From Dehalococcoidia bacterium (GTDB taxonomy: Bacteria > Chloroflexota > Dehalococcoidia > Plut-88900): a DNA stretch of 64,000 nt. The position numbers and the translations under genes are program-made. How positions within the stretch are numbered: position 1 is the first letter of the stretch; the number at the start of each line of letters is the position of its first letter. The stretch spans positions 672,001-736,000 of the forward strand of contig CBDBLV010000004.1 of NCBI GenBank assembly GCA_965207225.1, written 5' to 3'. Positions 1-64,000 of the stretch are shown here, piece by piece. The notes below the pieces were generated by a model. The model did not search any database, was not told the origin of the DNA, and was given only the letters and a program-made list of their open reading frames with translations.

Positions 1-693
1 CCGTATTGCCCTGTTCACGTAATTCTTGGTGGCGTCGCCAATGTTTTCTCGAAGGATGAAATGCCCGGCAGTGAAGATGAGGCCGTCGTGTCGGATGCCG
101 AAGCTCCGTTTGGGTTCGAGCTGTCCGGTAAGCGGGTTGGTGGATTGGTATTCCAACCAACCTTCTCCCTCAGCTGTCGCAGCGATCCAGCCGAGCAGAA
201 ACGCGGTGAATTCACCTGCATCTACGCCTATAAGAGGGATTCCTACTATGTCCCGACGTACCAAGGTTGCCCACGTAGTGTGGGTAGTGGGGTCGAAGAT
301 GAACATCGACCGAACGCCTTCGAGGCTCTCCTGGCTGTTGTAGTAGGCGAGGGCGGCCTCCCGTCCGTCGCGGTCATAATGCTCGATAGCCCGCATCACG
401 TATTCGCGGGTAAGGGCGTCGTCGTCCGGCAAGTCGGGTTCCGGCGCCGAGGTAGCCGCAGGTTCCAGCGTTGGCGTGGCCGAAGGTTCCGGGGCTGTGG
501 TGGGCGCAGGCTCCAGCGTTGGCGTGGCCGAAGGTACCGGCGTTGCGGTGGGTTCGTCGTCGCAGGCAACGGCGAGGGCTAAAAAGGAAGCCAGAACCAG
601 GAGCAAGGACAGTGCGCGCAGCCAGCCCGGCATCCGCCGGGTTGGCCTTCTGTTCGGTTCGCCGCCGGTTCGTTTTTCCTGCTCTGCACGCAT
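1..693 (-). CDS. Lipoprotein with Pro/Thr linker and Cache-like sensor domain (runs off left edge)
   Basis: Not in the ORF track (no stop in window). My translation from ATG 693: ...LSLLLVLASFLALAVAC-DDEPTATPVPSATPTLEP..., then 'LTREYVMRAIEHYDRDGREAALAYYNS...GWLEYQSTNPLTGQLEPKRSF...DGLIFTAGH', resembling single Cache domains. Confidence 0.7.
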   Translation of the reverse strand, partial: MRAEQEKRTGGEPNRRPTRRMPGWLRALSLLLVLASFLALAVACDDEPTATPVPSATPTLEPAPTTAPEPSATPTLEPAATSAPEPDLPDDDALTREYVMRAIEHYDRDGREAALAYYNSQESLEGVRSMFIFDPTTHTTWATLVRRDIVGIPLIGVDAGEFTAFLLGWIAATAEGEGWLEYQSTNPLTGQLEPKRSFGIRHDGLIFTAGHFILRENIGDATKNYVNRAIR

Positions 694-729
694 CGCTGAT
701 CACCTTCTTGCCAATCCGGCCGGGCCGGA

Positions 730-3700
730 CTAGTCGTCGTCTTTGATCGTCATGGTTCCCACGGCGTCGGGCGGGTAGAGGGTCCCGGGCAGGTACGCCT
801 CCACCACGAAGTACTCGTCCGGCTCCTCATCGTCGTCGTACTCCAGCCACACCTCCGCCGTCAACTCCGTCACCCCCGGCGCGAACACCAGCTCACCCTC
901 CGTGTACTGATAGTCGGTCATGTGCGCCCGGTCGTCCAGCAGGTGGTACGCAGGCGCGGTGTTCCATCTGATCCTGATCTCCTCGGTGGACGCCTCGGAC
1001 AGCCGCACCCGGAACTCCAGCACGTCGCCCTCCACCGCCGACGCGGCCTCGACGGTGACGGTTATCTCCACCTCCGGCGCAGCATCGTCGTTGTCTGCCA
1101 CGCCGACCGTGGCCGCGCCCTGGGACGAGGACACCGTGTAGCCGCTGCCCGCGTTCACCGTCGCCGTCACCGACCCGTCGGTCTCGTCCGCGCTGTCGTC
1201 CGTGGTGCCGACGGTGAGGGTGACGCTGCCCGTGGTGGGTATCGTCACCGTGCGCTGGCCCGTGGTCGCGCCGTAGTCGCCGCTCTGGGAGACCGTGACG
1301 CTCACCGCCAGGTTGGCCGCCGGGGCCGGGATGGCCGTCACCGTGAAGACGGCGTCCCCGCCCTCGGTCACCCCGCTGCCAGCGGTGACGCTCACCACCG
1401 GCGTGGGGGCGTCGTCGTTGTCGGACACGCCGACCGTGGCCGCGCCCTGGGACGAGGACACCGTGTAGCCGCTGCCCGCGTTCACCGTCGCGATGACCGA
1501 GCCGTCGGTCTCGTCAGTAGTATCGTCCGTGGTGCCAACGGTGAGGGTGACGCTGCCCGTGGTGGGTATCGTCACCGTGCGCTGGCCCGTGGTCGCGCCG
1601 TAGTCGCCGCTCTGGGACACCGTGACGCTCACCGCCAGGTTGGACGCCGGGGCCGGGCTGGCCGTCACCGTGAAGACGGCGTCCCCGCCCTCGGTCACCC
1701 CGCTGCCAGCGGTGACGCTCACCACCGGCGTGGGGGCGTCGTCGTTGTCGGACACGCCGACCGTGGCCGCGCCCTGGGACGAGGACACCGTGTAGCCGCT
1801 GCCCGCGTTCACCGTCGCGATGACCGAGCCGTCGGTCTCGTCAGTAGTATCGTCCGTGGTGCCAACGGTGAGGGTGACGCTGCCCGAAGTCGGGACGGTC
1901 ACCGTGCGCTGGCCTGTGGTCGCGCCGTAGTCGCCGCTCTGCGATACCGTGACGCTCACCGCCAGGTTGGACGCCGGGGCCGGGCTGGCCGTCACCGTGA
2001 AGACGACGTCCCCACCCTCGGTCACCCCGCTGCCAGCAGTGACGCTCACCACCGGCGTGGGGGCGTCGTCGTTGTCGGACACCGCCACCGTGGCCGCGCC
2101 CTGGGACGAGGACACCGTGTAGCCGCTGCCCGCGTTCACCGTGGCCGTGACCGACCCGTCGGTCTCGTCAGTAGTATCGTCCGTGGTGCCCACGGTGAGG
2201 GTGACGCTGCCCGTGGTGGGTATCGTCACCGTCCGCTGGCCCGTGGTCGCGCCGTAGTCGCCGCTCTGCGAGACCGTGACGCTCACGTCCAGATTGGACG
2301 AAGGCGCCGGGCTGGCCGTCACCGTGAAGACGGCGTCGCCGCCCTCGGTTATCCCGCTTCCAGCGGTGACGCTCACCTCAGGCGTGGGCGGCGGTGGCGT
2401 CTGCGCTGACGCCGCCTCCAGCGCCGTCAGCTCGGTCACCACCTCGTCCCACACGGGGCTGCTGTGTTTGTCCGCCATGTCCTGGGCCTCGGCCGCCGTC
2501 ATCGGGCCGCCCGTGACGCCGGTGCCGTCGTGCTCGCCGAAGGCGACGAGCACCCGGTTCCAGCGGTTCACGTGGGCCGTGCCGTGCTGCGTCTGCGACG
2601 CCAGCTCCCTGACCTTCGCGATCACGTCCGGGTCCACCGTGTAGCCCGTCTGCTCCTCAACGACCGGGTCGTCGTTGTCTGCGACGCCGGCCGTGGCAGC
2701 CCCCTGGGACGAGGACACCGTGTAGCCGCTGCCCGCGTTCACCGTTGCGGTGACCGACCCGTCGGCCTCGTCGGCGCTGTCGTCCGTGGTGCCGACGGTG
2801 ATGGTGACGCTGCCCGTGGTGGGTATCGTCACCGTGCGCTGGCCCGTGGTCGCGCCGTAGTCGCCGCTCTGGGAGACCGTGACGCTCACGTCGAGGTTGG
2901 CGGCGGGGGCGGGGTTTGCGCTGACGGTGAAGCTTGCGCTGCCGCCCTCGGTGATGCCGCCGCCCGCGCTGACGCTCACCACCGGCGTGGAGGCGTCGTC
3001 GTTGTCGGACACGGCCACCGTGGCCGCGCCCTGGGACGAGGACACCGTGTAGCCGCTGCCCGCGTTCACCGTCGCGGTGACCGAGCCGTCGGTCTCGTCG
3101 GCGTTATCGTCCGTGGTGCCCACGGTGAGGGTGACGCTGCCCGTGGTGGGTATCGTCACCGTGCGCTGGCCCGTGGCCGCGCCGTAGTCGCCGCTCTGGG
3201 ACACCGTTACGCTCACGTCCAGGTTCGCGGTCGGGGCCGGGCTGGCCGTCACCGTGAAGACGGCGTCGCCGCCCTCGGTCACCCCGCTGCCAGCGGTGAT
3301 ACTCACCTCGGGCGTGGGCGGCGGCGGCGGCGTCTGCGCCGCGGCCGCTTCCAGGGCGGTCAGCTCGACGACCACCAGGTCCCAGACGGGGCTGCTGTGA
3401 TTGTCGGCCATGTCCTGGGCCTCGGACGCCGTCATCGGGCCGCCGGTGACGCCGGTGCCGTCGTGCTCGCCGAAGGCCAGCAGCACCCGGTTCCAGCGGT
3501 TCACGTGGGCCGCGCCGTGCTGCGTCTGCGACGCCAGCTCCTTGACCCTGGCGATCGTTCCCTGGTTGACCGTGTAGCCGCCGTCGTCGTCGGACACGAC
3601 CACGACGGCCGTCCCCTGGGACGAGGACACCCGGTAGTCGAGGTTGGCGCTGGCGTCGACGGTGACCGTGACCGATCCGTCGGGCTCGTCCACCTCGTCG

Positions 3701-5973
3701 TTGGTGGTGGCCACCGTCAGCGCGGCGTAGCCCGCCGACGGGATGGTCACCGTCCGATGTTCCATGGATATCCCGGAGTCGTCGCTCTGCGACACCGTGA
3801 CGCTCACGTCCAGGTCCGCAGCCGGGGCCGGGTTGGCGCTGACCGTGAAGGTCGCGTCCCCGCCCTCGGTCACGTTGCCGTCGGCGGTCACGCTGATCAG
3901 CGGCACGGACGTGTTGGGCGCGGGCGTCTCGAAGTCCACCGTGAAGGTCTTCGGCGTCGCGCCGGCGGCCAGGGTCCGCACGGTGATCTTGTCCAGCTGG
4001 GTCGTCCCGTGAAGGACGGAGACCACGTAGTGCGACTGCGGGTCGAGGCCGGTGAGCTGGTGCTCGGTGGCGGTGGTCGTGACTTCCGTCAGGACCGGGA
4101 CGCCCGTGAAGCTCTCGTGCCAGACGACCAGGTAGGACGCGCCGTCCCCCTGCGGCTTCCAGGCGACGGTCGCCGTGGTGTCGGAGACGCGCTTGAGCTG
4201 CACCGGCGGCGGCGGCGGCAGGTCGTTGTTGGCGATATAGACCGAGGCGTAGCTCCTGAACCTGTTCAGCCGGTAGCCCTCGCCGAACTGCACCGTCGCG
4301 CCGAGCATCCCGTTGGAGCCCCAACCGGTGTCGTCGACGGTGGGGATGGTGAACGAGACGCTGCCGCCGGTGGGCACGTTGACCGTGCGCTCGCCCAGGT
4401 GCTGGGCGGCGACCACGGAGCCGGGGCCGGCCACGCCCACCCTGACGTCCAGCGGCGCGTCGGGCGCGGGGTTCACGGTGACCGTGTAGACCGCGTCCTC
4501 GCCCTCGGTGATGGTGCCGCCGGCGGCGCTGATCGACACCTCGGGCACACGCTCCACGATGACCGACGTGGGCTCCGCCTCCACCGGCGAGCCCGCCGCA
4601 AGCGTGGTGAAGCGAATCACCGGGCTGGCGGTGCTCAGCTGCGTCGCGCCGTGGTCGGCGTAGTAGACCACCGCCCGGTACTCGGTGTCCGGCTCCAGGT
4701 GGCGGATGTTCCAGGCCGGGTCGTTGGGCTCGGCCCCGAACCAGGCCTCGTCGGCCGGGACGCCGGGGAAGGGCGACGTGGTGGACCAGTAGCGCACCTC
4801 GTAGCCCTCGGCGCCGACCACCTGAGGCCAGCTCAGGTCGATGCCCGTGTCGGACAGGTTGGCGTAGCTCAGGTCGCCCACGCGCTCCACCACCGGGTCC
4901 GGCAGGTCGCCCAGCAGCCGCTGGCAGCCCACGCAGGAGCCCAGCGTGCGGTGGAAGCTGAAGCTGTCGGTGCGCACCGTCTTCGGCGGCGTCTCCGTCG
5001 AGATCTGGTTGTCGCTGCGCTCGTACAGCTTGTAGCCCTCGACCTGGAAGGTCACGTTGCCGACCACGTTGGCGCCGACGTGGACGTCGACCTGGACCGG
5101 CGTGCGGCTGACCGTGACCGAGCCGGCGCTGACGGCAGAGTCAGTTCTGAAGGTGTGCAGGTGCGAGGCGGCGGGGCTGGTGAACCAGACCCGGTGGGAC
5201 CGGAAGTACTCCGACGTGCCGCTCCGCAACAGCGGCTCGGCGAAGTCGGCGCTGATGGAGAAGCGCTTGTCCTGGTCCGCCGGCGGGTCGTTCTTCGTCC
5301 GCACCCAGAAGTAGTGCGCCTTGCGCCCCGTGTTCAGCGAGGCCGGGAAGGCCAGATTGAGCCCGCCGTCCTCGATGGACGTCCAGGTGGTCCCGTCGTC
5401 GATGGAGAACTCCAGGGTCTGCTCCCACTCGTCGTCGTCCCTGATGATGAGCGGCACCTGCACCTCGGGGTAGTCGAAGCCTCCCACCTGGTACAGCACG
5501 CCATTTTCATAGAAGTTGTGGCCGACGGCGTGGGGCCGGTGGATCAGGAACGTCCCGTGGTCGAAGGCGTCGCTGTCCTGCCCCGCGGCGAGGCTCACCG
5601 GACGCCACTTGTTGGCGTCGCTCTCGTAGACGGACTGCGACGAGAAGGGGCAGCCGTCGTGCCGGTCCAGCAGCGGGCCGGCGGTGCTGCCGTAGCCGAA
5701 ATGAATCCCATCCCGGCCAAGCCCTTCGACGATGGGGTCGCCCAGGTTGTAGGGGCTGCGGCTCCCGGTGTGGCACATCAGCCGGTCCCGGTCCGGTTTG
5801 CCCGGCCCGATGTAGCCGCCGTGGTGGCTGAGCGGCTCACCCACCTGGCTGGCGACGTAGAAGTGCCGGCGCTCGTGGGGGTCCACCGCCTGCCACTGGT
5901 AGGTCACCGCCGGGCCGCCCTCGGTCAGCGTGATCGTCGGCGGCGGGTCGTGCCTGTTGTAGTTGGCGATCAC
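730..5973 (-). CDS. Large repetitive surface protein (FN3-like, many Calx-beta/Ig-like repeats); possibly the 3' part of one frameshifted gene with 5970-9731
   Basis: 1747 aa; ~104-aa repeats 'PVVSVTAGSGVTEGGDAVFTVT...DETDGSVTATVNAGSGYTVSSSQGAATVAVSDND'; no signal peptide. Confidence 0.85.
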   Translation of the reverse strand: MIANYNRHDPPPTITLTEGGPAVTYQWQAVDPHERRHFYVASQVGEPLSHHGGYIGPGKPDRDRLMCHTGSRSPYNLGDPIVEGLGRDGIHFGYGSTAGPLLDRHDGCPFSSQSVYESDANKWRPVSLAAGQDSDAFDHGTFLIHRPHAVGHNFYENGVLYQVGGFDYPEVQVPLIIRDDDEWEQTLEFSIDDGTTWTSIEDGGLNLAFPASLNTGRKAHYFWVRTKNDPPADQDKRFSISADFAEPLLRSGTSEYFRSHRVWFTSPAASHLHTFRTDSAVSAGSVTVSRTPVQVDVHVGANVVGNVTFQVEGYKLYERSDNQISTETPPKTVRTDSFSFHRTLGSCVGCQRLLGDLPDPVVERVGDLSYANLSDTGIDLSWPQVVGAEGYEVRYWSTTSPFPGVPADEAWFGAEPNDPAWNIRHLEPDTEYRAVVYYADHGATQLSTASPVIRFTTLAAGSPVEAEPTSVIVERVPEVSISAAGGTITEGEDAVYTVTVNPAPDAPLDVRVGVAGPGSVVAAQHLGERTVNVPTGGSVSFTIPTVDDTGWGSNGMLGATVQFGEGYRLNRFRSYASVYIANNDLPPPPPVQLKRVSDTTATVAWKPQGDGASYLVVWHESFTGVPVLTEVTTTATEHQLTGLDPQSHYVVSVLHGTTQLDKITVRTLAAGATPKTFTVDFETPAPNTSVPLISVTADGNVTEGGDATFTVSANPAPAADLDVSVTVSQSDDSGISMEHRTVTIPSAGYAALTVATTNDEVDEPDGSVTVTVDASANLDYRVSSSQGTAVVVVSDDDGGYTVNQGTIARVKELASQTQHGAAHVNRWNRVLLAFGEHDGTGVTGGPMTASEAQDMADNHSSPVWDLVVVELTALEAAAAQTPPPPPTPEVSITAGSGVTEGGDAVFTVTASPAPTANLDVSVTVSQSGDYGAATGQRTVTIPTTGSVTLTVGTTDDNADETDGSVTATVNAGSGYTVSSSQGAATVAVSDNDDASTPVVSVSAGGGITEGGSASFTVSANPAPAANLDVSVTVSQSGDYGATTGQRTVTIPTTGSVTITVGTTDDSADEADGSVTATVNAGSGYTVSSSQGAATAGVADNDDPVVEEQTGYTVDPDVIAKVRELASQTQHGTAHVNRWNRVLVAFGEHDGTGVTGGPMTAAEAQDMADKHSSPVWDEVVTELTALEAASAQTPPPPTPEVSVTAGSGITEGGDAVFTVTASPAPSSNLDVSVTVSQSGDYGATTGQRTVTIPTTGSVTLTVGTTDDTTDETDGSVTATVNAGSGYTVSSSQGAATVAVSDNDDAPTPVVSVTAGSGVTEGGDVVFTVTASPAPASNLAVSVTVSQSGDYGATTGQRTVTVPTSGSVTLTVGTTDDTTDETDGSVIATVNAGSGYTVSSSQGAATVGVSDNDDAPTPVVSVTAGSGVTEGGDAVFTVTASPAPASNLAVSVTVSQSGDYGATTGQRTVTIPTTGSVTLTVGTTDDTTDETDGSVIATVNAGSGYTVSSSQGAATVGVSDNDDAPTPVVSVTAGSGVTEGGDAVFTVTAIPAPAANLAVSVTVSQSGDYGATTGQRTVTIPTTGSVTLTVGTTDDSADETDGSVTATVNAGSGYTVSSSQGAATVGVADNDDAAPEVEITVTVEAASAVEGDVLEFRVRLSEASTEEIRIRWNTAPAYHLLDDRAHMTDYQYTEGELVFAPGVTELTAEVWLEYDDDEEPDEYFVVEAYLPGTLYPPDAVGTMTIKDDD

Positions 5974-8900
5974 CCAGCCCGTCGTCGCACGTCGTTGCCC
6001 GACACCGTGCCCGCGCAGGTGCGGAACTGCACGAAGGCGTCGGCGGCCCCCAGGTTCAGGCCGATCTTGAGCGCCTCGGAGTGGGTGCTCCAGGAGACGG
6101 CGGGGTTGGGGTAGAGCGACCAGGAACTGTGGCCGTCGCCGATGCTCCAGCCCTCGGGCAGGCGCAGGCCCCGCAGGCGCTCGGAGTTCGACGCGGTGGC
6201 GCGAAGGGTGTACGTGCTGTTGGGCTGCACGGACGCGTCGTATACGTACACCCAGTAGGTGGTGTTCGGCTCCAGCCGCAGCCCCGAACCGTCGTCGCCC
6301 TGGTAGGTGAAGGTGAAGGTCCGATCGGCGCTGCCCACCGGCATGGAGGGGCGCGCCAGGTCGGCCAGGACGTCGGCGGCGGTACTGCCCGGCGAGCCGC
6401 CGGAGCCGGCCCAGATCTGTACCCTCAGATCACGGGCGGCGTTGGAGTCGCCGATCTCGGCAAACTCGACGTCGACGCTGTTGAGGCGGTAGTGGCCGCC
6501 GTTCTTGCCCGTCGTGAACGACTGCGCGCGGTCACGTACGGTACTGGCAGTCGTCACGGTCAACGCCGCGCCGTCCGCCTGGCCCAGGTTGCTCATCACC
6601 GCCGGCTCACCGGGCGGCGCGTTCACCGGCGTGGGCTCCACCCGGAACAGGGGCGAGATGCCGTAGAACGCGTGGTCCTGGGTGCTCGCGATGGTGTTGT
6701 AGCTGATGGGGCCGGTGTCCGCGTCGGTGGTCGAGAACCGTCCCCGCCGGGCGTTGCTGGCGCCCAGAGGGTTCGCCTCCTTCGCACCGTCGGTCCTGGT
6801 GCCCGTCCACGGCCAGTCGTTCGAGGTGCTCCTCTCGCCGCTCTCGAAGCGCCGGTCCGCCATCGCCCAGTTCTCCCAGGTGTCGGACCAGAAGCCGGCG
6901 TTGTTCGCCGCGACGCGCTCGCCGTTCAGCCACCAGACCTCCGCGTCCGTGTGCCCGGCGTTGTTGGGGTTGGTCCGGGTGTGGTCCCGGGCGTCCACCG
7001 CGGCGGTGGAGCCCACCACCCGGAAGTGGTCGGCGTAGCGCCGGACGGCGGCGTGCCCGTCGCGGGCCGCCTCCCGCACGTGGGCGTCGTAGACGCCGAT
7101 GTCGGCGGCGGTGGCGTCGCGGTGGTCTTCGGTCATGAACAGCAGCCGGAACGTCTCGCCCGCGCCCAGACCGAGCGGCTTCAGCGGCCAGTCGAAGGGC
7201 ACGGTGTAGGAACCGTCCGCGTGGGGCAGCAGCCGGCCGTTGACTCCCATCGACAGAGTGGAGCCGCCGACCAGGGTGATCCAGTTGCCGCCCCCCTGCG
7301 CGCGGATGCGAGCGTCGTTGTTGATGCTCCAGCCGGGCGCCGCGCCCTCGTCCTCGGAGTTGCTCTGCGTGAACTTCACCTGGCTGTTGCCTTCCGTGAG
7401 TCCGGCTGCGTCCAGCACGACCCAGTAGCGGGTGTCCGCCTCGAGCGCGACGCCCGGGTGCGTGAAGCTGTACGTGCCGGCCTGCCGGTTCACGAAGGCG
7501 GGATTGGCCAGGGTCCCCACGACCGTGCCGGGAGCCCCGTTGGCACCTTTGTGGACGGTGACCGTCAGCTTGGAGCCGAAGTCCTCGGTGGACCGGTTGA
7601 AGGCCACGTCCACGCTGGTCAGGGTGTACCCCGAGGGGTTGCCGCCGGTGTCGAAACCCTGCGCCAGGTCCACGTGCAGGCCCTGCACCAGGCCGCTCGA
7701 CTGGCCGGTGTTCTTCACCAGCGCCGGGTCGTCGTCCCGCACCCGGACCGTCGCCGTCCCCAGCGACGTGGCCAGGTCGTAGTCCGACCCGTCCACCAGC
7801 GTCACCGTGACCGAGCCGTGGGCTTCGTCCACGTCGTCGCCGGTGGTGGGGATCTCCAGCGTCGCGGTGCCCGAGTCCGGGATGGTGACGCTGGTGGGCA
7901 GGGTCCCGTACCCGAAGTCCCCGGTCGTGGCCACCGTCACGCTCACCGGCAGGTCCGCCGTGGGCGCCGGGACCGCCGTCAGCGTGAAGCTGGCGCTGAC
8001 GCCCTCGGTGACGGCGCCGCCGCCAAGGATGCTCACCCTCGACGGCCGCGGCTTGCTGACGCCGTCGAGGCTGATCTTCAGTGACGATACGTTGGGGGTC
8101 CACGCGCCCGTCGAGGAAGCCGTTCTCGTCCCGGCGCCGTCGGCGATGCTCCAGCCGGCCAGGCCCCCGCCGTCCTCGGCGTCCGAACCCGTCAGGCGTA
8201 CCCTCGAAGAACTCTGGCCGGCGTCCATGTCGATCACCAGGAAGTAGGTGGCGCTCCCCTCAAGGTCGATGCCCGCGCTGCTGGTGAAGGTCAGCGTCTG
8301 GTCCGAGGTGGAGGCGGGGAAGCTGGCGGGGTTGGTCAGGGTCCCCAGCGAGCTGCCCGGAGACCCGCCGGAGGCGGCGTGGATGCTGGCGGTCAGCGCC
8401 GAGGAACTGAAGGCGCTGTCGATGGTGGAGAACTCCACGTCGACGCTGTGCAGGCTGTAGCCGAAGCCGTTGGAGCCGGTGGTGAAGGCCTGGTGGAAGT
8501 CATTGCCCAGAAACGAGGTGCCTCCGTCCGCCTGGCCGGTGTTGGCGACGAAGGTCTCCGTCTCGACCGTCTCGACGGCCGTGCCGTGGATGGTCATCTT
8601 GCGGGACTGGCTGAACGAGGTCCAGGCGCCCGAGGTGTTCCAGGTCCGGTAGTGGCCGTCGTCGGCGATGGTCCAGCCGTCCGCGCCGCCGGCGTCCTCG
8701 GCGTCCGACCCGGTGTTCTGGATGGTGTTGGCGCCGGGCAACAGGACCAGGGTGACGTCCAGCACCGCCCAGTACGTGGTGTTCGCCGCGAGCGCCACGC
8801 CCGAGTGCGTGAAGCTGTTCGTGCCGGCGGCAATCGTGCCGGGCTTGGTCAGGGTGGCGACCACCGCGCCCGGCGCTCCGCTGCTGTCGCTTCTGATCTC

Positions 8901-9731
8901 GGCAGCCAGCTTCCCCGCCAGCCCGCCGTCGTTGATTTGCGGAAACGAGAAGTCGACGCCCGTCAGGGTGTACCCGCCGGCGTTGGCGCCCGTCGTGAAC
9001 GCCTGGGCGTGGTCGTGCTGGACGAAATTGCCGGTGCCGCCGTCCGCCTGCCCGAAGTTCGAAACCAGGAAAGGCTTGCTGACGCCGCCGAGGCTGAGTT
9101 TCGGTGATGACGTGCTGGTGGTCCATGCGGCTGTTGAGGAAAATGCTCTAAACAAAGTGCCGTCGCTGATGCTCCAACCGGCCAGGGCTCCGCTGTCCTC
9201 GGCGTCCGAAGTCGTCAAGCGCAGATTCGAAAAGGGCTCACCACTGCTAATGTCAATCACTAGGAAGTAGGTGGTACTCGCCGCAAGGTCGATGCCCGCG
9301 CTGGTGAAGGCCAGCGTCTGGTCCGAGCTGGAGACGGGAAAGCTGGCGGGCTTGGTCAGGGTCCCGAGGGAGCTGCCCGGAGACCCGCTGGAGTCGGTGT
9401 GGATGCTGGCGGTGAGGGATGAAGAGCTGAAGCCGCTGTGGATAGAGGCGAATTCCACGGCGACGCTGGTCAGGGAGTACCCACCCGGGTTGCTGCCGGT
9501 GGTGAAGGCGTGGGCGTAGTCATTGGACAGAGATGTAGCAGCCCCGTCTGCCTGGCCGGTGTTGCTGACGAAGGTCTGCGCGGTCTGCGCGTTAGCCTGC
9601 TCCGCCGGCGTCGCCGCGAACACCACCGCCAGCAGCGCGAGGGCGAGAAGCGCAATCCCAGGGCGCCTCATGAGAGAGAACCCCCACGAAATGCGGGGGG
9701 GGGGGGTGAAGCTCCGCAGCGCGTTGGTCAT
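5970..9731 (-). CDS. Secreted surface protein with repeated choice-of-anchor-R-like domains, a Calx-beta repeat and a lectin-like domain
   Basis: Signal peptide ending 'QANAQ'; five repeats 'VSNTGQADG...AQAFTTGSN.GGYTLTSV'. Confidence 0.8.
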   Translation of the reverse strand: MTNALRSFTPPPRISWGFSLMRRPGIALLALALLAVVFAATPAEQANAQTAQTFVSNTGQADGAATSLSNDYAHAFTTGSNPGGYSLTSVAVEFASIHSGFSSSSLTASIHTDSSGSPGSSLGTLTKPASFPVSSSDQTLAFTSAGIDLAASTTYFLVIDISSGEPFSNLRLTTSDAEDSGALAGWSISDGTLFRAFSSTAAWTTSTSSPKLSLGGVSKPFLVSNFGQADGGTGNFVQHDHAQAFTTGANAGGYTLTGVDFSFPQINDGGLAGKLAAEIRSDSSGAPGAVVATLTKPGTIAAGTNSFTHSGVALAANTTYWAVLDVTLVLLPGANTIQNTGSDAEDAGGADGWTIADDGHYRTWNTSGAWTSFSQSRKMTIHGTAVETVETETFVANTGQADGGTSFLGNDFHQAFTTGSNGFGYSLHSVDVEFSTIDSAFSSSALTASIHAASGGSPGSSLGTLTNPASFPASTSDQTLTFTSSAGIDLEGSATYFLVIDMDAGQSSSRVRLTGSDAEDGGGLAGWSIADGAGTRTASSTGAWTPNVSSLKISLDGVSKPRPSRVSILGGGAVTEGVSASFTLTAVPAPTADLPVSVTVATTGDFGYGTLPTSVTIPDSGTATLEIPTTGDDVDEAHGSVTVTLVDGSDYDLATSLGTATVRVRDDDPALVKNTGQSSGLVQGLHVDLAQGFDTGGNPSGYTLTSVDVAFNRSTEDFGSKLTVTVHKGANGAPGTVVGTLANPAFVNRQAGTYSFTHPGVALEADTRYWVVLDAAGLTEGNSQVKFTQSNSEDEGAAPGWSINNDARIRAQGGGNWITLVGGSTLSMGVNGRLLPHADGSYTVPFDWPLKPLGLGAGETFRLLFMTEDHRDATAADIGVYDAHVREAARDGHAAVRRYADHFRVVGSTAAVDARDHTRTNPNNAGHTDAEVWWLNGERVAANNAGFWSDTWENWAMADRRFESGERSTSNDWPWTGTRTDGAKEANPLGASNARRGRFSTTDADTGPISYNTIASTQDHAFYGISPLFRVEPTPVNAPPGEPAVMSNLGQADGAALTVTTASTVRDRAQSFTTGKNGGHYRLNSVDVEFAEIGDSNAARDLRVQIWAGSGGSPGSTAADVLADLARPSMPVGSADRTFTFTYQGDDGSGLRLEPNTTYWVYVYDASVQPNSTYTLRATASNSERLRGLRLPEGWSIGDGHSSWSLYPNPAVSWSTHSEALKIGLNLGAADAFVQFRTCAGTVSGNDVRRRAG
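9695..9706. repeat. G12 homopolymer (C12 on coding strand) in the first codons of the adhesin gene
   Basis: Counted directly; encodes T-P-P-P-R. Confidence 0.9.
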
Positions 9732-9914
9732 GTCGTCGAACCTCCTGTGTCGCCCGACTTATGCCGCGACGCCTGCGGGCGCTGGATCAGTAGTATTTCT
9801 AGCTCATGTCAATATATGTCGCAAGCGGCCAGTGTATATCATCCGCCAATCTGGGGTTCGTTGTCAATGGGGTCCGGGTTGGATTGGGGACGGAAAGGGA
9901 GGGCGGCGGCGCTG

Positions 9915-9972
9915 TGGTGGGCCTAAATTGACGTTAGGCAGAACCATCTTTGAGCTTTGGATGGGGTTGTGA
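9915..9972 (+). mobile_element. att-like left junction of element A with stored LSR C-terminal tail GGPKLTLGRTIFELWMGL*
   Basis: TGGTGGGCCTA identical to 37009-37019; following arm 16/20 identical to 37020-37039. Confidence 0.8.
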
Positions 9973-10206
9973 CCGCTCGTGAGTGCTATGGATGCGATGC
10001 GTTGAGGAGGGAGGACATCGGTGCACATTGGTTTTTTGGATCACAGGGAAGAGTCTAACCGACTGATTCCGATACTGGGCACGAACTTTGGTCTATGCGA
10101 TGGGGGATCATCGGTCCGACAATCACAAAGCCCAGTTTGGCACTCAGAGACTGAGCATAGGCTTGAAGACAATATTGTTTAGATAAGTGGGAGAGAAGCG
10201 GACGAC

Positions 10207-10668
10207 TCAAGATGAGAGTTCAAATTGATCCCGTCGCCACTGCCACCATGTGAGGAAAGCGGTGACAGCGGCAAACAGGACGCCAGTCGCAATGATCGGG
10301 AGCATAAACATTAGCCAGTTATCGTTGTCTGCTCGAACAACATACCAACCCTGCGAGCGGGCGAGCACAAGCACTACCAAGCCGCCCACCGACCCTAAGA
10401 CACCGAGCCAAAGTCCTAAGATCAGACAACTGCGCACACTCGCTTTGTGAGCCACCAGCCCGGTCAGCCCTCCGGCGAAGATCGTCATCAAAGGAGGAGG
10501 CCCCAAGTACAGCAACGCTGCCAAGATGACATCCCAGATGCTAATGTCAAGATCAATTATCGGCAAGTTTCCTCCTCCTATACATTCGGAGCAGGTGCTT
10601 AATTGGAAACCGTTAGCCCTCTTACGGATCATCCATGTTATCGGAACGGATCGCAAGCCGTAGTACAA
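10207..10668 (-). CDS. Hypothetical membrane protein (start uncertain)
   Basis: Several hydrophobic segments; no recognisable motif. Confidence 0.45.
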   Translation of the reverse strand: MYYGLRSVPITWMIRKRANGFQLSTCSECIGGGNLPIIDLDISIWDVILAALLYLGPPPLMTIFAGGLTGLVAHKASVRSCLILGLWLGVLGSVGGLVVLVLARSQGWYVVRADNDNWLMFMLPIIATGVLFAAVTAFLTWWQWRRDQFELSS

Positions 10669-10804
10669 AGAGTCCTTAGTTCGAGTTGTAACCGCCGACG
10701 GTACTCGAATGGTATGTGGAACCCGCTGGGATAGGCTCCAGGGTCATTCTTTTCAGTCTTGTAGGTGCTGAATCACAGCACCTACAAGCCCCGACAGAAT
10801 GTGA

Positions 10805-10833
10805 TTGACATACATAACCGTATGGGTTATAGT
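10805..10833 (+). promoter_or_regulatory. Sigma70 promoter with operator-like inverted repeat; leaderless TA transcript
   Basis: TTGACA(10805)-17 bp-TATAGT(10828); ATAACC/GGTTAT inverted repeat within; ATG at 10840. Confidence 0.75.
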
Positions 10834-10839
10834 CGTGCA

Positions 10840-11184
10840 ATGTATCCGGTATTCTTCCACCAGCGGCCCAACGGTGCCATTCCCTATGAGGAGTACGTGC
10901 GGAACGTCTATCGGGCGGGGCAAAAGACCGAGGCGGCGAAAATCAGGGCATTCGTTGAACGCCTTGAGCAGGAAGGTTCGCAGCGTCTCGTTGGGAGGCG
11001 ATGGGCAGAAAAGATGAACGACGTATGGCAGCTTCGCGCTGGCCAGCACCGGATATTCTACTTCTGGGACTCAGAGGCCGAGCGGTACGTCATTCTAAAC
11101 GGCTTTCGAAAGAGGTCGCGTCGGACTCCACGCCCAGAGTTGGAGAGAGCAGAGAGTCTACGGGCTGAGTATCTGGGAAGATGA
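10840..11184 (+). CDS. RelE/HigB-like (Gp49-like) toxin
   Basis: 'VWQLRAGQHRIFYF...YVILNGFRKRSRRTP.PELERA'; directly upstream of an HTH gene. Confidence 0.8.
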   Translation: MYPVFFHQRPNGAIPYEEYVRNVYRAGQKTEAAKIRAFVERLEQEGSQRLVGRRWAEKMNDVWQLRAGQHRIFYFWDSEAERYVILNGFRKRSRRTPRPELERAESLRAEYLGR

Positions 11185-11194
11185 GGAGAAGATC

Positions 11195-11608
11195 ATGAGA
11201 CGGCATGAGGTTGAGGATAGCCACGCCGAGTGGCTAGAGGACATTGAGTATCGGCAGGAGTTTGGTTCGGAGACCGCCAAGCTTGAGGTCGCGGCAGCAC
11301 TTGCAGACGCACGGGAGGCCGCCGGGATGACTCAATCGGTGCTGGCGGATCGAGCAAGAGTATCCCAGGCATACATCGCAAAGCTGGAGAGGGGTGACGC
11401 AAATCCCACTATTGGCCATATCGGACGACTGTTGGCCTGCATGGGATTGAAGCCTTCCGTCACCGTCGCTCCCATGGAGCCAGCCGCTTCCTCCGAATCT
11501 GTTGATGCAGGGAGCCAGGGAGACTCCAAGTTTGGGGCAGTCTACTCCGACGACCCCCTAGCTGAAGTCGCCGGTTCTTCCGTCGAGCAACCGTCGCCAG
11601 CGGTGTGA
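11195..11608 (+). CDS. XRE HTH antitoxin
   Basis: 'AREAAGMTQSVLADRARVSQAYIAKLERGDANPT'. Confidence 0.85.
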   Translation: MRRHEVEDSHAEWLEDIEYRQEFGSETAKLEVAAALADAREAAGMTQSVLADRARVSQAYIAKLERGDANPTIGHIGRLLACMGLKPSVTVAPMEPAASSESVDAGSQGDSKFGAVYSDDPLAEVAGSSVEQPSPAV

Positions 11609-11692
11609 AATCCCGACGGGGGATGAGCAAGGGAGACTTGGAGTTGGTGATCCCGAGCCGCCCACCTTTCTGGGTTTGAGGAGAAAAGGACA

Positions 11693-13066
11693 CTGAAGAT
11701 AACAGTAATTGGGCTAGGCCGTGTCGGAACGGTTGTCGCCACAGGGCTGGCGACGGCGGGCCATAACGTGCTGGGCGTAGACATCGACCATGATCGGGTG
11801 ACCACCCTTCGTCAGGGCAGGCCTCCATTCTACGAGCCGGAGCTGGCCGAACGGATAACCTTAGCCTCACGGGACAGCGCACTCCGGTTCCTGCACAGGG
11901 ATGAAGTGAATGAGGGCTTGGGGGAGATCGCCGTCATAACCGTCGGCACTCCTCCAGGGCAGGAATCCGCTCCCGACCTACGGCAGGTCCGGGACGCCAT
12001 GTCCTGGGTCAGGTCCATGAGCCCCCGGGGCTTGGTCATCGTCATGAAAAGCACGGTGCCTCCCAGTACAGGATTGAACCTGGTGAAGGAGGAACTGTTG
12101 GGGACAAGCATCCGCTACGTGTCCAACCCAGAATTCCTCCGGGAGGGCCAGGCAATACATGACTGGGATTCTCCCGACCGCATTGTCATCGGAGTCGCTC
12201 CGAATGACGTACGGTCCACCGAGGTCGTGAGACGGATGCACGCCGGTATCGATCCTCCGTTTCTGGTCACCGATGTCACCAGTGCGGAGATGGTCAAGTA
12301 CGCCAACAATGCCTTCCTGGCCACTCGGATTTCCTTCATCAACGAGATTGCAGCCCTGTGCGACTCGTTCGGAGCCTCCATTGACGCCGTGGCCGAAGGC
12401 TTGGCGATGGATTCTAGGACCGGGAGCAAAATCCACGCCGGGGTAGGCTATGGCGGGTCATGCCTACCAAGGGACGTTCGGGCGTTGGACCTGTTGTCTT
12501 CCACTGGAGGGGTGAAAGCGGAGTTGCTCCGGGCGGTGACCAGCGTGAATGATCAGCAGAGGCTACTGCCTTTTCGTGCCCTGCAGAAGCGGTTCGACGG
12601 TCATATCGCCGGACTTAGGATCGGCGTCTTGGGACTGGCCTTCAAACCGGGCACCGAAGATGTCCGGGATGCGCCAGCACTGGAACTGATACGGTCCCTC
12701 GTCGCCGAGGACGCATCGGTAACAGTCTTTGACCCCCACGCCGGTGGACCTGCCAAAGGGCAACTTCCGCCCTCAGCGCGGCTGGTTGATGGGGCGGAGG
12801 AAGCCGCAGATGGTACACAAGCGCTGTGCCTGGTTACCGAGTGGGAGGAAATCGTGGAGGCTGATTGGCAGGCTGTGGCTCGTGGAATGGTTCCACCGCG
12901 TTTTATCTTCGACGGAAGGAACGTCCTAGACCCCCGCCAGATGCGCAGTCTGGGGTTTGAGTACGCAGGAGTGGGGAGAAACGGCGTCAGCACGGGGGAT
13001 CTCGCCGTTGGCACTGGCCAGTCCAAGAGCGACGGCGCAGGCGTCGGAGGCCAGGATGACTGCTGA
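11693..13066 (+). CDS. ugd: UDP-glucose/GDP-mannose dehydrogenase family (probable CTG start)
   Basis: Rossmann 'KITVIGLGRVG' upstream of the track start; motifs KSTVP, NPEFLREG, GYGGSCLPRD, GLAFKPG, DGRN. Confidence 0.9.
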   Translation: MKITVIGLGRVGTVVATGLATAGHNVLGVDIDHDRVTTLRQGRPPFYEPELAERITLASRDSALRFLHRDEVNEGLGEIAVITVGTPPGQESAPDLRQVRDAMSWVRSMSPRGLVIVMKSTVPPSTGLNLVKEELLGTSIRYVSNPEFLREGQAIHDWDSPDRIVIGVAPNDVRSTEVVRRMHAGIDPPFLVTDVTSAEMVKYANNAFLATRISFINEIAALCDSFGASIDAVAEGLAMDSRTGSKIHAGVGYGGSCLPRDVRALDLLSSTGGVKAELLRAVTSVNDQQRLLPFRALQKRFDGHIAGLRIGVLGLAFKPGTEDVRDAPALELIRSLVAEDASVTVFDPHAGGPAKGQLPPSARLVDGAEEAADGTQALCLVTEWEEIVEADWQAVARGMVPPRFIFDGRNVLDPRQMRSLGFEYAGVGRNGVSTGDLAVGTGQSKSDGAGVGGQDDC

Positions 13067-13997
13067 AGGGCGCGTCCTAATCACCGGTGTGGCCGGATTC
13101 GGCGGCTCCCGCCTGGCCGGAGCCTTACTGGAGCTCGGCTACAGTGTGACCGGCCTGGACATTGTGGCCCCTGGGCACGCTGACCTACTGCGTCGAGAGC
13201 TGTCCAATCCAAGGTTTCACTATCTCTGGAAGGGTATCCAGGACATCCAGGCTAAGGACATCGAGGGCCATTCGGTGGTGGTGCACCTTGCGGCCCAGCC
13301 GGACGCCCCACTCGCTTTCGAGTCGCCCCGGTACACGGTCATTCAGAACATCGAGGGCACTGTCGCCCTGCTGGAAGCGGTGCGGCAGGCAGACTGCGTA
13401 TCGAAGCTGATGTTTGCGGGGTCCGGCAACGAGATAGGGCGAGCCTTGTACCTGCCAATCGACGAAGACCATCCGTTGACTCCTCACAATCCATACGGGT
13501 TCTCGAAGGCAGCGGCCGAGATGGCATTGGGGGCATGGCGCCTCGCCTATGAAATCCCGTCAATGGTCATGGGCACAGGCGTCGTGATCGGCCCCAACAT
13601 GCGCAGAGAGGTATTCGTATTCAAGTGGCTGTGGACCGCGCTGCATGGCAAGCCCATAGTGGTCGAGGGCGGTAAGCAGACTCGCGATGTGGCATTCATC
13701 GATGACGTAGTTAGGGCTTGGACACTCGCAATTCAGGCTCCCGTTGAAGAGGTCGTGGGGCAGAAGTTCCTCGTAGGCTCTGGTCAGGAACACTCTATCG
13801 ACGACCTCGCAAGATTCTGCCGGGATAGCGCAGGGAATGACGTCCCAATCGAGTACGTGGGTTACCGTCCTGGAGAAGAAGGACACAGAGAGGCGTTCAG
13901 CGTGGAGAAGGCCCAGAGGGTGCTAGGCTACACTCCCCAGGTCTCACCCAGAGAAGCTATCGGACTAACCGCCGAGTGGGTGCGAACGCTGCTCTAG
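13056..13997 (+). CDS. NAD-dependent epimerase/dehydratase (extended SDR)
   Basis: 'VLITGVAGFGG', 'VVHLAA', YGFSK (YxxxK), 'QTRD'. Confidence 0.9.
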   Translation: MTAEGRVLITGVAGFGGSRLAGALLELGYSVTGLDIVAPGHADLLRRELSNPRFHYLWKGIQDIQAKDIEGHSVVVHLAAQPDAPLAFESPRYTVIQNIEGTVALLEAVRQADCVSKLMFAGSGNEIGRALYLPIDEDHPLTPHNPYGFSKAAAEMALGAWRLAYEIPSMVMGTGVVIGPNMRREVFVFKWLWTALHGKPIVVEGGKQTRDVAFIDDVVRAWTLAIQAPVEEVVGQKFLVGSGQEHSIDDLARFCRDSAGNDVPIEYVGYRPGEEGHREAFSVEKAQRVLGYTPQVSPREAIGLTAEWVRTLL

Positions 13998-14636
13998 CCC
14001 TTTCCAAATGAAGTGGAGTCGTTCCCCGCATCGCCATAGCAGCAGCCCATCCAGATAGTCCGGCCAACCGATCTCGTCTACCGGCAACCTGTAAAGGTGT
14101 GCGACTAGAACTGCCAATATGGCGTCGTGGGTCACGTAGATGTTCAGGCGTCCACAAGCCTGAAGGTCGGTGGTCGTTAGCCGCAGTAGCAGGTCGATAC
14201 CCTCAGCAGTTGGCCTCATGCCGACGGGAGGATTGGCACGGGTGAGTTGGCGCCTCACTATCTCCAATATGCCGATTTCCAGAAAGAGCGCTCCGCTAAC
14301 TTCCGAATCCACGACGAAGGGACCGGGGTCTCCTAGCCGCCAATCTGGGACAATCTCTTCGGGCAACGCACCACCACGCAAGATCGCCTGCGCCGTCGAT
14401 TTACATCTGGGCACGGGGCTGGTGATGACCCTTGTACAGTGCCTTATGTGGGACAGCGCAGCTCCAAGTCTTTCCGCCGAGGCGACTCCATAGGCGGTCA
14501 GGGGCACGTCCACTCCGAATGTCCCTGGAGGAATGTCCTCGCGCTCTGCGTGTCTCAGAACGAGTGCGGCGTCAGCTTCAGCCGGTATGCTCCCAAGCTG
14601 TTCTTTGATCCACGACGCTCCGTCAGTGTCGGTCAT
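13965..14636 (-). CDS. Histidine phosphatase superfamily protein
   Basis: 'LRHAER', 'TSPVPRCKSTA', 'VTHD'. Confidence 0.85.
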   Translation of the reverse strand: MTDTDGASWIKEQLGSIPAEADAALVLRHAEREDIPPGTFGVDVPLTAYGVASAERLGAALSHIRHCTRVITSPVPRCKSTAQAILRGGALPEEIVPDWRLGDPGPFVVDSEVSGALFLEIGILEIVRRQLTRANPPVGMRPTAEGIDLLLRLTTTDLQACGRLNIYVTHDAILAVLVAHLYRLPVDEIGWPDYLDGLLLWRCGERLHFIWKGLEQRSHPLGG

Positions 14637-16324
14637 GACGCTCTGGCGCGGATGATGGAACTTACGGCCACTGTCTCGATCATGTCGAGCAGGTCGAAGC
14701 CCGCCTCACGCAGGATGTTCCTGAACTGCTCCTCCGTGCGTTCAGCCCCTTGCGTCATCACGAGCATGTTCAGGTCCAATAGACCGCCCTCGCCAGTCTC
14801 TTCGCCCAGCACCATCTCGATCACATAGAGCGTGCCGTCTTTTGGCATTGCTTCGCGGGCGCGCTTCAGAATTCGCAGCGCGTTATGGTCGGGCCAGTCG
14901 TGGAGCACCCTCGCCAGAATCACGGCATCCGACGTAACCGGCCATTTCTCAAAGAGATCTCCTCCGACGAATCGGCACCGCTCTGCAAGGTCTGTGGGCG
15001 GTCTGGCGACCCTAACCACCTCCGGCCTGTCCATTACTATTGAACCCAGTCCTGGGCAGGAACGCAGCAACGCGAATGCCAACTCGCCGGTGCCGCCCCC
15101 AGCATCCAGAATGCTGTCGTGGGCACCGAATTCCACCGAGCGGGCAAGGCCCGGGTAGTCGTGTCTTGCGTAGGTCGACATGGCCGAATGGTAGGCTTGT
15201 AGATCGGTGGGCCTGTCCTGAATCCAGTCGAAGAAGTTCTTGCCTTGCATTCTCTCGAAGGCGGACTCTCCGGTCCGAAGTGACCGGGCAACCCCGGACC
15301 AAGCTTCGTAAGATTCTTTGCCCCAGTGTCGAGACGCATCCGCAAGTGAGAAGGGGTGACTTCGCACGAGGAGCGCCCCGCGCTCGGTTGGATGGTAGAT
15401 GCCCTCCGCATCCCTCAGCACGAGTCCCAACTCTGTGAGCGCCCTCATCAATCTAACCCCAACCGACGTGTGCAACTGGGCCTTTCGCTCAATCTGTTCC
15501 GCCGATGCGGGCAGGGACTCGAACACGCCCAGTTCCACCGCAGCATGAATCGTCTGGGTCCGCCAGAGACCGACCATATCGCCTGACAGCCCTTCAAGAT
15601 GTGATTGCGATGGCCTCCTGAGCTCCAGTACAAGCAGGCCCGACTCGTTGATTACCGACAGGGAGCCGTCGAAACCCTCCACGCGGGCCTGCCCGTTGTA
15701 GAACGGCTCCACGCTCTTGAAACGCTCTCTGTACAAGGGCTTCCCCATCATGTCCACATGGTGCCAGCCTTCTGAGTCCCGGGCGCGCGCGTACCGCTTG
15801 TGGAACACGTCCAGGTCTTGGAACCATTGACCATGGAGTGGAACGCCAGAGGCGTCTATGTGGGTGTGTCTACCGTCCTCACGTTGAACAACCGCGTAGC
15901 CGTCCTTGAAGTCTCCGGCGTACCGGTAGCGTTCCCCGTATGCAACTGAGCCATCGCCTGTAATGTGGAGGTAGTCACCGCCAACCAACCGGACGGCGCA
16001 TCTGTCCTCCTGGAAGTTGCCGCACCAGGTGTAGCGCTTCTCGTACAAGGGATTCCCTTCCGGGAGGATATGGACCCAACCATCCTCCGAATGGACCGCT
16101 GCCCGGCCCTCGTAGAATCCAAAGGTTCTGACATAGCGCGGTTCGTAGGCTGCCAGCCCGTCGGGGGTGATGTGGTACGCGCCTGAGCCGTCAAGAACGG
16201 GAGCCAATCCTGGTTCATGGAACTTCAGCACCTCGCGGAATCTCGACGAATAGGCCGACCCTCCCCGATAGACGTGATGGGATGCGTCTTCGGATATCCC
16301 GAAACTGCGCCAGCGATCTTTCAT
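14633..16324 (-). CDS. WG-repeat / O-methyltransferase fusion
   Basis: N-terminal repeats 'F.EG.A.V....G..HI...G'; C-terminal wHTH plus 'LDAGGGTG','GDLF','RVLHDWPD'. Confidence 0.85.
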   Translation of the reverse strand: MKDRWRSFGISEDASHHVYRGGSAYSSRFREVLKFHEPGLAPVLDGSGAYHITPDGLAAYEPRYVRTFGFYEGRAAVHSEDGWVHILPEGNPLYEKRYTWCGNFQEDRCAVRLVGGDYLHITGDGSVAYGERYRYAGDFKDGYAVVQREDGRHTHIDASGVPLHGQWFQDLDVFHKRYARARDSEGWHHVDMMGKPLYRERFKSVEPFYNGQARVEGFDGSLSVINESGLLVLELRRPSQSHLEGLSGDMVGLWRTQTIHAAVELGVFESLPASAEQIERKAQLHTSVGVRLMRALTELGLVLRDAEGIYHPTERGALLVRSHPFSLADASRHWGKESYEAWSGVARSLRTGESAFERMQGKNFFDWIQDRPTDLQAYHSAMSTYARHDYPGLARSVEFGAHDSILDAGGGTGELAFALLRSCPGLGSIVMDRPEVVRVARPPTDLAERCRFVGGDLFEKWPVTSDAVILARVLHDWPDHNALRILKRAREAMPKDGTLYVIEMVLGEETGEGGLLDLNMLVMTQGAERTEEQFRNILREAGFDLLDMIETVAVSSIIRARAS

Positions 16325-17400
16325 GACTCAGCCGGCCGTCGCATGTTGCACCCCTGGCACAGCGCGTTCCGCATGTAGTTGACTTCAAGGTTTCTGTACG
16401 CCGCACTCTCCCAGATGTCGTACAGGCTCGTGTCGTTTACGTTGCCGAAGTAGCCGAGCGTCCGGCGCAGCACGTCCGGGGCGCAGCAGGGATTGAATCG
16501 GCCATCGGAGGCAACCCACGCCTCCTGTCCGAGAAACGGGCATTCACCATCTGGGGTGATGTCGCCCTCGCCGTTCTTGTCCAGCCTGAAGATATTCTCC
16601 AACAGCACACGGTCGCCGTTCGGCAGCCTGTGACGCTCAGCAACCTCGTAGGCCGAATCCACAACGGCGTTCCAATGGGCGATGGCGTCTTGGCTTCTAC
16701 GCATCGACTGGAAGCGCATCTGCTTGAAGTGGACCCAAAGATGATGACCCTTCACCCTGTCCACACCAAGATCAGCAGCCAGCTTCACTATGCCGGGCAG
16801 CTCTGAGACGTTGATTTCCATGAATGTCAGCTGGAACGTCACGCGGCAGTGATTGCCGCCTCGTGCTGCGTGGGCGTCCCTGACCCCAATGAACGTACGA
16901 ACGTTTTCCACAACGGTCTCCCAGTTCGATCCCAGCATGACGTTCTCGTGCGTCGCTTTCGTTGCGCCGTTCCACGACACCTTCATGTCGGACGTGACGG
17001 GTACGATCCGCTCGGCCCACGCTCTAGCTCCGCGCTTGGGAAAGGTGCCGTTCGTCGTCAGGTTGAGCTTGACTCCGTACTCCGCGCAGAGATCCAGGAT
17101 CTCGTCGAAGTGCCGGTACAGCAGCGGTTCGCCCATGGTGGAGGGTATGATTTCGCGCAGCCCCGTGCCCCTGGACTCCTCCATCACCCTGCGGATCAGA
17201 TCGAAGTCCATTCGACGCTTGGGGCGTCCTGCCTCCCGTCTGTCGGTCTGAGTCGTGCTGTAGGGGGAATGGTCCTCGCACATGATGCAGTGGAGGTTGC
17301 AGTCGTCGGGATTAGTGTCGAAGGTGATCCGCCAGGGACCGGACCGATCCTGTGCAGTCCCGGCAAAACTTGCGTTCTTTTCGACGGTGGCTTCAGTCAT
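16321..17400 (-). CDS. Radical SAM protein with SPASM/twitch-like C-terminus
   Basis: CNLHCIMC, 'GEPLL', C-terminal 'CPF..DGRFNPCC..GNV..CQGC'. Confidence 0.92.
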   Translation of the reverse strand: MTEATVEKNASFAGTAQDRSGPWRITFDTNPDDCNLHCIMCEDHSPYSTTQTDRREAGRPKRRMDFDLIRRVMEESRGTGLREIIPSTMGEPLLYRHFDEILDLCAEYGVKLNLTTNGTFPKRGARAWAERIVPVTSDMKVSWNGATKATHENVMLGSNWETVVENVRTFIGVRDAHAARGGNHCRVTFQLTFMEINVSELPGIVKLAADLGVDRVKGHHLWVHFKQMRFQSMRRSQDAIAHWNAVVDSAYEVAERHRLPNGDRVLLENIFRLDKNGEGDITPDGECPFLGQEAWVASDGRFNPCCAPDVLRRTLGYFGNVNDTSLYDIWESAAYRNLEVNYMRNALCQGCNMRRPAES

Positions 17401-17404
17401 TGTC

Positions 17405-18706
17405 CTAACCTCTGGATATCAAGTGGTCGTAGATTCTCTCAACAGCAAGGGAGTGCTCTAGCATGCCTCGAACGTTACCGTCGTCCGACTGCACGTAACC
17501 CCTTCTGCCCAACCGATCCGCGAGCCGTGTGTCGTCAGCCAATCGCTGCATTTGCTGCGCCAGGGAGTCGGCGTCGCGATGAGCGAACAGCAGGCCGTTC
17601 CGTTCGTGATGGACATACTCGGCCATCCCACCGTAGTCGGCCGTAATCACGGGAACCCTGGCCTGCAACGCCTCGTGAATGACGAGGGGGGAGTTTTCCG
17701 CCCAAATCGAGGGCACTACAACTGCATCGCAGCGGTTGAACACGTCGGCAACGATGTCTTGGTTCCTGTACTCGCCCATCCACTCAATTCGATTGCCCGC
17801 GTAGTCGGGCAGGCTTTGCGCCAATGCCTTCAGTCCCTCGGTCTCGACGCCTCGGTGGCGTCCCCAGATTCGAAGCCTGGAACTGCCGGACACGCTGCCG
17901 AATGACTCTATGAGGTGGTTCACTCCCTTCGCCGGTATGTGTGTCCCGATGTAGCCGAAGGTAAACGGCTCGCCCGGTATCCTGTTTCGTCCCTCCATGC
18001 GCCGCCGGTGGAAGCCGTAGTCGAGGTAGGTGAGCTTCTTATCGGGGATTCCGAAGTCGTCTCTGAATCGCCTCAGAAGATACCTTGACGGTGCAATGAA
18101 CATGTCCACGGCATCGCACACCTTGCGGACATGAGCCATGCGCCTGCCCACCCATCCCGTCCAGTAGGCAGCATCCTCCTCGTGCTCCTCCTCACTGCCT
18201 GAGAAGTAGCGCACGTAACAGCGGACGGCGCACTTCCTGTCGTCCTGCCCGTCGCAGACGGCCCAGACGTCCATAGGGTCCCGAGGATACATCTGGATGA
18301 ACTGACCCCTCGGACACATCAGCCAGTAGTCGTGGAGCGTGAATACGATGGGGATCCGTCGCTCTCTGGCCTCGAACACAAACGAGGTGGACAGATGGTT
18401 CAGGTGTCCCACGTGGACTACTTCCGGGCGAATCTCATCCAGCAGACTTGCGAAAGTGGAGTCTACTGCCGGGTGGCGGTATCCGTCCCGCGCTCTTGCC
18501 ATGTTGACGACGTGAAGGGCGATTCGGGGGTCGGACGGATCGGTCTCGCGCTGCATGGCGTATTCGGGAAGGAATGCATTCTCCTGCCTCGTGAAGACGT
18601 GCACTTCGTGACGCTCTGCAAGTGCTTGAGCCAAGCCCTGGCTGTACACCTCGGACCCGGCATTGTACCGCATCGGATAACCATGAATGACTTGGAGGAC
18701 CTTCAC
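17405..18706 (-). CDS. GT4 family glycosyltransferase
   Basis: 'KVLQVIHGYP..AGSEVY','TLHDYWLMCPRGQ','PSIWAENSPLVIHEA'. Confidence 0.92.
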   Translation of the reverse strand: MKVLQVIHGYPMRYNAGSEVYSQGLAQALAERHEVHVFTRQENAFLPEYAMQRETDPSDPRIALHVVNMARARDGYRHPAVDSTFASLLDEIRPEVVHVGHLNHLSTSFVFEARERRIPIVFTLHDYWLMCPRGQFIQMYPRDPMDVWAVCDGQDDRKCAVRCYVRYFSGSEEEHEEDAAYWTGWVGRRMAHVRKVCDAVDMFIAPSRYLLRRFRDDFGIPDKKLTYLDYGFHRRRMEGRNRIPGEPFTFGYIGTHIPAKGVNHLIESFGSVSGSSRLRIWGRHRGVETEGLKALAQSLPDYAGNRIEWMGEYRNQDIVADVFNRCDAVVVPSIWAENSPLVIHEALQARVPVITADYGGMAEYVHHERNGLLFAHRDADSLAQQMQRLADDTRLADRLGRRGYVQSDDGNVRGMLEHSLAVERIYDHLISRG

Positions 18707-18731
18707 CGAAACACCCTACCTTTGCCGACAT

Positions 18732-19238
18732 CTACTGGAGAAGCCTCTCCGGTTCTACTAGCAGCTCAGAGACGCGTCTCCCCAAGGCTCCTGCGATGGC
18801 TTCGAGGGTACGGAACCGGGGCGACTGCTCTCCCTTTTCCACCCGCACCAGCGTCACCCGCCCGATGTCCGCAGCACGAGCGAGGGCCTCCTGCGTCATG
18901 CCGGCAGACTCCCTCATATCCCGGATGCGTGCTCCAAGAGTCTGCCTGCCCTGAATCGCTATCGCCTCGATTGCCGGTCGATAGAATGCGTCGCAGTAGT
19001 GGCGAGCGAAATCCCAGGGAATCTCCACCTGCTCTCCGCTGTCGGTCTCCACCATCATCTCGTAAGGGTTCGGCAATTCGAGGCTGGACACGGCCCCGCG
19101 TTCCTTGATCTCAGGAACGTCTGCGTAGGGTATGAGGCCCTTGGACCCATCAGCGAAGTTGAGCTCGATGCCGTCCTCCAGCAGGCTGGCGGCCGTCATC
19201 ATCCGACTGGCGTTTCTGACCAGGACTGCTTCCATCAT
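18732..19238 (-). CDS. Antitoxin-like protein: DUF2442-like N-terminus plus XRE HTH
   Basis: C-terminal 'RESAGMTQEALARAADIGRVTLVRVEKGEQSP'; follows a DUF4160-like gene. Confidence 0.7.
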   Translation of the reverse strand: MMEAVLVRNASRMMTAASLLEDGIELNFADGSKGLIPYADVPEIKERGAVSSLELPNPYEMMVETDSGEQVEIPWDFARHYCDAFYRPAIEAIAIQGRQTLGARIRDMRESAGMTQEALARAADIGRVTLVRVEKGEQSPRFRTLEAIAGALGRRVSELLVEPERLLQ

Positions 19239-19241
19239 CGC

Positions 19242-19478
19242 CTATCCTCCATGAATGGCGTCCCACGTTCTTCTGATCTCCTCGGCATATCTGGCATATG
19301 CCCTCATGATGTTCCTGAAGTTACCAGGGGGAGGAGTGTCCATGCAGGCACCCCCGTTGAGCTCTATGCGGCACACATCTTCGTTGCCGACCCAGACGTG
19401 GGGCGGCTCAAAGCTGTTCTCCCTAGTGTTGACGACGAAGCGGAACTGGCCTTCTATCGCCACAGTTGGCATGGGCAA
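19242..19478 (-). CDS. DUF4160-like small putative toxin
   Basis: 'MPTVAIEGQFRFVVNTRE..EPPHVWV...I...WDAIHG'. Confidence 0.75.
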   Translation of the reverse strand: MPMPTVAIEGQFRFVVNTRENSFEPPHVWVGNEDVCRIELNGGACMDTPPPGNFRNIMRAYARYAEEIRRTWDAIHGG

Positions 19479-19596
19479 TCCTTCCGCTCATCGATGCATT
19501 GTCGGGAGCCTTTGTCGCACTGGAATAGTATCATACAACGACACAACGGGGCAATACATACTGCGTTGGGCTGAGTCGGAGGAGAGGTCCGATTCT

Positions 19597-20446
19597 TCAC
19601 CGACTAACTCCACCGCAGACCCCAACGTTAGCACTCGCCTCAGCCACATGGCCTTGTCCAGTTCCCTTTGAGCCGCCTGCAAAGCCTGCCGCCGCCACCT
19701 TAGGTGGTCCTCCCTGCGCGAAGCGTCCAGCGGCGCTCAGCTTCCCCTCTGCTGTATCATCCTGGTGGTCCTCCCTGCGCGAAGCGTCCAACGGTTCGGT
19801 CTCCGGCGGCAGCGTCAGGCCGTAGTCGCCGAGCATGGCTATCTCCAACTCCCACCGGCGCCCCGAAGGCGTGCTCCTCGTCGGGCTGTTCCTCCGACGT
19901 GACCACTCCGGCGTCGGGTAGTCCGTGCTCCCGTCTGGGAGGCCGCCACTCCCTGCGCCGACCATCGCCATCACCGACCGGATCAGGCTTGCTCGGCTCC
20001 CGTTTCTCTTCCTCCGCCCCGTCCTCCGATCCTCCAACATTGCGTTGCAACTCCGTCAGCTGCTTCGCCTGGGCTTCGACGGTCTCCGCCATGGCGCCAT
20101 GCGCTCCCTCCAATGCCGTCACCCGTTCTTCCAGCGCCGCTATCTTCTCCGCAATGTCACCGGCCTCATCGTCCTGCTCATCCCCGCCGTCACCGTGCTT
20201 GTCCCTGAACTCCGCCAACGCCTTCCGCATCCGCCGCGATACGTGACGAGACTCGTGGCAGGTCACCATAGTGCGGTAGTTCACCCCCAGGGCCTCCGCA
20301 GCAGCCACCTTGCTCCGGTCATTCATCATAGCGTCCAGCAGGTCCAGTAGGGGATCGTCCGTTAGGGGGGCATCCTATAGAGGGATGCTCTTGCCGTCGC
20401 TGGCACCCTTCGACCCGGCCCCGCTGGGTTCCTCATGGTTAACCAT
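19597..20446 (-). pseudogene. Disrupted paralog of the ICE backbone gene at 48416-49261
   Basis: RBS plus ATG 20446, in-frame TAG at 20375-20377, later frameshifts; shared motifs 'SRRMRKAL/SRRMRESL', 'ELEIAMLGDYGLTLPPETEPL/EMELALLEEHGMTLPPEKQPL'. Confidence 0.75.
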
Positions 20447-21516
20447 TGGCTCCTCCTTAACTCAGAAACTACAACAGACTACAATACAATCAGTACAATA
20501 GACTTAGCACTGACCCGCAGTAAAACTGCTCGATGGATTCCCTTCGCTTCGCCCTGGTTCCCCTTCATTCAGCTACGAATGTCACCCAGATTGTATTCTA
20601 CAATGTGCTCCTAATCTCCTTACAGCCCTCCCAGGGCGAAAGCCGTCCCTGAGCGATTGTAGTCTGACAGGTCAGCCCATCGGCACTCGGCCAGCCCGAA
20701 ACCGTTGGCGGGCCGATAGCGGCCACGATCCCTCGCTCAATTCCGTCCGTTCCGCACCCTCATGCAAGTTGCTATTTCCTGCAACTGGCCCCTGACACAA
20801 AGTGTTCTGTGATTTGGCCCGGTAGGGAGACGTGCCTCTCCATCTCAGCTTTGAAACAGCGCGAATCTGCAACTTGCAGCGAGTCTGTTTCTGCGTACTG
20901 CCCCCCTGACTTCGAGGAAGCCCCTCGCAGGGTCGTCACCGATAGGAGGCTGACGCATCAGTGGGCCAGTAACCCCTTTGCATTGACGTAGTCCCCTCCG
21001 AGGGATACCGGCTCGCTTTCCCAGGCCCAAACACTGGTCTAGGGACGCCGGTAGTACGGCATCGACGGCGGAAAGGCCAGTCTGCAATCCCGCCGGAGAC
21101 CGAGACCAAGGAGCGGGATGAAAGGGGTCGATAGAAGGAAGCCATCAAAGTGGGTTGCCACGCCCTCGAATGGAGCGACGGCGGCCCACACCGTCAAGCG
21201 GCGAGAGACGCTGCGCATCCTGACCAGCATGTCCATTCGCCCTTCCTGCGGCGGAAGGCGTCGCGGGCTTCGCAAGCCCTCGGGAGGCGGTGCATGTTCG
21301 CACCCGCATACGGGCAGGTGCATTTCCGCACCGCCCCGTGGGAGGTTCCGGATCGCATGTCCATTGTTCACACTCCTTTGCAGGCGCTGCGGTCCAACGG
21401 TCCGCAGCAGGCCGCAGGGAGGTAAACGAGTTGGCGCTGACATCGAAGCTCCAGCCGCCTGGGCGGCTCATCCCGCCGGGAACCGCACCGGTCCCGTCCT
21501 GCGCCGTCCCGACGTC

Positions 21517-21897
21517 ACGCACCCCCGCCTCAAGCGGGATTTTGGGCGACTCTTGTCATCGGACCGTCGATTTTCTCCGGTGCGGACACCCCCGCCTCAA
21601 GCCCTCTTTTGTCATTGGAGACCGAACTCCGGCCTTTCAACAGATTGCTCGCCGGTTACGTCCCATAGGGGCCGATCTACCCCTGATTCAGCTACGAAAT
21701 CACGACTTCGACCACTGCGTCACCAAACTCTATTTCCTGTACACCCCCGCCACTGCAAGAAACGCCTCCCCGATTGGAGACCCTCCGTGGCGCCACCATG
21801 CGTGAGGTCTTTTTCAGCGTCCCGGTCGTTCACACTCTCTGGCGAGGGCTGCGGTCCGGTGACCCGCAGCAAACCGCAGGAGGTGAACATCTTGGCG
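21517..21897 (+). repeat. Conserved 381-bp non-coding backbone block, copy 1
   Basis: Colinear with 49345-49725 (CACCCCC.C.TCAAGC x2, TTTTTGTCATTGGAGACCG, AGCTACGAAATCACGACTT, ATTTCCTGTACACCCCC, AGGTGAACATCTTGGCG). Confidence 0.9.
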
Positions 21898-22195
21898 CTG
21901 AGTTCGACAGGGAGAGCGACAACCCCAGTGACGCCGCGGCCTCCCCGGCCTCAGCCCGGAGGGCGGGGAGGCTCATTGCGGCTCACCAGCACTGGCTACA
22001 TCGGCGTAGTGGCTTCCAGGGGACTACACCGATGTAGTCCCTTCCAGGGGATAACGCTCGCCATTCCGGTCGCCCACACTGACGTAAAGACCGGGCGGTA
22101 GCCCGCCCGTCGGTCCGTCTGTGCCCGGCGGCCACCCAGGACACCTGTAGACGAGAGGCCAGCGGCCCGACGAACCGCCGCTGCGACTGTGACCC

Positions 22196-22435
22196 ATGAG
22201 AGACAGCAATAGAGAAGATACAAGGAACAGGCAAAGGAAGAGGAGCGGAGGAGACGCTCCCGATCCCTCCATCGACAGGCCGATGGAGCCCTACACCGCC
22301 GAGCAGCGAGCTCAGCTCCAACGCGGGCTGCGCATCCTGGCCCGGATGATCGTCCGCGCCCATCTGCGGGGTGAGATACCCAAGGCAGCGTCGCCTTCCA
22401 CGAAGCCGCCGTCAGAGAAGGTGTCCGGCGGATGA
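22196..22435 (+). CDS. Small conserved ICE protein (paralog of 61085-61303)
   Basis: 'NREDTRNRQ...DRPME.YT..Q......GLRILA...VRAH' shared. Confidence 0.7.
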   Translation: MRDSNREDTRNRQRKRSGGDAPDPSIDRPMEPYTAEQRAQLQRGLRILARMIVRAHLRGEIPKAASPSTKPPSEKVSGG

Positions 22436-22621
22436 ACCGCCATCAAGCAAGCCCCGCATCCTCAATGCCGCGTCATCCTGGCGGCGGCTCAGGGCATCGT
22501 GATCACGGCCCCTGCTTTACCACAACTCCGACCCCATAACAACGGCTTGCAAGGCATTACATGCGAGCAATCTCCCGTTCAAGATGGGACGTTGGGACAT
22601 TGTTGACAAGCGGAGCACCAA

Positions 22622-24490
22622 TTGGCAGCCACGGATTCACGAGCAGCAGAACTGAACGGCGCAGCGCAGGCCGGAGCGGACCTCGACGAGGCGGTCCGGG
22701 ACTACGTGCGCACCTACGCCGTGCTGCATGGGAAGCCGAAGGCGGCCGAGGCTCTCGGCGTCTCCCGCCACACCCTGTGGCGCTTCCTCGACCGGGGCCA
22801 CGCGGGACGCGCCATACCCCGCGCGGTGCTGGAGCAAGTGGGCGACAGACCAGAGGCGCTGGAGGACGCCGAGGAGCGGCTGATACTCCAGGCGCAAACC
22901 AGGCGGCGGCTGAAGGACGGCGGCCCGTCGACCGGTTCCAAGCGCCTGTCCGAGGCCCTGGAGGACGCCCTCCGGCTGGTCTGCGCAACGCCCCTGGCCA
23001 CCGTGGACGAGCTGTCCCGCTTCGGACGTGTTCCCGCCTCCACTATGAGAGAACGCATTGACAAGCTCGCCAGGCGGGGCCTGGTGGACTCCGTGTCGCA
23101 CCAACTGAGCGTTCTCGGCTCCCGCCCCCAACGACGCTACTTCCCCACGAAGCAGGGCATCGTCGCCGGAGGAAGGATCGAGCACGGCACGGACTACTTC
23201 CTCAGCGAGTACCCGGTGTCCAGACAGTGGTTCCGGCTGCTGGCCGAGCGCATGGACGCCGTGGCCGTCCTCTACCGCCTCGCCACCATGATCGCCGACG
23301 CAGACCCGCACCATAAGCCCGTGCGCGTGGACCACTACCGCAGCGGCCCCTACGACATGCTGATCACTCTGTCGGGTGGCCGCTCCATCGGCATCATCCG
23401 CCAGGGTCAGACCCTACCCACCTCCAACCTGCGCTACCGCCTCAGGAGCGTCGAGCATCTCCCCAGCCGGGAGAAACCTTTCGCCACCCTGGTGCTGACA
23501 CACGCCGACCAGGCCACCCGCAGGGCGATACGCTCATTGGGCGACCCCTCGGAACACCGTAGGACCTTCGCGGCGACGGAGGGGGAGCTTCTGGCCGTTG
23601 CCCACACCGGCGCCGTCTGGCAGCAGTGCGGAGACGGACGGGACAATGACCCGCCCGTGCCTATCGACCCCGGCGCGGCTCTTAGGGGCATCCTGGCGTG
23701 GATGGATCGGCTGCTGGACTCGTCCCATTCGTCCTTCCGCGACAACCCGAGGCCCGATCTCGAAGACCTCTACTCTTCCCGTGTGAAGGCCGCCATGCCG
23801 GAGCCTGCCCAGCAGATCACGTCATCCCCATCGGCGCAACTCACTCGCGCCGGGAAGGACGCCCTGGACCTGCTGTCCGCCTGGCCCCTGTGCACCCGTG
23901 AGCAGCTCGCGGGGCTGATGGGCGGCGTCACCCTGCGTCGGGTCAACCAGGTGCTCCGCTCACTCCGTGAGCACGGCCTCGTGCGGGAGGACGGCTCCCT
24001 GCTCGTTCTCACCGACGAGGGGCTGACACACCTGGCTCGCCGGGACCGGGCCGCCGTCGGCCTCACCCTCGACCGCTGGAGCCCAGAACTCACCCTCAGG
24101 AAGCCCTCCGTCTACGTCGGGACAGCCCTGCGCGCCCTGGCCACCCAGCTGCGCCACCACGCCGGCGTCGTCGGCTTCGCGGCCTCCCTCTCAGCCGAGG
24201 TAGCTAAGTCCCCGGACTACGACCTGTTCGACCTGCTGCCCACCCACCGTTCCAGCATCGGCTACCGCTACGACCAGACCACCTACGCCATTCACCCCGA
24301 CGCATCCTTCACCCTGGAGTACAAAGGCGATTGGCGTCCCTTCCTGCTGGAGTTCGAGCGGAGGGCCACCACGCCGAAGCGCATCCCCAAACGCCTGAGG
24401 TCCTACCGACGTTATTTCACCAGCGGCTGGGCGAAACGAGATCATGAGGGACACCTGCCCAACGTGCTCTTCATCTTCGAGTCCCCCGAC
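22622..24490 (+). pseudogene. Replication-relaxation (Replic_Relax/MOBC-like) protein truncated by IS21
   Basis: Similar to 58644-60305 ('ERMDA...YR','LARRDR','PDA...F.LE.ERRA..P'); reading frame meets the IS end after 'FESPD'. Confidence 0.75.
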
Positions 24491-24585
24491 TGTCGTTACC
24501 CAAGATCTTTGAGCCAGGTTACCCACGAACATTGAGCCACCCTGAACGCCGATGATACGGATTATGACAGGATGCTATCGGCGGT

Positions 24586-25380
24586 TCAATCACCTCCCTT
24601 CTTGCCGAGGATTTTGGCCACCTTTCCCAGTAGGGCGCGGTGAGGAGAGAGCCTCTCCCGGTAGCTGGTGCCCTCGATGACGATCTGGTAGCTGGTGTTG
24701 GCCAGACGGTCCAGGGCGCTGTTGCCCAGGATGGGATCGTTGAAGAGGCTGAGCCACTCTTCGATGGCGCGGTTGGAGGTGATGACGAAGCTGGAGGCCC
24801 GGTGCTTGCCGACGATGAGTTGGTAGAGGTCCGATGACTGTTGTGCGTTAAGACGGTGCAGGCCCAGGTCGTCGAGGATGAGCAGGTCGGGGGAGAGGAA
24901 GGAGCGGAAGGCTTTGTCCACCGAGTTGTCCACCCTGGCTTGGGACATGGCTTTGAAGAAGTCGTATGCGTGGATGAAGCGGACGGAGTATCCGGCTCTG
25001 ACGGCGGCGTAGCCGAGGGCCTGGGCCAGGAAGCTCTTGCCGACGCCCGCCGGTCCCATGAGCAGGACGTGCTCGTGCCTGGGGATGAAGTCCAGGGAGA
25101 AGGCGGCGTCAAGGAGGCGGCGGTCCAGGGTGATTTCGGACGTCCAGTCGAAGTCCTCCAGGCGGCAGGTCTCCTCGAAGCCGGCCCGGTTCAGGCGGGT
25201 CTCGATGCGCCGGTTCTCCCTGCGGCTGACCTCGTCGGCCAGGATGATCTCCAGGAAGGCGGCATAGTCCAACTGGTCCCTTCGGGCCAGGGCGATGCGC
25301 TCGGGCAGGGTGTCCAGCATGCCGCTGAGCTTGAGGGTCTTGAGCAGCGGGGCCAGATCGACGTTGCGGTTGCGGGTCAT
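24586..25380 (-). CDS. istB: IS21 helper ATPase
   Basis: GPAGVGKS, LLILDDLG, ITSNR, ALDRL. Confidence 0.95.
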   Translation of the reverse strand: MTRNRNVDLAPLLKTLKLSGMLDTLPERIALARRDQLDYAAFLEIILADEVSRRENRRIETRLNRAGFEETCRLEDFDWTSEITLDRRLLDAAFSLDFIPRHEHVLLMGPAGVGKSFLAQALGYAAVRAGYSVRFIHAYDFFKAMSQARVDNSVDKAFRSFLSPDLLILDDLGLHRLNAQQSSDLYQLIVGKHRASSFVITSNRAIEEWLSLFNDPILGNSALDRLANTSYQIVIEGTSYRERLSPHRALLGKVAKILGKKGGD

Positions 25381-26957
25381 AGCGTAACTCCTTCGGTTGG
25401 GTGATGGCCGTTGACCAGGGCGAAGACGGAGCCGGGCCTGGCAAAGCGCCCCGGCGGTATGAGGTCGGCAAGGGGCGGCGCATCCTGCTGCTCCAGGGCT
25501 TCAACCAGGATGCGCTCGACGCGGTGCACGTCGATGAGGTCCACGTCCAAGGCCTTGCGGCAGGCGTCGTTCAGCCTGTCGGGGGTGTAGCGCTGGGCGA
25601 GGCGGAGCAGCTTGTGTCCCTGCCGCACCTTGGCCCAAGGCGTGGGGCCTTCGAAGAGCCGGTCGGCGAAGGCGGCCACCGCCTCTCCCAGCTCCGCCGC
25701 GCTCTGCTTGATCTTGTCGGGCCCTCGCAGGGTGTAGGCGATGAACTCCTTTGGGTAGTCGTCGGGGTCGGTGGAGCGTTTGCCCCTGGGCTGACGGGGA
25801 TGGACCTTGATCAGCTTGCCCCGGTGGTAGATGCGCACCAGCTTGCTGTCCAGCGCGATCTCCACCTGCTGCCCCGGAGGGCACAGGGCCGACGGCACCG
25901 AGTAGAGGGCGTGCTGGCAGGTCACGTGGTGGTCGCGCTGCACCTTGGCGTTGCGCCAGCGGGTAACCTCGTAGGGATCGCCGTCCCAGGGCAGCAACGT
26001 CTGGCGCTCCTCTGTGTCGAAGACCTCCACGGGCTTGCGCCTGGTGGTGCCGTGCACCCGCTGTCCGGCCACCTCACGGCACCAGTGGAGCGCTTCCTTC
26101 CGCATGTGAGGCAGGTCCCTGAAGGAGGCTCCCTTGAAGAAGCGCTCTCTCACGTACTGGACTCCCCGCTCCACCTTGGGCTTATCCCTGGGGTGGCGCA
26201 CCCGGGCCGGGTCGGTGATGAAACCCCGGCGCTGCGAGTACTCCAGGAAGCCCCTGGTCAGCCTGGGATGCAGGGCGTCGGCCCCGGCCACCGCCGCCGG
26301 GAAGTTGTCGATGACCAGGTACTTGGGTATGCCGTCGAAGAAAGCCCAGGCCGCCTCCAGTCCGGCGACCACGTCCTCCAGCTTCTGCCCGTGGGTGGGC
26401 CAGACGAAGCTGTGCCGCGAGTAGGCCAGCACCACGATCAGCGCCCACACCGTCCGGCGGCGTCCCGTCTCCGGGTCCTCCAGCGGCCCCAGCCGACCGA
26501 AGTCCAGCTCCGCCACCTCGCCCGGAGGACTCTCCTCCATCCGCACCGTCCGAAGACTGCGGCCTCGCCAGTTGCGGCGGGCCACGAAGCGCTGGAGGGA
26601 CGAATAGGGCACATCGCAGCCCCGCTCCAAGAGCAACTCCCGGATGCGGGTCAGTTGCAGCCGGTCCCCGATGAGCCACTGCTGAATCTGGTCGGCCCAG
26701 GGGGACAGCCTCTCCTCTATGGGCATCTTGGTCTGCCGCGGTCCCGCACGGCCGATGGCCGCCAGCTTGCTCAGTTGCTCCTCGCTGGGACCCGGTCCGT
26801 CCCGGGACAGCCCCAACCTCTCCGCTGAGGAGATGTATTTGACCACCGTGTTCCGGGACAGGCCCGTCCCAGTCGCTATGTGGCGCTGGCTCTCTCCAGC
26901 CTGCCAGCGCCGGATGACTTCTTCTATCTCCACTCTGAGTACCTCCTTGTAGGCCAT
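25377..26957 (-). CDS. istA: IS21 transposase
   Basis: N-terminal HTH, 'PPGEVAELDFG','IDN','P.DKPKVER'. Confidence 0.95.
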   Translation of the reverse strand: MAYKEVLRVEIEEVIRRWQAGESQRHIATGTGLSRNTVVKYISSAERLGLSRDGPGPSEEQLSKLAAIGRAGPRQTKMPIEERLSPWADQIQQWLIGDRLQLTRIRELLLERGCDVPYSSLQRFVARRNWRGRSLRTVRMEESPPGEVAELDFGRLGPLEDPETGRRRTVWALIVVLAYSRHSFVWPTHGQKLEDVVAGLEAAWAFFDGIPKYLVIDNFPAAVAGADALHPRLTRGFLEYSQRRGFITDPARVRHPRDKPKVERGVQYVRERFFKGASFRDLPHMRKEALHWCREVAGQRVHGTTRRKPVEVFDTEERQTLLPWDGDPYEVTRWRNAKVQRDHHVTCQHALYSVPSALCPPGQQVEIALDSKLVRIYHRGKLIKVHPRQPRGKRSTDPDDYPKEFIAYTLRGPDKIKQSAAELGEAVAAFADRLFEGPTPWAKVRQGHKLLRLAQRYTPDRLNDACRKALDVDLIDVHRVERILVEALEQQDAPPLADLIPPGRFARPGSVFALVNGHHPTEGVTL

Positions 26958-27080
26958 CGCGGCACCTCCTTATCAAGTGCTGCAATGGTCTAAGCTGGGG
27001 CGCTCAGGGTGGCTCAAAGACCCTGGTTATCTGGCTCAATGTTAGTGGGTATTGTGGCTCAATGTTCCTGGGTATTGACA

Positions 27081-27134
27081 GACGAACGGCATCCGGCTCA
27101 GGGCGTCGAGCAACTGGTGGTCGGAGAGGGCCAT
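27081..27134 (-). pseudogene. 18-codon N-terminal stub of another relaxase-like gene, cut by IS21
   Basis: MALSDHQLLDALSRMPFV versus 'LEAHLLRTLADMPYL' at the start of 58644. Confidence 0.5.
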
Positions 27135-27803
27135 GTGTCTAGCATATAGAGGTCCGGATGCTGTGGGCAACGGTCATGTGACAGCGGCGGTGCATGGTAA
27201 GTTCGTTCGGGTAACGGTCCTCAACTTGCCCCGCGAACCCCGGAACACCGCCATAGATGCTGCGTTTGGCCGCCGAAGCCTCTGGTGGGAGCTTTGCCGA
27301 GCAACCGCCTAAATTCCTAAGTTATCGGCGACCTACGCGGCACCCGTCGGTCCCTTGCAAGTTCAGGTCTTCGGGGACGAGTTTGACATGTCGGCGGAGC
27401 ACGAGCGACGAATAGGCTACTCCAAGAGATATGCCAAGCGACAAAGGGACAGGGCAGGAGACATGGAGTCAGTGGAACGTCCGTCGAGCGGCTCTTGCAG
27501 CCGCTTCCTTGCGGTTCAAGACGCCACCTCCGCATATGGTCTTTTCTTTCTTTGTTCTCGGTCCATTCTCCCCGGCGGGGATTTTCTGTTGAGCGATGTC
27601 GCCCGCAATAGTCCCTTGACTGGGGATATGCGTCAGTAGACTTGGCCGGACGTGCTGGTCAAGATGAGTACTGCCCAGTTCGCGCAACATCCTTTTGGGT
27701 GGAGTTTGATTCGGATTGTCCTGATCCCACACCCTTAGGATGCGGTGTCCTGCGATTCCCACAGGACTGCCTCTTGTATCGGAAGTGCACGTTCGCCTCT
27801 TGC

Positions 27804-30224
27804 CTACCCCGCAGCCTCGATTACCCAAGCTCCGCCGGTCTGCTTGCTCGCTGCAAAGTTGTACCGAACGCCGTTTATGGTCACGTTTCTCGCATTGATT
27901 GAGGTTCCCGCGACGAAGAACAAGAACCTTCCTCTACCGGACGAATCGACCGAGAACTCCTCGGACGTACTCGGGTAGACACAACTCTCCCCAAGCCTGA
28001 CCACTAGACCTACCCGACACAGTCCGTCGCCGTCCGATGGACGCGGCGTCGCCGTCGGTTCGGCAGTGACGGAAACCGCTACCGCTCTTGAGCAGTTGTT
28101 ACCTGTATCGGACTCGCCCACCACCGCATCCACACACGCTCCATAGTAGTGAGTCCCCGTCATGGAAGGCGCGGTCAGACTGATGGACTCGATCTTGCCG
28201 CCCGACGCAGGCACTGTGGGGACCCTGCCCGTGCCAGCCTCGGTGTCAGACGTCGTGATCGTGGTGTCAGCCGAGCGATAGTAACGCAGGGTCGTCGAGC
28301 TCGAAGGATCGCTGCCTTGGTTGCGGACCGTGGCGCGAAGGGTAAAGGAATCGCCGGTATCGGGGCTGGTGTCGCTGGTTGAAACCGACTCCACAACCAG
28401 ATCGGCCGCCCCCTGAGTTGGGGTGGCCGTGGGGTAGGGAGTCGCGGTAGGCTGCGGTGTAGCAGTGTGACGCGGCGTGGCTGTAGGGCGTGGTGTAGCA
28501 GGGGGAGCATTAGCCGCCCCGGCAGTCAGCGGCAGATACTGAACGCTGAAGAAAACTGGGGCGACGCTAAGGGCGAGATAGCTTGCATTACCGGGGCCTT
28601 GCATAACGATGTCGCCCCGAACCACCGTATCTGGGAGAATCTCCTTGTCAGTCAAGAGATTGTCCGTATCGGGCGCTCCGAAGGTATCTCCCAGTTCTTC
28701 ATTGCTCGCACCGGTCAGAGCGAACGCGTTGGAATTGAAAGAAAAGTCATCATCGCCACGATTTCTTACTTCGACAACAACCTTGACCCATTCGTTGCCA
28801 TCGTCCAGCCAGAAATCCGCCCTCGCGTTCCCAGTATGCCCCCGCACGACTTCCAGCACCCGTAACTCCATGTGTATCCCGAAGGAATCGTGCTCGAGTG
28901 TCAGAAAGTCAGCGGATGCAGAGGGCGTACTAGCTCCCGGCTTAGGTGTAGGGGTGGTCGTTGGATTCGGGGTAGTAGTAATGGTCACTATCACCGCCGA
29001 CGAGCAGTTGTTGGTCGTGTCAGACTCTCCAGACACCGCATCCACGCACGCTCCATAGTAGTAAGTCCCCGCCGTGGACGGCGCGGTCAGACTGATGGAC
29101 TCGGCCTTGCTGCCCGACGCAGGCACTGCGGGGACCCTGCCCGTGCCAGCCTCGGTGTCAGACTTCATGATCGTGGTGTCAGTCGAGCGATAGTAACGCA
29201 GGGTGGTCAAGTCCGAAGGACCGCTTCCCTGGTTGCTTACCGTCGCGCTCAGCGTGAACGACTCGCCTGCGGTGGGGTTGTTGTCGCTCACCGTGGCGGT
29301 GTCCACAACCAGATCAGCCGCCCCCTGAGTTGGCGTGGCTGTAGGGCGTGAGGCAACATGCCTGTCACCGGGCGCAAGCACCCGGTATCTCAAAGTCACG
29401 GTCTTGGACGTAACGAAAGAGAACCAATTGTCGAACACCAAGGTGTAAACACCTGAGGACTCTGCCGTTACTTCTCCGTTCAGCGACTTTGCCCTTCTCA
29501 CTTCTCTCAATACATCTCCGGATGTATTGAGGAGTCTAAAGTCAATGTCCAGCTCCCTAAGAAACCAAAAGCTTCTGCCGGCGTCGAATCGATATTCGAG
29601 GGTCTCTCCCTCGGACAGGGTGATGCGCATCTCACCTACTTCGAGGGCCGGTACCTTGATCACAGACCTCTTCCAGGGGATGTCTCCGTGATCTGCCCAA
29701 GGCGTGGACGTAGCAACGGGAGTAGATGTGGGCGGCGTGGCCGGTTCCATCGCGGCATCCTCAGCCTCTCCCAGTACTATAGGGGAAGAACTGAGCCATC
29801 TCCCCCGGCTGTCGGCTGGAAGGAAGCGGCTGGTTGGCAGGATGCGCTCTCCCCATCCGGCGTCCTCACGTTCTTGAAGCGCGAACTCGACTCGCCCGTC
29901 CACGAGGCGACGGGCAGTAACCCGCAAGTCAGGCCCGGTCGTGGCCTGATCCATCGTGGTACCGACGGGCTTTCCCAGTGTTATCGGGGAAGAACTGAGC
30001 CATATGCCTCCACTATCGGCTGGCAAGAAGCGATTCTCTGGCAGGATGCGCTCCCCCCATCCCCCATCCCCGCGTTCCTGGAGCGCAAACTCGATGCGCC
30101 CGTCGCCAAGGCGCTGGGCAGCAATTCTCACTTCTCTCGCACCGTTGTCATCAGCGACGACAACGGCCGCGCCGACCGTGAGGATGAAAGCCATTGCAAC
30201 TGTCAGAAAGATGATCCGCTTCAT
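27804..30224 (-). CDS. Secreted modular protein (duplicated N-domain, GOLD-like, two CARDB-like, DUF4352-like, Cys-containing C-domain)
   Basis: Signal peptide MKRIIF...; 'ADLVV...GESFTLSATV.NQG...YYGACVD.V.GESDT.NNCS' twice. Confidence 0.8.
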   Translation of the reverse strand: MKRIIFLTVAMAFILTVGAAVVVADDNGAREVRIAAQRLGDGRIEFALQERGDGGWGERILPENRFLPADSGGIWLSSSPITLGKPVGTTMDQATTGPDLRVTARRLVDGRVEFALQEREDAGWGERILPTSRFLPADSRGRWLSSSPIVLGEAEDAAMEPATPPTSTPVATSTPWADHGDIPWKRSVIKVPALEVGEMRITLSEGETLEYRFDAGRSFWFLRELDIDFRLLNTSGDVLREVRRAKSLNGEVTAESSGVYTLVFDNWFSFVTSKTVTLRYRVLAPGDRHVASRPTATPTQGAADLVVDTATVSDNNPTAGESFTLSATVSNQGSGPSDLTTLRYYRSTDTTIMKSDTEAGTGRVPAVPASGSKAESISLTAPSTAGTYYYGACVDAVSGESDTTNNCSSAVIVTITTTPNPTTTPTPKPGASTPSASADFLTLEHDSFGIHMELRVLEVVRGHTGNARADFWLDDGNEWVKVVVEVRNRGDDDFSFNSNAFALTGASNEELGDTFGAPDTDNLLTDKEILPDTVVRGDIVMQGPGNASYLALSVAPVFFSVQYLPLTAGAANAPPATPRPTATPRHTATPQPTATPYPTATPTQGAADLVVESVSTSDTSPDTGDSFTLRATVRNQGSDPSSSTTLRYYRSADTTITTSDTEAGTGRVPTVPASGGKIESISLTAPSMTGTHYYGACVDAVVGESDTGNNCSRAVAVSVTAEPTATPRPSDGDGLCRVGLVVRLGESCVYPSTSEEFSVDSSGRGRFLFFVAGTSINARNVTINGVRYNFAASKQTGGAWVIEAAG

Positions 30225-30272
30225 TATCCCATCCCTCCTACTAAACTGATTTGCAATGAATCTGCTCATGGT

Positions 30273-30440
30273 TTAATACGAAACGCTTGAAACTTGTGGG
30301 AGGCTGTCGTCTTCATTGACATACGCAAGGAATTCTATGATCACCAGCAACAGCAAAACAGGAGACATGAGTAACGAGAGCCACCAAGCGGAACGGCCGG
30401 TGTCATGTAAGCGCCTTGCGGTGACTGCCAGATGTGGCAC
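30273..30440 (-). pseudogene. DUF805 membrane protein fragment
   Basis: 'LAVTARRLHDTGRSAWW'. Confidence 0.6.
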
Positions 30441-30759
30441 TCCCCTGCTCCGACACCACGCACTCGTTGATGGCCCGGTATGCCCACGGGTCCACGCCAA
30501 AAGCGACCAGCAGGTCAGAGCGAGGCTAGGGCACCGCGCCCGCGCCTTATCGAACTCTGGCCTGACCACAATTCCAGCAGTCCCGCCTCTACCAGGGTAA
30601 GTCTCCGGCTTACTAAAATGCACAGCCAGTGCCAGGGAATTTCCGTACTTGAACAAGGTTTGCCATACTGGGTCATCTCGTCAGGCTAGTGCTGTAGCGG
30701 GTCCGGCAGCCGGAAACGTGCCTGGACTTCGGGATGTTGCTGGTCGTTTGGGCAGTGGT

Positions 30760-30900
30760 CATACTGAAGGTCGTCCACCCCTTCTCCGCCAATTGGGGTC
30801 AACAGCATCAGCGAGGTGACCGTCCGTCCAGCCCTGGTCCACTCTTTGACCTTCACGTGGCGTCTGATCGACTCGCCCAGCCCGACTCCCTCAAGCATCT
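30760..30900 (-). pseudogene. Possible IS1380-like transposase remnant
   Basis: 'GLGESIRRHVKVK...SLMLL..GGEGVDDL', recalled resemblance only. Confidence 0.35.
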
Positions 30901-30975
30901 CCGCTCCTCCCGGTCTGGGAGTCTGTGGAACCTGATCAGTACTGGCAAGTCGCCTCAGAACCTGTCTCCGCCCCT

Positions 30976-33702
30976 TCAATCAAGATGCGTTATGACCCAG
31001 TCCACACCCTGCTTCTCGGCGGTGATAGAGCCAAGGTCCACCTCACTGCGCGATTGGTAAACGGATCCAGAAATCCAGCCGAATTCCACGTTCGTGCCGA
31101 TGAGTGTGATCGTGCCGGGTGATCGGCCAAATACCCACGCCTCGCCCATTACCAAGCCAGAGCCGTCAGACAGGTGGGCCGCCAAGAACCGCACAGTGTT
31201 CGGCGGCCTTATCGAATCTGCATCGGGATCAATGCAGAAACCGTCTCGCGGCAGAACTAGGCCCACTCGGCACTTCGCAATCCTCCCCTCTTCAAACATG
31301 GATAACCTGGTTGAGAGGCTGGCTCTGTTGAATTCGGTTATCGAGACTGGCTCCTGTACGGGAGTCACGGGAGTAGGCCTAGTGGTGGCCACGGGTTCGC
31401 CCACGGCGTTCATCACGTAGATCTCATAGTCCCCGTCGCGGTTGGAGTGGAACACGATGCGCTGGCCGTCGGGCGACCAGGCGGGCGACCAATCGGCAGC
31501 GTCGTTGTCGGTGAGGCGCGTGACCCCGGAGCCGTCGGCGTTCATCACGTAGATCTCATAGTCCCCGTCGCGGTCGGAGTCTAACGCGATGCGCTGGCCG
31601 TCGGGCGACCAAGCGGGGCGACCATCGCCAGCGTCGTTGTCGGTGAGGCGCGTGACCCCGGAGCCGTCGGCGTTCATCACGTAGATCTCAAAGTCCCCGT
31701 CGCGGTCGGAGTTGAACACGATGCGCTGGCCGTCGGGCGACCAGTCGGGGGACCCATCGATACCGTCGTCGTTGGTGAGGCGCGTGACCCCGGAGCCGTC
31801 GGCGTTCATCACGTAGATCTCATAGTCCCCGTCGCGGTCGGAGTTGAACGCGATGCGCTGGCCGTCGGGCGACCAGGCGGGCGACCAATCGTCGGCGTCG
31901 TCGTTGGTGAGGCGTGTGACCCCGGAGCCGTCGGCGTTCATCACGTAGATCTCATAGTCCCCGTCGCGGCCGGAGTCGAACGCGATGCGCTGGCCGTCGG
32001 GCGACCAGGCGGCGAAACCATCGGGAGCGTCGTGATCGGTGAGGCGCGTGACCCCGGAGCCGTCGGCGTTCATCACGTAGATCTCATAGTCCCCGTCGCG
32101 GCCGGAGTCGAACGCGATGCGCTGGCCGTCGGGCGACCAGGCGGGCGACCAATCGATACCGTCGTCGTCGGTGAGGCGCGTGGCTGGCGAAGGCGTGGCT
32201 GGTGTAGGCGTAGGTTCTGGCGTGAGTGTAGCAGTAGGCTCCGGCGAGGGCGTGTCGGTCGCCACCGGCGTGGGTGTGGCTGGTGTAGGCGTAGCGGTAG
32301 GCTCTGTTCTACGGACAGCCCCGCCGGTAACTCTTCCGTTCACAATGCGGCAACCTGCCGGATCTATGCAGGTGTAGACGGCGTCATAAGTCCAGCCGTA
32401 CCCTCCATTGTCCATCAGAATTACAAAGCCGCCGGAACCGGATTGGGCCTGGGCTCCTCCCCCAAATCTTCGCCAATCTGAAAACTCAGCGGGAGAGTTT
32501 GGGAGCGTCTCTCCCGCCTCGAACACATTGTCTGGGGTAGGCGTGGGTGTAGCAGTAGGCTCTGGTGTGGGCCTTAGGGAACGCTGTGCAGATTGTCGGG
32601 ACTCATAGAAGGTCCAACTCCCTTCAGCGTTGGCGGTGGCTACGATTTCGCTCTGGAAGGCATCGTCGACTTCGAAGCCGTCAGAGTAGCAGAGACGAAG
32701 GTTGTCCACATTGAGGGTGATGCCCCCTACCACTTGCTTCGCCGGGCCTCCCTCACGACAGATTGCTCCGTCGTGCGTCACTGACAGAACGACGCTGGCG
32801 CGTGGCGTGCCGCCACCGGTGTAGCTGCAACCTTCGCCAGGCTGCAACGTCATGCCGTCCCGGCATATCCCCAAGACTACAGGCGCGAGTTCCGGCGTGA
32901 GTGTAGCAGTAGGCTCCGGCGAGGGCGTGTCGGTCACCACCGGCGTGGGTGTGGCTGGTGTAGGCGTAGCGGTAGGCTCTGTTCTACGGACAGCCCCGCC
33001 GGTAACTCTTCCGTTCACAATGCGGCAACCTGCCGGATCTATGCAGGTGTAGACGGCGTCATAAGTCCAGCCGTACCCTCCATTGTCCATCAGAATTACA
33101 AAGCCGCCGGAACCGGATTGGGCCTGGGCTCCTCCCCCAAATCTTCGCCAATCTGAAAACTCAGCGGGAGAGTTTGGGAGCGTCTCCCCCGCCTCGAACA
33201 CATTGTCTGGTGTAGGCGTGGGTGTAGCGGTAGGCTCCGGCGAGGGCGTGGCTGGTGCAGGCGTGGGTTCCACGGCAGGTGTGGCGGTGCGTATCGGGGT
33301 GAGTGTCGACGCAGCGGAACGCCCCGACGTCGATGTCGGCATGGCGGTACTCGTTGGTGGGACCGACGTGAACACGGGCGCGGTCGTCGGTGCGGCAATG
33401 TTCGCGACCGTAGGCGTCGCGCCTGATGTCGCCGATTCCCGTGTGGACGTGGGGTTGGTAGTTGTGTCGTCACTACAAGCGGACGTGGAGAGGGCCACCA
33501 GCACAACCAGCAGCGCCACCGCAAACGGAAGGAACTCTCTCAGCCCCGTCCTTTCATAATGGCGGCGGGGTTCAGAGGGGAAACGGCCTCCCCGACGGTC
33601 GCTCTCTAGCGAGGAGAGAGGTCGGGTATGCTTAGGACGCCTGTTCGGGGGGGGGGGGGTATAAGTATACGTTCGCACATCTAGGCCACTACCTTCGGTC
33701 AT
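30976..33702 (-). CDS. Lipoprotein with TolB-like PD40 beta-propeller and duplicated domains
   Basis: Lipobox 'STSAC'; six 44-aa repeats 'PAWSPDGQRIAF.S.RDGDYEIYVMNADGSGVTRLT'. Confidence 0.9.
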   Translation of the reverse strand: MTEGSGLDVRTYTYTPPPPNRRPKHTRPLSSLESDRRGGRFPSEPRRHYERTGLREFLPFAVALLVVLVALSTSACSDDTTTNPTSTRESATSGATPTVANIAAPTTAPVFTSVPPTSTAMPTSTSGRSAASTLTPIRTATPAVEPTPAPATPSPEPTATPTPTPDNVFEAGETLPNSPAEFSDWRRFGGGAQAQSGSGGFVILMDNGGYGWTYDAVYTCIDPAGCRIVNGRVTGGAVRRTEPTATPTPATPTPVVTDTPSPEPTATLTPELAPVVLGICRDGMTLQPGEGCSYTGGGTPRASVVLSVTHDGAICREGGPAKQVVGGITLNVDNLRLCYSDGFEVDDAFQSEIVATANAEGSWTFYESRQSAQRSLRPTPEPTATPTPTPDNVFEAGETLPNSPAEFSDWRRFGGGAQAQSGSGGFVILMDNGGYGWTYDAVYTCIDPAGCRIVNGRVTGGAVRRTEPTATPTPATPTPVATDTPSPEPTATLTPEPTPTPATPSPATRLTDDDGIDWSPAWSPDGQRIAFDSGRDGDYEIYVMNADGSGVTRLTDHDAPDGFAAWSPDGQRIAFDSGRDGDYEIYVMNADGSGVTRLTNDDADDWSPAWSPDGQRIAFNSDRDGDYEIYVMNADGSGVTRLTNDDGIDGSPDWSPDGQRIVFNSDRDGDFEIYVMNADGSGVTRLTDNDAGDGRPAWSPDGQRIALDSDRDGDYEIYVMNADGSGVTRLTDNDAADWSPAWSPDGQRIVFHSNRDGDYEIYVMNAVGEPVATTRPTPVTPVQEPVSITEFNRASLSTRLSMFEEGRIAKCRVGLVLPRDGFCIDPDADSIRPPNTVRFLAAHLSDGSGLVMGEAWVFGRSPGTITLIGTNVEFGWISGSVYQSRSEVDLGSITAEKQGVDWVITHLD
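33647..33659. repeat. G13 homopolymer (C13 on coding strand) in the 5' end of the PD40 lipoprotein gene
   Basis: Counted directly; encodes T-P-P-P-P. Confidence 0.9.
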
Positions 33703-33751
33703 GACGGTCTCTGCCTCCTGCTATCCGATTTCGAGATTCAATGCTGAACTG

Positions 33752-34471
33752 CTACGTCCCCCGTTGGCGGAGCCTTTCTTCCAACTCCCGGACACGGGCT
33801 TCGGCGCTGTCGGCGCGGGCCTCGGCGCTGTCGGCGCGGGCTCGTTCGCTCTCAAGGCTGGCGATGGGCTCCCCCGTGACAGGGTCGTAGAACATCAGCC
33901 TCCCATCATCCCAACGCAGATACAGGTTCAGCACCGCGCTGTACCCCTGGAGGCTCCCTCCGGGCAACTCCTCTAGCTCTACAGGGACATACGCACCGTC
34001 CACCAGCCGGTCTCCGCCCAGCTTCGCCCCGTGATACGCTCCCGTCTCATCGAATCGCCAGTACTCCGGTATGCTCAGAGCGGTGTAGTCCGCGCGCTTC
34101 TCGGTCACGTCCACTCGCCCCGTGCTTTTGGACGCCACCTCCAGCACGAAGTCCGGCGGCTTCCCCTGCTCCGCGATCACGTAGGCTTCGCTGCGCCGGT
34201 ACGCCCCCGGGTCAACCCCGAAGGCCACCAGCAGGTCGGGATACCGCACCCCGGCCAGGCTCCCCGTGGGCGCCAGCGCCAAGTAGCGCTCACCGGCCAC
34301 CAGCGTCGTCTCTGGGCTGCCCAGATGCACTACCAGGTTGTGGACAATACCGGTGTAGGTCAGACCGTCAAAGCTGGTCATCTTGTCGTCCGGATCTTCC
34401 GGAGGGTCCGGAAACACAAAATGCTCCCGAACCGGCGGCGTCCTGGCAAATGTCGTGTCCGGCGTCGTCAT
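33752..34471 (-). CDS. Uma2/DUF820 family PD-(D/E)xK nuclease-like protein
   Basis: 'PDLLVAFGV','PPDFVLEVASKST..D...K..Y....IPEYWRFD', coiled-coil tail. Confidence 0.9.
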   Translation of the reverse strand: MTTPDTTFARTPPVREHFVFPDPPEDPDDKMTSFDGLTYTGIVHNLVVHLGSPETTLVAGERYLALAPTGSLAGVRYPDLLVAFGVDPGAYRRSEAYVIAEQGKPPDFVLEVASKSTGRVDVTEKRADYTALSIPEYWRFDETGAYHGAKLGGDRLVDGAYVPVELEELPGGSLQGYSAVLNLYLRWDDGRLMFYDPVTGEPIASLESERARADSAEARADSAEARVRELEERLRQRGT

Positions 34472-34684
34472 AGCTCACCTAAACAGTCGGCTCGAAGCCT
34501 GCGCCAACCCCGCCCACTCATCGGCAGGCCAACGGAAAGGCGTCTCCACTCCGAAGCACCTCCAACAAGGTGTTACTCTACGAGTCATACTATACACCGC
34601 CGGGCCAGACCTTGGAACCCCCCGAAAACGAGCACCGCTGAAGCTGAAGTGCGCCTTGCGAATGGACATTTCGCGCCAAGGGCA

Positions 34685-35096
34685 CTATCGGCTGCGGGCG
34701 TTGACGACACGCGTGCGCACGATCTTGTCCCAGAGGCATTGGCGGTCGGCGTCCCAGACGCACCAAAGCGCCGCAACGACGAAGGTAGGCGTGAAGATGG
34801 CCCCGCCCGCCTGCTCTCCCAGCACAGCCACCAATACCCCATTGACCGCGCCGAAAACGATGCATCGCACGACCAGGTCCCTGATCAGCATCCAACCTAG
34901 GTCGGCCGATTGACCATCCCCACGGATGACGCGCGTACGCAGGAGCTGCTTCGGCGGGATCTGTCCGCCTCGCGCCGCGATCAGGTACCATATGCCCCAG
35001 CCGATGCCGAGCGTAAGCACGAATAGAAAGCAGTCGGAGGACGAATCCGGCGAGACGGCGGCCTTGGCTGGCAAGCTCCATGTCGCTGCTGCTCAT
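34685..35096 (-). pseudogene. RDD family membrane protein, frameshifted near 35036
   Basis: 'LASQGRRLAGFVL' in one frame joins 'DCFLF...GQIPPKQLL..RV...RQCLWDKIVRTRVV' in another. Confidence 0.75.
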
Positions 35097-35105
35097 CCCC
35101 TCCTC

Positions 35106-35162
35106 TTACACCTCCAGCTTGAAGGACAAGCGGAAGGTTCTTGATTTTATCAAGTCTGGTAG
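35106..35162 (-). mobile_element. att-like junction of element B with stored LSR tail PDLIKSRTFRLSFKLEV*
   Basis: 35137-35160 is 23/24 identical to 36989-37012. Confidence 0.8.
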
Positions 35163-35340
35163 ACATGGTGGCGGCCAGGCGATATATGGAGGCCACGGCG
35201 TCCATCCTGCGTATGAGCAGCGTCAGTCACTCCCTGTACATGGGGTAGGCCCGCACGAAGTCCGAGGGCGTGTCGAAGCGGAGGACCCACGCGGCTTCGT
35301 CGATGCCCTGGGCCGTCAGGTGGTACTTCTGGCTGGCCGG
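35161..35340 (-). pseudogene. Internal fragment of a relaxase-like gene with internal stop
   Basis: 'YHLTAQGI...RAYPMYRE*LTLLIRRMDAVASIYRLA' aligns with 22622 and 58644 proteins. Confidence 0.75.
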
Positions 35341-35576
35341 CCAGTCAGCATCGGAAAGATGACGAGGGCCATTCCGTCGGAGAGCGTCAAAGTGACGCTC
35401 TTGCCGTAGCGGGACACGTTCGTGAAAGAGCGGTCCTCAATGTCCCCGGCCACGTCAATCTCGGATAGCGTCCGAAATACCGTTGGGCGGACGACGCGGG
35501 CAGAGACCACGGAAGCGCCCACCGCGCGGCGCTCCAGCACCTCGCGGACAATGGTGAGTTCCGGCGCCTCTGGCAC
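35341..35576 (-). pseudogene. Fpg/Nei DNA glycosylase N-terminal fragment
   Basis: 'MPEAPEL','V.RYGK','MLTG'; no H2TH or Zn-finger part. Confidence 0.75.
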
Positions 35577-35606
35577 GGGTTTCGTCCAGCCTGGTTTCTT
35601 ACATGG

Positions 35607-36611
35607 CTACGAACGTATTTGAAAACGGGGCACCCGACCAATACCCAACCAACATCTCAGTCTCTCTGCAATCTCAAGCCCGCCCACCATTCCGGCCGCC
35701 GGTAATGCAACCTCAATCATGAAGCTGAGCGGTGCCGAGAGCACATTCTCCGTGGAACCGCCTTGGTTCCCGAGTACTCCCAAGTTGATGAATATCCATA
35801 GCAACGCGAAGCCGGCAATGAACACGCAGAATATCAGCACTATCTCGATGGCGTACTTTAAGACCGGCAAATGTAATGAAGCCCATGATGCCCCCGTCAC
35901 TGCCAACCAAACTACGATTAGTGTCCAGAAGCGCCAATCCTCACTTTCGTCCAGGGCATCCACGGCAAGCACCAGCACGATGGCCGTGGATATGAATAGA
36001 AACGTGCCGACGAGAGTGCGCTTCCAATTCGACACTACCCAGGGAATCACCCAACGTACAAAGCCAGCGAGAGAGAGTAGTACTACCCATTCGTACACCG
36101 GCTCAGACGTGTCGGCATCGTCGACGTAGAATGCCCATAGCAGGAGAGCTAACCCGGCAAACACCAATCCGCCCCCTGCGACATCGAGCGCAGTTTTCTT
36201 CCAAGAGCTCTCGCGCGTTGCCTCTGGAGGGTCTTCTTTAGATGAGACGAACGATATGCCAGATATGACGAATAGTGCGCCCAAGATCAGGATCACTCCA
36301 GCGGTCCACCAGCGATACACATCGTCGCCAGGCTCCGGCGCAAGTACGAAGGGAACCCATAGCGCCCATGCGACGAAGAGGGCCCCAAGCGCAGTCGCGA
36401 CAAAGACCAACCCGTGGAATAGTCGGGGGTGAATCCTTGATTCAGGTGGCTCTACAGCTACAGAGGCAAGTATCGGCAGCACGGCGAGACCAGGCAGCGC
36501 CCACCAGAAGACCCACCGGGTTACTCCTTCGCCGATATCGACATCTTGCACGTAGTGTCCCCACAGGATAAAGCCAAAGCCTATGATCAGATAGAGGATC
36601 AGGAGCACCAA
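35607..36611 (-). CDS. Polytopic membrane protein, unknown function
   Basis: About 10 hydrophobic segments. Confidence 0.7.
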   Translation of the reverse strand: MVLLILYLIIGFGFILWGHYVQDVDIGEGVTRWVFWWALPGLAVLPILASVAVEPPESRIHPRLFHGLVFVATALGALFVAWALWVPFVLAPEPGDDVYRWWTAGVILILGALFVISGISFVSSKEDPPEATRESSWKKTALDVAGGGLVFAGLALLLWAFYVDDADTSEPVYEWVVLLSLAGFVRWVIPWVVSNWKRTLVGTFLFISTAIVLVLAVDALDESEDWRFWTLIVVWLAVTGASWASLHLPVLKYAIEIVLIFCVFIAGFALLWIFINLGVLGNQGGSTENVLSAPLSFMIEVALPAAGMVGGLEIAERLRCWLGIGRVPRFQIRS

Positions 36612-36957
36612 GCCTGCCTTCTTCAGTCTGTCTCGCGTCAGTTGCGCATCTCCTCACACCTTCCGAACGCGGTTCGACAGTACAGAGTGTAACGTCATGG
36701 CGTGGCTGGCCCCATCGGTAATTCGGTTGGCCTGGGCTCGAGGGTTCGATAGGTTCCCGCGTTCGTGGAAATGACGAGCGGTTCCGTCTCCCGGCTACGC
36801 TCCTGGGCGGCCGCTGCTTTGTCAGTATCTGGTTGGGACACGTCTGCTCCTTTCCCGGGGCACTCTACCTTCAGTCAGGGAGCTCACACCACCTCAAATC
36901 TCTCGGGTTTTCCTATCCCCTCGGGTGTCCCATTATCGCTGACGGTCTACAGATTGG

Positions 36958-37069
36958 CTACAGGTCCAGAACGAGGGTAAGTGTGAAAGTTCTTGATTTT
37001 GTCAAGTCTGGTGGGCCTATTTTGACGGTAGACAGAACCGTCTTCGAATTGAGGCTGGGCAGTCTGTAA
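36958..37069. mobile_element. attL of element C: hybrid site with a stored LSR tail on each strand
   Basis: + strand 37010-37069 GGPILTVDRTVFELRLGSL*; - strand 37011-36958 PDLTKSRTFTLTLVLDL*; core TGGTGG 37009-37014. Confidence 0.9.
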
Positions 37070-37183
37070 ACCCACCGAAACGATGTTGCGTGGTCTCTCT
37101 TGGGCTGCCTACCAGCGTTGCGCCTATCGTGGCTTCCAGCATATTCAATGGGGCGCACGCATTCACAATCCCAGCATTTTGCG

Positions 37184-37606
37184 TCACTCGTGACTGCCTC
37201 TCAGCAGGGCGACGAATCCAGCCTGCTCAAAGTCTCGGTCGTAGGCGAGCGCCTCAGTCAGGTCACGTTCTTCCATTATGAGGAAGCTCGCGCAGTCCGT
37301 TAGGCTCCAGGTCTGATCCTGGCGTGCCTCGTATCGTCCCACCGCTGTCCAAAACTGGTCCTCAGTAAGCCAGACAACCTCAATGCTTGGTCTGCCACGA
37401 AGACTCTTCGCCCATTCAGTTGCACGCTGTCGCATGTACTCGCCACGGGTCGATGCGAAATTGAGTACCTCGACCACAACCATATGGGTCGTGACCAGTT
37501 GGTCCGCGATGGATTCTGAGCTCAAGTCGAGTGCGCGGGCGTGAAGGTCGTCTCGGTTGTCGAGTAGTGCGATCCAATATCCACTGTCAGCGAACACCAC
37601 ACGCAT
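37184..37606 (-). CDS. vapC: PIN-domain toxin
   Basis: 'VFADSGYWIAL...D..H','SLTDCASF..M','D.DF.QAGF'. Confidence 0.9.
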   Translation of the reverse strand: MRVVFADSGYWIALLDNRDDLHARALDLSSESIADQLVTTHMVVVEVLNFASTRGEYMRQRATEWAKSLRGRPSIEVVWLTEDQFWTAVGRYEARQDQTWSLTDCASFLIMEERDLTEALAYDRDFEQAGFVALLRGSHE

Positions 37607-37890
37607 TACGGTTCCTTCTTCGGATGACCGTACATGTAGTGTTTGTAGTTGACAGAGCCATCGGTGGGTCGGTCTCGTCCGTCATCCGGGTACTTCTCAA
37701 TGAGGTGCCTGGCCAACATTGACATGTCTCCGATAGCATTCGCGCCCTTCGCCGCGGCTTGAACGGGAATCTCCTCAATCACCAGGGCCACTTCCGCTCC
37801 CTCGGCAATGTCCAAGGGCTCCAGGGGCGTGAGAACGCCGTTGGAGTACTTGGCCTTCACGTTCGCAATCATGACGCTCCCCTCTGACAT
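37606..37890 (-). CDS. AF2212/DUF104-like antitoxin
   Basis: 'VKAKYSNGVLTPLEPLDIAEGAEV'; coupled to vapC. Confidence 0.85.
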   Translation of the reverse strand: MSEGSVMIANVKAKYSNGVLTPLEPLDIAEGAEVALVIEEIPVQAAAKGANAIGDMSMLARHLIEKYPDDGRDRPTDGSVNYKHYMYGHPKKEP

Positions 37891-38364
37891 GGCTACGGCC
37901 TTCGGGCAACTCTCAGCGTCCTATGTGTGCTCAAGACCGTTCTGCCCTCATCATACTCCTGATGGCTGCTGATCATCAATGGAAACGCTGCCTTTTCTTG
38001 GTCGGCGCTATTGACAACATCCGCTTCGGTGGTTTAAGGTAATAGGTGGATAGTAATGATACTATATCTCAATTATCAACGTAATGGTGGCCTTGCCCAC
38101 TGTCCGTGTCGAGACCGTACCTCGTCAATTGGACGCATACGAAGCTCAATACCAATGATCCGAACGTACTCCACGGTTGGCGACGACGGGAACAATGATA
38201 CTAAGACTCAACACGATGGCGGAAACGATAGCTGACGATTGTGATATCAGTCGTCCCGCACGGAGCAAAACCAGTGTAGAAACACGCACCCGTCTTGGGC
38301 GCGAGGCAAAGAACAACGAACCAACTCGATCTAGATTTCGAAAGCAAGGAAGCTAGGAGAATCG

Positions 38365-39999
38365 ATGAACAGCTTTACCAACGCATCAATGCCCCTGAAA
38401 CTCTTCGGCGTCGTCTTGGCGCTGGCCCTAGTAGCGGTGGCCGCCCTGTTGGTCACCCCCACCTCGGCGCAAAGCCCGGACAACACCTACGACGACCCGC
38501 AGCCTTGTGGGTTCGGCCAAGGCGCATCCACTGCATTCCAGGCCGAACCGCACGAGAAGACCACCGGCCACTACGCACTCTTTGACGCCTACTGGGAGGA
38601 TACGGGGCCGGATCAGGCGCAGACCCCAGGGCTGGACCCTGACCAAACCCCTGACAACACCGGCATCCTGCACACCAACGAGTGCCCGCCGCTGTTGACC
38701 ACCGAAACGCAAGACCTCCAAACCGTAACCACCCTGACCGACTCCGGCGTCGACATCGACGAGCTCATAATCCACGTCGAGAACTCGCGTCAGGCGACTG
38801 TGGTGGAGGGCAATCCGGATGATTTCAGCACCCACCATTTGCGTTTGGACCAGTACCCAGGGGTTCGTGACCACGCCAATGTTGGTGAAAAGGTCTGGTG
38901 GCTGCGGCTGGACGACCCCGACCTCAGCGGGGACCAGAAATCCGACCTCACCCTCGGATTCTCGACGCACCGATTCGACAAGAAGTACTGGACCAAGGTT
39001 AGCTACGAGTTCAGGCTCTTGCGCAACCCCGGCATTGCCCCGGGCGAGCATCCCCACCTCCTCGCCTACCGGGCGCGCCAGTCGGGTGTGCCCGGCGCGA
39101 CCAAGGTCTGGGACAGCGCTGAGGCAGGCATCGCATCCATGGAGATGGCGCCCGGCGAACTCATCAATGACCTACAGTGGGTCTTCACCAAGCCCGGGAC
39201 CTACGAAATATCTGCTCAACCCGTGGGGTACGTGCGCAACAAAAACCCTCACGCTGAAGGCGATGAGGAGTACGACGCGAACTGGAAGGCGATCAGTGCA
39301 AACGTCACCGAGGCCGGCGAGGTGAAAAAGTACGTCATCCACGTGGGGCCTCTCGTCGAGGTGGAGCCGCCACTATTGGGCGTCAGCCGCAGCGTGCCGG
39401 AAAACTCCCCGGCCGGGACCAACGTCGGCGACCCGTTCCTGGTCTACTCGGAAGCGAGTGATCTGGGGTACAGCCTCTCCGGCGTCGGCCACGAAAACTT
39501 CGTAGCAACGGCCACGACCGACGCGGACCCCTACGGCGTCCAAATCAAGGTGGCCGAGGGGGCCAGCCTGGACTACGAGACCAAGGCCACCTATGACCTC
39601 ACCTTGGGAGTGACAAACAAGATCGACCACGAGAGCAATCCCGACCCCACCGTAGACGACACCCTGGTGGTGCGGATCAGTTTGGACGACGTCGCCCCCA
39701 CCGTGAGCCTTGCAGTCGATAATGCCAGCCCGGCGGTGGGTGACACGGTGACCTTTAGGGCGGTGTTCCAACACTTCGAAGAAGTGGGAGAGTATCTGTA
39801 TGATTTCGACAGTCTGTCGAATTCCGATACCCTCACTGGGCGGGTTACCACCAACAACGCCATTGTGTACACCACCACCCGAAATAGCGCCCTAACGGAA
39901 ACTTTCACCTTCAGTGCCACTTACGACGTTGATGATGATGGCTCGAACCGACGTGTCATTCACGCCGAGAATGTCACCGTCACCTGGGGCAACCCGTAG
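38365..39999 (+). CDS. Secreted protein with surface-anchored-repeat-like and cadherin-like domains
   Basis: Signal peptide; 'WVFTKPGTYEI'; 'RSVPENSPAGTNVGDP...LDYETKATYDLT'. Confidence 0.8.
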   Translation: MNSFTNASMPLKLFGVVLALALVAVAALLVTPTSAQSPDNTYDDPQPCGFGQGASTAFQAEPHEKTTGHYALFDAYWEDTGPDQAQTPGLDPDQTPDNTGILHTNECPPLLTTETQDLQTVTTLTDSGVDIDELIIHVENSRQATVVEGNPDDFSTHHLRLDQYPGVRDHANVGEKVWWLRLDDPDLSGDQKSDLTLGFSTHRFDKKYWTKVSYEFRLLRNPGIAPGEHPHLLAYRARQSGVPGATKVWDSAEAGIASMEMAPGELINDLQWVFTKPGTYEISAQPVGYVRNKNPHAEGDEEYDANWKAISANVTEAGEVKKYVIHVGPLVEVEPPLLGVSRSVPENSPAGTNVGDPFLVYSEASDLGYSLSGVGHENFVATATTDADPYGVQIKVAEGASLDYETKATYDLTLGVTNKIDHESNPDPTVDDTLVVRISLDDVAPTVSLAVDNASPAVGDTVTFRAVFQHFEEVGEYLYDFDSLSNSDTLTGRVTTNNAIVYTTTRNSALTETFTFSATYDVDDDGSNRRVIHAENVTVTWGNP

Positions 40000-40005
40000 T
40001 ATCGG

Positions 40006-43000
40006 ATGGCGGTTGCTGTGGCCCTTAGGCTTGTAACGCTGTGCCTGTTTGCAGCGCTGGTCGCCATCGCGACCAGCGCTGCCGAGCCCGCTTTTGCTGC
40101 CCCCTCGCCCCCGGCGAGCAGCATCTCCCTGGACAGTCTGCCGAAGCCAAGAGGAACCTCAAATGTCTGGTGGGAGCTCTTCGTGCGCAACGATCCAGTC
40201 CCCGGTCACCCACCGGCGGCGGCTTATGATGTAGTCGTTCGCATTACCGCCACGGCCAATGGTCAGGAGTACAAGCAGCACACAACTGTTAGCAACCCTT
40301 CATCCGGGTACATTGACCGGGACCGTGGAGTGTGGGTCATCCCCTTTATACCACCGGGGGGCAGCGCTGACGTGATCATTCAGCCCGCAGCATTCTTTCC
40401 TCGATTCAATCAGGATACACCAGTCCGCCTGCACGCTGAATTGGTTTCACATCGTTACCTCGCCAGCGAAGCAGGCAGCCAAGGGAGTATTGAAACCGAG
40501 GATTGGTACATTAGGGCTGCGAATGCTTATCTTTTTGCATGGCCAGGTGCAGAAGTAGGCGTAAGAGTTCGCAGCCTTAACAACAGGGTTCCAGCGTTAG
40601 GTACGCAGACCACGTTTGATGTTCGTGCGATTAATGTACCCTACAATGACCCAGACCCAAGAGTTCTAATAGTACCAAGCAAGCAGATTGGCAAAGTATG
40701 GGATGTGAAGATCAAGATCGATCTTTCGCCGGGGTTGTCTTTAGCTCCCGGATGGACTGCGCCGACCGGCACATCCTTTGACGCCGAAAGCGGTATCTGG
40801 AATGTGGGGTTAATTAGTGGCACAAATACCGGTACGACAATGTCTTTGCCGGTACTCCTCGCCGCGGATAACGTTCCCTTGGAGCAGCGGTGCCTGACGG
40901 CGACGGTGGTGAGCTCCACACCCGACTTCGAGCTGGACCCGGGGGTGCTGGTGAACGACTTCTCCACCGAGTGCCTGGGCGAAGATCCGATATTGAACGA
41001 GGGCGATATTGCTGTTTTCAAGTACGTTTCCTGCGTTGGCCGCACATCTTACCCCTGCACCAGCGATGACACACTGGAATTGGTGGCAAAGCATGAAGCG
41101 GCATTCTGGCAGCCTGAAGATGTCATTGTCCAAGTCAGGGACGTCCAGGGAAGGGTTGAGGCGGGATGGAGCACCGGCAAGACGGCAAGGCACCTTGCTT
41201 CTGTTCCTTCGATCCCTGGTGTTGGTGTCATCTTCGAAGTCATTGATAGCGGGTACAACGCATACACTTTTGCAATTAGCGACGTGGTGCCAAAACAACG
41301 GCCCGGCAAATTTACAGTTGTGGCCGGCAACCAAGGAAACATTACCATCTTGGACGCCGACACAATGCTGTCCGCGGGACCGTACAACCTTAATGAACCA
41401 ATTCCCGCATTAGTAGTTTTCGGCACTTTGGGCACATATAAGGTAAAGATAACCGTTGGGGCTACCAAGTCGGGGACGGCGTACACCGACAGCGGCGTCT
41501 ACACCTTCCACGTGGGGCCGATAGCGGAGCTTGCGGTGCGGGACGGCGGTCGCAGCCCACTGGCGGCGCCGGACCAGCAAGCCTACACCATCCTCGCGGC
41601 CAACAACGGACCAGACGCGGCCTCGGCTGTGGTGGTAACCCTCACAGGCGTACCCCAGGGCGCGGAGGCCATCGTCAGTGGCAGCACCAAGCGCGTGGAC
41701 GACGAAGACGTCAGCGGCAGCGATGGAAGGTACGCGCAGGGCGACTGCGTAGACGGATTCTGCGAAGCCACCTGGACCATCGGAAAGATGTCCGTTTCCT
41801 CTGGCAGGACCTCCATCGGCAAGATGCCCTTCCCCACGCTGACCCTGATCGCCCCGGACGGCGCGTCCACGTCGGGCATTGAGGCCAGCATCGAAAGCAC
41901 CGAGCCCTACTCGGTTACCATCGACGGCACGGTCCACTCCACCGCCTACTTCGACTACATCGATGAGAACAACAGCGCTCACATCGCTGCCCGGGCCGGA
42001 GCCGGCGGGCCAGTGCCGGGAACGCCACAGGACCTGCAAGCGCAGTTCTACACCGTTCCATTCACGACCGCCCTCGTGTGGTGGACCGAGCTTGAGTCGG
42101 TGAACAGCTTCCCTGTGTCCCGCTACGAGGTGTTCACGGAGCGGCCGAATGGTGGAGCCTGCCAGGCGCCGAGTACGGACCAAGCGGGAGAGCGGCTCAC
42201 GGGAACGACGTACGCGGACCGCCGTGCGAAGGAGGGCGAGCTCACGTGCTACTACGTGCGGGCAGTGAATACTCATAAAGTTCCCGGCTACTGGGCGGGG
42301 CCGGTGATGGCGACCGGCGACAGCCCGGACCAGCCGCGGCTGTCGGTGCAGGGAGGCGATCCAGTCGACGAGGGCGACGCCGCCCAATTCACGGTCAGCG
42401 CCTCCCCGGCCCCCGCCGCCGGAGACAGTCTCACCTTTGGCTACACGGTGATCCAGCGTGGCGACTACGTAGCCGACAGAGAGTTGGGCCAGAAGCATGC
42501 AACCATAGGCAACAGCGGCCGCGCCACCATAACCGTCCTCACCGTGGGGAACGATACCGACGACGCCGACGGGGAGATATTCGTCACCCTGAACAACGGC
42601 GAGGGCTACACGGCGTCTTCGGACCGGTCGGCCAGTGTCGAGGTGAGGGACAACGACAATCCCGAGGTGTCCTTCGCCGACGACCCGGCCACGGCCACCG
42701 TGAGCGAGGGAGATGGCGGTTACGACGTGGTGGTCAACCTGGTTCCGGCGCCCCACGCCGCCACCACCATCAGGTACCAGATCGGGGGCGTCGCCGAGGC
42801 CGGCGAGGATTTCACGATCGGCGGCCTGAGCAACGGCTTTGGGTCGGTCTGGGTTGGACCCGGCTCGTCCAGCGTGAACATCCCCGTGCGGCTGATCAAC
42901 GACCGGGAGAGCGAGCAGGAGGATTTCCTGGACATCTACCTGCGCGCGGGAGAGAACTACGACGTGGGAACTCCGTCCCGCTACACGCTGACCATCACCG

Positions 43001-44808
43001 ACAACGACGGCCCCGGGGCGCAGTTCGCCCGGACCGATAGCGAGGTTGGCGAGTCCGACGGGAGCACGACTGTGACCGTCAACCTGGTCCCGGCGCCCAC
43101 CGAGGACGTGACCATAAACTACACCCTTGGCGGCGGCACGGCTCAGAGCGGCGACTACAGCATCGAAGGCTTAACCGGCTCTTCCGGGTCGGTGACGGTC
43201 TCCGCCGGGATCAACAGCGTCGGCATCCCGGTAACCATCAACCCCGACGGCGACTCCGAGCCCGACGAGACGGTGGTGCTGACGCTGGGGAACGGCTCGG
43301 ACTACACCGTCGGGACGACTCGGACGCACACGCTGACCATCCTGGACGACGACCGGCCGCGGGCCAGCTTCGCCTCCGATGCATCCAGCATCATGGAGGC
43401 GGACACCGAGCACCCCGTGAGGGTCAACCTCGACCCTGTGCCCACAGACAACCTGACCCTGAGCTACGGCTTGGCAGGCAGTACGGCCACGCGCAACCGG
43501 GACTACCGGGCGGATGGCACGGTGCAGGTGAACGCAGGCAATGACCACGTTCACATCCCGGTGGAGATCTTCCACAACGGCGAAAGCGAGCCGGACGAGA
43601 CTGTGGTTCTGACGCTGCGGGTCGGCTCGGGAAACAACGTGGGCGAAGAAAGCGTGCATACGCTGACCATCACGGACAACAACCTGCCTATGGTCGCCTT
43701 TGAGACGGCGGAGGGCAGCGTGAGTGAGACGGGCCGCACGCACCGGGCGGTCATCACCCTGGACCCGGCGCCCCACGAGGATCTCACCATCGGCTACACC
43801 GTTGGCGGCACGTCCACGGAGGGAGTGCACGGCCAGCACGGCCCAGGCGACGACTTCACCATCCGTGATTCAGGCACGGTCACGGTCCCGCCCGGACAGA
43901 CTCAGGCCTTCGTGCCGATAACCATCCTCAACGACTCGGACGCCGAGGGAGATGAGACTCTGACGCTGACGTTGACCGGCGGCGACGGCTACGCCCTCGA
44001 TACGTCGGCGAACATCTACGAGCTGACCATCCTGGACGACGACGCGCCGGAGGTATCCTTCACGGCGGCCTCGGGCGAGCCGGGCGAGGGCGCCGGCATG
44101 CACGTGGTGCGGGTCAGGCTGGACGGGCAGACGGACAATCCGGTGACAGTGGGCGTCAGCGTCAGCTTCCCGCCCAATATCGGCTCTGACAGCCCCGCTG
44201 ACCACAGCGCCATTCCCGGCAGCGTTACGATTCCGGCGGGTATGCTTGAAACCGAGATCGAGATAACCATCACCGACGACCCTGACAACGAGGCCGACGA
44301 GGTGGTCGTCCTGACTCTGGAGCCCGGCACGGGGTACTCCCTGTCGCAGGACAAGCCCACGGAGTACACGCTGACCATCGTGGACAACGACGCGGACGAG
44401 AACACCCCGGTGGCCAGTCGCGACCATCCCCATGCCCACGGGCAGGGCTCGACACATTTTGAAGTCTACGAAGGCCATACGCGGATCCCGACGTGGTACG
44501 TGACCGGGAACTTCGCGGGGGATGTGATCTTCCAGTACGTCGGCGGAACGGCGACCCTGGACGAGGACTTCCGCTTGTTCCGCATACAGGGTCAGATCGA
44601 GAAGGTGGGCGACACCTTCACGGTCCGGTCCCTTGACTCCCCCCACGACTCCGACAGGGAAGCGGGCCTCCGTTGGGCCAGGTTCACGTTCGACCCGATA
44701 CGAGACCAGGAGCGGGAAGGCGGCGAGACGGTTATCCTCCGGGTGCTGAACGGCCCGGGCTACACCGTCGAGGAGCCCACCGAGCTCACCATCACCATCA
44801 TTGACTAG
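40006..44808 (+). CDS. Large adhesin-like protein (DUF11-like, FN3, tandem Calx-beta)
   Basis: 'NNGPDAA', FN3 'YYVRAVN', repeats 'D...E.DETVVLTL..G..Y.VG....HTLTI.DDD'. Confidence 0.85.
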   Translation: MAVAVALRLVTLCLFAALVAIATSAAEPAFAAPSPPASSISLDSLPKPRGTSNVWWELFVRNDPVPGHPPAAAYDVVVRITATANGQEYKQHTTVSNPSSGYIDRDRGVWVIPFIPPGGSADVIIQPAAFFPRFNQDTPVRLHAELVSHRYLASEAGSQGSIETEDWYIRAANAYLFAWPGAEVGVRVRSLNNRVPALGTQTTFDVRAINVPYNDPDPRVLIVPSKQIGKVWDVKIKIDLSPGLSLAPGWTAPTGTSFDAESGIWNVGLISGTNTGTTMSLPVLLAADNVPLEQRCLTATVVSSTPDFELDPGVLVNDFSTECLGEDPILNEGDIAVFKYVSCVGRTSYPCTSDDTLELVAKHEAAFWQPEDVIVQVRDVQGRVEAGWSTGKTARHLASVPSIPGVGVIFEVIDSGYNAYTFAISDVVPKQRPGKFTVVAGNQGNITILDADTMLSAGPYNLNEPIPALVVFGTLGTYKVKITVGATKSGTAYTDSGVYTFHVGPIAELAVRDGGRSPLAAPDQQAYTILAANNGPDAASAVVVTLTGVPQGAEAIVSGSTKRVDDEDVSGSDGRYAQGDCVDGFCEATWTIGKMSVSSGRTSIGKMPFPTLTLIAPDGASTSGIEASIESTEPYSVTIDGTVHSTAYFDYIDENNSAHIAARAGAGGPVPGTPQDLQAQFYTVPFTTALVWWTELESVNSFPVSRYEVFTERPNGGACQAPSTDQAGERLTGTTYADRRAKEGELTCYYVRAVNTHKVPGYWAGPVMATGDSPDQPRLSVQGGDPVDEGDAAQFTVSASPAPAAGDSLTFGYTVIQRGDYVADRELGQKHATIGNSGRATITVLTVGNDTDDADGEIFVTLNNGEGYTASSDRSASVEVRDNDNPEVSFADDPATATVSEGDGGYDVVVNLVPAPHAATTIRYQIGGVAEAGEDFTIGGLSNGFGSVWVGPGSSSVNIPVRLINDRESEQEDFLDIYLRAGENYDVGTPSRYTLTITDNDGPGAQFARTDSEVGESDGSTTVTVNLVPAPTEDVTINYTLGGGTAQSGDYSIEGLTGSSGSVTVSAGINSVGIPVTINPDGDSEPDETVVLTLGNGSDYTVGTTRTHTLTILDDDRPRASFASDASSIMEADTEHPVRVNLDPVPTDNLTLSYGLAGSTATRNRDYRADGTVQVNAGNDHVHIPVEIFHNGESEPDETVVLTLRVGSGNNVGEESVHTLTITDNNLPMVAFETAEGSVSETGRTHRAVITLDPAPHEDLTIGYTVGGTSTEGVHGQHGPGDDFTIRDSGTVTVPPGQTQAFVPITILNDSDAEGDETLTLTLTGGDGYALDTSANIYELTILDDDAPEVSFTAASGEPGEGAGMHVVRVRLDGQTDNPVTVGVSVSFPPNIGSDSPADHSAIPGSVTIPAGMLETEIEITITDDPDNEADEVVVLTLEPGTGYSLSQDKPTEYTLTIVDNDADENTPVASRDHPHAHGQGSTHFEVYEGHTRIPTWYVTGNFAGDVIFQYVGGTATLDEDFRLFRIQGQIEKVGDTFTVRSLDSPHDSDREAGLRWARFTFDPIRDQEREGGETVILRVLNGPGYTVEEPTELTITIID

Positions 44809-44939
44809 AAGCAACCGGCCGGCGTCCCCACGGGGGCCATGGGCTGAAGGCGGCAGTTCGGCTGCCGACCATTGGACGCCAACGCGCCGGTGCCGATGCG
44901 GACTTGGTGAAACGCAAAGAGAGCGGGATACATGCCGGT

Positions 44940-44978
44940 AGAGAGGGAGGCCATCCAATTCGGATAGCCTCCCTCTCT
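44940..44978. terminator. Hairpin between convergent genes
   Basis: Perfect 12-bp stem AGAGAGGGAGGC/GCCTCCCTCTCT. Confidence 0.6.
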
Positions 44979-44983
44979 TGTAC

Positions 44984-46141
44984 CTAAGCGGTCGCCGCCC
45001 CCGGCCGCATCAACAGTGCGGAGTAGCCCGGCGCCACCACGTGATCCACGGACACCTTCCCTGCGCCGTCGTACCCAGCGCGGAAGGCGTACTCCACCTC
45101 CGCGCCCCAGGGCACGCGCCCGCCGACGCGCACCGCACCGCCCCTGGCCGTGCCGTCTCTACCGCGAGCGCCGTGCACCACCATCCCGCTGCGCTCTCCC
45201 TTCTTCCAGCCCAGCACCTTCAAGGCCACGGGCATCACCCGCTCTTCCCCCTGCCTCCGCTGGAACAGCGCTCCGTGCAGCTTCTTGAGTACCGTAGCCG
45301 ACGGGTTGCGCTGGCCGTTCATGATCTGGGAGAGGTGGCCGGAGCTGATGCCCGCCCTACGCGCCACCTCGTTCTGGCTGACGTTCAACTCGTCCATCCG
45401 CTCCCAGATGAACTGCCGGTCTACGTCGGGGCACTGGGCGGACTCGACCTTCGCACGTCCCTCAAGCACGGCCTCGACCCTGGCCTGGAGCTTCACCCCC
45501 ATGCTACGGTGCCCTCTGGACACCTGGCTGAGGTACCCGGCGGACACTCCCACCTTCTCGGCCAGCTCCCTCATGGTTAGTCCGAGGGCGCGGGCGGTCT
45601 CCCTGATGAAGCTGCTGGCCTCACTCTCGATCACGTCACCCTGGCGGTTGGCGCACTGTGCGGGGGCGACCCTGGCCGGAGCGTTCAGGACCGACTCGAT
45701 GCTGGCCTGCACCTTGGGTCCCATGTTCCGGCGTCCCCTTGCCACCTGCGTCAAGTACGAGTAGCTCACGCCCGACCGGTCGGACAGTTCCAGCATGGTG
45801 ATTCCTATCTCGCGTGCGCGCTCCCGGATGAAGGTACTTTCTGCATCTACCTCGCGGGTCTGTCGGTAGACGATCCCCTGCCCAGGGACCTCTCCCAGCA
45901 CGGCCATCGCCTTCTCCCGCAGGTTGGGGGTCCAGGGCTTCTTGCCTGTGCCGACCTGGGACAGGTGGCTTGCGCTGACGCCCATCAGGGCCGCAAGCTC
46001 CTTCAAGGTGAGGCCGCGCTTCCTGGCGGCGGCCCTGAGCTCGCTCTCGGGCCTGCCCCTGCGCTCGGCGGTCTCCGCCGCATCCGTCGTGGTTTCCGTG
46101 TCCTTGGTCCGATTGGTCGTCGTGGTGGTTGCCGTCGTCAT
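44984..46141 (-). CDS. Regulator with four tandem XRE HTH domains
   Basis: Four 'G.T..ELA...GVS..YLSQV..G.R' units. Confidence 0.85.
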   Translation of the reverse strand: MTTATTTTTNRTKDTETTTDAAETAERRGRPESELRAAARKRGLTLKELAALMGVSASHLSQVGTGKKPWTPNLREKAMAVLGEVPGQGIVYRQTREVDAESTFIRERAREIGITMLELSDRSGVSYSYLTQVARGRRNMGPKVQASIESVLNAPARVAPAQCANRQGDVIESEASSFIRETARALGLTMRELAEKVGVSAGYLSQVSRGHRSMGVKLQARVEAVLEGRAKVESAQCPDVDRQFIWERMDELNVSQNEVARRAGISSGHLSQIMNGQRNPSATVLKKLHGALFQRRQGEERVMPVALKVLGWKKGERSGMVVHGARGRDGTARGGAVRVGGRVPWGAEVEYAFRAGYDGAGKVSVDHVVAPGYSALLMRPGAATA

Positions 46142-46600
46142 GTCGCTTCTCCTTTCAATGAAGAAGCGGGACGGCCTACCACCCCCGTGGGGTGGAGACA
46201 GTCCCGCTCGAATTGGTTGTCCCGAATGCCGGGACTGTCTCCGTGGGTTTTGTGTTGTCGTTGTGGCCGATGGCCGGCTGCGGCGTCCTCCGTGTCGCTG
46301 TACTGGGCAGGCTCTACGTGGGGAAGCCGTGTGCGGGCAATGTCAGTGCCCGTCGTGCGTTGGGCATAGTTCCTCCTGGGTGGGTGAGTGGATGGGTGGT
46401 GCGGGACTGGGTCCCGCAAGCAAGGGGCGGAGCGGTCAGGCTCCGGCGTGGCAAACGATGTGGAGAGTCGGAACGAGGGGAGCGCTAGCTAGCGGCGCAC
46501 TCGGCCCAAGCAAGCAGGTGTAAGAAGGCAGCGCGTCCTCGCCCGGGTTGCAAGAACAACCGCGCCGCCGATGCGACCGAGGAGGGTGCGGAGAGCCGGG

Positions 46601-47104
46601 TCAAGGGCAAGCCTTCGCTAGAGCCTGCCTCGTACTCGATACGAGAGGCTGGAGGCCCCGGAGGCTGCGCTCCGAGACCAACTTGCCGGGCCGCCAGCGC
46701 ATCCCCAGGACCGCAGCCACCTCCAGCGTCCCGTCGCCGTGGGGAACCAGCGCCGAGACCCTGCCCGTGCCCTGGCTGTAGAGCACGGCGTTCTGGTCCC
46801 CGAACCGCCGCTTCACCAATGCCTTCCACTCGGAGAAGGCCCAGCGAGCCTCCCTCGGCGTGGCCTGCGCCACGTTCGCACTGCCCAGCGCCGCCAGCGC
46901 CCCGTCCACGTCCCCCGCCTGCCTGAGCCGCCGAGCCTCGTGGATGGAGCGGGTTGCGCTCCGCTCAACCGGGTGAGTCTCCGTCTCCCCCGTGAATCCC
47001 ATCGCCGCGAACACCCGGTCCACCAGTTCCTCCAAGCTGCGCCGGGGCCGCATCGTCTCCGTGTCCATCGTCTGTCCGTGAGTCGCCAATGTCGCCGTCG
47101 TCAT
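46601..47104 (-). CDS. Hypothetical ICE protein
   Basis: RBS AGGAGG; coding-like composition. Confidence 0.6.
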   Translation of the reverse strand: MTTATLATHGQTMDTETMRPRRSLEELVDRVFAAMGFTGETETHPVERSATRSIHEARRLRQAGDVDGALAALGSANVAQATPREARWAFSEWKALVKRRFGDQNAVLYSQGTGRVSALVPHGDGTLEVAAVLGMRWRPGKLVSERSLRGLQPLVSSTRQALAKACP

Positions 47105-47232
47105 CGTGCACCTCCTACGTGCCTGTGTGTTGCCTTGAATCCGTTACGCCCGCTTTCGGGCAAAGAAGTAGGGGCCGCCCTCGGAGAGAGCGACCCCTGC
47201 GTGTTGTGATGGGTTGTGAGAGCCCGAAGCCG

Positions 47233-47748
47233 TCAGCGTCTGAGTCTGCGGACCGTGCGCCGGGGCATGAACCGCCTGAGCAGCAGCCAGCCGATGCCCA
47301 GACCGAACAGGTTCAGGAAGAACAGCTCCAGGTCGAGGGTGAGCAGCGGCGCGGCGACGACCAGGGCGACGACCCCGGCCACCACGACCTTCTTCCGCTT
47401 CCACCAGGGTTTCTTGGCCTCAGCCCCAACCGCCGCGTCCCTGACCGGCTCGTAGGCCGTCCAGATCGGCAGACCGGTGAGGGCCTCAAGCTCGGTGACT
47501 ATCACGCCGCGACCGCAGCCCCGTGTGTGGCACCGTACGTCGATGCCGTTGCCGTCGGGTCGCTGCCGAAACGCCAGCCCGTCGGACTTCCCGCCGTGGC
47601 ACACCGCCGTGCTGGTCCAGAACCAGCCTCTGTCGAAGCTGACGCGATGCGCCAGCAGGTCTGCGATCCGCGCCGCGCTGGGTCCGGTGTACCGTTCCGC
47701 CATGCTCGTACCTCCTTCTCCGTTGTCCTGTGTCCTTGATTCGTCCAT
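47233..47748 (-). CDS. Zn-finger-like (CH...CH..GC) protein with C-terminal membrane anchor
   Basis: 'VCHGGKSDGL...VRCHTRGC'; two hydrophobic helices; alternative start 47703. Confidence 0.6.
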   Translation of the reverse strand: MDESRTQDNGEGGTSMAERYTGPSAARIADLLAHRVSFDRGWFWTSTAVCHGGKSDGLAFRQRPDGNGIDVRCHTRGCGRGVIVTELEALTGLPIWTAYEPVRDAAVGAEAKKPWWKRKKVVVAGVVALVVAAPLLTLDLELFFLNLFGLGIGWLLLRRFMPRRTVRRLRR

Positions 47749-48415
47749 GTGCGTTACCTCCTTCTGTGTTGTGTGCCGTTGACTCCGTTCCTAAGACGCA
47801 CCCGGACCGCCAGCGATGCAAACGCATGGGAGACCGGGGTGAAAGAAGACGCAGCTCGCCCAAGGTGAAGTCGGTCAGTGGGGAAGAGTTGCGAGACGTG
47901 AAGCGGCCAGCCTGCTCGGAGCGGCAGACCGGCGCGTGTCGTAGCTGCGGTGTAGCCGCGTGCCAGCCATCCCGCAGACGTGTCGAACTGGCCGAGGCGA
48001 CAGGCGCACTTCGACCAGTTTGCCGGGGACGAGGCGCTCATGCGCACCCGTCCTCCTTGGCCCAACGGATGAGGCGATCAACCCCAGCCGTCAGACCTAT
48101 GCCCAGCGGGTGAGGGATCAACGTCAAACTTCAACCGCCGGACTGAGCCGGGGACGGAGGCCCTTGCGTCAACTCCGTCGAATCGGCCCGCGCTGGTTGC
48201 GAAGGACCAACGTCAAACTCCGCATTGCCAGCATTCCCTCTTGGGCGAAGCCCGTGCAACAGGGATCACGCACCCAGGTTTCTATGGTCGGAAACCTTGG
48301 AGAAAGCCAAACAGTGGGGTCATTATCGCAGGTCTCCGACGCCGAAAAGACCCCACGCATGCCCCCACCCTGAGAATTGCTCTGGGGTTCACTCCCGCAT
48401 CGGCAACGCCGGGCG

Positions 48416-49261
48416 CTACTGCGAGGGCCGCCGCCACCTCAGAGTGAGCGCCCGCCACACCTTGGTCACGACCTCGCGCCTGGCCCGCGCTCTCCGCGTG
48501 TCGAAGAGGGCCTTCCTGCGCCAGCTGACCTGGCCGCTGCGGTCGAGGCCGTGCAGGGGCTGCTTCTCCGGAGGCAGCGTCATCCCGTGCTCCTCCAGCA
48601 ATGCAAGCTCCATCTCCAGCAGCCGCTCCCGCTCCATAAGCCAATCAAAGCCCTTCCCCTCGTTGGGGTGAGACTCCTTCAATTCCCGCCACAGGGCGAT
48701 CAGGGACCAGGCGTCTCCGAAGACCTCCTCGTCGTCATCGGCAGGCTCAAGGGTCACCAGATCGGGGTACTCGCGCCGCATCGACGACTTTGACGCAGGA
48801 CTTCCTTCGCTCACTGACCCTGCATCATCGCCTTCCTGGGAGGGACCGGCGCCGGCGTGACCGGCCCCGGTCGTCTTCGGACTCACTGTGCCCTCCTTTG
48901 CCAGAGCCTCCACCGCGCCCTCCACCCTGGACAGCCGCCTGCGCGCCTCCTTGCCCAGCGACTCCATCCCGCTCTCCAACTCCCCCAGGCGCTCCTCCAG
49001 GGCGTCGTTGCGCTCTCGCTGACGGGCCGCCGCAGAACCCACGCCCTCCTGCAAGGCCCGCTCCAGGGACTCCCGCATCCGCCGCGACAGCCTCCCCGTC
49101 CTGGCGCTCTCGGCCACCGTGCGCTGGTCGATCTCCAACACCCGCGCCGCGCCCTTGTATCCCCGCTCCCACACCAGCTCTTGCAGCAACGTCATGAGCC
49201 GCATGTGGTACATGTTCTCGATGTCTCTGCTGTCCTCGATGCCGTGTTCGGTCGTCTTCAT
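48416..49261 (-). CDS. ICE backbone protein (HTH-like N-terminus, coiled coil)
   Basis: 'GYKGAARVLEIDQRTV'; paralog of 19597-20446. Confidence 0.75.
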   Translation of the reverse strand: MKTTEHGIEDSRDIENMYHMRLMTLLQELVWERGYKGAARVLEIDQRTVAESARTGRLSRRMRESLERALQEGVGSAAARQRERNDALEERLGELESGMESLGKEARRRLSRVEGAVEALAKEGTVSPKTTGAGHAGAGPSQEGDDAGSVSEGSPASKSSMRREYPDLVTLEPADDDEEVFGDAWSLIALWRELKESHPNEGKGFDWLMERERLLEMELALLEEHGMTLPPEKQPLHGLDRSGQVSWRRKALFDTRRARARREVVTKVWRALTLRWRRPSQ

Positions 49262-49344
49262 GGCAATTTCCTCCTTCTCCGAAGACTCGTTCCAGCTATG
49301 AATTCCACCAAGTCCGTGATTCGCACGATCTCTCGCCTCGCGTA

Positions 49345-49725
49345 ACGCACCCCCACCTCAAGCGGACTTTTCGGCCGTTTTTGTCATCGGGCCGTCGATT
49401 TTGGCCGCGTCATGCACCCCCACTTCAAGCCTCTTTTTGTCATTGGAGACCGGACTCCGCCCTTTCATCAGATTGCTCACCGTTCACCTCCTGTAGAGGG
49501 GGTTTTGCCCCTGATTTAGCTACGAAATCACGACTTTGACCACTCAGTCACAAAAGTCCATTTCCTGTACACCCCCAATACTGCACGAAACGGGCCTCAG
49601 ATAAGAGGGCATGGATGGTGCCACCATGCGTGGGGTCTTTTTCGGCGTTTGATTTGTTCACACTCTCTGTCGAGGGCTGCGATCCGGCGAATCGCGGCAA
49701 ACCACGAGAGGTGAACATCTTGGCG
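49345..49725 (+). repeat. Conserved 381-bp non-coding backbone block, copy 2, upstream of the T4SS operon
   Basis: Colinear with 21517-21897. Confidence 0.9.
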
Positions 49726-50325
49726 CAGAAATCGAAGCTCCGGTCAAATGGCCGGCTCATTCCGCTGGCGATTGCGTTGCTGCTGGCGGCGCTGGTCGCC
49801 GTCCCCACCAGCAACCTCGCCCTGGCCCAATCGCCGCCCGCTGGCGACATCACCCTGGTCAACACCGACAGAGAATTCGTCGAGCGCAAGAAGGGCGGCG
49901 AGTTCGTCGCACGGCCCCTCTTCGACCGCAAGCTCCAAGACCTCTTCTACGCCGTTCGCGACGCCGACACCGGCGACTGGATATCCGCCATGTACCGGGT
50001 CAGGGGCGGCGAGAAGAAGCGCTCAGACGGCTGAGAGTACTCCTGGGAGTATCCCAGGCTGGACGAGCAGCCCGACCTCGACCCCGACAGGGCCTACCTG
50101 CTGGTCATGCTGGCTCACGCCGAGGACGGCAAGCAGGGAGACTTCTACGCCGTCGTCCCCATCCACGAGCCGGGACGCATCTGGGACAAGATTCTGAGCG
50201 CCCTCAACCCCTCCCGTTGGGCCAGGGCCGCAGCCGGGTGGGTGATCGAGGGAGTCCACGGGACGCTGTGCGGCGTGGTGGAGCGGGCCTCGGGCGAGGA
50301 CGCCGACAACTGTGAGGGGAGTTAG
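49720..50325 (+). pseudogene. Secreted first gene of the transfer operon, with in-frame TGA at 50032-50034
   Basis: TTG start after GAGGTG; signal peptide; frame continues 'SDG*EYSWEYP' into ORF 50107-50325. Confidence 0.7.
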
Positions 50326-50328
50326 CTC

Positions 50329-51298
50329 ATGAGCGACATCCTCACCGGGACTCCTCCCGACCTCACCTACGCCCACGACCTTGTCCAGCAGGCGTGGATG
50401 GTCGTCTGGGCCGTCACGTCCGGCGCCCTAATCGTGATCCTGGGCTGGATGGGCCTCTCGCTCATCGTGTCCGAGCACCTCGGAAGGTCTCAGACAGGTT
50501 GGCGGGAGATGGTCCCCAGGCTCGTCCTCGGCCTCGTTGCAGCGGCGTCGTCCCTGTGGTGGTGCGCCCTGGTCATCGACGTTGCCGACGCCGTGTCCGG
50601 CTTCGTCGCGGTATCACTGAACGTCACCGCTCCGTTCAACCCTCAAGACTCTGCTCACCGCAGTTCAGGCGGGGAGCGTGGGCATGGCGTTGCTGCTGGC
50701 CCTTCTCTACCTGGTCTACGGTTTCTTCGTCCTCTACGTCATCGTGCAGATGATCCTGCGCCTTGCGTTGATCGACATCCTGCTGGCGTTGGCCCCCATA
50801 GCCCTGGGGCTGTGGATTCTGCCGCACACGGCGGGCTGGGGGCGGCACTGGCTCAGGCTCTTCATGACGACCACCTTCCAGCAGGCGATCCAGCTCATCG
50901 CCCTGGCGTTGGGATTCGGGTTCCTGAACGAGGTCGCCGCCATCGCTGCCTTCGAGCCGGTGCAGGACCTGGTGTGGAAGCTGTTGATGTCGTTGGCCTT
51001 CGTCTACATGGCGACCAGGGTGCCGTCCCTTCTTGGCAACGCCGGCACCTTCGACGCCTGGCTGTCCACCCTCTACTTCGGGATGAACCTGCCCGCCTCG
51101 ATGGTGCGGTCGGCCCGGACCATCGGGCTTTTGGCCGGAGGAGCGGCGGGAGGCCCGGGCGGCGTTGCGGTGGGCGCGGTTGCCGCCAGCGCGGGGCTGT
51201 CGGCGGCGGCTGGCGGCCTCAGCTCGGCGGCTTCCATGGCCACCCCGTCGGGCGGCGGTGACGCGGGCAGCGAGGCCCCCAGGAGCGCCGGCGAGTGA
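50329..51298 (+). pseudogene. VirB6/TrbL-like membrane protein, frameshift near 50630
   Basis: Hydrophobic N-half to 'LNVTA', C-half 'LRLALIDILLALAPIALGLWILPHT' in another frame. Confidence 0.75.
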
Positions 51299-51453
51299 TC
51301 TCAAGGACAACGACGACGAAATCACAGAGGAGCGGCCCAATCCGTGCCGACCGAACCCGCAACGGAGGCAGAGCGATGTGCATGTGACGGAGCTGACGGA
51401 CACCGACCGAGAGAGACGAGCGGAAGGCTCGAAGAACGAGAGGAGAAAAACAG

Positions 51454-51735
51454 ATGGAAAACCTGACACAGACCATATCGAACCTGGTGGGCATCCTGCT
51501 GGGAATCGTGGGCGTCGTGGGCGTGGGCTTCTTCATCTACGGGGCCTACCTGTACCTGACGGCATCGGGAGCGCCCCACCAGATGGAGCGCGGCAAGAGC
51601 GCCATGATGACCGCCCTGGCGGGCATCGTACTGGCGATGGTGGCCTACGGGGTCGTCGAGCTGGTGATGGACGCGGTCGTCGGCTCCCCGGTGGAGATAG
51701 ATGTGCCCGATCCCGACGCCGAAGCAGATGAATAG
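51454..51735 (+). CDS. VirB2/TrbC-like pilin
   Basis: 'IYGAYLYLTASGAPHQMERGKSAMMTALAGIVL'. Confidence 0.75.
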   Translation: MENLTQTISNLVGILLGIVGVVGVGFFIYGAYLYLTASGAPHQMERGKSAMMTALAGIVLAMVAYGVVELVMDAVVGSPVEIDVPDPDAEADE

Positions 51736-51766
51736 GAGCACGTGAGGAAGGAAAGGGGGGAAAAGA

Positions 51767-53470
51767 ATGAGAGAACACGAGGTACCGACCCACGTGCAGG
51801 CCGAGGACAGGGTGCTGCTGTGGTTCACCTTCCCGCAGATCGTTGCGGTGGTGGCGGTGTGCGCCCTGTCCTACGGCGCATACCGCTACGCACCCGTTGG
51901 GCCGTCCGAGGTGCGGATGGGATTCGCCGTCCTGTTCGGGCTGATGGGCATCGCAGTAGTGGTGGGAAAGATAGGAGGTCGGCGGCTGCCGCTGGTGGCC
52001 GCCGACCTCCTCAAGTACCGGCTGGGAGCCAGGGTCTACGCAGGTTCTGTGTCCCAACTGGTGCGGCCTGAGCCGCCAGTCACGGTACAGCCGGTGAAGA
52101 GCGGCCCCGGCCCCCTACGGCTGATGGCGAGGCGGGTGGGAAAGACCCTCAAGAGGCTGCGCCGCCGCAGGAAGCAGAAGCGCAACGGGGAGAGAAAGCC
52201 CTTCCGACCCCACTGCTGGTTCGGCAAGCGCCGTTCCCGCAAGGCGGGCCGCGACAGCCAGGGCCACGGACCGAAGGGTTGGATAGCGGTCATGGCGGTC
52301 GTCGCAGTGGCGGCCGCCGCGACCGTCCCCCAGTCGGTCCTTGCCGACGGACACGAGCCGTGGCGCGACGAGATCGACTTCGAGATCACGGAGCCGGTGG
52401 AGGGACGGCGGATATTCGTCGAATCCCTCGCCGTCTCCGGCGACCGGGCCGCGGTGACCCTGAGAGCCGCCACCGACCTGGCCATCCGGGTGAGAGCCTT
52501 TGGCGGTAGCCAGGGCACGTCCCTCCGCTTCTGGGGCTCGGCGACGCTGACGGAGAGGGAGAGCATCGACTACTCGCTGCCCCTCAACGGACCAATGCCC
52601 TCCTTCACCGTTTCCTGGGAGGACGCGCTGGGACAGGCGGGGGCGCTCACCGTCGAGAGCGAGCAGATTCCCTATCCCTTGCCCGTCGTTGAAGGCGAGC
52701 TATGCGACCTGCGCATGACCTCACTGGGCTGGACGGCGGGGTCCGTCACCGGCGTCGTCGAGTCCGACTGCGTTGACGCCGTCGAGCACCCGGTCGAGCT
52801 TCAGACGGTGGCCGGACACGAGAGCGTCACCGAGACGGCGCTCATGGACGCTGAGGTGACGGCAGTTACGGGAACGGTGGTTGCAGCCGCCGGAGCGTCC
52901 ACCGCAAGGGTGCCGTTCGTCCCGGACGCGGGGACGAGCTTCCGGCTCGCCGTGCCCACAGGCGAGGCCCTTCACGCGGTGAGCGTGGACGTGAGCCTTG
53001 AGGCGACCCTAAACATCCCCATCCCTCCGCTGACGACGCTCACCCACCACCCGGAGCGGACGGAGAAGCGCACCGAGACGGTGAGCCTGTACAGGCCGGG
53101 GACGACCCGGACCGTCAGCGAGACGGTCACCGTCACCAGCGACGACGGAACGACCACGGAGCACACCGTCTCCGCCACCCTGTCGGTGCCCGGCGAGACG
53201 GTGCAGAGGGACGTGACCCTCACCATCGTCCATCCCGAGCACGTCAAGGCTGAGACGACCGACCGGGAACCCCTCACCAAGACAAGGGAAGAGTCCCTAT
53301 CCCTGGCCTCCGAAATCGGGTCCGACGACGCCTTTGCGGTGCTGATTCTGCCGGAGCCCGAGCCCGAAGACCCGCCCGCCGAGCAGACGCCCGGCGGCGA
53401 CCTGACCGACTGGTTCCGCCGGTTGGGATGGGAGTGGCCCCCCAGTCAAGCTGAGGGCAGGCTCTGGTGA
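51767..53470 (+). CDS. PrgI/VirB3-like N-terminus fused to a large extracellular region
   Basis: 'HEVPTHVQAEDRVLLWFTFPQI', two TM helices; near virB4. Confidence 0.7.
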   Translation: MREHEVPTHVQAEDRVLLWFTFPQIVAVVAVCALSYGAYRYAPVGPSEVRMGFAVLFGLMGIAVVVGKIGGRRLPLVAADLLKYRLGARVYAGSVSQLVRPEPPVTVQPVKSGPGPLRLMARRVGKTLKRLRRRRKQKRNGERKPFRPHCWFGKRRSRKAGRDSQGHGPKGWIAVMAVVAVAAAATVPQSVLADGHEPWRDEIDFEITEPVEGRRIFVESLAVSGDRAAVTLRAATDLAIRVRAFGGSQGTSLRFWGSATLTERESIDYSLPLNGPMPSFTVSWEDALGQAGALTVESEQIPYPLPVVEGELCDLRMTSLGWTAGSVTGVVESDCVDAVEHPVELQTVAGHESVTETALMDAEVTAVTGTVVAAAGASTARVPFVPDAGTSFRLAVPTGEALHAVSVDVSLEATLNIPIPPLTTLTHHPERTEKRTETVSLYRPGTTRTVSETVTVTSDDGTTTEHTVSATLSVPGETVQRDVTLTIVHPEHVKAETTDREPLTKTREESLSLASEIGSDDAFAVLILPEPEPEDPPAEQTPGGDLTDWFRRLGWEWPPSQAEGRLW

Positions 53471-53784
53471 GACGGGCATGGACGGCAATCCTCCTTGCCG
53501 GGGCTGCGTTGGCGACCGTCGGCGCGGCCCCGGCCGAGGAGCGGGCGATGCTGGCCGCCTTCGACGCGGTGCTGACCGCGATGGCCTACGCCGCCGCCGG
53601 ACTCGCCGTCTTCGCCGTCGTCTGGGCGGGGTTCGTCCTGATGGCCGAGGGCGCGGAGGAGCGGGGCGGCGGCAGGGCCAAGACCGCAGTGGTGCTGGCC
53701 GTCATCGGCCTGGCGCTGGTTCTGTCCGCCAAGGGCGTCGCCGCGCTGCTGAGCCACGGCGTCATCCCCATTCCAGTCCCCTAG
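53467..53784 (+). CDS. Second pilin-like protein
   Basis: 'VVWAGFVLMAEG.....RAKTAVVLAVIGLALV'. Confidence 0.7.
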   Translation: MRRAWTAILLAGAALATVGAAPAEERAMLAAFDAVLTAMAYAAAGLAVFAVVWAGFVLMAEGAEERGGGRAKTAVVLAVIGLALVLSAKGVAALLSHGVIPIPVP

Positions 53785-53805
53785 TGAGAAAAGGAAGCGA
53801 ACGAA

Positions 53806-56100
53806 GTGAAAGAGTTTTTTCTGAACCTGATGAGAGGCGGAGAGCGGCATCCCTCAGAGGAGGGCGATGTTCAGACGCGCAATGCGAACACCGAAACGAA
53901 GACCCGTTCCACGTCGGAGCCGCCCGCGCCGAAACTCCCGCCCGACCTGCCCCTGTTCTTCATGCTGTCGCACCTGGGCGAGGACGGCCCGGTGCGGCTG
54001 GACGGGGTGCAGCTGGGCGTGTGCGAGGTGATGGGGCTGGAGATCGACGAGCCGAAGCTTGGGGCCTTCGCCGGGGCGCTCAACGCCCTCGACTTCCCGG
54101 TGCAGCTGCTCATGCGCCAGCACCCGCCGCGCCTTGGCGGTCTGCGGGAGAAGCTGCAAGAGGCCCAACCCGACGACCTGCCGCCGCAGACGAGAGCGGC
54201 ATCGGAGTCGCTCAGGCGCCTGCTCACCGACCTAGAGACCCGGGACGGCATCCTGGACCGGCGCTTCTACGCCGTCTGCGAGCACTCCCGTATCGACGAG
54301 CTGCGGGGCCTGCTGGCGAGGGCCGGACTCTCCGTCCACCCCCTCAGGGGCAGGCAGCTTCGAATGTTCCTTGTAGCCGCAGCCCTGGGTGGCTCGCCTG
54401 TTGACGTGGACGAGAACGAAGAGATCGAGGTGCAGGTCAACCGGCGCGACATGCGCATTGGCACGCATCTCATCCGCTCCCTTCACCTGGGCAAGTGGCC
54501 GAGATCGCTGGCCCCGGGGTTCCTGCAAGGACTCATGGCGGCGGGAGCGCCCATGGACCTGTCCATTCATCTGGGGCCGATCCCCGCCGAGCAGGCGGCC
54601 AGGACATTGGAGTGGCAGAAGGTCAGGTTCGAATCGGCGCAGAGTCTCTCGTTCAAGCGTGGCCGCACCATGTCGCCGGAGGCCGAGATCGCCCTGGAGG
54701 ACGTGACAAGGCTCAGGGACGAGGTGCAGAGGGGCAGGGAGCGCCTATTTCACTCCTCTTTATCCGTGACCCTCCACGCGAAGGACGAGGCGTCGCTGAA
54801 GGAGATGACCCAGAGGGCCAAGGCCCATTTTGCCGCCACTCTCGGCAAGCTGGACAACCTGGCGTTCAGGCAGCGGGAGGGGCTGCTATCGACCTTGCCC
54901 CTGGCCCTGAACGCCGTGGCCGAGTGGAGGACCCTGGACACGTCCAGCCTTGCGAGGCTCTTCCCCTTCTCGCCGCCGGACCTGGACACAAGAAGCGGCA
55001 CCCTCTACGGCATCGACATGCGGGCCTGCTCCCCCGTGGTCTACGACCCCTGGGACGGCACCCATCTCAACGCCAACACGGCAGTCCTCGCACGGTCGGG
55101 CAGCGGCAAGTCTTTCGCAACCAAGCTGGGCGTGCTCAGGGGATTGACGCGCGGCGTCACCGCCTACGTCATCGACCCGGAGGGGGAGTACGCGGACATG
55201 GCTCGCGCCGCCGGAGGCCGTGTGCTGTCCCCCGGAGTTGAGGGCCAGGGCATGAACCCCTTCGTCATCGACCGGGGCGACTCCGAGGAGCTGCTCCAGA
55301 GGATCGGGAGCCTGCGCCGTCTGATTGAAGTCATGGTGGGCGAGAGCCTCGGCGCGGAGCGCAGGGCCTCCCTCGACCACGCCCTGGCGGGCTACTACGC
55401 GGAACACCGCGAACGCACCGGCTTCAGGGACTTTTACAAGTATCTCGAAGGGCAGGCCCCGGACATAGCCCACCTGCTGAGGCCCTTCGCCACCGGCAGC
55501 CTCCGCAACCTGCTCTCCGACGAGGGGGACGACCTGCTCGGCAACGAGGCGTTGGTCACCGTCTTCGATCTTCGCCTCCTCGAACCAGAGCTGAGGCCCG
55601 CAGCGGCGATGGTCTGCACCGAGACGGTGTGGGCGGCGGCCGCCCAGAACCCCAAGCCGAGGCTGCTGGTGGTGGACGAGGTATGGAGCATCATGCAGCA
55701 CCCCGAGGGCGCGGCCTTCATGGTGTCTATGGCGAAACGCGCCAGGAAACACCGGCTGGGGCTTCAGTTCATCACCCAGGACGTCCAGGACCTTTTGTCC
55801 GAGGACTCGTCGAGGACCATCACCGGCCATTCGGGGAGGGCGCTTCTCCAGAACGCCGCCTTCAAGCTGCTCTTGCAGCAGGACGCGGCGGCCATAGGCA
55901 CCGTGGGCGACGCGTTCGACCTGCCCGAAGACCTCCAGCGCTGGCTGCTGTCGTGTCCCCGTGGGGACGGACTGTTGCTGGCGAAGGGACACCGCTTCCC
56001 CGTCCGCATCGAGGCCACCCCGGAGGAAACGGAGGTCATCGAGTGGAGGCCGGGCGGACACCGACAGAGAGGCGAGAACGCAGAAGAGACCCATACGTAG
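53806..56100 (+). CDS. virB4: VirB4-like T4SS ATPase
   Basis: ARSGSGKS, VIDPEGEY, LLVVDE, KRARK, ITQD. Confidence 0.9.
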   Translation: MKEFFLNLMRGGERHPSEEGDVQTRNANTETKTRSTSEPPAPKLPPDLPLFFMLSHLGEDGPVRLDGVQLGVCEVMGLEIDEPKLGAFAGALNALDFPVQLLMRQHPPRLGGLREKLQEAQPDDLPPQTRAASESLRRLLTDLETRDGILDRRFYAVCEHSRIDELRGLLARAGLSVHPLRGRQLRMFLVAAALGGSPVDVDENEEIEVQVNRRDMRIGTHLIRSLHLGKWPRSLAPGFLQGLMAAGAPMDLSIHLGPIPAEQAARTLEWQKVRFESAQSLSFKRGRTMSPEAEIALEDVTRLRDEVQRGRERLFHSSLSVTLHAKDEASLKEMTQRAKAHFAATLGKLDNLAFRQREGLLSTLPLALNAVAEWRTLDTSSLARLFPFSPPDLDTRSGTLYGIDMRACSPVVYDPWDGTHLNANTAVLARSGSGKSFATKLGVLRGLTRGVTAYVIDPEGEYADMARAAGGRVLSPGVEGQGMNPFVIDRGDSEELLQRIGSLRRLIEVMVGESLGAERRASLDHALAGYYAEHRERTGFRDFYKYLEGQAPDIAHLLRPFATGSLRNLLSDEGDDLLGNEALVTVFDLRLLEPELRPAAAMVCTETVWAAAAQNPKPRLLVVDEVWSIMQHPEGAAFMVSMAKRARKHRLGLQFITQDVQDLLSEDSSRTITGHSGRALLQNAAFKLLLQQDAAAIGTVGDAFDLPEDLQRWLLSCPRGDGLLLAKGHRFPVRIEATPEETEVIEWRPGGHRQRGENAEETHT

Positions 56101-56115
56101 GGAGGAGTAACAGAA

Positions 56116-58647
56116 ATGAAACAGAACCCGATACGCAAACTATTTGGAAGCGACGACAAGACCCCGGCGCTGCTTGCGGTGACGCCGCCGAGGACGGGCG
56201 AGCGGACGTTGCTGGGCGTGGAGAACCTCCTCCAGTCCATCGCGGTGCCTGAGCCCTTCTCCCTGGAGCTTGCCGGGGACATGGACGGCGTGACGCTGAT
56301 GGCCCGGTGCATCGACGACCGGGTGGTACGCGGCCAGATCTCCGCCCACTACCCCCAGGCCAGGATAGAGAAGGTGGACCCAAACAACGATCCCTTGCGC
56401 CTGGGAGACGGCGAGCAGGCGTGGTCGATGACGCTCAGGGCCGACGGCCCCGAGTATGTCCCCCTGCGCACCTTCCGCGACGACGACCTCCTCGACCCCG
56501 GCTCCGACCCCCTCATCGCCCTCATGGGCGCTCTGTCGTCCCTCTACGAGGGGGAGCGGATTGTGGCTCAACTCAAGCTGAACTCCCTCGGTCCCGACTG
56601 GTCGCAGCACCATCTGGAAAAGGCCCACAAACGGCCCGGCCAGGAGCAGCGGGAGCCCTCCTACACCTACCAGACCAAGCCCCTCCAGATGGACGGGGTG
56701 ACCATGGCCGTGCTCGGCGTCGGCGCTCTCGCCGCCCTCCAGGGCTACCTGTGGGTGCAGGACGGGGAGACGTGGAAAGCCGTGCTGCTGGGCATGGGCG
56801 TTGCCCTGGGCCTTACCGCTGGCGGCTGGGCATGGCACCGCTTCAAGAAAGCCCGCAATCGGGTCGATGACCCGTTGCTCATCAGGGAGAAGGTCTCCCG
56901 CATCGCCTTCGACGCAGAGATACAGGTGACGGCGATCATGCCGGACGACACGGGGCGCGAGCGGGCCGAGGAGCTCCTCAGAAGGGTTGCCGCCGCCTAC
57001 CGGCACTTCGACAACCCGGCAGGGGCGAGGTTCAAGGTGAGCAAGGTAAGGCCCGTCGCTCCCGCCCCGGAGAACCTGCATCCCACAGGCCCCGGCCTGT
57101 TCGGCAGGCGCAGCGTCCTGGGGGTGCGGGAGGCCGCCTGCCTCTGGCACCCGCCGGGAGCGGGGAACGAGACGCCGTTGGTGGAGCGGTCCGGCGCACG
57201 GGCGCTCAGCCCGTCGGCGAAGGGAGTCAGGGGCGGCGCGCTGGTGGGCGACACCACGGCGGGTACCAAGAGGGAGATCAGATTCCCCGACGACCTGCTG
57301 CGCCGTCACCACCTCTACGTGGCCCGCACCCGCATGGGCAAGTCCACGCTGATGCACCACGTGGTCGTTCACAAGATGCGGGAGAAGGCGGCGGGCAGGG
57401 ACGAAGACGCCATCGTCGTCATAGACCCCCACACCGACCTGGTGGCGGGCATCCTCGAACACGTCCCGGAGGAGATAGCCGACAGGGTGAGGCTGATAGA
57501 CCTGTCGGACGCGAGCCGTTCCCCCGGCGTCAATCTGCTGGACACCCGCATATTCGCAGACCGGGACCGCACCGCCGACTCGGTGGTGCGGGTGGCCAAG
57601 GGCCTCTGGGACCAGTGGGGGCCGAGGATGCAATCGATCCTGGAACAGACCGTCAAGACGCTGCACGAGGCCAACGAGCAGATGGAGGCCGAGCAGCAGT
57701 ACACCATCCTCGACGGCCTGAAGCTGCTCTCGGACGATGAGTTCGCCAAGCAGGTGCGCAAGAGGGTCTCCGACCCCTACCTGCTGGAGTGGTGGGCCAG
57801 GGACTTCGGCAAGTGGGGCCGCCAGTACAAGGCGGAGGCCCTGGCCCCCGTCCAGACCCGTCTCTCCTACTACGCATCGTCCAAGCGGGCCAGGGCCATC
57901 CTGGGACAGCGCCGCTCCACCATCGACCTGAGAAGGACCATCCACGACGGCGGCGTGCTGCTGGTCTCCACCTCCCAGGGGGTCGTGGGCAGGGACGTGG
58001 CCGCCCTGGTGGGCGCGTCGCTCCTGAACCTGGTGGACGCCGTGATACGGGAGCAGGGAAGTCTATCTCTCAGGGAACGTCGCGGCGCGCTGGTCGTCGT
58101 GGACGAGATGCAGTCCATGCCCGGCGTGGACTACGAGTCGATGCTCAGCGAGCTTGGGAAGTTCGGGGCGTCCTTCATCCTCGCCACCCAGAGCCTGGCA
58201 AAGCTGGACGACCTCTCCCGCACCATGCGGGACACCATCCTCGCCAACGTGGGGTGCCTCGCCGTCTTCCAGGTGGCCGGCTCAGACGCCAGGACCCTGG
58301 TGTGGGAGCTTGGCAAGGACCGGGTGTCCGAGGACGACATCGTGTCCCTGCCCGTGCACCACTGCTACGTCCGCGCCACCGTGGGCACCGAGCGGATGCC
58401 CGCCTTCTCGATGGAGGTCAGGAAGCCTGAGGAAGGAGACCCATCGGTCGCCGACCGCATACGTGCAGCTACGCAAGGCTACACCGTCTCGGCCCGCCAG
58501 GGAGACTACGCCGACGCCGAGGGCCACGGGAAGGTGGACGAATTTCACAAAGGCGTCGAGGCATTGGAGCAGGCCGAACGGGAGGAGAACGACGAGCAGG
58601 CGACCGAGAACCACACCGACGAAGAGGACGAGGAGGTCGGAGAATGA
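56116..58647 (+). CDS. virD4: VirD4/TraD-like coupling protein
   Basis: ARTRMGKS, VIDPH, VVDEMQ, 'ATQSLAKL','ILANVG'. Confidence 0.85.
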   Translation: MKQNPIRKLFGSDDKTPALLAVTPPRTGERTLLGVENLLQSIAVPEPFSLELAGDMDGVTLMARCIDDRVVRGQISAHYPQARIEKVDPNNDPLRLGDGEQAWSMTLRADGPEYVPLRTFRDDDLLDPGSDPLIALMGALSSLYEGERIVAQLKLNSLGPDWSQHHLEKAHKRPGQEQREPSYTYQTKPLQMDGVTMAVLGVGALAALQGYLWVQDGETWKAVLLGMGVALGLTAGGWAWHRFKKARNRVDDPLLIREKVSRIAFDAEIQVTAIMPDDTGRERAEELLRRVAAAYRHFDNPAGARFKVSKVRPVAPAPENLHPTGPGLFGRRSVLGVREAACLWHPPGAGNETPLVERSGARALSPSAKGVRGGALVGDTTAGTKREIRFPDDLLRRHHLYVARTRMGKSTLMHHVVVHKMREKAAGRDEDAIVVIDPHTDLVAGILEHVPEEIADRVRLIDLSDASRSPGVNLLDTRIFADRDRTADSVVRVAKGLWDQWGPRMQSILEQTVKTLHEANEQMEAEQQYTILDGLKLLSDDEFAKQVRKRVSDPYLLEWWARDFGKWGRQYKAEALAPVQTRLSYYASSKRARAILGQRRSTIDLRRTIHDGGVLLVSTSQGVVGRDVAALVGASLLNLVDAVIREQGSLSLRERRGALVVVDEMQSMPGVDYESMLSELGKFGASFILATQSLAKLDDLSRTMRDTILANVGCLAVFQVAGSDARTLVWELGKDRVSEDDIVSLPVHHCYVRATVGTERMPAFSMEVRKPEEGDPSVADRIRAATQGYTVSARQGDYADAEGHGKVDEFHKGVEALEQAEREENDEQATENHTDEEDEEVGE

Positions 58648-60305
58648 GACCCGCGGGACTGGAAGCCCACCTCCTCCGCACCCTGGCCGACATGCCCTAC
58701 CTCAATCGCCGGGAGATGGTCCCGGTCACGGGCCGGTCCAAGGGCGCGGTCCACGAGGCCGTGGAGAGACTTCAGGCAGACGGCCTCTGCGGCTCCGTGC
58801 TCCACGCCGTCGATCCCTTTCCACCCTCCCGCAGGTTCCACCTCACCGGGGCGGGGCTGCGCATGCTTGCAGATGAGGACGGGATGTCGCTTGACGACCT
58901 GGTGCGTACCCACCCCGTCTCCGCCGAGTGGCGGCGAAGCCTGATGGAGCGCATGGACGCCCTGGATTCCATCTACCGCGTCGCATCTCTCGCTTCCGAC
59001 GTTGCCTACCCCCTGCGCTTCCGCTGGTACCGCTCATCCAAGCTGGACGCGGGTATAGAACTTCCCGACGGCAGGACCGTCGGAATCGTCAGGCAGGGAC
59101 TCACCGCCGACCGCTCGGTCTTCGCCCAGCGCCTCTGGCGACTGAAGGACGAACCCATGCCCGGAGTCGTCCTCGTCCTCACGATGGACGCCGTCCGTCT
59201 CAGGCACGCCCGCAGGATGCTCTCGACGACCGGCGTACCGGCGTTGCTCGCCATCGAAGGCGAGGCGGTCCTGGCCGGAGCCGACGACCACATCTGGACC
59301 CCGGCCCAGGTCCACGCAGCCGTGGGCCTGCGCTATTCGTTGGACAGGACCGACCCCGGCGGCGCGTTTCCGGGGGAGCCGCAGCCCGGACTGGCGTCGG
59401 TCCCCGCAGACCTGCCCGTCATGGGAACGGTAGCCGACATGGCCGACCACATGCTGCCCGTGACGCTCAGACCCGCCGAGAAGCGCGCCCTCGACCTGGT
59501 ATTCGACTGGCCCTGGATCGCCCTGGGGGACCTCGCCGGTCTGTTGGAAGTATCGCCCCAGCGGGCTTCCCAGCTGGTCAATCCCTTGGAGGGCTTCAGC
59601 CTCGTCGTCAGGCCCCGCGAAGCGGAGGGACGGCTGGCCCTCACCGACCGGGGACTGGCCCTCCTCGCCCGCAGGGACAGGACATCGGTGGCGGCGGCGA
59701 GGAGGAGATTGAGCGTCGCCCCGGAGGACGCCAAAGGGCCTTTCGAGTGGCGCAACCTCACCGGCAGCAGGAGCCGCCAGCTTCTCAGGAACATCGAGCA
59801 CACCGAGGCCGTCCACGTCTTTCTGTCCGCGCTTGCGGCCCAGGCCCGGCACCTGGGCTGGGAGATAGCGCAGCTCGACCCGCCCAGGAGGGCGTCCCGC
59901 CACTTCCGCCACGACGAACGGTTGCGCGCCGTCTACCCCGACGCCTTCGGCGTCCTGCGCAGGGCCGAAGAGACGTGGGCCTTCTTCCTGGAGTGGGAGC
60001 GAAGGGCCGTTCGGCCCTCGACGATGGCGACGCGGCTCGCGCCCTATCTGCGCTACTACTCGTCCCAAAGGCCCATGGACGACCACGGGGCCAGACCCGC
60101 CGTTCTCATCGTCTTCGACGACGACATCGCCGCCACCCACTTCCTGCGCGTGGCGAGGGAGCGGATGCAGGCCAGCCGGGTCAGGGTCCCCCTGTGGGTC
60201 TCCCACAAAGAAGCCATCGACGCCCTGGGGCCGCTGGGACGCGCCTGGCGCACCCCGGACACCGCATGGGAGCCGCCCCAGTCCCTGCCGACGGAAGTGC
60301 AATAG
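58644..60305 (+). CDS. Replication-relaxation (Replic_Relax/MOBC-like) protein
   Basis: wHTH segments, 'YPDAFGVL...FFLEWER'; coupled to virD4. Confidence 0.75.
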   Translation: MRPAGLEAHLLRTLADMPYLNRREMVPVTGRSKGAVHEAVERLQADGLCGSVLHAVDPFPPSRRFHLTGAGLRMLADEDGMSLDDLVRTHPVSAEWRRSLMERMDALDSIYRVASLASDVAYPLRFRWYRSSKLDAGIELPDGRTVGIVRQGLTADRSVFAQRLWRLKDEPMPGVVLVLTMDAVRLRHARRMLSTTGVPALLAIEGEAVLAGADDHIWTPAQVHAAVGLRYSLDRTDPGGAFPGEPQPGLASVPADLPVMGTVADMADHMLPVTLRPAEKRALDLVFDWPWIALGDLAGLLEVSPQRASQLVNPLEGFSLVVRPREAEGRLALTDRGLALLARRDRTSVAAARRRLSVAPEDAKGPFEWRNLTGSRSRQLLRNIEHTEAVHVFLSALAAQARHLGWEIAQLDPPRRASRHFRHDERLRAVYPDAFGVLRRAEETWAFFLEWERRAVRPSTMATRLAPYLRYYSSQRPMDDHGARPAVLIVFDDDIAATHFLRVARERMQASRVRVPLWVSHKEAIDALGPLGRAWRTPDTAWEPPQSLPTEVQ

Positions 60306-60627
60306 ACGACGCAGGGAGCGGCGCGAAAACTCCCGCTCAATACCCGATAGGAGATGGAAAGCCGATGCGTTCACCGGATAACGATATAGCAAGAGGCCCC
60401 CGGAGGAGCGGAGGACGGAGCGCCGTCCGGCTCGACGCGGCGGCTCTGGGAGACGGCTCACTTCGGTGATCACCTCCCGGAACCGGCCCGCCGGGGTCGA
60501 TACAGACAGACCCGGTCCCATGTCGAAGTCGGCGCGTGGGGAGCGACCGCCCTCCGGTCGCATCCGCCGCCGGATGCACATGGCCTTGGGAACAACAACC
60601 CAAAGCTTTACGACATGGAGGATAGAC

Positions 60628-60918
60628 ATGACCAACATCGATCACATCGACGGATGGAGCGAGATGGAGCCCCTTCAGGGCGCCGACATGCCCGAGGACT
60701 TCCCCCAGCGGCTCGTGCGCCTCAAGGAGGCCAGCGGCCTCTCCTGGCGCGGCCTGTGCAGGGTCACCGGCATCGACTACAAGCTGCTGCGAAGGTGGCT
60801 CAAGGGCTGGGCGCCCAGCGGAGGCTCCATGCTCACCCTGGTCATCTTCGCCAACCGCATCGGATGCCTTCCGATCCTCCTGGGGGAGGAGCTACGGATG
60901 ACCCACTTCAGGAGCTAG
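60628..60918 (+). CDS. XRE HTH regulator
   Basis: 'RLKEASGLSWRGLCRVTGIDYKLLRRWLKG..P'; GGAGG RBS. Confidence 0.8.
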   Translation: MTNIDHIDGWSEMEPLQGADMPEDFPQRLVRLKEASGLSWRGLCRVTGIDYKLLRRWLKGWAPSGGSMLTLVIFANRIGCLPILLGEELRMTHFRS

Positions 60919-61084
60919 CCGGCACCCCCCGCCGGCGCCCTAACCGGCGCATCGGCGGCGCGGCGGGGTAGGACACCACAACGCCGCCGGGCGCTCGCAC
61001 CCATCCGTCCGTGCCCGGCGGCCACCCAATACACCTGTAACGAGAGGCCAGCGGCCCAACGAACCGCCGCTGAGATTAGGCAAC

Positions 61085-61303
61085 ATGAAAGACACCAATA
61101 GAGAAGATACGAGGAACCGGCAAAAGAAGAGGCTGGGGAGGGATGCTCCCGAGTCATCCTCCGACAGGCCGATGGAGTCCTATACTCCTCAGCAGCGAAG
61201 GACGATACGCAAGGGGCTGCGCATCCTGGCCAAGGTCGCCGTCCGCGCCCACATGCGCAGGAACGCGGCTCACTCAGAGGATGACGGCGAGGGCAGGCGG
61301 TGA
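61085..61303 (+). CDS. Small conserved ICE protein (candidate directionality factor)
   Basis: Paralog of 22196-22435; upstream of LSR. Confidence 0.7.
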   Translation: MKDTNREDTRNRQKKRLGRDAPESSSDRPMESYTPQQRRTIRKGLRILAKVAVRAHMRRNAAHSEDDGEGRR

Positions 61304-61364
61304 ACGTCCCGCCCAACCTTGTCCCCGGCAGACTCGTTGGAGATGGCCGCGTGAAGCTAGCATC

Positions 61365-61393
61365 TTGGCATAGCACGAAAGCCGTGCTATTAT
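61365..61393 (+). promoter_or_regulatory. higBA promoter/operator; leaderless transcript
   Basis: TTGGCA-17 bp-TATTAT; perfect inverted repeat ATAGCACG/CGTGCTAT; ATG at 61400. Confidence 0.75.
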
Positions 61394-61399
61394 GTACTT

Positions 61400-61693
61400 A
61401 TGATTGTCTCATTCAGAGACGGCGGTACAGAGGACATCTTCAACGGGCAATCCACTCAAGCGGCCCTGCGGGCATGTCCCATGCCGATATGGGGAGTGGC
61501 TCATCGAAAGCTTGACCAGATCGATTCCGCCTCCGTTCTGGGAGACCTCAGAATACCTCCCGGCAACCGCCTGGAACGGCTGGCCGGAGATCGAAGCGGG
61601 CAACACGGTATTCGCGTCAACGACAGGTATCGAATCTGCTTCACGTGGACACCTGCCGGACCCGCCGACGTCGAAATCACCGACTATCACTGA
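61400..61693 (+). CDS. higB: HigB toxin
   Basis: 'MIVSFRD','DLRIPPGNRLE.L.GDR.GQH.IRVND.YRICF.W','DVEITDYH'. Confidence 0.95.
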   Translation: MIVSFRDGGTEDIFNGQSTQAALRACPMPIWGVAHRKLDQIDSASVLGDLRIPPGNRLERLAGDRSGQHGIRVNDRYRICFTWTPAGPADVEITDYH

Positions 61694-61701
61694 AGAGGAG
61701 A

Positions 61702-62067
61702 ATGAGCATGGTACGCATTCCCACCGATCGAGAGCCTACGCATCCGGGCGAGATGCTTCTGACGGAGTTCCTGCTGCCCCTCGGAATGACTCAGCGCGAC
61801 CTGTCCAATGCCATTCACGTGCCCTATCAGAGGGTCAACGAAGTCGTCCGAGGGAAGCGGGGGGTCACGCCAAGCACCGCCCTGAGGCTCTCTAGGTTCT
61901 TCGGCACTTCGCCCGGCTTTTGGATGAACCTGCAACTCCGTTGGGACCTCTACCACGCCGAGCGTTCCGAGGCTGAACAGATCGAGGGCATCCTTCCGCG
62001 TGAAATGGTCAGCGCGCTTGGGGAAGACACGGGTTCGATGACGACGATGCCGGGTGTTGCAGGCTAG
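61702..62067 (+). CDS. higA: HigA antitoxin
   Basis: 'PTHPGEML..EFL.PLG','TALRLSRFFGTSPGFWMNLQ..WDL'. Confidence 0.95.
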   Translation: MSMVRIPTDREPTHPGEMLLTEFLLPLGMTQRDLSNAIHVPYQRVNEVVRGKRGVTPSTALRLSRFFGTSPGFWMNLQLRWDLYHAERSEAEQIEGILPREMVSALGEDTGSMTTMPGVAG

Positions 62068-62111
62068 TAGTGGCCCACGGGAACGACAGGAAACAGGAGG
62101 AGGACTCACAG

Positions 62112-64000
62112 ATGAACAATAGAAGCGACTACACCCCCGTGGCCCTCTACGCCAGGGTCTCCAGCGACAGACAGGACGTGGACCTGTCCGTGGCCGCACA
62201 GTTGCGGGCGCTCAGGGAATACGCCCAGAAGAACGACTACGTGGTCGTCCGCGAGTACGTGGACGAGGCCGAGAGCGGGCGCGTCGCCGACCGCCCGGAG
62301 TTCCGCAAGATGATCGACGAGGTCGCCAAGCCCGAGGCCCCGTTTAGAAAAATCCTTGTGTGGAAATTTAGTAGATTCACCAGAAAGCGCGAGCACGCCG
62401 TCGCCTTCAAGTCCATGCTCAGGCGAAAGGGCGTCCGCGTCGTCTCCATCACCGAGCAGGCCGACGACACCGCCACCGGCAGGCTCCTTGAGGGCATCAT
62501 CGAGTCCGTCGATGAGTTTTACTCGGAAAATCTTGCGGAAGAGGTTCGCCGTGGGATGCGGGAGGCCGCTTCCAGAGGCTTCTGGGTCGCCAGCCGGACG
62601 CCCTACGGCTACAACCGCGTCATGGTGCAGGACGGAGCCAAGAAGCGGCCCACACTGGAGATCGACCCTGACACTGCTCCCGTCGTCAAGCGCATCTTCG
62701 ACATGGCCGAGTCGGCCACCGGGATGACCGAAATCACCCGCACACTCAACGGCGAGGGCATCGCCAGCGCCACCGGCAAGCTCTGGTCCAAGAACGGCGT
62801 CCACTTCATCCTCAGAAACGAGGTCTACACGGGCACGCTGCTCTGGGGCACTACAGGGAAGGTCAAGTCCGACCCCGTACGCATAGAGAAGGCGTTCCCC
62901 GCCGTCGTCTCCAAGGCCCAATTCAACCGCGTCAAGCGGCTCATGCGCTCCCGCGCCCCCAAAAGGAACCACCCCCGCAGGGTGGGAAGCTCCTACCTGC
63001 TCAGCGGGCTGGTCAGGTGCAAGTCCTGCAACAGGGCGCTCTCAGGCCAGGACGCCAAGAGCGGCCAGTTCGCCTACTACGTCTGCCAGTCCATCATGAA
63101 GCGGGGCAAGAACGCTTGCACGACCCCCAGGCTCAACGCACGACGCTTCGAGGAGATGGTGGTGGAGAGGATACGGGAGAACGTCCTCACCGAGTCCAAC
63201 ATCACCGAACTGGTCAAGATAGTGGACGAGGAGATGGATGGGGTCGCCGCCGAGCAGCGGCAGAAGCTGGAGACCATCGAGGCCGAGCTTGATGAGGTCA
63301 AGCGCAAGCTGGGCCGCGTCTGGCACCTGGTGGAGAACACCGACCTCGACATGGCCGACGCCTCGGAACGCATCAGGGAGCACCGGGAGCGTCAACAGCG
63401 CCTTGAGGACTCGGCGGCCGAGGCCAGGACCATCCTCTCCCAGCGCAGGGAGGTGCTGGACGACGTGGAGACCATCGCGGCCTATGCCCAGGACATGAGC
63501 GAGTTCCTGAAGGAGAGCGAACTGACCGAGCGCAGGGCCTTCATCGAGTCTTTCGTCAAGGAGATCGTCGTCATGCCCGACAACGCCCTCCTCCGGTACA
63601 CCATCCCCATGCCTCAGGATGGACCGGTAGGAGGGAGAAACGCCGAGGAGATGGCCCTGAACGGCTCGGTTCTGTCTACCGTCAAAAATGGTGGACTGGA
63701 CTTGACGAAATCAAGAACCGAGGCCGATTCCTTCGTCACGCCGTCGCTGGGCATGGGGACCGTGTACGTCAGGGTCGCCTCGTCTCCGACCACCTCGATA
63801 CTCTCAACGAAGTTGCGGATGAGCGCCTTGCGCTCGGGGATCGTCCCTTCCTTCAGGAACTCCCTGAAGTCCGCCACGTACTCCCGAATCACGTCGGTTG
63901 TGGGCAGTTCCACCCTGCGCTGCTCAAGTCGGGTCTCCGCGTCCTCCCGCGCAGCCTCAAGCTGCTCCTCGCGGTGCCTTAGAGACATGATGCGGGGCGA
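62112..64000 (+). CDS. Large serine recombinase 1 (own sequence ends at att ~63694; no stop codon within window)
   Basis: Absent from ORF track. MNNRSDYTPVALYARVSSDRQD, 'FSRFTR', 'PYGY', Zn ribbon 'CKSC...YYVC...C', coiled coil. Confidence 0.95.
   Translation, partial: MNNRSDYTPVALYARVSSDRQDVDLSVAAQLRALREYAQKNDYVVVREYVDEAESGRVADRPEFRKMIDEVAKPEAPFRKILVWKFSRFTRKREHAVAFKSMLRRKGVRVVSITEQADDTATGRLLEGIIESVDEFYSENLAEEVRRGMREAASRGFWVASRTPYGYNRVMVQDGAKKRPTLEIDPDTAPVVKRIFDMAESATGMTEITRTLNGEGIASATGKLWSKNGVHFILRNEVYTGTLLWGTTGKVKSDPVRIEKAFPAVVSKAQFNRVKRLMRSRAPKRNHPRRVGSSYLLSGLVRCKSCNRALSGQDAKSGQFAYYVCQSIMKRGKNACTTPRLNARRFEEMVVERIRENVLTESNITELVKIVDEEMDGVAAEQRQKLETIEAELDEVKRKLGRVWHLVENTDLDMADASERIREHRERQQRLEDSAAEARTILSQRREVLDDVETIAAYAQDMSEFLKESELTERRAFIESFVKEIVVMPDNALLRYTIPMPQDGPVGGRNAEEMALNGSVLSTVKNGGLDLTKSRTEADSFVTPSLGMGTVYVRVASSPTTSILSTKLRMSALRSGIVPSFRNSLKSATYSRITSVVGSSTLRCSSRVSASSRAASSCSSRCLRDMMRG
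63614..64000 (-). CDS. C-terminus of large serine recombinase 2 (element D, continues beyond window)
   Basis: 'EFLKEGTIPERKALIRNFVESIEV...LTYTVPMP.DG' matches LSR1 'EFLKESELTERRAFIESFVKEIVV...RYTIPMPQDG'. Confidence 0.85.
   Translation of the reverse strand, partial: SPRIMSLRHREEQLEAAREDAETRLEQRRVELPTTDVIREYVADFREFLKEGTIPERKALIRNFVESIEVVGDEATLTYTVPMPSDGVTKESASVLDFVKSSPPFLTVDRTEPFRAISSAFLPPTGPS
63667..63719. mobile_element. attR of element C, overlapping both LSR coding ends
   Basis: Left arm is the exact reverse complement of 37020-37040; right arm 63699-63718 is a 19/20 reverse complement of 36989-37008; core TGGTGG. Confidence 0.92.

Follow-up and report, generated by a model that had tools for sequence, protein, structure and literature searches.

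Peptide-encoding tails at attachment-site arms of a Dehalococcoidia genome are probably the detached 3' ends of the elements' own large serine recombinase genes

We analyzed a stretch of 64,000 nucleotides from a Dehalococcoidia bacterium (assembly GCA_965207225.1, contig CBDBLV010000004.1, positions 672,001 to 736,000), referred to here as the window; its genome is G000, its contig is C4, and positions are those of the window unless a contig is named. The window contains two element-like units (E1 and E2), a remnant between them, and the start of a third element (E3), with attachment-site arms of two types, A and B, at their ends and genes for large serine recombinases (LSRs) at one junction:

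9920 to 35161: E1, 25 kb long and element-like, bounded by a B-tail arm on the left and an A-tail arm on the right
9918 to 9945, plus strand: core TGGG and B-type arm, an attP-type half-site (exact pattern match; tail-end arm at C4 681919)
9946 to 9972, plus strand: B-tail codons IFELWMGL and stop, reading inward into E1 (translation)
35106 to 35135, minus strand: A-tail codons FRLSFKLEV and stop (translation)
35136 to 35159, plus strand: A-type arm, an orphan half-site that is joined, at 35160, to an internal part of a truncated gene (pattern match)
35162 to 37013: remnant of an a-type element, with its tail end present and its recombinase end gone
36958 to 36987, minus strand: A-tail codons FTLTLVLDL and stop (translation)
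36988 to 37039, plus strand: complete 52-bp site, A arm of 24 nt, TGGG, and B arm of 24 nt (pattern matches)
37014 to 63693: E2, a 26.7-kb conjugative-element-like unit (homology limits at site centers, Pfam, pairing)
37040 to 37069, plus strand: B-tail codons VFELRLGSL and stop (translation, pairing)
53806 to 56100: VirB4/TraC-like ATPase in E2, TraG P-loop/TraC_F_IV match (Pfam)
56116 to 58647: coupling-protein-like ATPase in E2, TrwB_AAD_bind/TraG-D_C match (Pfam)
58644 to 60305: Replic_Relax protein in E2 (Pfam)
62070 to 63693, plus strand: body of LSR-1, a putative b-type LSR, up to the crossover, ending in NGSVLSTVKNGG
63614 to 64000, minus strand: 3' part of LSR-2, an a-type recombinase containing SASVLDFVKSSPPFLTVDRTEPF (tblastn hit C4 737296 to 735626)
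63668 to 63719, plus strand: complete 52-bp site at the E2/E3 junction, where two convergent recombinase genes overlap at their 3' ends and share it

No LSR gene was found in E1 by tblastn. This segment contains an IS21 copy at 24491-27080 (Pfam), its core (19.8 to 24.5 kb) is ~91% identical to b/c-type elements elsewhere in BLAST comparisons, and its two flanks are contiguous in no paralogue. The arm at 9918-9945, whose site center lies between 9919 and 9920, forms the left end of E1 and is without a partner arm on its left, and eleven paralogous copies of the gene truncated at 35160 continue through that junction. We likewise found no LSR in the remnant at 35162-37013 by tblastn; placing BLAST hits in element intervals put 11 of the 12 paralogues of its left flank within a-type elements. 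The stretches 9918-9972, 35106-35159, and 36958-37011 are the tail ends of decayed elements whose LSR genes have been lost.

E2 also contains a PIN/AF2212-like pair, a giant Calx-beta protein, a HigB-like toxin, and LSR-1, assigned by Pfam. With a T4SS ATPase, a coupling protein, and a relaxase-type protein between attachment sites, all predicted from weak-to-moderate matches, E2 fits a putative integrative and conjugative element. The ORF at 62070-63998 matched PF00239 Resolvase (3.6e-34), PF07508 Recombinase (1.1e-20), and PF13408 Zn_ribbon_recom (1e-11), and this order of catalytic, recombinase, and zinc-ribbon domains predicts LSR-1 to be a large serine recombinase. Pfam detected serine recombinase domains only and no tyrosine recombinase fold (Phage_integr_3). 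No second resolvase was present among the ORFs tested upstream of LSR-1 in E2; Pfam assigned these to the HigB-like toxin, matched them weakly to HTH_23, or gave no match. When integrated, the LSR-1 ORF extends 124 codons beyond the start of its own arm, antisense to LSR-2, the first gene of E3, which converges on LSR-1 and overlaps it at 63668-63719.

LSR-1 belongs to a family with about 34 gene matches in G000, and 57 genuine arms are spread over all five contigs of this genome. Searching small genomes from the same class returned no match at E≤1e-30, the best identity of LSR-1 to plasmid-borne LSRs in PLSDB was 31%, and one database homologue was labeled bacterial (Dehalococcoidia). An AlphaFold model of a paralogue contained long helices at residues 361 to 448, in keeping with the coiled-coil insert expected in the zinc-ribbon domain of LSRs, and no confident structure for the tail, although this is a single, poor model.

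The starting point for our analysis was an earlier note on this DNA, which described four orphan att arms, each encoding a similar short peptide. All four peptides were exact translations as reported, GGPKLTLGRTIFELWMGL at 9916-9972 and GGPILTVDRTVFELRLGSL at 37010-37069 on the plus strand and PDLTKSRTFTLTLVLDL at 37011-36958 and PDLIKSRTFRLSFKLEV at 35159-35106 on the minus strand, each followed by a stop. The A-arm pattern matched three times in the 64-kb window and the B-arm pattern twice, against 0.00 expected for either in shuffles. The description as orphans holds for the arms at 35136-35159 and 9918-9945 but not for 36958-37011 and 37010-37069, which are two halves of one complete site at 36988-37039, open through on both strands, where the a-type remnant joins E2. 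Rather than being an orphan, the 37012-37069 half is the left end of the 26.7-kb element with the recombinase gene at 62070-63693. The complete site at 63668-63719, within the two convergent recombinase genes, was absent from the earlier list.

The attachment site is 52 bp long (24 + TGGG + 24) and is located inside the 3' end of LSR genes. As is typical of LSR sites (imperfect inverted repeats of about 40-50 bp), it has a short asymmetric center at which exchange occurs. Homology between element copies begins or ends at the site center, with the break inside the GGTGG core; one copy, identical over 10.66 kb (100%), terminates at C4 735694, and the window from 37009 onward aligns at 97.7% with C5 2003423 onward and at 100% with C5 379132 onward. 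Seven LSR 3' ends adjoin tRNA 3' ends (tRNA-Ile, Ala, Lys, Val, Met, Val, and Gln), and none of the junctions found involved the tmRNA gene (ssrA). In all five tRNA halves examined, the G of the T-loop GTTC lies 19 bp from the center; in the arms this distance is 25 bp, so that the tRNA motif is shifted inward by 6 bp. This shift resembles that described for attB sites, in which the zinc-ribbon-domain motif is 5 bp nearer the center than in attP in the comparison given by Rutherford 2013 (PMC3783163), and GTTC would correspond to that motif. The arms are very likely half-sites, each of 26 bp, of the 52-bp attachment site on which the LSR family acts, a family that moves a large group of integrative and in part conjugative elements. 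No circular junction or empty site was seen in the assembled contigs.

In integrated elements, the body of the LSR gene lies at one end and an arm with 8-10 further codons and a stop lies at the other. When each LSR end was paired with the next inward-facing arm, 11 of 13 a-type LSRs had an F-x-L-x-F-x-L-E-V tail (the A-tail) at the far end, 11-51.5 kb away, and 8 of 15 b-type LSRs had a V/I-F-E-L-W-L-G tail (the B-tail), 9-29 kb away. Cross pairs of a-type LSRs with B-tails or b-type LSRs with A-tails were absent within 60 kb. The LSR ends without a resolved cognate tail end (seven b-type and two a-type) were at contig ends or involved arms outside the pattern or rearrangements. The same layout occurs in G011, a genome of another genus, with a b-type LSR at 1832184-1833809 and a B-tail arm at 1848683. 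In E2, the LSR-1 body and the tail at 37014 are in frame because (63693-62070+1) mod 3 = 1 and, in the reported tail frame, base 37014 occupies the second position of its codon. Rejoined LSR-1 would be 545 amino acids long from the ATG at 62112, and database LSRs with this tail are 544-547 amino acids long. By this pairing, 37040-37069 is the cognate 3' end, and 37012-37069 as a whole is the predicted detached tail, of the recombinase gene at 62070-63693.

Intact genes provided further support for this assignment. A tail identical to that at 37040-37069 terminates an intact 545-residue LSR at C5 379072-380709, and intact LSR ORFs in G000 terminate in RDGGPILTVDRTVFELRLGSL and GGPELTIGRTIFELWMGDPTSLRRS on C5 and in SGPPDLIKSRTFRLALVLDL on C2, each followed by a stop. 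Among database homologues, B-tails occurred in 43 of 120 hits with a c-type query, 23 of 120 with an a-type query, and 3 of 120 with a b-type query, whereas an A-like tail beginning KSRTF occurred in 4 of 120 a-type hits. The link for the two A-tails of the window rests mainly on pairing within G000 because A-tails are rarely seen attached to an LSR in databases.

The earlier note had read the tails as a set of interchangeable ends, a fold-completing strand or a degron; on such a reading, they would form a pool of C-termini for any gene into which the element inserts or from which it is read. Tails do get exchanged, as database homologues of the same LSR types occur with B-tails, tRNA-antisense tails, a third tail ending LRTFRWEVLI and a stop, or read-through into a neighbor, and every tail family terminates in hydrophobic residues. 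However, LSR genes were the only ORFs found reading into arms, the pairing is cognate by LSR type, and the targets are tRNA genes rather than protein genes, making such a pool the least probable of the readings that we weighed. Rather than forming a shared set, each tail is a detached terminus belonging to the LSR gene found at the opposite end of the same element.

We analyzed the tails for stop position in 12 genomes of the family, and also for frame-specific conservation. Stops were nonrandom after both arm types, the opposite of what the earlier note had named as refuting its inference, and the reported frames were the most constrained. After A arms, the first stop fell at codon 10 in 27 of 34 instances and in 26 of 33 distinct DNAs (one of the 33 being the antisense of an LSR gene that passed the filter), against a background of 1.8%; after B arms, it fell at codon 9-10 in 14 of 22 distinct DNAs, against 3.65%. 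From a minimum-spanning tree, pN/pS in the tail frame was 0.25 (B) and 0.36 (A), versus 0.44-4.9 in the other five frames, in sets pre-filtered by xFE for B and by a stop at codon 10 for A; unfiltered values were weaker, at 0.43 (B) and 0.53 (A) versus 0.70-2.04 in the other two forward frames. Both these ratios and the stop counts are approximate, with copies related by descent.

These patterns could in principle reflect conservation beyond the arm at the DNA level, as an extended attachment site, a stretch bound by an accessory or directionality protein, or else a terminator, with the open frame and its stop incidental. The region directly adjoins the recombinase binding site, LSR elements require directionality factors, and pN/pS is lowish in reverse frame 0 (about 0.5), all of which favor such an explanation. 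Nevertheless, DNAs for one and the same tail peptide can differ at 6-9 of 27-30 positions: VFELWLGGL and its stop come from three DNAs with 6-8 site differences, none altering the peptide, and the peptide of 9946-9972 recurs at C3 67908 of G000 with nine nucleotide differences (a hand count between two DNAs). Differences are fewest at second codon positions, which account for 4 of 54 among the B-tails and 33 of 161 among the A-tails, and the shared A-tail stop at codon 10 appears as TAG, TAA, or TGA. Hydrophobic residues alternate strictly in A-tails (fractions at positions 1-9 of 1.0, 0.04, 1.0, 0.16, 1.0, 0.36, 0.96, 0, and 0.96), leaving even positions free to vary. In addition, serine integrases are described as not needing auxiliary DNA sequences in the account of Rutherford 2013 (PMC3783163). 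We consider conservation at the DNA level very unlikely. The tails are under peptide-level purifying selection, as the earlier note had proposed from the persistence of pattern and length in diverging nucleotides.

Another explanation is that tail arms are dead remnants, either decaying recombinase 3' fragments or old insertion scars, that look alike through recent copying. For three of the four tails in the window the recombinase gene is lost, several G000 copies are identical, and one copy (C5 145217) has a premature stop, reading IFEL-stop-MGL-stop. Against this, tails persist in five or more genomes from three genera, their peptide patterns conserved over DNA that has diverged, they hold a fixed, type-specific place opposite an intact LSR in 19 elements, and dozens of database LSRs from other assemblies terminate in such tails. 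Dead remnants are therefore a highly improbable account of the tails.

Taken jointly, the anatomy, pairing, selection, and intact ORFs support with good confidence a model in which the tails are the cut-off cognate 3' ends of the elements' own LSR genes. The attachment site would lie within about the last 26 codons of the LSR gene, with crossover in the core TGGTG/GGCC (slash at the exchange point), the complement of the tRNA 3' end. Integration would cut the LSR gene because the crossover core sits in its last codons, and, because the gene spans its own attachment site, the tail would come to lie across the element from the gene body. The LSR body (about 541 codons) would stay at one end, reading outward into foreign DNA, and the last 17-19 codons (arm, amphipathic tail of 8-10 residues, and stop) would move to the other, reading inward. 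Consistent with the earlier suggestion that they are untranslated in the integrated state, the tails belong to no translated gene when the element is integrated. Circularization of the element or a suitable tandem neighbor would rejoin body and tail in frame.

The closest described parallel is DsiB of the Dehalococcoides ssrA-specific islands, an LSR of ~540 residues at the edge of tandem islands whose gene, as described, always overlaps attL at its 3' end without a stop inside the island (McMurdie et al. 2011, PMC3146451). The window's LSR genes similarly overlap an attL-type end with the stop outside the element, a likeness by description rather than by DsiB sequence. Unlike the DsiB islands, which are described as using the tmRNA gene ssrA and as having a small serine recombinase companion, DsiA, the window's elements use many different tRNA genes, and no such companion was among the ORFs tested next to LSR-1 in E2. 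The C-terminal parts of DsiB are described as divergent, and no conserved tail is identified there (McMurdie et al. 2011, PMC3146451).

Splitting of a recombinase gene is also described for the SSV-type "suicidal" tyrosine integrases of archaea, in which the att site lies in the integrase's own gene, and this gene is split on integration and restored on excision; a 2021 review presents att and integrase as a compact module and self-disrupting recombinases as archaeal only in its account (PMC8371274). The window's LSR gene likewise contains its own attachment site and is split by integration, but the SSV split, as described, separates the catalytic part of a tyrosine enzyme, whereas here only the last 17-19 codons of a serine recombinase are detached. 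In mycobacteriophage BPs and relatives, which use a tyrosine integrase, attP is described as lying in a coding gene, so that integration alters the C-terminus of the repressor and marks the integrated state (PMC4557955). Integration thus changes the C-terminus of the protein overlapping the att site in both cases, the repressor in BPs as described and the recombinase itself here. In BPs-type integration-dependent immunity, the removed part is reportedly an ssrA-like degradation tag. Phage-type large serine integrases (Listeria A118/LI, Bxb1, phiC31) are described as using ~50-bp imperfect inverted repeats with the outer motif about half a helical turn nearer the center in attB (Rutherford 2013, PMC3783163). 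The window's LSRs share with the integrases so described the domain set, sites of ~50 bp, and the inward attB shift. For phage-type large serine integrases, tRNA targets are unusual, and we know of no report of attP inside the integrase reading frame.

The complete, cognate-tailed enzyme would be produced from the excised circle and would be the one that carries out insertion into a tRNA gene. From the integrated copy, an enzyme with another tail would be produced, and the tail would in this way mark for the element which state it is in. We tentatively suggest that the detached tail may be the state switch of a bacterial "semi-suicidal" serine integrase, in which only the circle-encoded enzyme would be fully active or stable for tRNA-gene integration and the tail-swapped enzyme of the integrated copy would be altered in activity, stability, or directionality. 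The element might in this way register whether it is circular or integrated, with no dedicated regulator. A related guess was made for DsiB, which was thought to be perhaps fully functional only on a circle or beside an island with "the requisite 3' gene fragment" (McMurdie et al. 2011, PMC3146451); relative to the guess as described there, our analysis adds the 3' fragment itself, its families, the purifying selection on it, and its pairing by LSR type. If true, the switch would offer engineers a natural tail-dependent on/off handle, and self-splitting integrase genes would extend beyond the archaeal tyrosine type to bacterial serine recombinases.

We observed the repeated half-sites, or arms, of an attachment site in the window well above chance: the A arm (GGTTCTTGATTTTGTCAAGTCTGG) matched three times and the B arm (TGGGCCTAWWTTGACGKTAGRCAGAACC) twice, against 0.00 matches expected in shuffled sequence for either, and all arms share the form GGTTCT-N7-GTCAA-N4-GG. 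Four of these had been described in an earlier note as orphan arms encoding similar tails of 17 to 19 residues. Our translations of the four peptides match that description exactly and the repeats are real, but two of the four arms are the halves of a single complete 52-bp site (24 bp, TGGG and 24 bp) at 36988-37039. Another complete site, with the arm order swapped, lies at 63668-63719. The site is open on both strands, reading VLDFVKSGGPILTVDRT on one and VLSTVKIGPPDLTKSRT on the other, and therefore the arm is recombinase coding sequence. An insertion sequence or MITE with these arms as its terminal inverted repeats was considered and dropped, since a third site lies inside two recombinase genes. 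We also abandoned a scheme of fixed left and right polarity classes because B-type arms were found on either side of the core; instead, each arm was assigned to the element on the arm's outer side. The host genome G000 (4.03 Mb in five contigs, C1 to C5; GC content of ~61%) contains 57 genuine arms spread over all contigs, and its 29 B-pattern arms compare with 0 to 4 in each of the 11 relatives searched.

The reading frame of a large serine recombinase (LSR) contains the attachment site. The ORF of LSR-1, a b-type enzyme, spans 62070-63998 with Resolvase, Recombinase, and Zn_ribbon_recom domains, and its 3' end holds the 63668-63719 site, where the frame reads ...NGSVLSTVKNGGLDLTKSRT... LSR-2, an a-type enzyme that is 54% identical to LSR-1, converges on it from the opposite strand, and the two genes overlap on the 52 bp of the site. 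We detected ~34 LSR matches in G000. A plasmid database search returned no LSR relative above 31% identity, and one database LSR homologue carries the label Dehalococcoidia bacterium. In seven of seven convergent pairs (in the window at 63720-64000, on G000 C4 at 735720-736043), the b-type frame runs on without a stop for 124 codons, counted from the arm's start and antisense to the a-type LSR; accordingly, 643-aa forms are listed in databases. This extension could be fortuitous, the antisense frame being GC-rich, or could be a genuine long isoform.

Under the assignment of each arm to its outer element, we parsed the window as follows.

Map of the window
1-9919: flank with giant repeat-protein genes
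9920-35161: E1, a segment with a B-tail arm at left, an A-tail arm at right, and an IS21 copy
10765-11608: Gp49-like/HTH pair, by the E1 left end
24586-25380 (-): IstB ATPase
25377-26957 (-): IstA-like transposase
35162-37013: remnant, the tail end of an a-type element
37014-63693: E2, an element bounded at left by a B-tail arm and at right by LSR-1 (62070-63693, +)
37184-37890: PIN/AF2212-like pair, by the E2 left end
61400-61693: HigB-like toxin, upstream of LSR-1
63694 onward: E3, the next element, a-type, with LSR-2 first

No LSR was found in E1, the core of which is ~91% identical to b/c-type elements elsewhere. A simple insertion is doubtful for E1, since no paralogue has its two flanks adjoining. 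At 35160 a gene is truncated, while 11 paralogues continue past that point. Proteins encoded by E2 include a VirB4/TraC-like ATPase, a coupling-protein-like ATPase, and a Replic_Relax protein. We rejected an island defined by GC content: stretches of 70% GC, in a genome of ~61%, are repeat-protein genes, so the GC profile does not mark elements.

Several other features of the window were recorded. Toxin-antitoxin-type genes sit just within element ends. The IS21-family copy (24487-27084) lies between 53-nt inverted repeats and has five other copies in the genome at ~99% identity, of which three lie within a-type elements. The minus strand of 730-9731 carries ORFs of 1,747 and 1,253 aa, with ~70% GC and 327-bp tandem repeats; a Pfam search with the 1,253-aa repeat ORF gave no match, and the region of giant ORFs up to 9867 is 99.7% identical to C4 813713-812843. 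A PD40 beta-propeller gene (30976-33702, -) contains 132-bp tandem repeats and a pair of 300-nt direct repeats (675 bp apart, 98% identical), at 31267-32226 and 32206-33180.

Genome-wide, LSR ends and tails (the codons and stop that follow an arm) are paired by type. We identified LSR ends by the patterns VLDFV[KQ]S..PP (a-type) and VLSTVK.GG (b-type), A-tails by F-x-L-x-F-x-L-[DE]-[LV]-stop, and B-tails by [VI]FE[LM]W[LM]G..stop. For 11 of 13 a-type LSR ends, the next inward-facing arm was an A-tail arm, 11 to 51.5 kb away with nothing between, and 8 of 15 b-type ends had a B-tail arm at 9 to 29 kb. For the remaining two a-type and seven b-type ends, the partner was absent on the contig, an LSR intervened, or the distance exceeded 60 kb. 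We did not detect any cross-type pair of LSR and tail within 60 kb in the G000 parse. The b-type LSR and B-tail layout also occurs in a relative from another genus (G011), ~16.5 kb apart. An integrated element has the LSR gene body at one end and the cognate tail at the other.

Several such elements may stand in a tandem array at a tRNA gene. Convergent LSR pairs in arrays are junctions of a b-type with an a-type element, and "tail-tail" sites such as 36988-37039 are junctions of an a-type with a b-type element. Two such arrays each contain five or six elements, with a-type alternating with b/c-type.

Tandem arrays
C5 1911997-1990338: adjoins tRNA-Met
C3 11518-106888: tandem array

The centre of the site is the point where homology between element copies starts or stops. 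C4 725035-735694 and C4 903396-892737 are 100% identical, with identity ending within the core, and the sequence from window 37009 onward matches C5 2003423 onward at 97.7% identity, a copy on C3 at 96.8%, and C5 379132 onward at 100%. Seven LSR 3' ends adjoin tRNA 3' ends (Ile, Ala, Lys, Val, Met, Val, and Gln), and the core TGGTGGGCC is complementary to ...GGCCCACCA. All five of the tRNA junctions examined have the T-loop GTTC beginning 19 bp from the centre, a distance that is 25 bp in the arms. This 6-bp inward shift in tRNA halves resembles that of a Listeria integrase, for which the account of its half-sites describes a zinc-ribbon-domain motif shifting 5 bp between attP and attB (Rutherford 2013, PMC3783163). 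We infer half-sites of attP type in the arms and of attB type at the tRNA ends. The universal T-loop GGTTC as outer motif of the bacterial half-site suggests how one recombinase family could use many tRNA genes. At G000 C3 106863-106890, a B-tail arm adjoins what may be a tRNA-like sequence in sense orientation, with its T-arm and acceptor end (GGTTCGAGTCC...GGTGGGCC); there the arm would provide a tRNA 3' end lacking CCA.

Complete ORFs that end in such tails exist. An intact 545-aa LSR on C5 ends ...RDGGPILTVDRTVFELRLGSL and a stop; its tail is identical to window 37010-37069 and comes from the end of the neighbouring element. Another LSR ends ...GGPELTIGRTIFELWMGDPTSLRRS and a stop, and a b-like LSR fragment on C2 ends ...SGPPDLIKSRTFRLALVLDL and a stop. 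Tails were also classed with a rough script among the best 120 database homologues of each of three LSR queries.

Tail classes among database homologues
c-type query: B-tail 43, tRNA-antisense 35, read-through into convergent LSR 19, other 22, no arm 1
a-type query: B-tail 23, read-through into convergent LSR 60, A-like (KSRTF...) 4, other 31, no arm 2
b-type query: B-tail 3, tRNA-antisense 24, read-through into convergent LSR 22, other 54, no arm 17

The B-tail LSRs of the c-type query are 544 to 547 aa long. By eye, the a-type "other" class contains many further read-through variants, and in our own reading 14 b-type "other" entries share a third tail, ..LRTFRWEV.. and a stop, that is present in G000 too. 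An AlphaFold2 model of the 545-aa tail-bearing LSR (45-sequence alignment) had a mean pLDDT of 58, with values below 50 over the tail, and was uninformative about a fold-completing strand there.

LSR paralogues that start near residue 150 and lack the catalytic domain recur in three genomes, and the two copies checked (those of G000 C2 and G011 1856584) end in an A-tail. These proteins could be DNA-binding-only regulators or decoys.

LSR paralogues without the catalytic domain
G000, C2 150888-152123
G010 (a relative genome), C1 1802195-1803379 and 1904336-1905499
G011, C1 1855385-1856584 and 357516-358652

The earlier note had proposed that selection acts on the tail peptide even though it is untranslated in the integrated state. 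An arm-pattern search of 12 genomes of the family supplied the tails. The measures are approximate, since these are small sets of related copies, and all agree in direction. Of 34 A arms, 27 are followed by a first stop at codon 10 (26 of 33 when identical DNAs are counted once; genome background, 1.8%), and of 22 distinct DNAs with the B arm, 14 have their first stop at codon 9 or 10 (background, 3.65%). With minimum spanning trees of pre-filtered distinct DNAs, pN/pS in the tail frame was 0.25 (B) and 0.36 (A), versus 0.44 to 4.9 in the other five frames; without pre-filters it was 0.43 (B) and 0.53 (A), versus 0.70 to 2.04 in the other two forward frames. Differences at second codon positions number 4 of 54 for B-tails and 33 of 161 for A-tails. 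The A-tail is hydrophobic at positions 1, 3, 5, 7, and 9 (96 to 100%), seldom so at 2, 4, and 8 (0 to 16%), and at 36% at position 6. VFELWLGGL and a stop is encoded by three DNAs (L015, L051, and L052) with 6 to 8 site differences, and the DNAs for IFELWMGL at window 9946 and C3 67908 differ at 9 sites, stop codons included, with the peptide unchanged. On this larger set of arms, therefore, stops are concentrated and the tail frame has the lowest pN/pS; together with the synonymous DNAs, these comparisons demonstrate, as far as approximate measures can, that selection on the peptide maintains the tail, as had been proposed. The object proposed, a set of interchangeable tails, was too general: the tails are the detached 3' ends of LSR genes that span their own attachment sites.

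Since the 3' fragment occurs in type-matched families and is maintained through selection on its peptide, a complete protein must be made in some state. Circularisation of E2 would join LSR-1 ...GTCAAAAATGGTGG to GCCTATTTTGACGG... in frame, with the ORF ending ...GGPILTVDRTVFELRLGSL and a stop: (63693-62070+1) mod 3 = 1, the tail frame has base 37014 at its second codon position, and the computed product from the ATG at 62112 is 545 aa. The complete enzyme would be made from the circle, or when a tandem neighbour provides the tail, and this cognate-tailed enzyme may be the integrating form. An integrated copy would instead yield a protein with a foreign tail derived from antisense tRNA, from neighbouring sequence, or from extended read-through. 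Contigs from four public runs (X8-X11), aligned to a 13-kb locus that includes an entire 9-kb element (L091), revealed neither back-joining nor a joint skipping the element; because contigs rather than reads were used, this does not count against excision. Two loose contig ends at the L091 sites are, in our own translation, further A-tail variants.

Whether LSR genes that cross their own attachment site have a true 3' end elsewhere has been a question since 2011, and we find that end here on the far side of the element. In the Dehalococcoides ssrA islands, the recombinase gene dsiB always overlaps attL and was suggested to be complete only on the circle or beside an island with "the requisite 3' gene fragment"; the account of dsiB describes divergent C-terminal parts and identifies no 3' fragment (McMurdie et al. 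2011, PMC3146451), whereas that fragment is identified here. Archaeal SSV-type "suicidal" tyrosine integrases also split their own gene on integration, and a 2021 review, in its treatment of them, considers self-splitting recombinases exclusively archaeal (PMC8371274). In mycobacteriophage integration-dependent immunity, as outlined in PMC4557955, attP lies within the repressor gene, whereas here it lies within that of the LSR itself. The cognate tail modules, the tail families, the selection on tails, and the type-specific pairing are new here.

Gene callers give these LSRs arbitrary C-termini, such as the 643-aa read-through forms, and overlook the tail ends, from which element boundaries can be placed with single-base precision. 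With a complete enzyme from the circle and a foreign-tailed one from the integrated copy, the two states would therefore have different recombinase isoforms, with the tail possibly controlling activity, stability, a partner, or directionality. A tail that governed either of the first two would be a compact natural topology sensor, of interest for genome engineering with serine integrases.

Follow-up and report, generated by a model that had tools for sequence, protein, structure and literature searches.

A putative site-specific accretion array of integrative elements with large serine recombinases in a Dehalococcoidia bacterium

How did a single chromosomal locus of a Dehalococcoidia bacterium come to hold several blocks of foreign genes that all end in the same short repeats? 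The first-pass annotation of this DNA proposed accretion of at least five related elements sharing one att architecture. Our analysis of the window (the whole stretch of 64,000 nucleotides) and of related loci suggests, with a probability of about 0.75, that integrative elements using large serine recombinases (LSRs) have accumulated at this locus as a site-specific accretion array.

Pattern scans of the whole window confirmed the repeated arms. Arm 1 (TTGACGNTAGNCAGAACC) matched exactly at 9928(+), 37022(+) and 63668(-); one more match, at 63702(+) with 3 mismatches, is actually a copy of arm 2. Arm 2 (GACTTGANNAAATCAAGAAC) matched exactly at 35137(-), 36989(-) and 63699(+). The 4 and 3 matches compare with 0.34 and 0.03 expected, respectively, and none of 100 shuffles reached either count. 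Each junction that had been named (9915, 35157, 37009 and 63689) turned out to be the first base of a core hexamer, which is TGGTAG at 35157 and TGGTGG at the other three. All four sites share one register, consisting of a left arm, 7 nt, a centre dinucleotide, 7 nt and a right arm, with GG on the plus strand as the centre within the TGGTGG core. Two arms, the left one at 9915 and the right one at 35157, matched neither arm family. LSR-type att sites are short (~40-50 bp), quasi-palindromic and centred on a non-palindromic dinucleotide; likewise, the two hybrid sites flanking element C are 52 nt each, mutually 85% complementary and centred on GG.

The arms are coding sequence. Arm 1 forms the 3' end of the coding sequence in element C's LSR gene, and arm 2 does so in the convergent LSR gene of element D; at the right end of C the two meet, arm 1 (-) as the final codons of C's LSR and arm 2 (+) as those of D's LSR on the opposite strand. 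The inverted copies at the far ends of the elements code for the final 16-17 residues of an LSR. Indeed, all four P' arms code for such tails with a terminal stop codon, including GGPKLTLGRTIFELWMGL from 9916 at the left junction and, on the minus strand, PDLIKSRTFRLSFKLEV in element E and PDLTKSRTFTLTLVLDL in element B. We interpret the repeated arms as probable half-sites of LSR attachment sites.

In the ORF beginning at 62070, C's LSR has an N-terminal resolvase catalytic domain (PF00239, 118 bits, residues 24-170) followed by Recombinase (PF07508, 74 bits) and zinc ribbon (PF13408, 45.5 bits) domains, and matches SPbeta SprA/YokA in PDB over residues 55-399 as well as the TP901-1 integrase. 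Element D runs past the window end (64000), and its type of LSR is complete (548 aa) in relative L001, which is 94.5% identical to the window over 52113-64000. C's LSR and the L001 copy of the type-2 LSR are 56% identical over 499 aa, and both LSRs contain the motif YARVSSDRQ of the catalytic domain with its nucleophilic serine. The integrase of these elements is an LSR, and its attP x attB activity is predicted from breakpoints in relatives. The LSR gene lies left of the centre in type 1 (A and C) and right of it in type 2 (D, B and probably E). Since the genes lie on opposite sides, each type would fit one target in one orientation only, and the opposite polarity would lead to tail-to-tail stacking with convergent LSR genes.

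The features of the window are listed in Table 1. The sites and gene contents support an array of related integrative elements, at least five in number (A, E, B, C and D), placed end to end with one site architecture. Element C appears to be intact and conjugative, whereas the remaining ones are decayed to a greater or lesser degree. Because separate hybrid sites lie at 35137-35162, ~36989-37040 and ~63667-63719, the locus has the two or more adjacent elements that define an accretion array. The annotated orientations, A and C on the plus strand and B, E and D on the minus strand, hold, and so do the toxin-antitoxin modules that A and C carry close to their left ends and the surface or secreted cargo, represented by secreted repeat proteins.

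Table 1 Features of the putative accretion array (positions in the window)
Feature	Position	Strand	Basis or remark
Left junction of element A and whole array	9915..9972	+	core 9915-9920, centre GG 9919-9920, P' arm
Arm 1 as P' arm, left junction of A	9928-9945	+	exact match
Element A, probable type-1 mobilizable remnant	9973..24486	+	Pfam; backbone stretches in common with C
HigB-like (Gp49)/HTH toxin-antitoxin pair, A	10765-11608		Pfam
Sugar/glycan genes, A	11768-18706		UDP-glucose dehydrogenase, epimerase, O-methyltransferase, radical SAM/SPASM, GT4
Replic_Relax relaxase, A	22622-24535		interrupted at 24487
IS21-family insertion sequence	24487..27084	-	istA 25377-26957, istB 24586-25380
Element E, probable minus-oriented remnant	27085..35162	-	Pfam; arm 2 (-) at right end
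CARDB surface protein, E	27804-30269		Pfam
PD40 beta-propeller protein, E	30976-33702		Pfam
Element B, probable decayed right-hand 1.85 kb of a type-2 element	35163..37014	-	arm 2 and gene fragments
Relaxase pseudogene fragment, B	35137-35349		residues 55-125, one in-frame stop
Fpg N-terminal fragment, B	35316-35576		Pfam
Membrane protein, B	35607-36611		ORF
Hybrid site, C left end	~36989..37040		arm 2 (-), centre GG 37013-37014, arm 1 (+)
Element C, predicted intact integrative conjugative element, ~26.7 kb	37015..63692	+	21-bp perfect inverted ends
PIN/AF2212-like toxin-antitoxin pair, C	37184-37890		Pfam
Secreted repeat protein, C	38365-39999		ORF
Secreted repeat protein with 5 Calx-beta domains, C	40006-44808		Pfam
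Four-HTH regulator, C	44984-46141		Pfam
T4SS pilins, C	51454-51735, 53467-53784		T4SS_pilin 49.3 bits (cut-off 26.6)
VirB4-like ATPase, C	53806-56100		P-loop_TraG 48 (cut-off 25.8)
Coupling protein, C	56116-58647		TrwB_AAD_bind 25.8 (cut-off 20.5)
Replic_Relax relaxase, C	58644-60305		25.7 bits, barely above the cut-off of 25.3
HTH protein, C	61645-62067		Pfam
LSR of C, type 1	62112-63695	+	Pfam on ORF 62070->: Resolvase, Recombinase, Zn_ribbon_recom
Hybrid site, C right end	~63667..63719		arm 1 (-), centre GG 63693-63694, arm 2 (+)
LSR of element D, type 2, 3' end	63614->64000	-	ORF is C-terminus of second LSR

The sequence left of 9915 contains no arm in the flank and is read as native chromosome; GC content drops from ~0.70 to ~0.57 at this junction. 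Element A shares the backbone stretches 21513-21907 and 22114-22368 with C and has no recombinase or secretion genes among its scanned ORFs. In at least 20 relatives, the same relaxase as that of A lies directly upstream of a type-1 LSR, and in at least 20 loci the homology of A's relaxase ends at 24478-24487, the boundary of the IS21 element. This insertion sequence, which has 53-nt imperfect terminal inverted repeats and the only transposase in the window, appears to mark a deletion that took away the LSR ends of A and E. Element E also carries DUF805 and Uma2 nuclease genes and ends with arm 2 (-) as P' arm (35137-35156) and the core (35157-35162); element B ends likewise (arm 36989-37008, core 37009-37014). 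Comparison with relatives places the right side of the 35157 junction in the interior of a type-2 relaxase gene. Element C combines an integrase, flanking att sites, a relaxase, a coupling protein, a VirB4-type ATPase and a pilin, which together define an integrative conjugative element. It keeps the full predicted gene set for excision, conjugation and reintegration, and we infer that it may be active at present. In L001, a HTH-NYN protein, DUF4238, a HTH_17 protein and a relaxase lie downstream of the full type-2 LSR. We read D as a mobilizable element, which could move together with C.

To our knowledge, tRNA gene ends are a target not usually linked to LSRs. Comparison of 80 related loci, all from Dehalococcoidia or Chloroflexota, with tRNA genes called by ARAGORN, pointed to this target. 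The partner of the LSR 3' end was an opposite-strand tRNA gene in 26 loci (nine anticodon classes), a convergent LSR in 25 (20 of these with arm-2 sequence), a P'-like arm in 3 and something else in 21; 5 were not evaluable. In these 26 loci the tRNA gene is intact and its CCA end abuts the LSR end, so the canonical target is the tRNA 3' end (CCACCA), and the gene stays intact after integration. The TGGTGG core, which recurs at junctions, is the reverse complement of this end. LSRs 92-93% identical to C's belong to C-like elements at two different tRNA-Val genes of one genome, and the homology of these elements to the window ends at 63694. The synteny check that had been suggested gave the same picture: loci L002 and L038 align to the window only to 63694 and then run into tRNA-Val, a break exactly at the core. 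In relative L051, the junction type of the left end of C recurs at 6738-6790: arm 2 (-) is followed by the core and a P' arm, and beyond these come an LSR-bearing element of 4.8 kb and then tRNA-Lys. The remark that no ssrA or tRNA is visible is correct for the 64-kb window, which contains no tRNA, tmRNA or Rfam family, but does not extend to the relatives, 26 of which have a tRNA gene at the same LSR end. Given these relatives, the array is most likely anchored at a tRNA gene beyond the window, and a location to the right of it is somewhat favored.

The accretion array reading is favored by the inverted ends of C, the shared register, the convergent LSR ends and the tRNA partners in relatives; the lack of a tRNA or tmRNA in the window and the two arms that match neither family count against it. 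Each element would carry its attP within the 3' end of the LSR gene that it encodes, the P arm being the last conserved LSR codons and the P' arm, which becomes the other end after integration, the final 16-17 residues. Element A would have come first, into a tRNA site flanked downstream by what now lies left of 9915, and E, B, C and D later, each into a junction still holding the tRNA half-site, so that the newest element would lie nearest the tRNA, right of the window; we give this order of arrival about even odds. The older members would have decayed afterwards, when an IS21-associated deletion took out the recombinase ends of A and E and another deletion, ending exactly at the crossover point, shrank B to 1.85 kb. 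What is observed directly is the sites and the fact that they are coding, the gene content of each element, the tRNA targeting in relatives and the recurring junction types. We know of no canonical LSR (phiC31, Bxb1) that recombines attP with attL or attR, and re-use of a hybrid site would therefore need relaxed rules.

A possible though improbable alternative is a landing-pad model. Type-1 elements would prefer as their target the 3' end of a type-2 LSR gene plus the inverted P' arm belonging to it; C would then have inserted between B and D at a type-2 site that was intact, rather than next to a tRNA, and the array could extend tRNA-free. When C is removed in silico, arm 2 (-) faces arm 2 (+) in the correct register and supplies a natural tail for D's LSR; however, this tail belongs to every arm 2 (-) copy and is no proof that the site was once intact. 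The arm-2 LSR end faces a type-1 LSR end in the 20 loci mentioned above, the tails of 60 of the 120 closest type-2 LSR proteins read as the antisense of a type-1 LSR end, and most arm-2 copies start with TGGTGGGCCGG, as do tRNA-Lys and tRNA-Ile acceptor ends. On the other hand, the type-1 element of L051 lies between arm 2 (-) and a real tRNA-Lys without arm 2 (+), the close relatives of C's LSR use tRNA-Val directly, and most other copies of arm 2 lack the T-arm-like hairpin seen in the window.

The two LSRs also co-diverge. Identities of LSR1 and LSR2 were correlated across 17 convergent pairs (Mantel r 0.82, reached by 0 of 2000 permutations; host kinship not controlled), which favors the tRNA-free alternative and agrees with joint inheritance of the two genes no less well than with repeated independent arrivals. 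Still more tentatively, the convergent LSR genes may form a docking module, in which the gene end of each lineage is the preferred landing site of the other; the array would then grow by itself, with orientations alternating and no further need of the tRNA. If so, each insertion gives the neighbour's recombinase a new tail in place of its final 16-17 residues, in the case of C an extension of at least 100 residues, and such a tail swap could be a switch recording or controlling the integrated state. Docking combined with tRNA targeting would imply serine-recombinase rules unlike those of phiC31 or Bxb1.

It is unlikely that C and D form one two-recombinase unit inherited together, comparable to CcrA/CcrB or DsiA/DsiB, with the site between the LSR genes being internal. 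Besides the co-divergence, often only the two LSR genes align between loci (~3.1-3.4 kb in several), but these may just be the most conserved part of variable elements. Moreover, C is bounded by 21-bp inverted ends of its own, C-like elements are present singly at tRNA genes, and in one case the partner has been swapped, L004 and L030 having 93% identical LSR2 but 69% identical LSR1.

The first-pass annotation further described an integron-like hotspot with two distinct att specificities. The two arm families do alternate along the array, and serial capture of units at one locus resembles integrons. However, both families are homologous LSR coding ends with a common core, centre and spacing, differing in the side on which the 56% identical LSR lineages lie, and Pfam found no tyrosine-recombinase family on the 49 scanned ORFs, which argues against integron membership. 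In contrast to integrons, there are no IntI and no promoterless small cassettes, and the 2-27 kb units are self-mobile or decayed elements bringing their own recombinase and transfer genes. We consider the integron-like reading very improbable. Least probable of all, the arms would have no att function and be conserved recombinase-gene ends or inverted repeats of a DDE transposon: two of the six copies are inside LSR genes, but those at 9928, 35137, 36989 and 37022 are 1.8-27 kb from any LSR gene and at homology breakpoints, the arm position abuts tRNA 3' ends in relatives, and the IS21 transposon has its own, different ends.

The accretion array can be compared with several known systems. SCCmec and composite SCC elements use the LSRs CcrA/CcrB, insert at the 3' end of a conserved gene that stays functional and form tandem islands bounded by short repeats, as here. 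In contrast, the SCC recombinases are co-directional and act together in one element, the target is rlmH and conjugation genes are lacking. PMC3146451 takes up these systems as well.

Tandem accretion is already known in Dehalococcoides ssrA islands, and the array would be a differing form of such accretion. As described for D. mccartyi by McMurdie et al. (2011, PMC3146451), the serine integrase DsiB (~540 residues) is encoded at the island edge facing the RNA gene, the 3' end of this tRNA-like gene is the target, the repeat primer begins TGGTGG, and several islands stand in tandem, some without integration genes, for which accretion was proposed. The bacterial class, a ~540-residue serine recombinase at the edge, TGGTGG and tandem stacking are shared. 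In contrast, the target in the relatives studied here is ordinary tRNA genes rather than ssrA, C has a type IV secretion system whereas the islands are described there as mobilizable only, two LSR lineages of opposite polarity are stacked tail to tail, and the repeat is 6-9 bp instead of 20 bp. By Pfam, C has no DsiA-like small second serine recombinase; among the scanned ORFs, its LSR is its sole Resolvase-domain protein, and A, E and B have none. Membership in the ssrA islands was rejected, as no tmRNA was found in the window or called in any of the 80 loci and the partners are tRNA genes.

In the review by Guedon et al. (2017, PMC5704250), ICESt1/ICESt3-CIME accretion in Streptococcus thermophilus and IME tandems likewise involve decayed members that keep att sites, making composite excision and cis-mobilization possible, but rely on tyrosine recombinases and direct-orientation stacking; serine-recombinase IMEs mostly disrupt protein-coding genes according to the same review. 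The tRNA-gene islands of Islander, as outlined in Hudson et al. (2014, PMC4383910), share the tRNA 3' end target, restoration of the gene by element sequence and tandem arrays, and differ in enzyme class, their integrases being tyrosine recombinases.

One further observation counts against the accretion array reading: T-loop-like arms that are not tRNAs occur in 19 of the 120 type-2 LSR tails and at loci L024 and L016.

The window holds five mobile elements, A, E, B, C and D from left to right, bounded by short half-sites, arm 1 (TTGACGNTAGNCAGAACC) and arm 2 (GACTTGANNAAATCAAGAAC), each with exact matches on both strands (see the table). With ≤3 mismatches allowed, arm 1 had 4 matches against 0.34 expected, a number reached in 0/100 shuffles, while arm 2 had 3 against 0.03 expected (0/100 shuffles reached 3). 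The fourth arm 1 match is itself an arm 2, and the two motifs are therefore related. These counts bear out the arm positions of the first-pass annotation, whose four junction coordinates each mark the first base of a common hexamer. Read on the plus strand, the four sites share one register: an outer block, GTCAA (or ATCAA), 7 nt, a centre dinucleotide, 7 nt, TTGAC and a second outer block. Serine integrases use short quasi-palindromic sites with a non-palindromic centre. The two 52-nt sites at the edges of C are mutually 85% complementary. Gene content and arm directions agree with the orientations assigned earlier to the five elements.

Coordinates of the arms, sites, genes and elements in the window
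Feature	Position (nt)	Strand	Details
Giant proteins	730-9731	-	1747 and 1253 aa
Element A	from 9915		
Hexamer TGGTGG	9915		first base
Tail peptide	9916		GGPKLTLGRTIFELWMGL, then stop
Centre GG	9919-9920		
Arm 1, exact	9928	+	
A cargo cluster	14030-18708		
Small basic protein of A	22196-22435		79 aa
End of A relaxase homology	24478-24487		
IS21-family element	24487-27084		istA, istB
Element E	27085-35162		
Repeat stretches in PD40 gene of E	31267-32226, 32206-33180		
Arm 2, exact	35137	-	tail PDLIKSRTFRLSFKLEV, then stop
Hexamer TGGTAG	35157		first base
Centre AG	35161-35162		
Element B	35163-37014		
Site	36989-37040		52 nt
Arm 2, exact	36989	-	tail PDLTKSRTFTLTLVLDL, then stop
Hexamer TGGTGG	37009		first base
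Tail peptide	37010		GGPILTVDRTVFELRLGSL, then stop
Centre GG	37013-37014		
Element C	37015-63692		
Arm 1, exact	37022	+	
Weak inverted P-arm match	52499		4 mismatches
Small basic protein of C	61085-61303		72 aa
LSR of C	from 62070		probable start 62112; frame 62070-63998
C-terminus of second LSR	63614-64000	-	
Site	63667-63718		52 nt
Arm 1, exact	63668	-	
Hexamer TGGTGG	63689		first base
Centre GG	63693-63694		
Element D	from 63695		continues past window end
Arm 2, exact	63699	+	
Fourth arm 1 match	63702		an arm 2

The arms were traced to the ends of large serine recombinase (LSR) genes. The LSR of C carries Resolvase, Recombinase and zinc-ribbon domains and matches SPbeta SprA and the TP901-1 integrase catalytic domain in the PDB, and its last conserved codons (...NGSVLSTVKNGG) are the minus-strand arm 1. 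Likewise, the plus-strand arm 2 is the last conserved codons (...SVLDFVKSSPP) of a second LSR, whose C-terminus enters from the right edge; the complete enzyme in L001, a related locus, has 548 aa and is 56% identical to the first over 499 aa. Because both arms lie in LSR gene ends, the two arm types are the homologous coding ends of two recombinase lineages, here named type 1 (arm 1) and type 2 (arm 2). The serine recombinase link drawn in the first-pass annotation is thus shown by the LSR domains and the coding ends, but its two specificities are not supported, since the arms are homologous and in one register. Because arm 2 (+) is the coding end of the second LSR, a model with arm 1 as an attP half and arm 2 as a chromosomal attB half was dropped. 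The idea that arm 2 mimics a tRNA T-arm by forming a 5-7-5 hairpin was also rejected, as the stem pairs 4/5 in the window copy and is lost in the commonest copies of relatives.

Outside the LSR genes, each arm encodes a short peptide with a terminal stop codon, and where an LSR gene adjoins such an arm in relatives, a similar tail completes the protein (loci L040, L064 and L076, the LSR of L018, and proteins P0004, P0077 and P0097). The P arm is thus the last conserved codons and the P' arm the tail-encoding part. Since the arms encode the tails, attP lies within the 3' part of the LSR coding sequence, and integration rewrites the enzyme C-terminus. In the integrated state, the frame of C's LSR passes the junction without a stop and continues across the antisense of D's LSR gene, over 100 codons or more in the window and 79 in L001 (9959-11821); D's LSR in turn acquires 24 tail residues from the antisense of C's. 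The type-2 enzyme alone retrieved 4225 proteins at E≤1e-50, and tails were classed by pattern match in the closest 120 (81-99% identical). Half of these (60/120, one more by eye) end in the antisense of a type-1 LSR end; the others have T-loop-like (19), FEMWLG-type P' (16), KSRTF-type (2) or other tails (20), or are without the motif (3). Among these 120, type-2 enzymes are therefore found most often in tail-to-tail pairs, and far more often than expected of chance neighbours.

The target was identified in relatives. A search with C's LSR, the type-1 enzyme, gave 425 related loci; the best 80 of the 425, all in Dehalococcoidia or Chloroflexota assemblies, were kept, and the sequence after the LSR 3' end was classified in every one. 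At 26 of these 80 loci it is an intact opposite-strand tRNA gene whose CCA end overlaps the core, TGGTGG being the reverse complement of CCACCA. A convergent second LSR follows at 25 (20 with arm-2 sequences, 5 with other arms), a P' arm with conserved tail at 3 and other sequence at 21; the LSR end is not aligned at 4 and lies at a contig end at 1. The 26 tRNA genes are Ile-gat and Ala-tgc (5 loci each), Lys (4), Val-cac and Val-gac (3 each), Val-tac and Ala-ggc (2 each), and Glu and Met (1 each). One genome has two C-like elements, the first next to tRNA-Val(cac) and the second next to tRNA-Val(gac). Compared with C, their LSRs show 93% and 92% identity and their secretion genes 79-84% DNA identity, and for both the homology to the window ends at 63694, the centre. 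Relatives' synteny breakpoints, which the first reading had set as its check, thus coincide with this junction. The flanks downstream of unoccupied tRNA genes in these loci are mutually unrelated, and most of the target specificity must therefore reside in the tRNA half.

Among the 21 loci with other sequence, six (L015, L053, L058, L061, L063 and L077) have a third P'-like arm class (CCTAAGTGTACCGTATTGCGAACTTTTCGGTGGGAGG and variants) after the LSR, and L036 and L070 have a displaced tRNA and a tRNA fragment. The third class also occurs at L074 (7535-7590), where it follows an arm 2 (-) and forms the left boundary of a 4-kb element. The third-class arm of L053 is separated from a tRNA-Met further on by 5 kb without any LSR of this family. 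An inverted-core subclade comprises L006, L010, L011, L012, L016, L018, L022, L024 and L043, all but L010 among the 21. Its LSRs (3' end near 11584) are 71-78% identical to C's and have GGCCCACC in place of GGTGGGCC, which gives type-2 polarity; in several, a T-loop-like arm (..GACTCGAACC..) comes next, placed in the tRNA register. These arms are not tRNAs, as ARAGORN called none and Rfam had no match at E≤1 (L024, L016), and they run against the mechanism proposed below.

The type-1 LSR gene reads toward the GG centre and the type-2 gene toward CC, which is the same centre on the other strand. Because the centre is non-palindromic, each type enters a given tRNA site in one orientation only: once inserted, type 1 has its LSR adjoining the tRNA and type 2 at the far end. 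If the array has a minus-strand tRNA on its right, this rule requires (+) for type 1 and (-) for type 2, and the window agrees. Locus L051 is an independent complete example, with arm 2 (-), core, P' arm, a 4.8-kb element with LSR and then tRNA-Lys. As the most likely mechanism, we propose that the elements entered serially at the junction still holding the tRNA half-site. Each internal junction would then join the tRNA-side arm of an older element to the far arm of a newer one, with the newest element nearest the tRNA and older members decaying. The gradient in the window, from A/E truncated and B nearly gone to C intact and D apparently intact, fits serial tRNA-proximal arrival. We give the proposed order of arrival a probability of about 0.5. 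Within the window, no tRNA or tmRNA was called and no Rfam family reached its gathering score, in agreement with the first-pass annotation, which saw no ssrA or tRNA; a tRNA gene is predicted beyond the right end, as somewhat more likely than not. Canonical serine integrases are not known to use hybrid sites, which runs against the re-use of array junctions. An upstream search at all loci for each locus's own inverted P arm, limited by P and P' often differing too much, returned only the window's own sites and the weak match inside C.

Two rival readings concern the convergent LSR pairs, one taking them as a landing pad and the other as a co-inherited two-recombinase module. The two LSRs of a pair co-vary in identity across 17 loci (Mantel r 0.82, reached in 0/2000 permutations), as either rival would have it, although host kinship is uncontrolled in this co-variation, and only 3.1-3.4 kb with both LSR genes aligns between several of these loci. 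One partner swap among the 17 speaks against the co-inherited module. The evidence leaves room for each rival beside serial accretion, against which the frequency of tail-to-tail pairing among type-2 enzymes also tells. The array reading itself is supported by the five elements, the shared site register and the relatives' breakpoints; the integron-like character first ascribed to it is not.

C has a plus-strand and a minus-strand arm 1 at its edges, identical over 21 bp. It encodes a PIN/AF2212 toxin-antitoxin pair, two signal-peptide cargo proteins (one with five Calx-beta domains), T4SS pilins, a VirB4-like ATPase, a coupling protein, a Replic_Relax relaxase barely over the Pfam cut-off and the LSR, and is an intact integrative conjugative element. 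A, which starts with arm 1 (+), carries a HigB-like/HTH toxin-antitoxin pair, a glycan-modification cluster and a relaxase, and shares two backbone stretches, 79-80% identical, with C. In at least 20 relatives, A's relaxase lies directly upstream of a type-1 LSR. Where their homology to the window ends, an IS21 element with 53-nt inverted ends begins, and this homology is not taken up again to its right. A deletion associated with the IS21 has therefore deprived A, a mobilizable element of type 1, of its recombinase end. The IS21 element is complete, with imperfect inverted ends holding repeated TGGCTCAATGTT-like blocks, and its left end overlaps the final codons of A's relaxase ORF. The cargo cluster of A (His phosphatase, WG-repeat O-methyltransferase, radical SAM/SPASM and GT4 glycosyltransferase) has 69% DNA identity to L015 911-5600, which indicates that it travels with this element family. 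No P' arm was found at the start of L044, upstream of a homologue of A's toxin-antitoxin pair. Directly upstream of the present or former LSR gene position, C and A encode a small basic protein (starting MKDTNREDTRNRQ.. and MRDSNREDTRNRQ.., respectively) with no Pfam family, a candidate directionality factor or relaxase accessory protein.

E has minus-strand genes only (CARDB, DUF805, PD40 and Uma2 proteins) and ends in arm 2 (-); in our reading, a minus-oriented element lost its recombinase end in A's IS21-associated deletion and E is its far end. Within the PD40 gene of E, a repeat occurs six times at 132-nt spacing (91-93% identity to the reference in the best copies), and 300 nt are duplicated at 98% identity. 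B also ends in arm 2 (-), and on the left it starts within a type-2 relaxase gene, of which residues 55-125 are present (63% identity to the L001 relaxase, one in-frame stop). This homology stops at the start of E's arm, and B is thus a 1.85-kb remnant left by a deletion that ended exactly at a crossover point. L001 is 94.5% identical to window positions 52113-64000; beyond the LSR gene, D there encodes an HTH-NYN protein, DUF4238, an HTH_17 protein and a relaxase, and no secretion genes occur within 10 kb.

Among known systems, the ssrA islands of Dehalococcoides mccartyi (PMC3146451) come nearest. Like the array, they are arranged in tandem, have a ~540-residue serine integrase at the island edge and a repeat that begins TGGTGG, and target a tRNA-like gene at its 3' end. 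In contrast, the array has ordinary tRNA genes as targets, two polarity classes and a 6-9 bp repeat, and C has a conjugation system and no small partner recombinase. Tandem accretion at an RNA gene is already known: the same paper proposes it for a serine integrase at ssrA in Dehalococcoides, and the process is described for tyrosine-recombinase elements in PMC5704250. According to a 2014 reference work (PMC4383910), a tRNA-gene target was not known for serine integrases, and the word "tRNA" has 0 occurrences in the counted text of the LSR survey of Durrant et al. Apart from the ssrA work, no such case was found in the literature searched, which did not extend to subscription journals. Absent from that literature are a large serine-integrase family abutting the 3' ends of many different tRNA genes, two opposite-polarity lineages stacked tail to tail, and attP sites inside the integrase reading frame.

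The main significance lies in the tRNA-targeting serine integrase family and the convergent recombinase pairs, more than in the array itself. Few genetic tools exist for Dehalococcoidia, and C offers a practical lead as a conjugative element that is intact, has a simple integrase and goes to a defined tRNA target. In integrase engineering, it would be unusual for an enzyme to rely, as these seem to, chiefly on a single conserved half-site. Mini-elements of only 4-5 kb, with the LSR and a few small genes (L051 6760-11584; L074 7560-11584), may be the minimal mobile unit of the family.

Left of A, no arm is present and GC drops from ~0.70 to ~0.57 at the boundary, which fits specificity residing in the tRNA half-site. 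The two giant proteins encoded there (~70% GC, fn3 and Calx-beta matches) contain eight copies of a ~300-nt repeat, mostly spaced 327 nt, with 86-96% identity to the reference in the best copies; they resemble surface proteins of the host and lie immediately outside the array. A 151-nt stretch at 702-852 is 96.7% identical to L044 20368-20518, elsewhere in the L001 genome.

Follow-up and report, generated by a model that had tools for sequence, protein, structure and literature searches.

A mobile GT4–radical SAM–WG-repeat cassette of a Dehalococcoidia bacterium has a core in common with the phage WO Undecim Cluster and may build a modified small-molecule glycoside

Our analyses revealed that a 64-kb stretch of DNA from a Dehalococcoidia bacterium (hereafter, the window) harbors a cassette comprising genes for a GT4 glycosyltransferase, a radical SAM enzyme, a WG-repeat/O-methyltransferase (OMT) fusion and a histidine phosphatase, together with a convergent UDP-sugar dehydrogenase (Ugd) and an SDR. 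We propose, with a probability of about 0.55, that the cassette is a self-contained mobile pathway that combines a nucleotide sugar with a phosphorylated acceptor to give a radical-SAM-modified, O-methylated small-molecule glycoside.

Layout and mobile setting of the cassette

Six minus-strand open reading frames are tightly packed (Table 1), just as originally described: two neighboring pairs overlap by 4 bp, and the remaining gaps measure 4, 25 and 3 bp. However, they do not constitute the single unit that had been supposed. The two with the highest coordinates encode a weak DUF4160/HTH pair that is a passenger: the 168-aa HTH_3 protein (47 bits against TIGR03070, under the cut-off) has a homolog near the cassette only in locus L040 and, partially, in L011, and the 78-aa ORF has one only in L040, 4.3 kb from the GT4 gene. 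This toxin–antitoxin pair, which had been taken as part of the cassette, lies near it in just 2 of 59 related loci. The Gp49-like toxin gene of a second passenger pair was likewise no conserved neighbor of the cassette at other loci. The true unit consists of the four remaining minus-strand genes and the convergent Ugd and SDR genes.

Both convergent genes had been overlooked in the original prediction. Ugd scored 315 bits against TIGR03026, above the cut-off, and probably starts at the CTG at 11693, because the first canonical start lies downstream of its Rossmann motif and the L005 ortholog begins with a TTG at the same place. The SDR gene starts with an ATG at 13056, preceded by GGAGG, and its last 33 nt overlap the phosphatase gene.

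Table 1. Features of the cargo segment and their supporting matches (window coordinates)
Coordinates	Strand	Feature	Basis
9900–19763 (boundaries approximate)		Cargo segment, unique in host genome	DNA search of genus
10765–11184	+	Gp49-like (HigB/RelE-type) toxin gene, passenger toxin–antitoxin pair	Pfam PF05973, 41.7 bits
11195–11608	+	HTH_3 antitoxin-like partner of the Gp49-like gene	Pfam HTH_3, 47 bits
11693–13066	+	NDP-sugar 6-dehydrogenase (Ugd-like), convergent	Three UDPG_MGDP_dh domains (Pfam)
13056–13997	+	Extended SDR nucleotide-sugar epimerase/dehydratase	Pfam Epimerase, 130 bits
13965–14636	−	Histidine phosphatase (branch 1), last operon gene	Pfam His_Phos_1, 45.8 bits
14633–16324	−	Predicted WG-repeat beta-propeller-like domain (residues 1–240) fused to class I OMT and dimerisation domain	Pfam WG_beta_rep, Dimerisation, Methyltransf_2 (131 bits)
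16321–17400	−	Radical SAM enzyme with abridged SPASM/twitch-like C-terminal domain	Pfam Radical_SAM, SPASM
17405–18706	−	GT4 (GT-B, retaining-type) glycosyltransferase, first biosynthetic-operon gene	Pfam Glycos_transf_1, Glyco_transf_4
18732–19238	−	168-aa protein, C-terminal HTH_3, antitoxin-/regulator-like, outside cassette	Pfam HTH_3, 52.4 bits
19242–19478	−	78-aa ORF, weak DUF4160 resemblance, putative toxin–antitoxin partner, outside cassette	PF13711, 19.3 bits (short of the 23-bit cut-off)

The surrounding backbone (706 to ~9900, 19764 to 24490 and 40001 to 60000) is repeated with 89 to 100% identity at at least five other sites in the same genome; in the DNA search of the genus, the left copies (706 to 9906) were 88 to 98% and the right copies (19764 to 24490) ~91% identical. 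The 9.9- to 19.76-kb segment had no other match in the host genome, and other copies of the element carry ~1.2 kb between the same backbone ends instead of the cassette cargo. The window also contains relaxase-like, TrwB-like and serine-recombinase genes. These data support the conclusion that the cassette occupies a 10-kb slot for cargo within an ICE-like element that is present in multiple copies, and they bear out its earlier description as ICE cargo.

A conserved core shared with the Undecim Cluster

The gene-neighborhood check suggested with the original prediction recovered the four-gene order elsewhere: the same layout is present in 56 Chloroflexota loci with differing flanking genes, which agrees with the predicted mobile, co-inherited pathway with glycosyltransferase, radical SAM, O-methyltransferase and phosphatase members. 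GT4, radical SAM and the WG domain make up the invariant core. Specifically, a GT4 precedes the radical SAM gene on its upstream side in 56/57 genome and 66/67 metagenome eligible loci (122/124), and the WG domain lies downstream in 58/59 and 74/74 (132/133). The OMT is present in 53/58 genome and 24/50 metagenome eligible loci, the histidine phosphatase in 50/56 and 19/40, and the SDR in 45 of the 54 eligible related loci; Ugd adjoins the cassette in 21/54. Because the Dehalococcoidia loci are mutually related, the counts overstate independence. In 53 of 66 metagenome loci and in three Corallococcus loci, a single reading frame encodes both GT4 and radical SAM. Phosphate handling recurs through non-homologous enzymes, namely the histidine phosphatase, Y_phosphatase3 (scanned in L107 and L114, which belong to an ORF cluster of five loci), a P-loop kinase and a GHMP kinase.

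The original prediction knew of no named pathway with this gene set, but sequence comparison identifies the core with UC3/UC4 (WD0613/WD0614) of the Undecim Cluster (WD0611 to WD0621; UC1 to UC11), a named, expressed gene island of Wolbachia prophage WO with copies on Rickettsia plasmids pREIS2 and pREIP and in Cardinium and Phycorickettsia. Wolbachia WD0613 shares 51% identity with the window GT4 over its N-terminal half and 56% with the radical SAM enzyme over its C-terminal half, and the window WG domain is 46% identical to WD0614. UC3 is a GT4–radical SAM/SPASM fusion and UC4 a WG (KWG) repeat plus O-methyltransferase-type protein; the core gene order is identical in WO and pREIP, and the island likewise includes an SDR and a UDP-glucose 6-dehydrogenase and is borne on mobile elements. 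The two differ in that GT4 and radical SAM are separate genes in the window, where Methyltransf_2 is well preserved (131 bits), whereas in the proteins of WO and Rickettsia Pfam detects WG and Dimerisation alone. The histidine phosphatase is absent from WO, and the window lacks UC1, UC5 to UC9 and UC11 (nucleotidyltransferase, PhyH, ABC exporter, two aldolases and MFS). Its SDR is only 23% identical and is convergent rather than upstream, and its cassette resides on an ICE-like element in a Dehalococcoidia genome, not on phage WO.

Cassette homologs occur in many bacteria and, as giant fused single-chain proteins, in protists. In Chromera (P0137 and P0128) the domain order is WG-OMT, NTP_transferase, GalK-type GHMP kinase, GT4 and radical SAM; in Stephanoeca (P0151) it is a weak His_Phos_1, carbamoyltransferase, GT4, radical SAM and WG.

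Enzymes and proposed chemistry

The radical SAM enzyme contains the CX3CX2C motif (C34, C38 and C41) and C-terminal cysteines of which C287, C305, C348 and C351 are invariant in the family and C306 nearly so. The best Protein Data Bank (PDB) match of the family profile was BtrN (1.9e-16), a solved twitch-type carbohydrate dehydrogenase of the butirosin pathway, in which the GT4 enzyme BtrM is its neighbor. Both BtrN and the cassette enzyme have one four-cysteine auxiliary cluster, and both are associated with a GT4 in a sugar pathway. The similarity is nonetheless remote (phmmer with the single sequence found PqqE alone, at 2.3e-4), the cassette lacks aminocyclitol genes, and its obligatory WG partner has no BtrN-side counterpart.

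PqqE followed BtrN closely in the profile search (1.4e-15), and this slight margin makes peptide chemistry possible for the enzyme. Indeed, SuiB, SkfB and anSME were also among the top PDB profile matches, Pfam detects a SPASM domain, and the WG domain, which follows the radical SAM gene almost without exception, stands alone in Corallococcus. The enzymes might then act in RiPP-like maturation, modifying a peptide or the WG-repeat protein itself; an OMT fused to its own substrate would parallel borosin-type self-modifying enzymes. We consider this very improbable. As the original prediction held, no precursor peptide is evident: the 700 nt upstream of GT4 in related loci contained no conserved small ORF, and the core genes in the window overlap or lie 4 bp apart. 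The family has four invariant C-terminal cysteines versus the seven of a full SPASM domain, and the sugar-activation enzymes of the protist fusions point to sugar chemistry. Moreover, the WG domain shows the degree of conservation expected of an enzyme or partner (Chloroflexota and Corallococcus versions are 58% identical, versus 64% for radical SAM) and is confidently predicted to fold as a beta-propeller-like domain; AF2 models gave pLDDT values of 90.9 and 94.6, and the best Foldseek matches were BamB and designed propellers (TM ~0.5). The fusion had been called unusual; its presence was confirmed, but it is conserved and was noted in print before. The OMT domain is closest to aromatic natural-product OMTs, its nearest PDB relatives being 6c5b, MmcR, CalO6, AlpH and DnrK.

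Polysaccharide loci typically carry GT4, Ugd and SDR epimerases, and the cassette could instead decorate a cell-surface polymer, as in exopolysaccharide (EPS) or LPS-type modification, which might for instance mask a receptor. The GT4, which has an EX7E motif, gave as its top NCBIfam matches EPS and teichuronic-acid transferases, all far under their cut-offs; annotation assigns WD0611 to WD0613 and WD0620 (UC1 to UC3 and UC10) to EPS/LPS biosynthesis (PMC9203015), and a Polysacc_synt protein occurs in one flank (L038). This reading is nevertheless improbable. Consistent with the original prediction, Pfam detected no flippase, polymerase, chain-length or priming transferase in the 9.9- to 19.8-kb cargo, and no such glycan-export genes were found among the recurrent gene families of 143 loci. 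In addition, GT4 forms fusions with a cytosolic radical SAM enzyme, to which protist proteins add a sugar kinase and nucleotidyltransferase; the OMT resembles small-molecule OMTs, and the transporters that accompany the cassette belong to drug or metabolite types. The prediction had offered a small molecule or a surface glycan as the target; the former fits better because glycan-export genes were not found, larger relatives carry ABC, MFS or MATE exporters, and protists fuse the sugar kinase and nucleotidyltransferase.

For a small-molecule glycoside, we infer the following route. Ugd and SDR would supply a nucleotide-activated sugar, from which GT4 would transfer the sugar onto a phosphorylated small acceptor. 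A uronic-acid type of donor is our guess, and a guess only because the nearest solved SDR relatives (UDP-hexose and UDP-glucuronate 4-epimerases, MoeE5 and 3vps) score about equally at 91 to 114 bits and Ugd is so often not adjacent. The radical SAM enzyme, with a single auxiliary cluster like that of BtrN, would abstract hydrogen from the new glycoside, leading to oxidation or rearrangement, with the WG propeller as an obligatory partner in substrate binding or an extra catalytic step. The OMT would methylate a hydroxyl, and the histidine phosphatase, in which RHAE and THD motifs are found, would remove the phosphate, yielding a free, modified, O-methylated glycoside with small-molecule action.

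Tunicamycin- and mitomycin-type pathways offer analogies of logic only. In these, the joint action of a glycosyltransferase and a radical SAM enzyme yields a modified sugar core, and methylation or carbamoylation follows. Both pathway types share with the cassette and its relatives the SDR, radical SAM, glycosyltransferase, phosphatase, methyltransferase and carbamoyltransferase classes, MmcR was the second-best OMT PDB match and 3vps was among those of the SDR, but orthology stops at family level, and the cassette lacks AHBA, acyl and deacetylase genes. A published account of mitomycin gene roles gives MitB as ~33 kDa (PMC8621148), a size suggesting that it is not a GT4.

Viperin linkage and the role of the product

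The product might be a physiological metabolite, such as a compatible solute or cofactor-like glycoside, with no role in conflict. GT4 action on a phosphorylated acceptor followed by a dedicated phosphatase would be analogous to sucrose-phosphate, mycothiol and glucosylglycerate synthesis; the sole PDB sequence match of the GT4 at E ≤ 1e-8 was 6kih (Tll1590), which we take to be a sucrose-phosphate synthase, and MshA and BshA were among its weak NCBIfam matches. The Undecim Cluster contains a GlpT/UhpT-type organophosphate transporter, and cassette hosts include free-living as well as symbiotic organisms. We regard this reading as unlikely, since the cassette travels on mobile elements, phage WO and plasmids, is patchily distributed (5 of 301 sampled genomes of the class and 1 of 8 other genomes of the genus), includes viperin within the operon at several loci, and in larger relatives is accompanied by the exporters and by secondary-metabolism tailoring enzymes (PhyH dioxygenases, PLP aldolases and carbamoyltransferases).

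Viperin lies in or beside the cassette at 8/54 eligible loci in four different arrangements and is found in just 7 of 401 sampled genomes of the class; a viperin–thymidylate-kinase fusion is present upstream in L145. The two cassette-linked viperins scanned scored 286 to 308 bits, over the curated cut-off. The three viperins of the host genome sit elsewhere, none adjoining the cassette. The cassette radical SAM enzyme is itself not a viperin (NF038283, 21.5 bits versus a cut-off of 180; PADLOC pVip, 24.6 bits), and PADLOC found no known defense families. Cassette flanks include DruA, GmrSD, McrBC, type ISP and Eco57I-like enzymes, KAP NTPase, PIN, Fic and Uma2, but many flanks consist of housekeeping genes.

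Viperin (pVip) and Ophion (radical SAM, PHP phosphatase and PRTase) are anti-phage systems whose radical SAM enzyme makes or modifies nucleotides; like the cassette, they combine radical SAM with phosphate handling and ribosyl or glycosyl transfer. An anti-phage role, raised in the original prediction, remains plausible, and the repeated viperin linkage hints at it. The exporters of larger relatives would suit an antiviral and a secreted antibiotic equally well. We suggest, tentatively and at somewhat less than even odds, that the cassette product may act in biological conflict, as an antiviral or antimicrobial compound.

The cassette and its mobile carrier

An ORF and Pfam check bore out the six tightly spaced minus-strand genes of the original prediction; neighboring genes overlap by 4 bp at two junctions and lie 4, 25 and 3 bp apart at the others (Table). 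The GT4 and radical SAM genes are separate ORFs 4 bp apart, and the gene for the WG/O-methyltransferase (OMT) fusion comes directly after the radical SAM gene, overlapping it by 4 bp. Two plus-strand genes, encoding a Ugd-like NDP-sugar dehydrogenase and an SDR, converge on these minus-strand genes with a 33-nt overlap. Within 11693 to 11767, the Rossmann motif of the Ugd-like protein has no preceding ATG, GTG or TTG; the start is likely the CTG at 11693, behind a GGAGAAAAGG stretch, and the ortholog in related locus L005 has a TTG at the matching position. The signature motifs are intact in the radical SAM enzyme (CX3CX2C), the phosphatase (RHAE and THD) and the GT4 enzyme (EX7E). No curated NCBIfam family takes any of the four enzymes (GT4, radical SAM, WG/OMT, phosphatase), and a promoter and terminator scan returned no more sites than were found in shuffled sequence. 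The DUF4160-like ORF and its adjoining HTH_3 partner, a putative toxin–antitoxin pair, had been listed among the six genes. Their relatives recur only in L040 (68% and 76% identical, 4.3 kb from the cassette) and partly in L011; the pair is a passenger.

Features of the window
Feature	Position	Strand	Note
Backbone blocks	706-9900; 19764-24490; 40001-60000		repeated in the genome
Giant gene	730-5973		fn3 domains
Giant gene	5970-9731
Cargo	9.9-19.76 kb		unique in the genome
Ugd-like NDP-sugar dehydrogenase	start 11693 (CTG, probable)	plus	convergent to operon
SDR	start 13056 (ATG)	plus	convergent to operon
His phosphatase	13965-14636	minus	Pfam His_Phos_1
WG/OMT protein	14633-16324	minus	Pfam WG_beta_rep, Dimerisation, Methyltransf_2
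Radical SAM enzyme	16321-17400	minus	Pfam Radical_SAM, SPASM
GT4 glycosyltransferase	17405-18706	minus	Pfam GT4 families
HTH_3 protein, 168 aa	18732-19238	minus	Pfam HTH_3
DUF4160-like ORF	19242-19478	minus	Pfam DUF4160, sub-threshold (19.3 bits; cut-off 23)
Direct repeat, 31 nt	19703-19794		97% identical, 61 nt apart
IS21-type element	24491-27082		99% identity at ≥5 other places in the genome
IstB	24586-25380		in IS21-type element
IstA-like	25377-26957		in IS21-type element

A DNA search within the genus showed that the three backbone blocks occur at 89 to 100% identity at at least five other places in the same genome, whereas the 9.9–19.76-kb cargo is unique, with at least two other copies of the element holding only ~1.2 kb between the backbone ends. 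The window also encodes two Replic_Relax proteins, a TrwB-like protein, a large serine recombinase and an IS21 element. Together, these data indicate that the cassette is cargo of a multi-copy ICE-like element, as had been proposed. The first backbone block holds two giant genes and the third a block with TrwB-like and Replic_Relax genes; their recurrence indicates that the 4.0-Mb genome carries many copies of one large mobile element. A 31-nt direct repeat lies exactly where the cargo ends and the backbone restarts, and the repeat search defined no cargo boundaries.

Conservation of the cassette and its relation to the Undecim Cluster

In a scan of one genome per species, the radical SAM protein had a close relative at 59 loci, 56 of them in Dehalococcoidia, Chloroflexota or SAR202 MAGs and three in Corallococcus. 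Mapping the window proteins onto these loci recovered the order GT4, radical SAM, WG/OMT and His phosphatase, such that the four-gene order, for which co-occurrence elsewhere had been the proposed check, does recur. Next after the phosphatase comes a convergent SDR, often with an NDP-sugar dehydrogenase. Clustering of all ORFs from the 59 loci yielded only six widely recurrent families, which are the six enzymes of the cassette, while the flanks vary between loci. The distribution of the cassette is patchy: within the genus, one of eight further genomes had it, and a sample of 301 genomes from the class had it in 5 (E≤1e-60). Degraded copies were also seen: the radical SAM gene of L014 occupies two frames, the radical SAM match of L062 is truncated, and L063 has interrupted WG/OMT and phosphatase genes.

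Occurrence of the cassette components, counted among loci with enough sequence to judge (from 59 genome loci and 84 metagenome and IMG/VR loci), and identity of the window proteins to the phage WO copy (MN180251.1)
Component	Genome loci	Metagenome and IMG/VR loci	Identity to WO
GT4 (upstream)	56/57	66/67	51%, full length
Radical SAM			56%, full length
WG domain (downstream)	58/59	74/74	46%
OMT domain	53/58	24/50	24%, full length
His phosphatase	50/56	19/40	no WO counterpart
SDR	45/54	11/26	23%
Ugd	21/54	5/26	36%

HMMER, run exhaustively over 1.84 billion representatives, returned 133 proteins at E≤1e-30. Many of these are long, and by Pfam most of the long ones are GT4–radical SAM/SPASM fusions; likewise, 53 of 66 metagenome loci encode GT4 and radical SAM in a single open frame. 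In the ESM Atlas, fusion clusters have 50 to 196 members each, with Pseudomonadota, Myxococcota and Bacillota the most common, and are named only "glycosyltransferase". Corallococcus encodes an 804-aa GT4–radical SAM protein followed by a stand-alone WG-repeat protein, with neither an OMT nor a phosphatase nearby. A 62-aa ORF located ~110 to 300 nt upstream of this fusion is kept in three Corallococcus species (L058 to L060), which are closely related, so its conservation carries little weight. The largest fusions are from protists. Chromera velia Cvel_1502 (P0137, 2458 aa) and P0128 combine, in this order, WG repeat/OMT, a weak NTP_transferase match, a GHMP kinase with the GalK signature, GT4 and radical SAM, and P0278 joins NTP_transferase, GHMP kinase, GT4 and radical SAM in one chain. 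P0151 from Stephanoeca diplocostata contains, from first to last, a weak His_Phos_1 match, a carbamoyltransferase, GT4, radical SAM and a WG domain 35% identical to that of the window, and P0139 from Cyanophora paradoxa is a GT4–radical SAM protein. Through the protist fusions, every activity of the window cassette is linked to a single pathway, and the fusions place the WG domain with the GT4–radical SAM core rather than with the methyltransferase. In a quick, unfinished tree, the Dehalococcoidia sequences fell together as one clade within the bacterial homologues, Wolbachia was sister to Rickettsia, and the Chromera-type fusions formed a separate clade.

Tblastn with a fusion against annotated collections gave matches of 52 to 57% identity to two Wolbachia phage WO records, two Rickettsia plasmids and three Arsenophonus plasmids. 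The annotated WO order is nucleotidyltransferase, SDR, "glycosyl transferase/moaA-nifB-pqqE", three hypothetical proteins (at the WD0614–WD0616 positions), two L-allo-threonine aldolases, a glycerol-3-phosphate transporter and UDP-glucose 6-dehydrogenase. The matched WO region is the Undecim Cluster, WD0611–WD0621 (UC1–UC11). In the annotation of the Rickettsia plasmid, the fusion is followed by a "WG repeat-containing protein", a phytanoyl-CoA dioxygenase and an ABC transporter. The ~20-kb Arsenophonus plasmids from louse flies (CP132902.1, CP132904.1 and CP132908.1) encode a GT4–radical SAM fusion 56 to 57% identical to a metagenome copy, in a region with no annotated feature under the match. 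On an IMG/VR contig (L153, 445-10878), a terminase large-subunit (GpA nuclease) gene lies ~5 kb from the genes for a short WG protein and a GT4–radical SAM fusion, which may be prophage cargo outside Wolbachia.

Both halves of UC3, a GT4 joined to a radical SAM/SPASM domain, are present in the window as two adjacent ORFs, and UC4, a WG (KWG) repeat with an O-methyltransferase-type domain directly after UC3, is matched as well. However, the 9.9–19.8-kb cargo contains no counterpart of the UC1 nucleotidyltransferase, UC5 PhyH, UC6 ABC transporter, UC7/8 aldolases, UC9 MFS or UC11. With seven of the eleven genes missing, the window holds the shared core module and not the Undecim Cluster in the strict sense. 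It also differs from WO in its split GT4 and radical SAM genes, added phosphatase, intact OMT and carrier: the Undecim Cluster resides in the eukaryotic association module of prophage WO or a WO-like island, whereas the window cassette sits on an ICE-like, multi-copy element of a Dehalococcoidia genome. By tblastn, PhyH was found at only 6 of 54 related Dehalococcoidia loci. In L008, L020, L042, L046, L049 and L054, a PhyH domain forms an extra N-terminus on the WG/OMT protein (~846 aa), and these chains unite UC5-like and UC4-like functions. The window cassette is a Chloroflexota version of a widespread module, for which the core of the Undecim Cluster is the best-known example.

According to section 16 of PMC9203015, the Undecim Cluster is kept in most WO-bearing Wolbachia and absent from wPip and wRec, is highly expressed, and has been exchanged with Rickettsia, Cardinium and Phycorickettsia; passages of PMC4701759 list peptides for 9 of 10 Undecim proteins, and that paper names Haliangium ochraceum and Desulfovibrio hydrothermalis as carriers. 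In these passages its function is known by annotation alone (PMC9203015, PMC4701759), and the extracts retrieved in searches for the Undecim Cluster and WD0612–0615 report no product. The D483N change in WD0614 between wMel variants is one among many SNPs and is uninformative. The R. buchneri "aminoglycoside (AGAB)" cluster was considered as a Rickettsia copy of the cassette; this equation was dropped because its genes, in the portion of PMC8770908 seen, are different (PIG-L, a KanB-like aminotransferase and others).

Clues to the chemistry

In family alignments of the radical SAM protein, the only invariant C-terminal cysteines are C287, C305, C348 and C351, with C306 nearly so. A profile of the family matched BtrN first in the PDB (1.9e-16), with PqqE just behind (1.4e-15) and viperin and cytosylglucuronate decarboxylase lower. 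The CX3CX2C motif, one four-cysteine auxiliary cluster and the closest profile similarity, by a small margin over PqqE, are those of a BtrN-like twitch radical SAM sugar dehydrogenase, a class that oxidizes a secondary alcohol of a sugar or cyclitol; the window enzyme may carry out such a reaction. In contrast, a full SPASM maturase has seven cysteines and two auxiliary clusters, a motif that the window enzyme lacks. A search for a RiPP precursor covered the 700 nt upstream of GT4 at the genome loci and found no conserved ORF of 15 to 90 aa, and there is no room for one between the operon genes.

The nearest relatives of the OMT domain are natural-product O-methyltransferases (6c5b at 177 bits, followed by MmcR, CalO6, AlpH and DnrK). 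The SDR shows roughly equal similarity to UDP-hexose and UDP-glucuronate 4-epimerases, to MoeE5 and to 3vps. Sugar activation would be provided by Ugd and SDR in bacteria and by a GalK-type kinase plus nucleotidyltransferase in protists. Phosphate is handled by unrelated enzymes, namely the His phosphatase, Y_phosphatase3 (detected by scanning L107 and L114, which belong to an ORF cluster of five loci) and a P-loop kinase (L128), and the WO cluster includes a GlpT/UhpT-type transporter. Larger relatives add PhyH dioxygenases, PLP aldolases, carbamoyltransferases, further radical SAM enzymes and ABC, MFS or MATE exporters. The WG domain was modeled as a beta-propeller-like repeat (pLDDT 94.6), for which a fold search returned generic beta-propellers only and the ESM Atlas "WG repeat" clusters only. 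Its many His, Asp, Cys, Lys, Glu and Trp residues that are invariant across phyla suggest a binding or catalytic site.

We favor a pathway in which a nucleotide sugar and a phosphorylated acceptor would yield a small-molecule glycoside, which would then be remodeled by the radical step, tailored by methylation and dephosphorylated. We infer the donor, acceptor and reaction, and place the probability of this reading at roughly 55%. The original prediction, whose observations stood, had allowed a small molecule or a surface glycan as substrate, and its interpretation proved partly right. Neither the cargo nor the recurrent families of related loci include the flippase or ABC glycan exporter, polymerase and initiating phosphoglycosyl transferase of a Wzx/Wzy- or ABC-dependent surface polysaccharide locus. 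A cobalamin lower-ligand route, with a CobC-like phosphatase and a BzaC-like OMT, was rejected because the phosphatase match is far below cut-off and a ThiC-like radical SAM enzyme is absent. The literature searched for this gene combination contained no paper on the chemistry of the cassette.

Viperin neighbors and a possible role in conflict

Tblastn located viperin in or near the cassette at 8 of 54 eligible genome loci; L035 and L061 belong to a single genome, and several of the eight are related. Four arrangements were seen: between WG/OMT and phosphatase (L012), between phosphatase and SDR (L028, L035, L036, L053 and L061), after the SDR (L034) and 3.4 kb upstream (L048). In L036 (11614-15063) the viperin gene is in two pieces, with an IS21-type insertion (IstA/IstB-like ORFs). 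L145, of a different lineage, has a viperin–thymidylate kinase fusion upstream of SDR–GT4–radical SAM–WG–phosphatase. Two viperins from related loci scored 286 and 308 bits, above the curated cut-off of NF038283, while the window radical SAM enzyme scored 21.5 bits against the cut-off of 180 and is not pVip. Among 401 genomes sampled from the class, viperin was found in just 7, which makes chance proximity to the cassette very unlikely; the proximity could still reflect co-location of defence genes on mobile elements. Speaking against a tight link, the three viperins of the window's own genome that exceed the curated cut-off (C4:57071-57895, C5:853963-854790 and C5:1469467-1470294; L165 to L167) lie away from the cassette genes and off the window's backbone. 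Two of them are paired with an HTH–TPR protein: the L166 viperin is followed by an overlapping gene for an 864-aa HTH and TPR protein, and L167 has the same 3.6-kb segment at 89% identity.

The viperin link bears on the suggestion that the cassette serves anti-phage defence. The core might make an antiviral sugar or nucleoside analogue, working with or parallel to viperin; the phosphatase would release an active nucleoside-like glycoside, and in viperin-bearing loci the substrate would be a ddh-nucleotide. We regard this as improbable. PADLOC-DB 2.0.0 detected no known defence system, with weak generic matches to pVip (24.6 bits) and mad2 (17.9 bits) and to HTH families for the regulator. In an uncontrolled survey, the 131 non-redundant flanking ORFs included families of defence or conflict type (DruA, an MZB-domain helicase, GmrSD, McrBC, type ISP and Eco57I-like enzymes, a KAP NTPase, PIN, Fic and Uma2) along with transposases and many housekeeping genes. 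GT4-conflict (PF20706) scored 40 bits, weaker than generic GT4 families, and the STAND and TRADD-N effector contexts given for it in an eLife paper do not apply; this lead was dropped. The Ophion defence system, outlined in excerpts of a recent preprint as a radical SAM enzyme, a PHP phosphatase and a phosphoribosyltransferase, follows similar logic with other protein families. If the antiviral reading were true, Undecim chemistry could add to Wolbachia protection of insects against viruses, and the Chromera, choanoflagellate and glaucophyte fusions would represent another immune pathway common to bacteria and eukaryotes.

The three-part core, the protist mega-fusions and the viperin link appear in no paper searched. 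The Undecim core is not peculiar to insect endosymbionts; rather, ICE-like elements, plasmids and phages carry a GT4–radical SAM–WG propeller module across bacterial phyla, and in protists the module occurs as single giant proteins. The finding supplies a minimal gene set for testing, either the six genes from Dehalococcoidia or the triad from Corallococcus, together with an unexpected tie to viperin at the genomic level and a biochemical scheme that runs from a nucleotide sugar and a phosphorylated acceptor through a radical step to methylation and dephosphorylation. If one member were solved, hundreds of gene clusters would gain an annotation, and the answer might also inform work on the effects of Wolbachia on its hosts.
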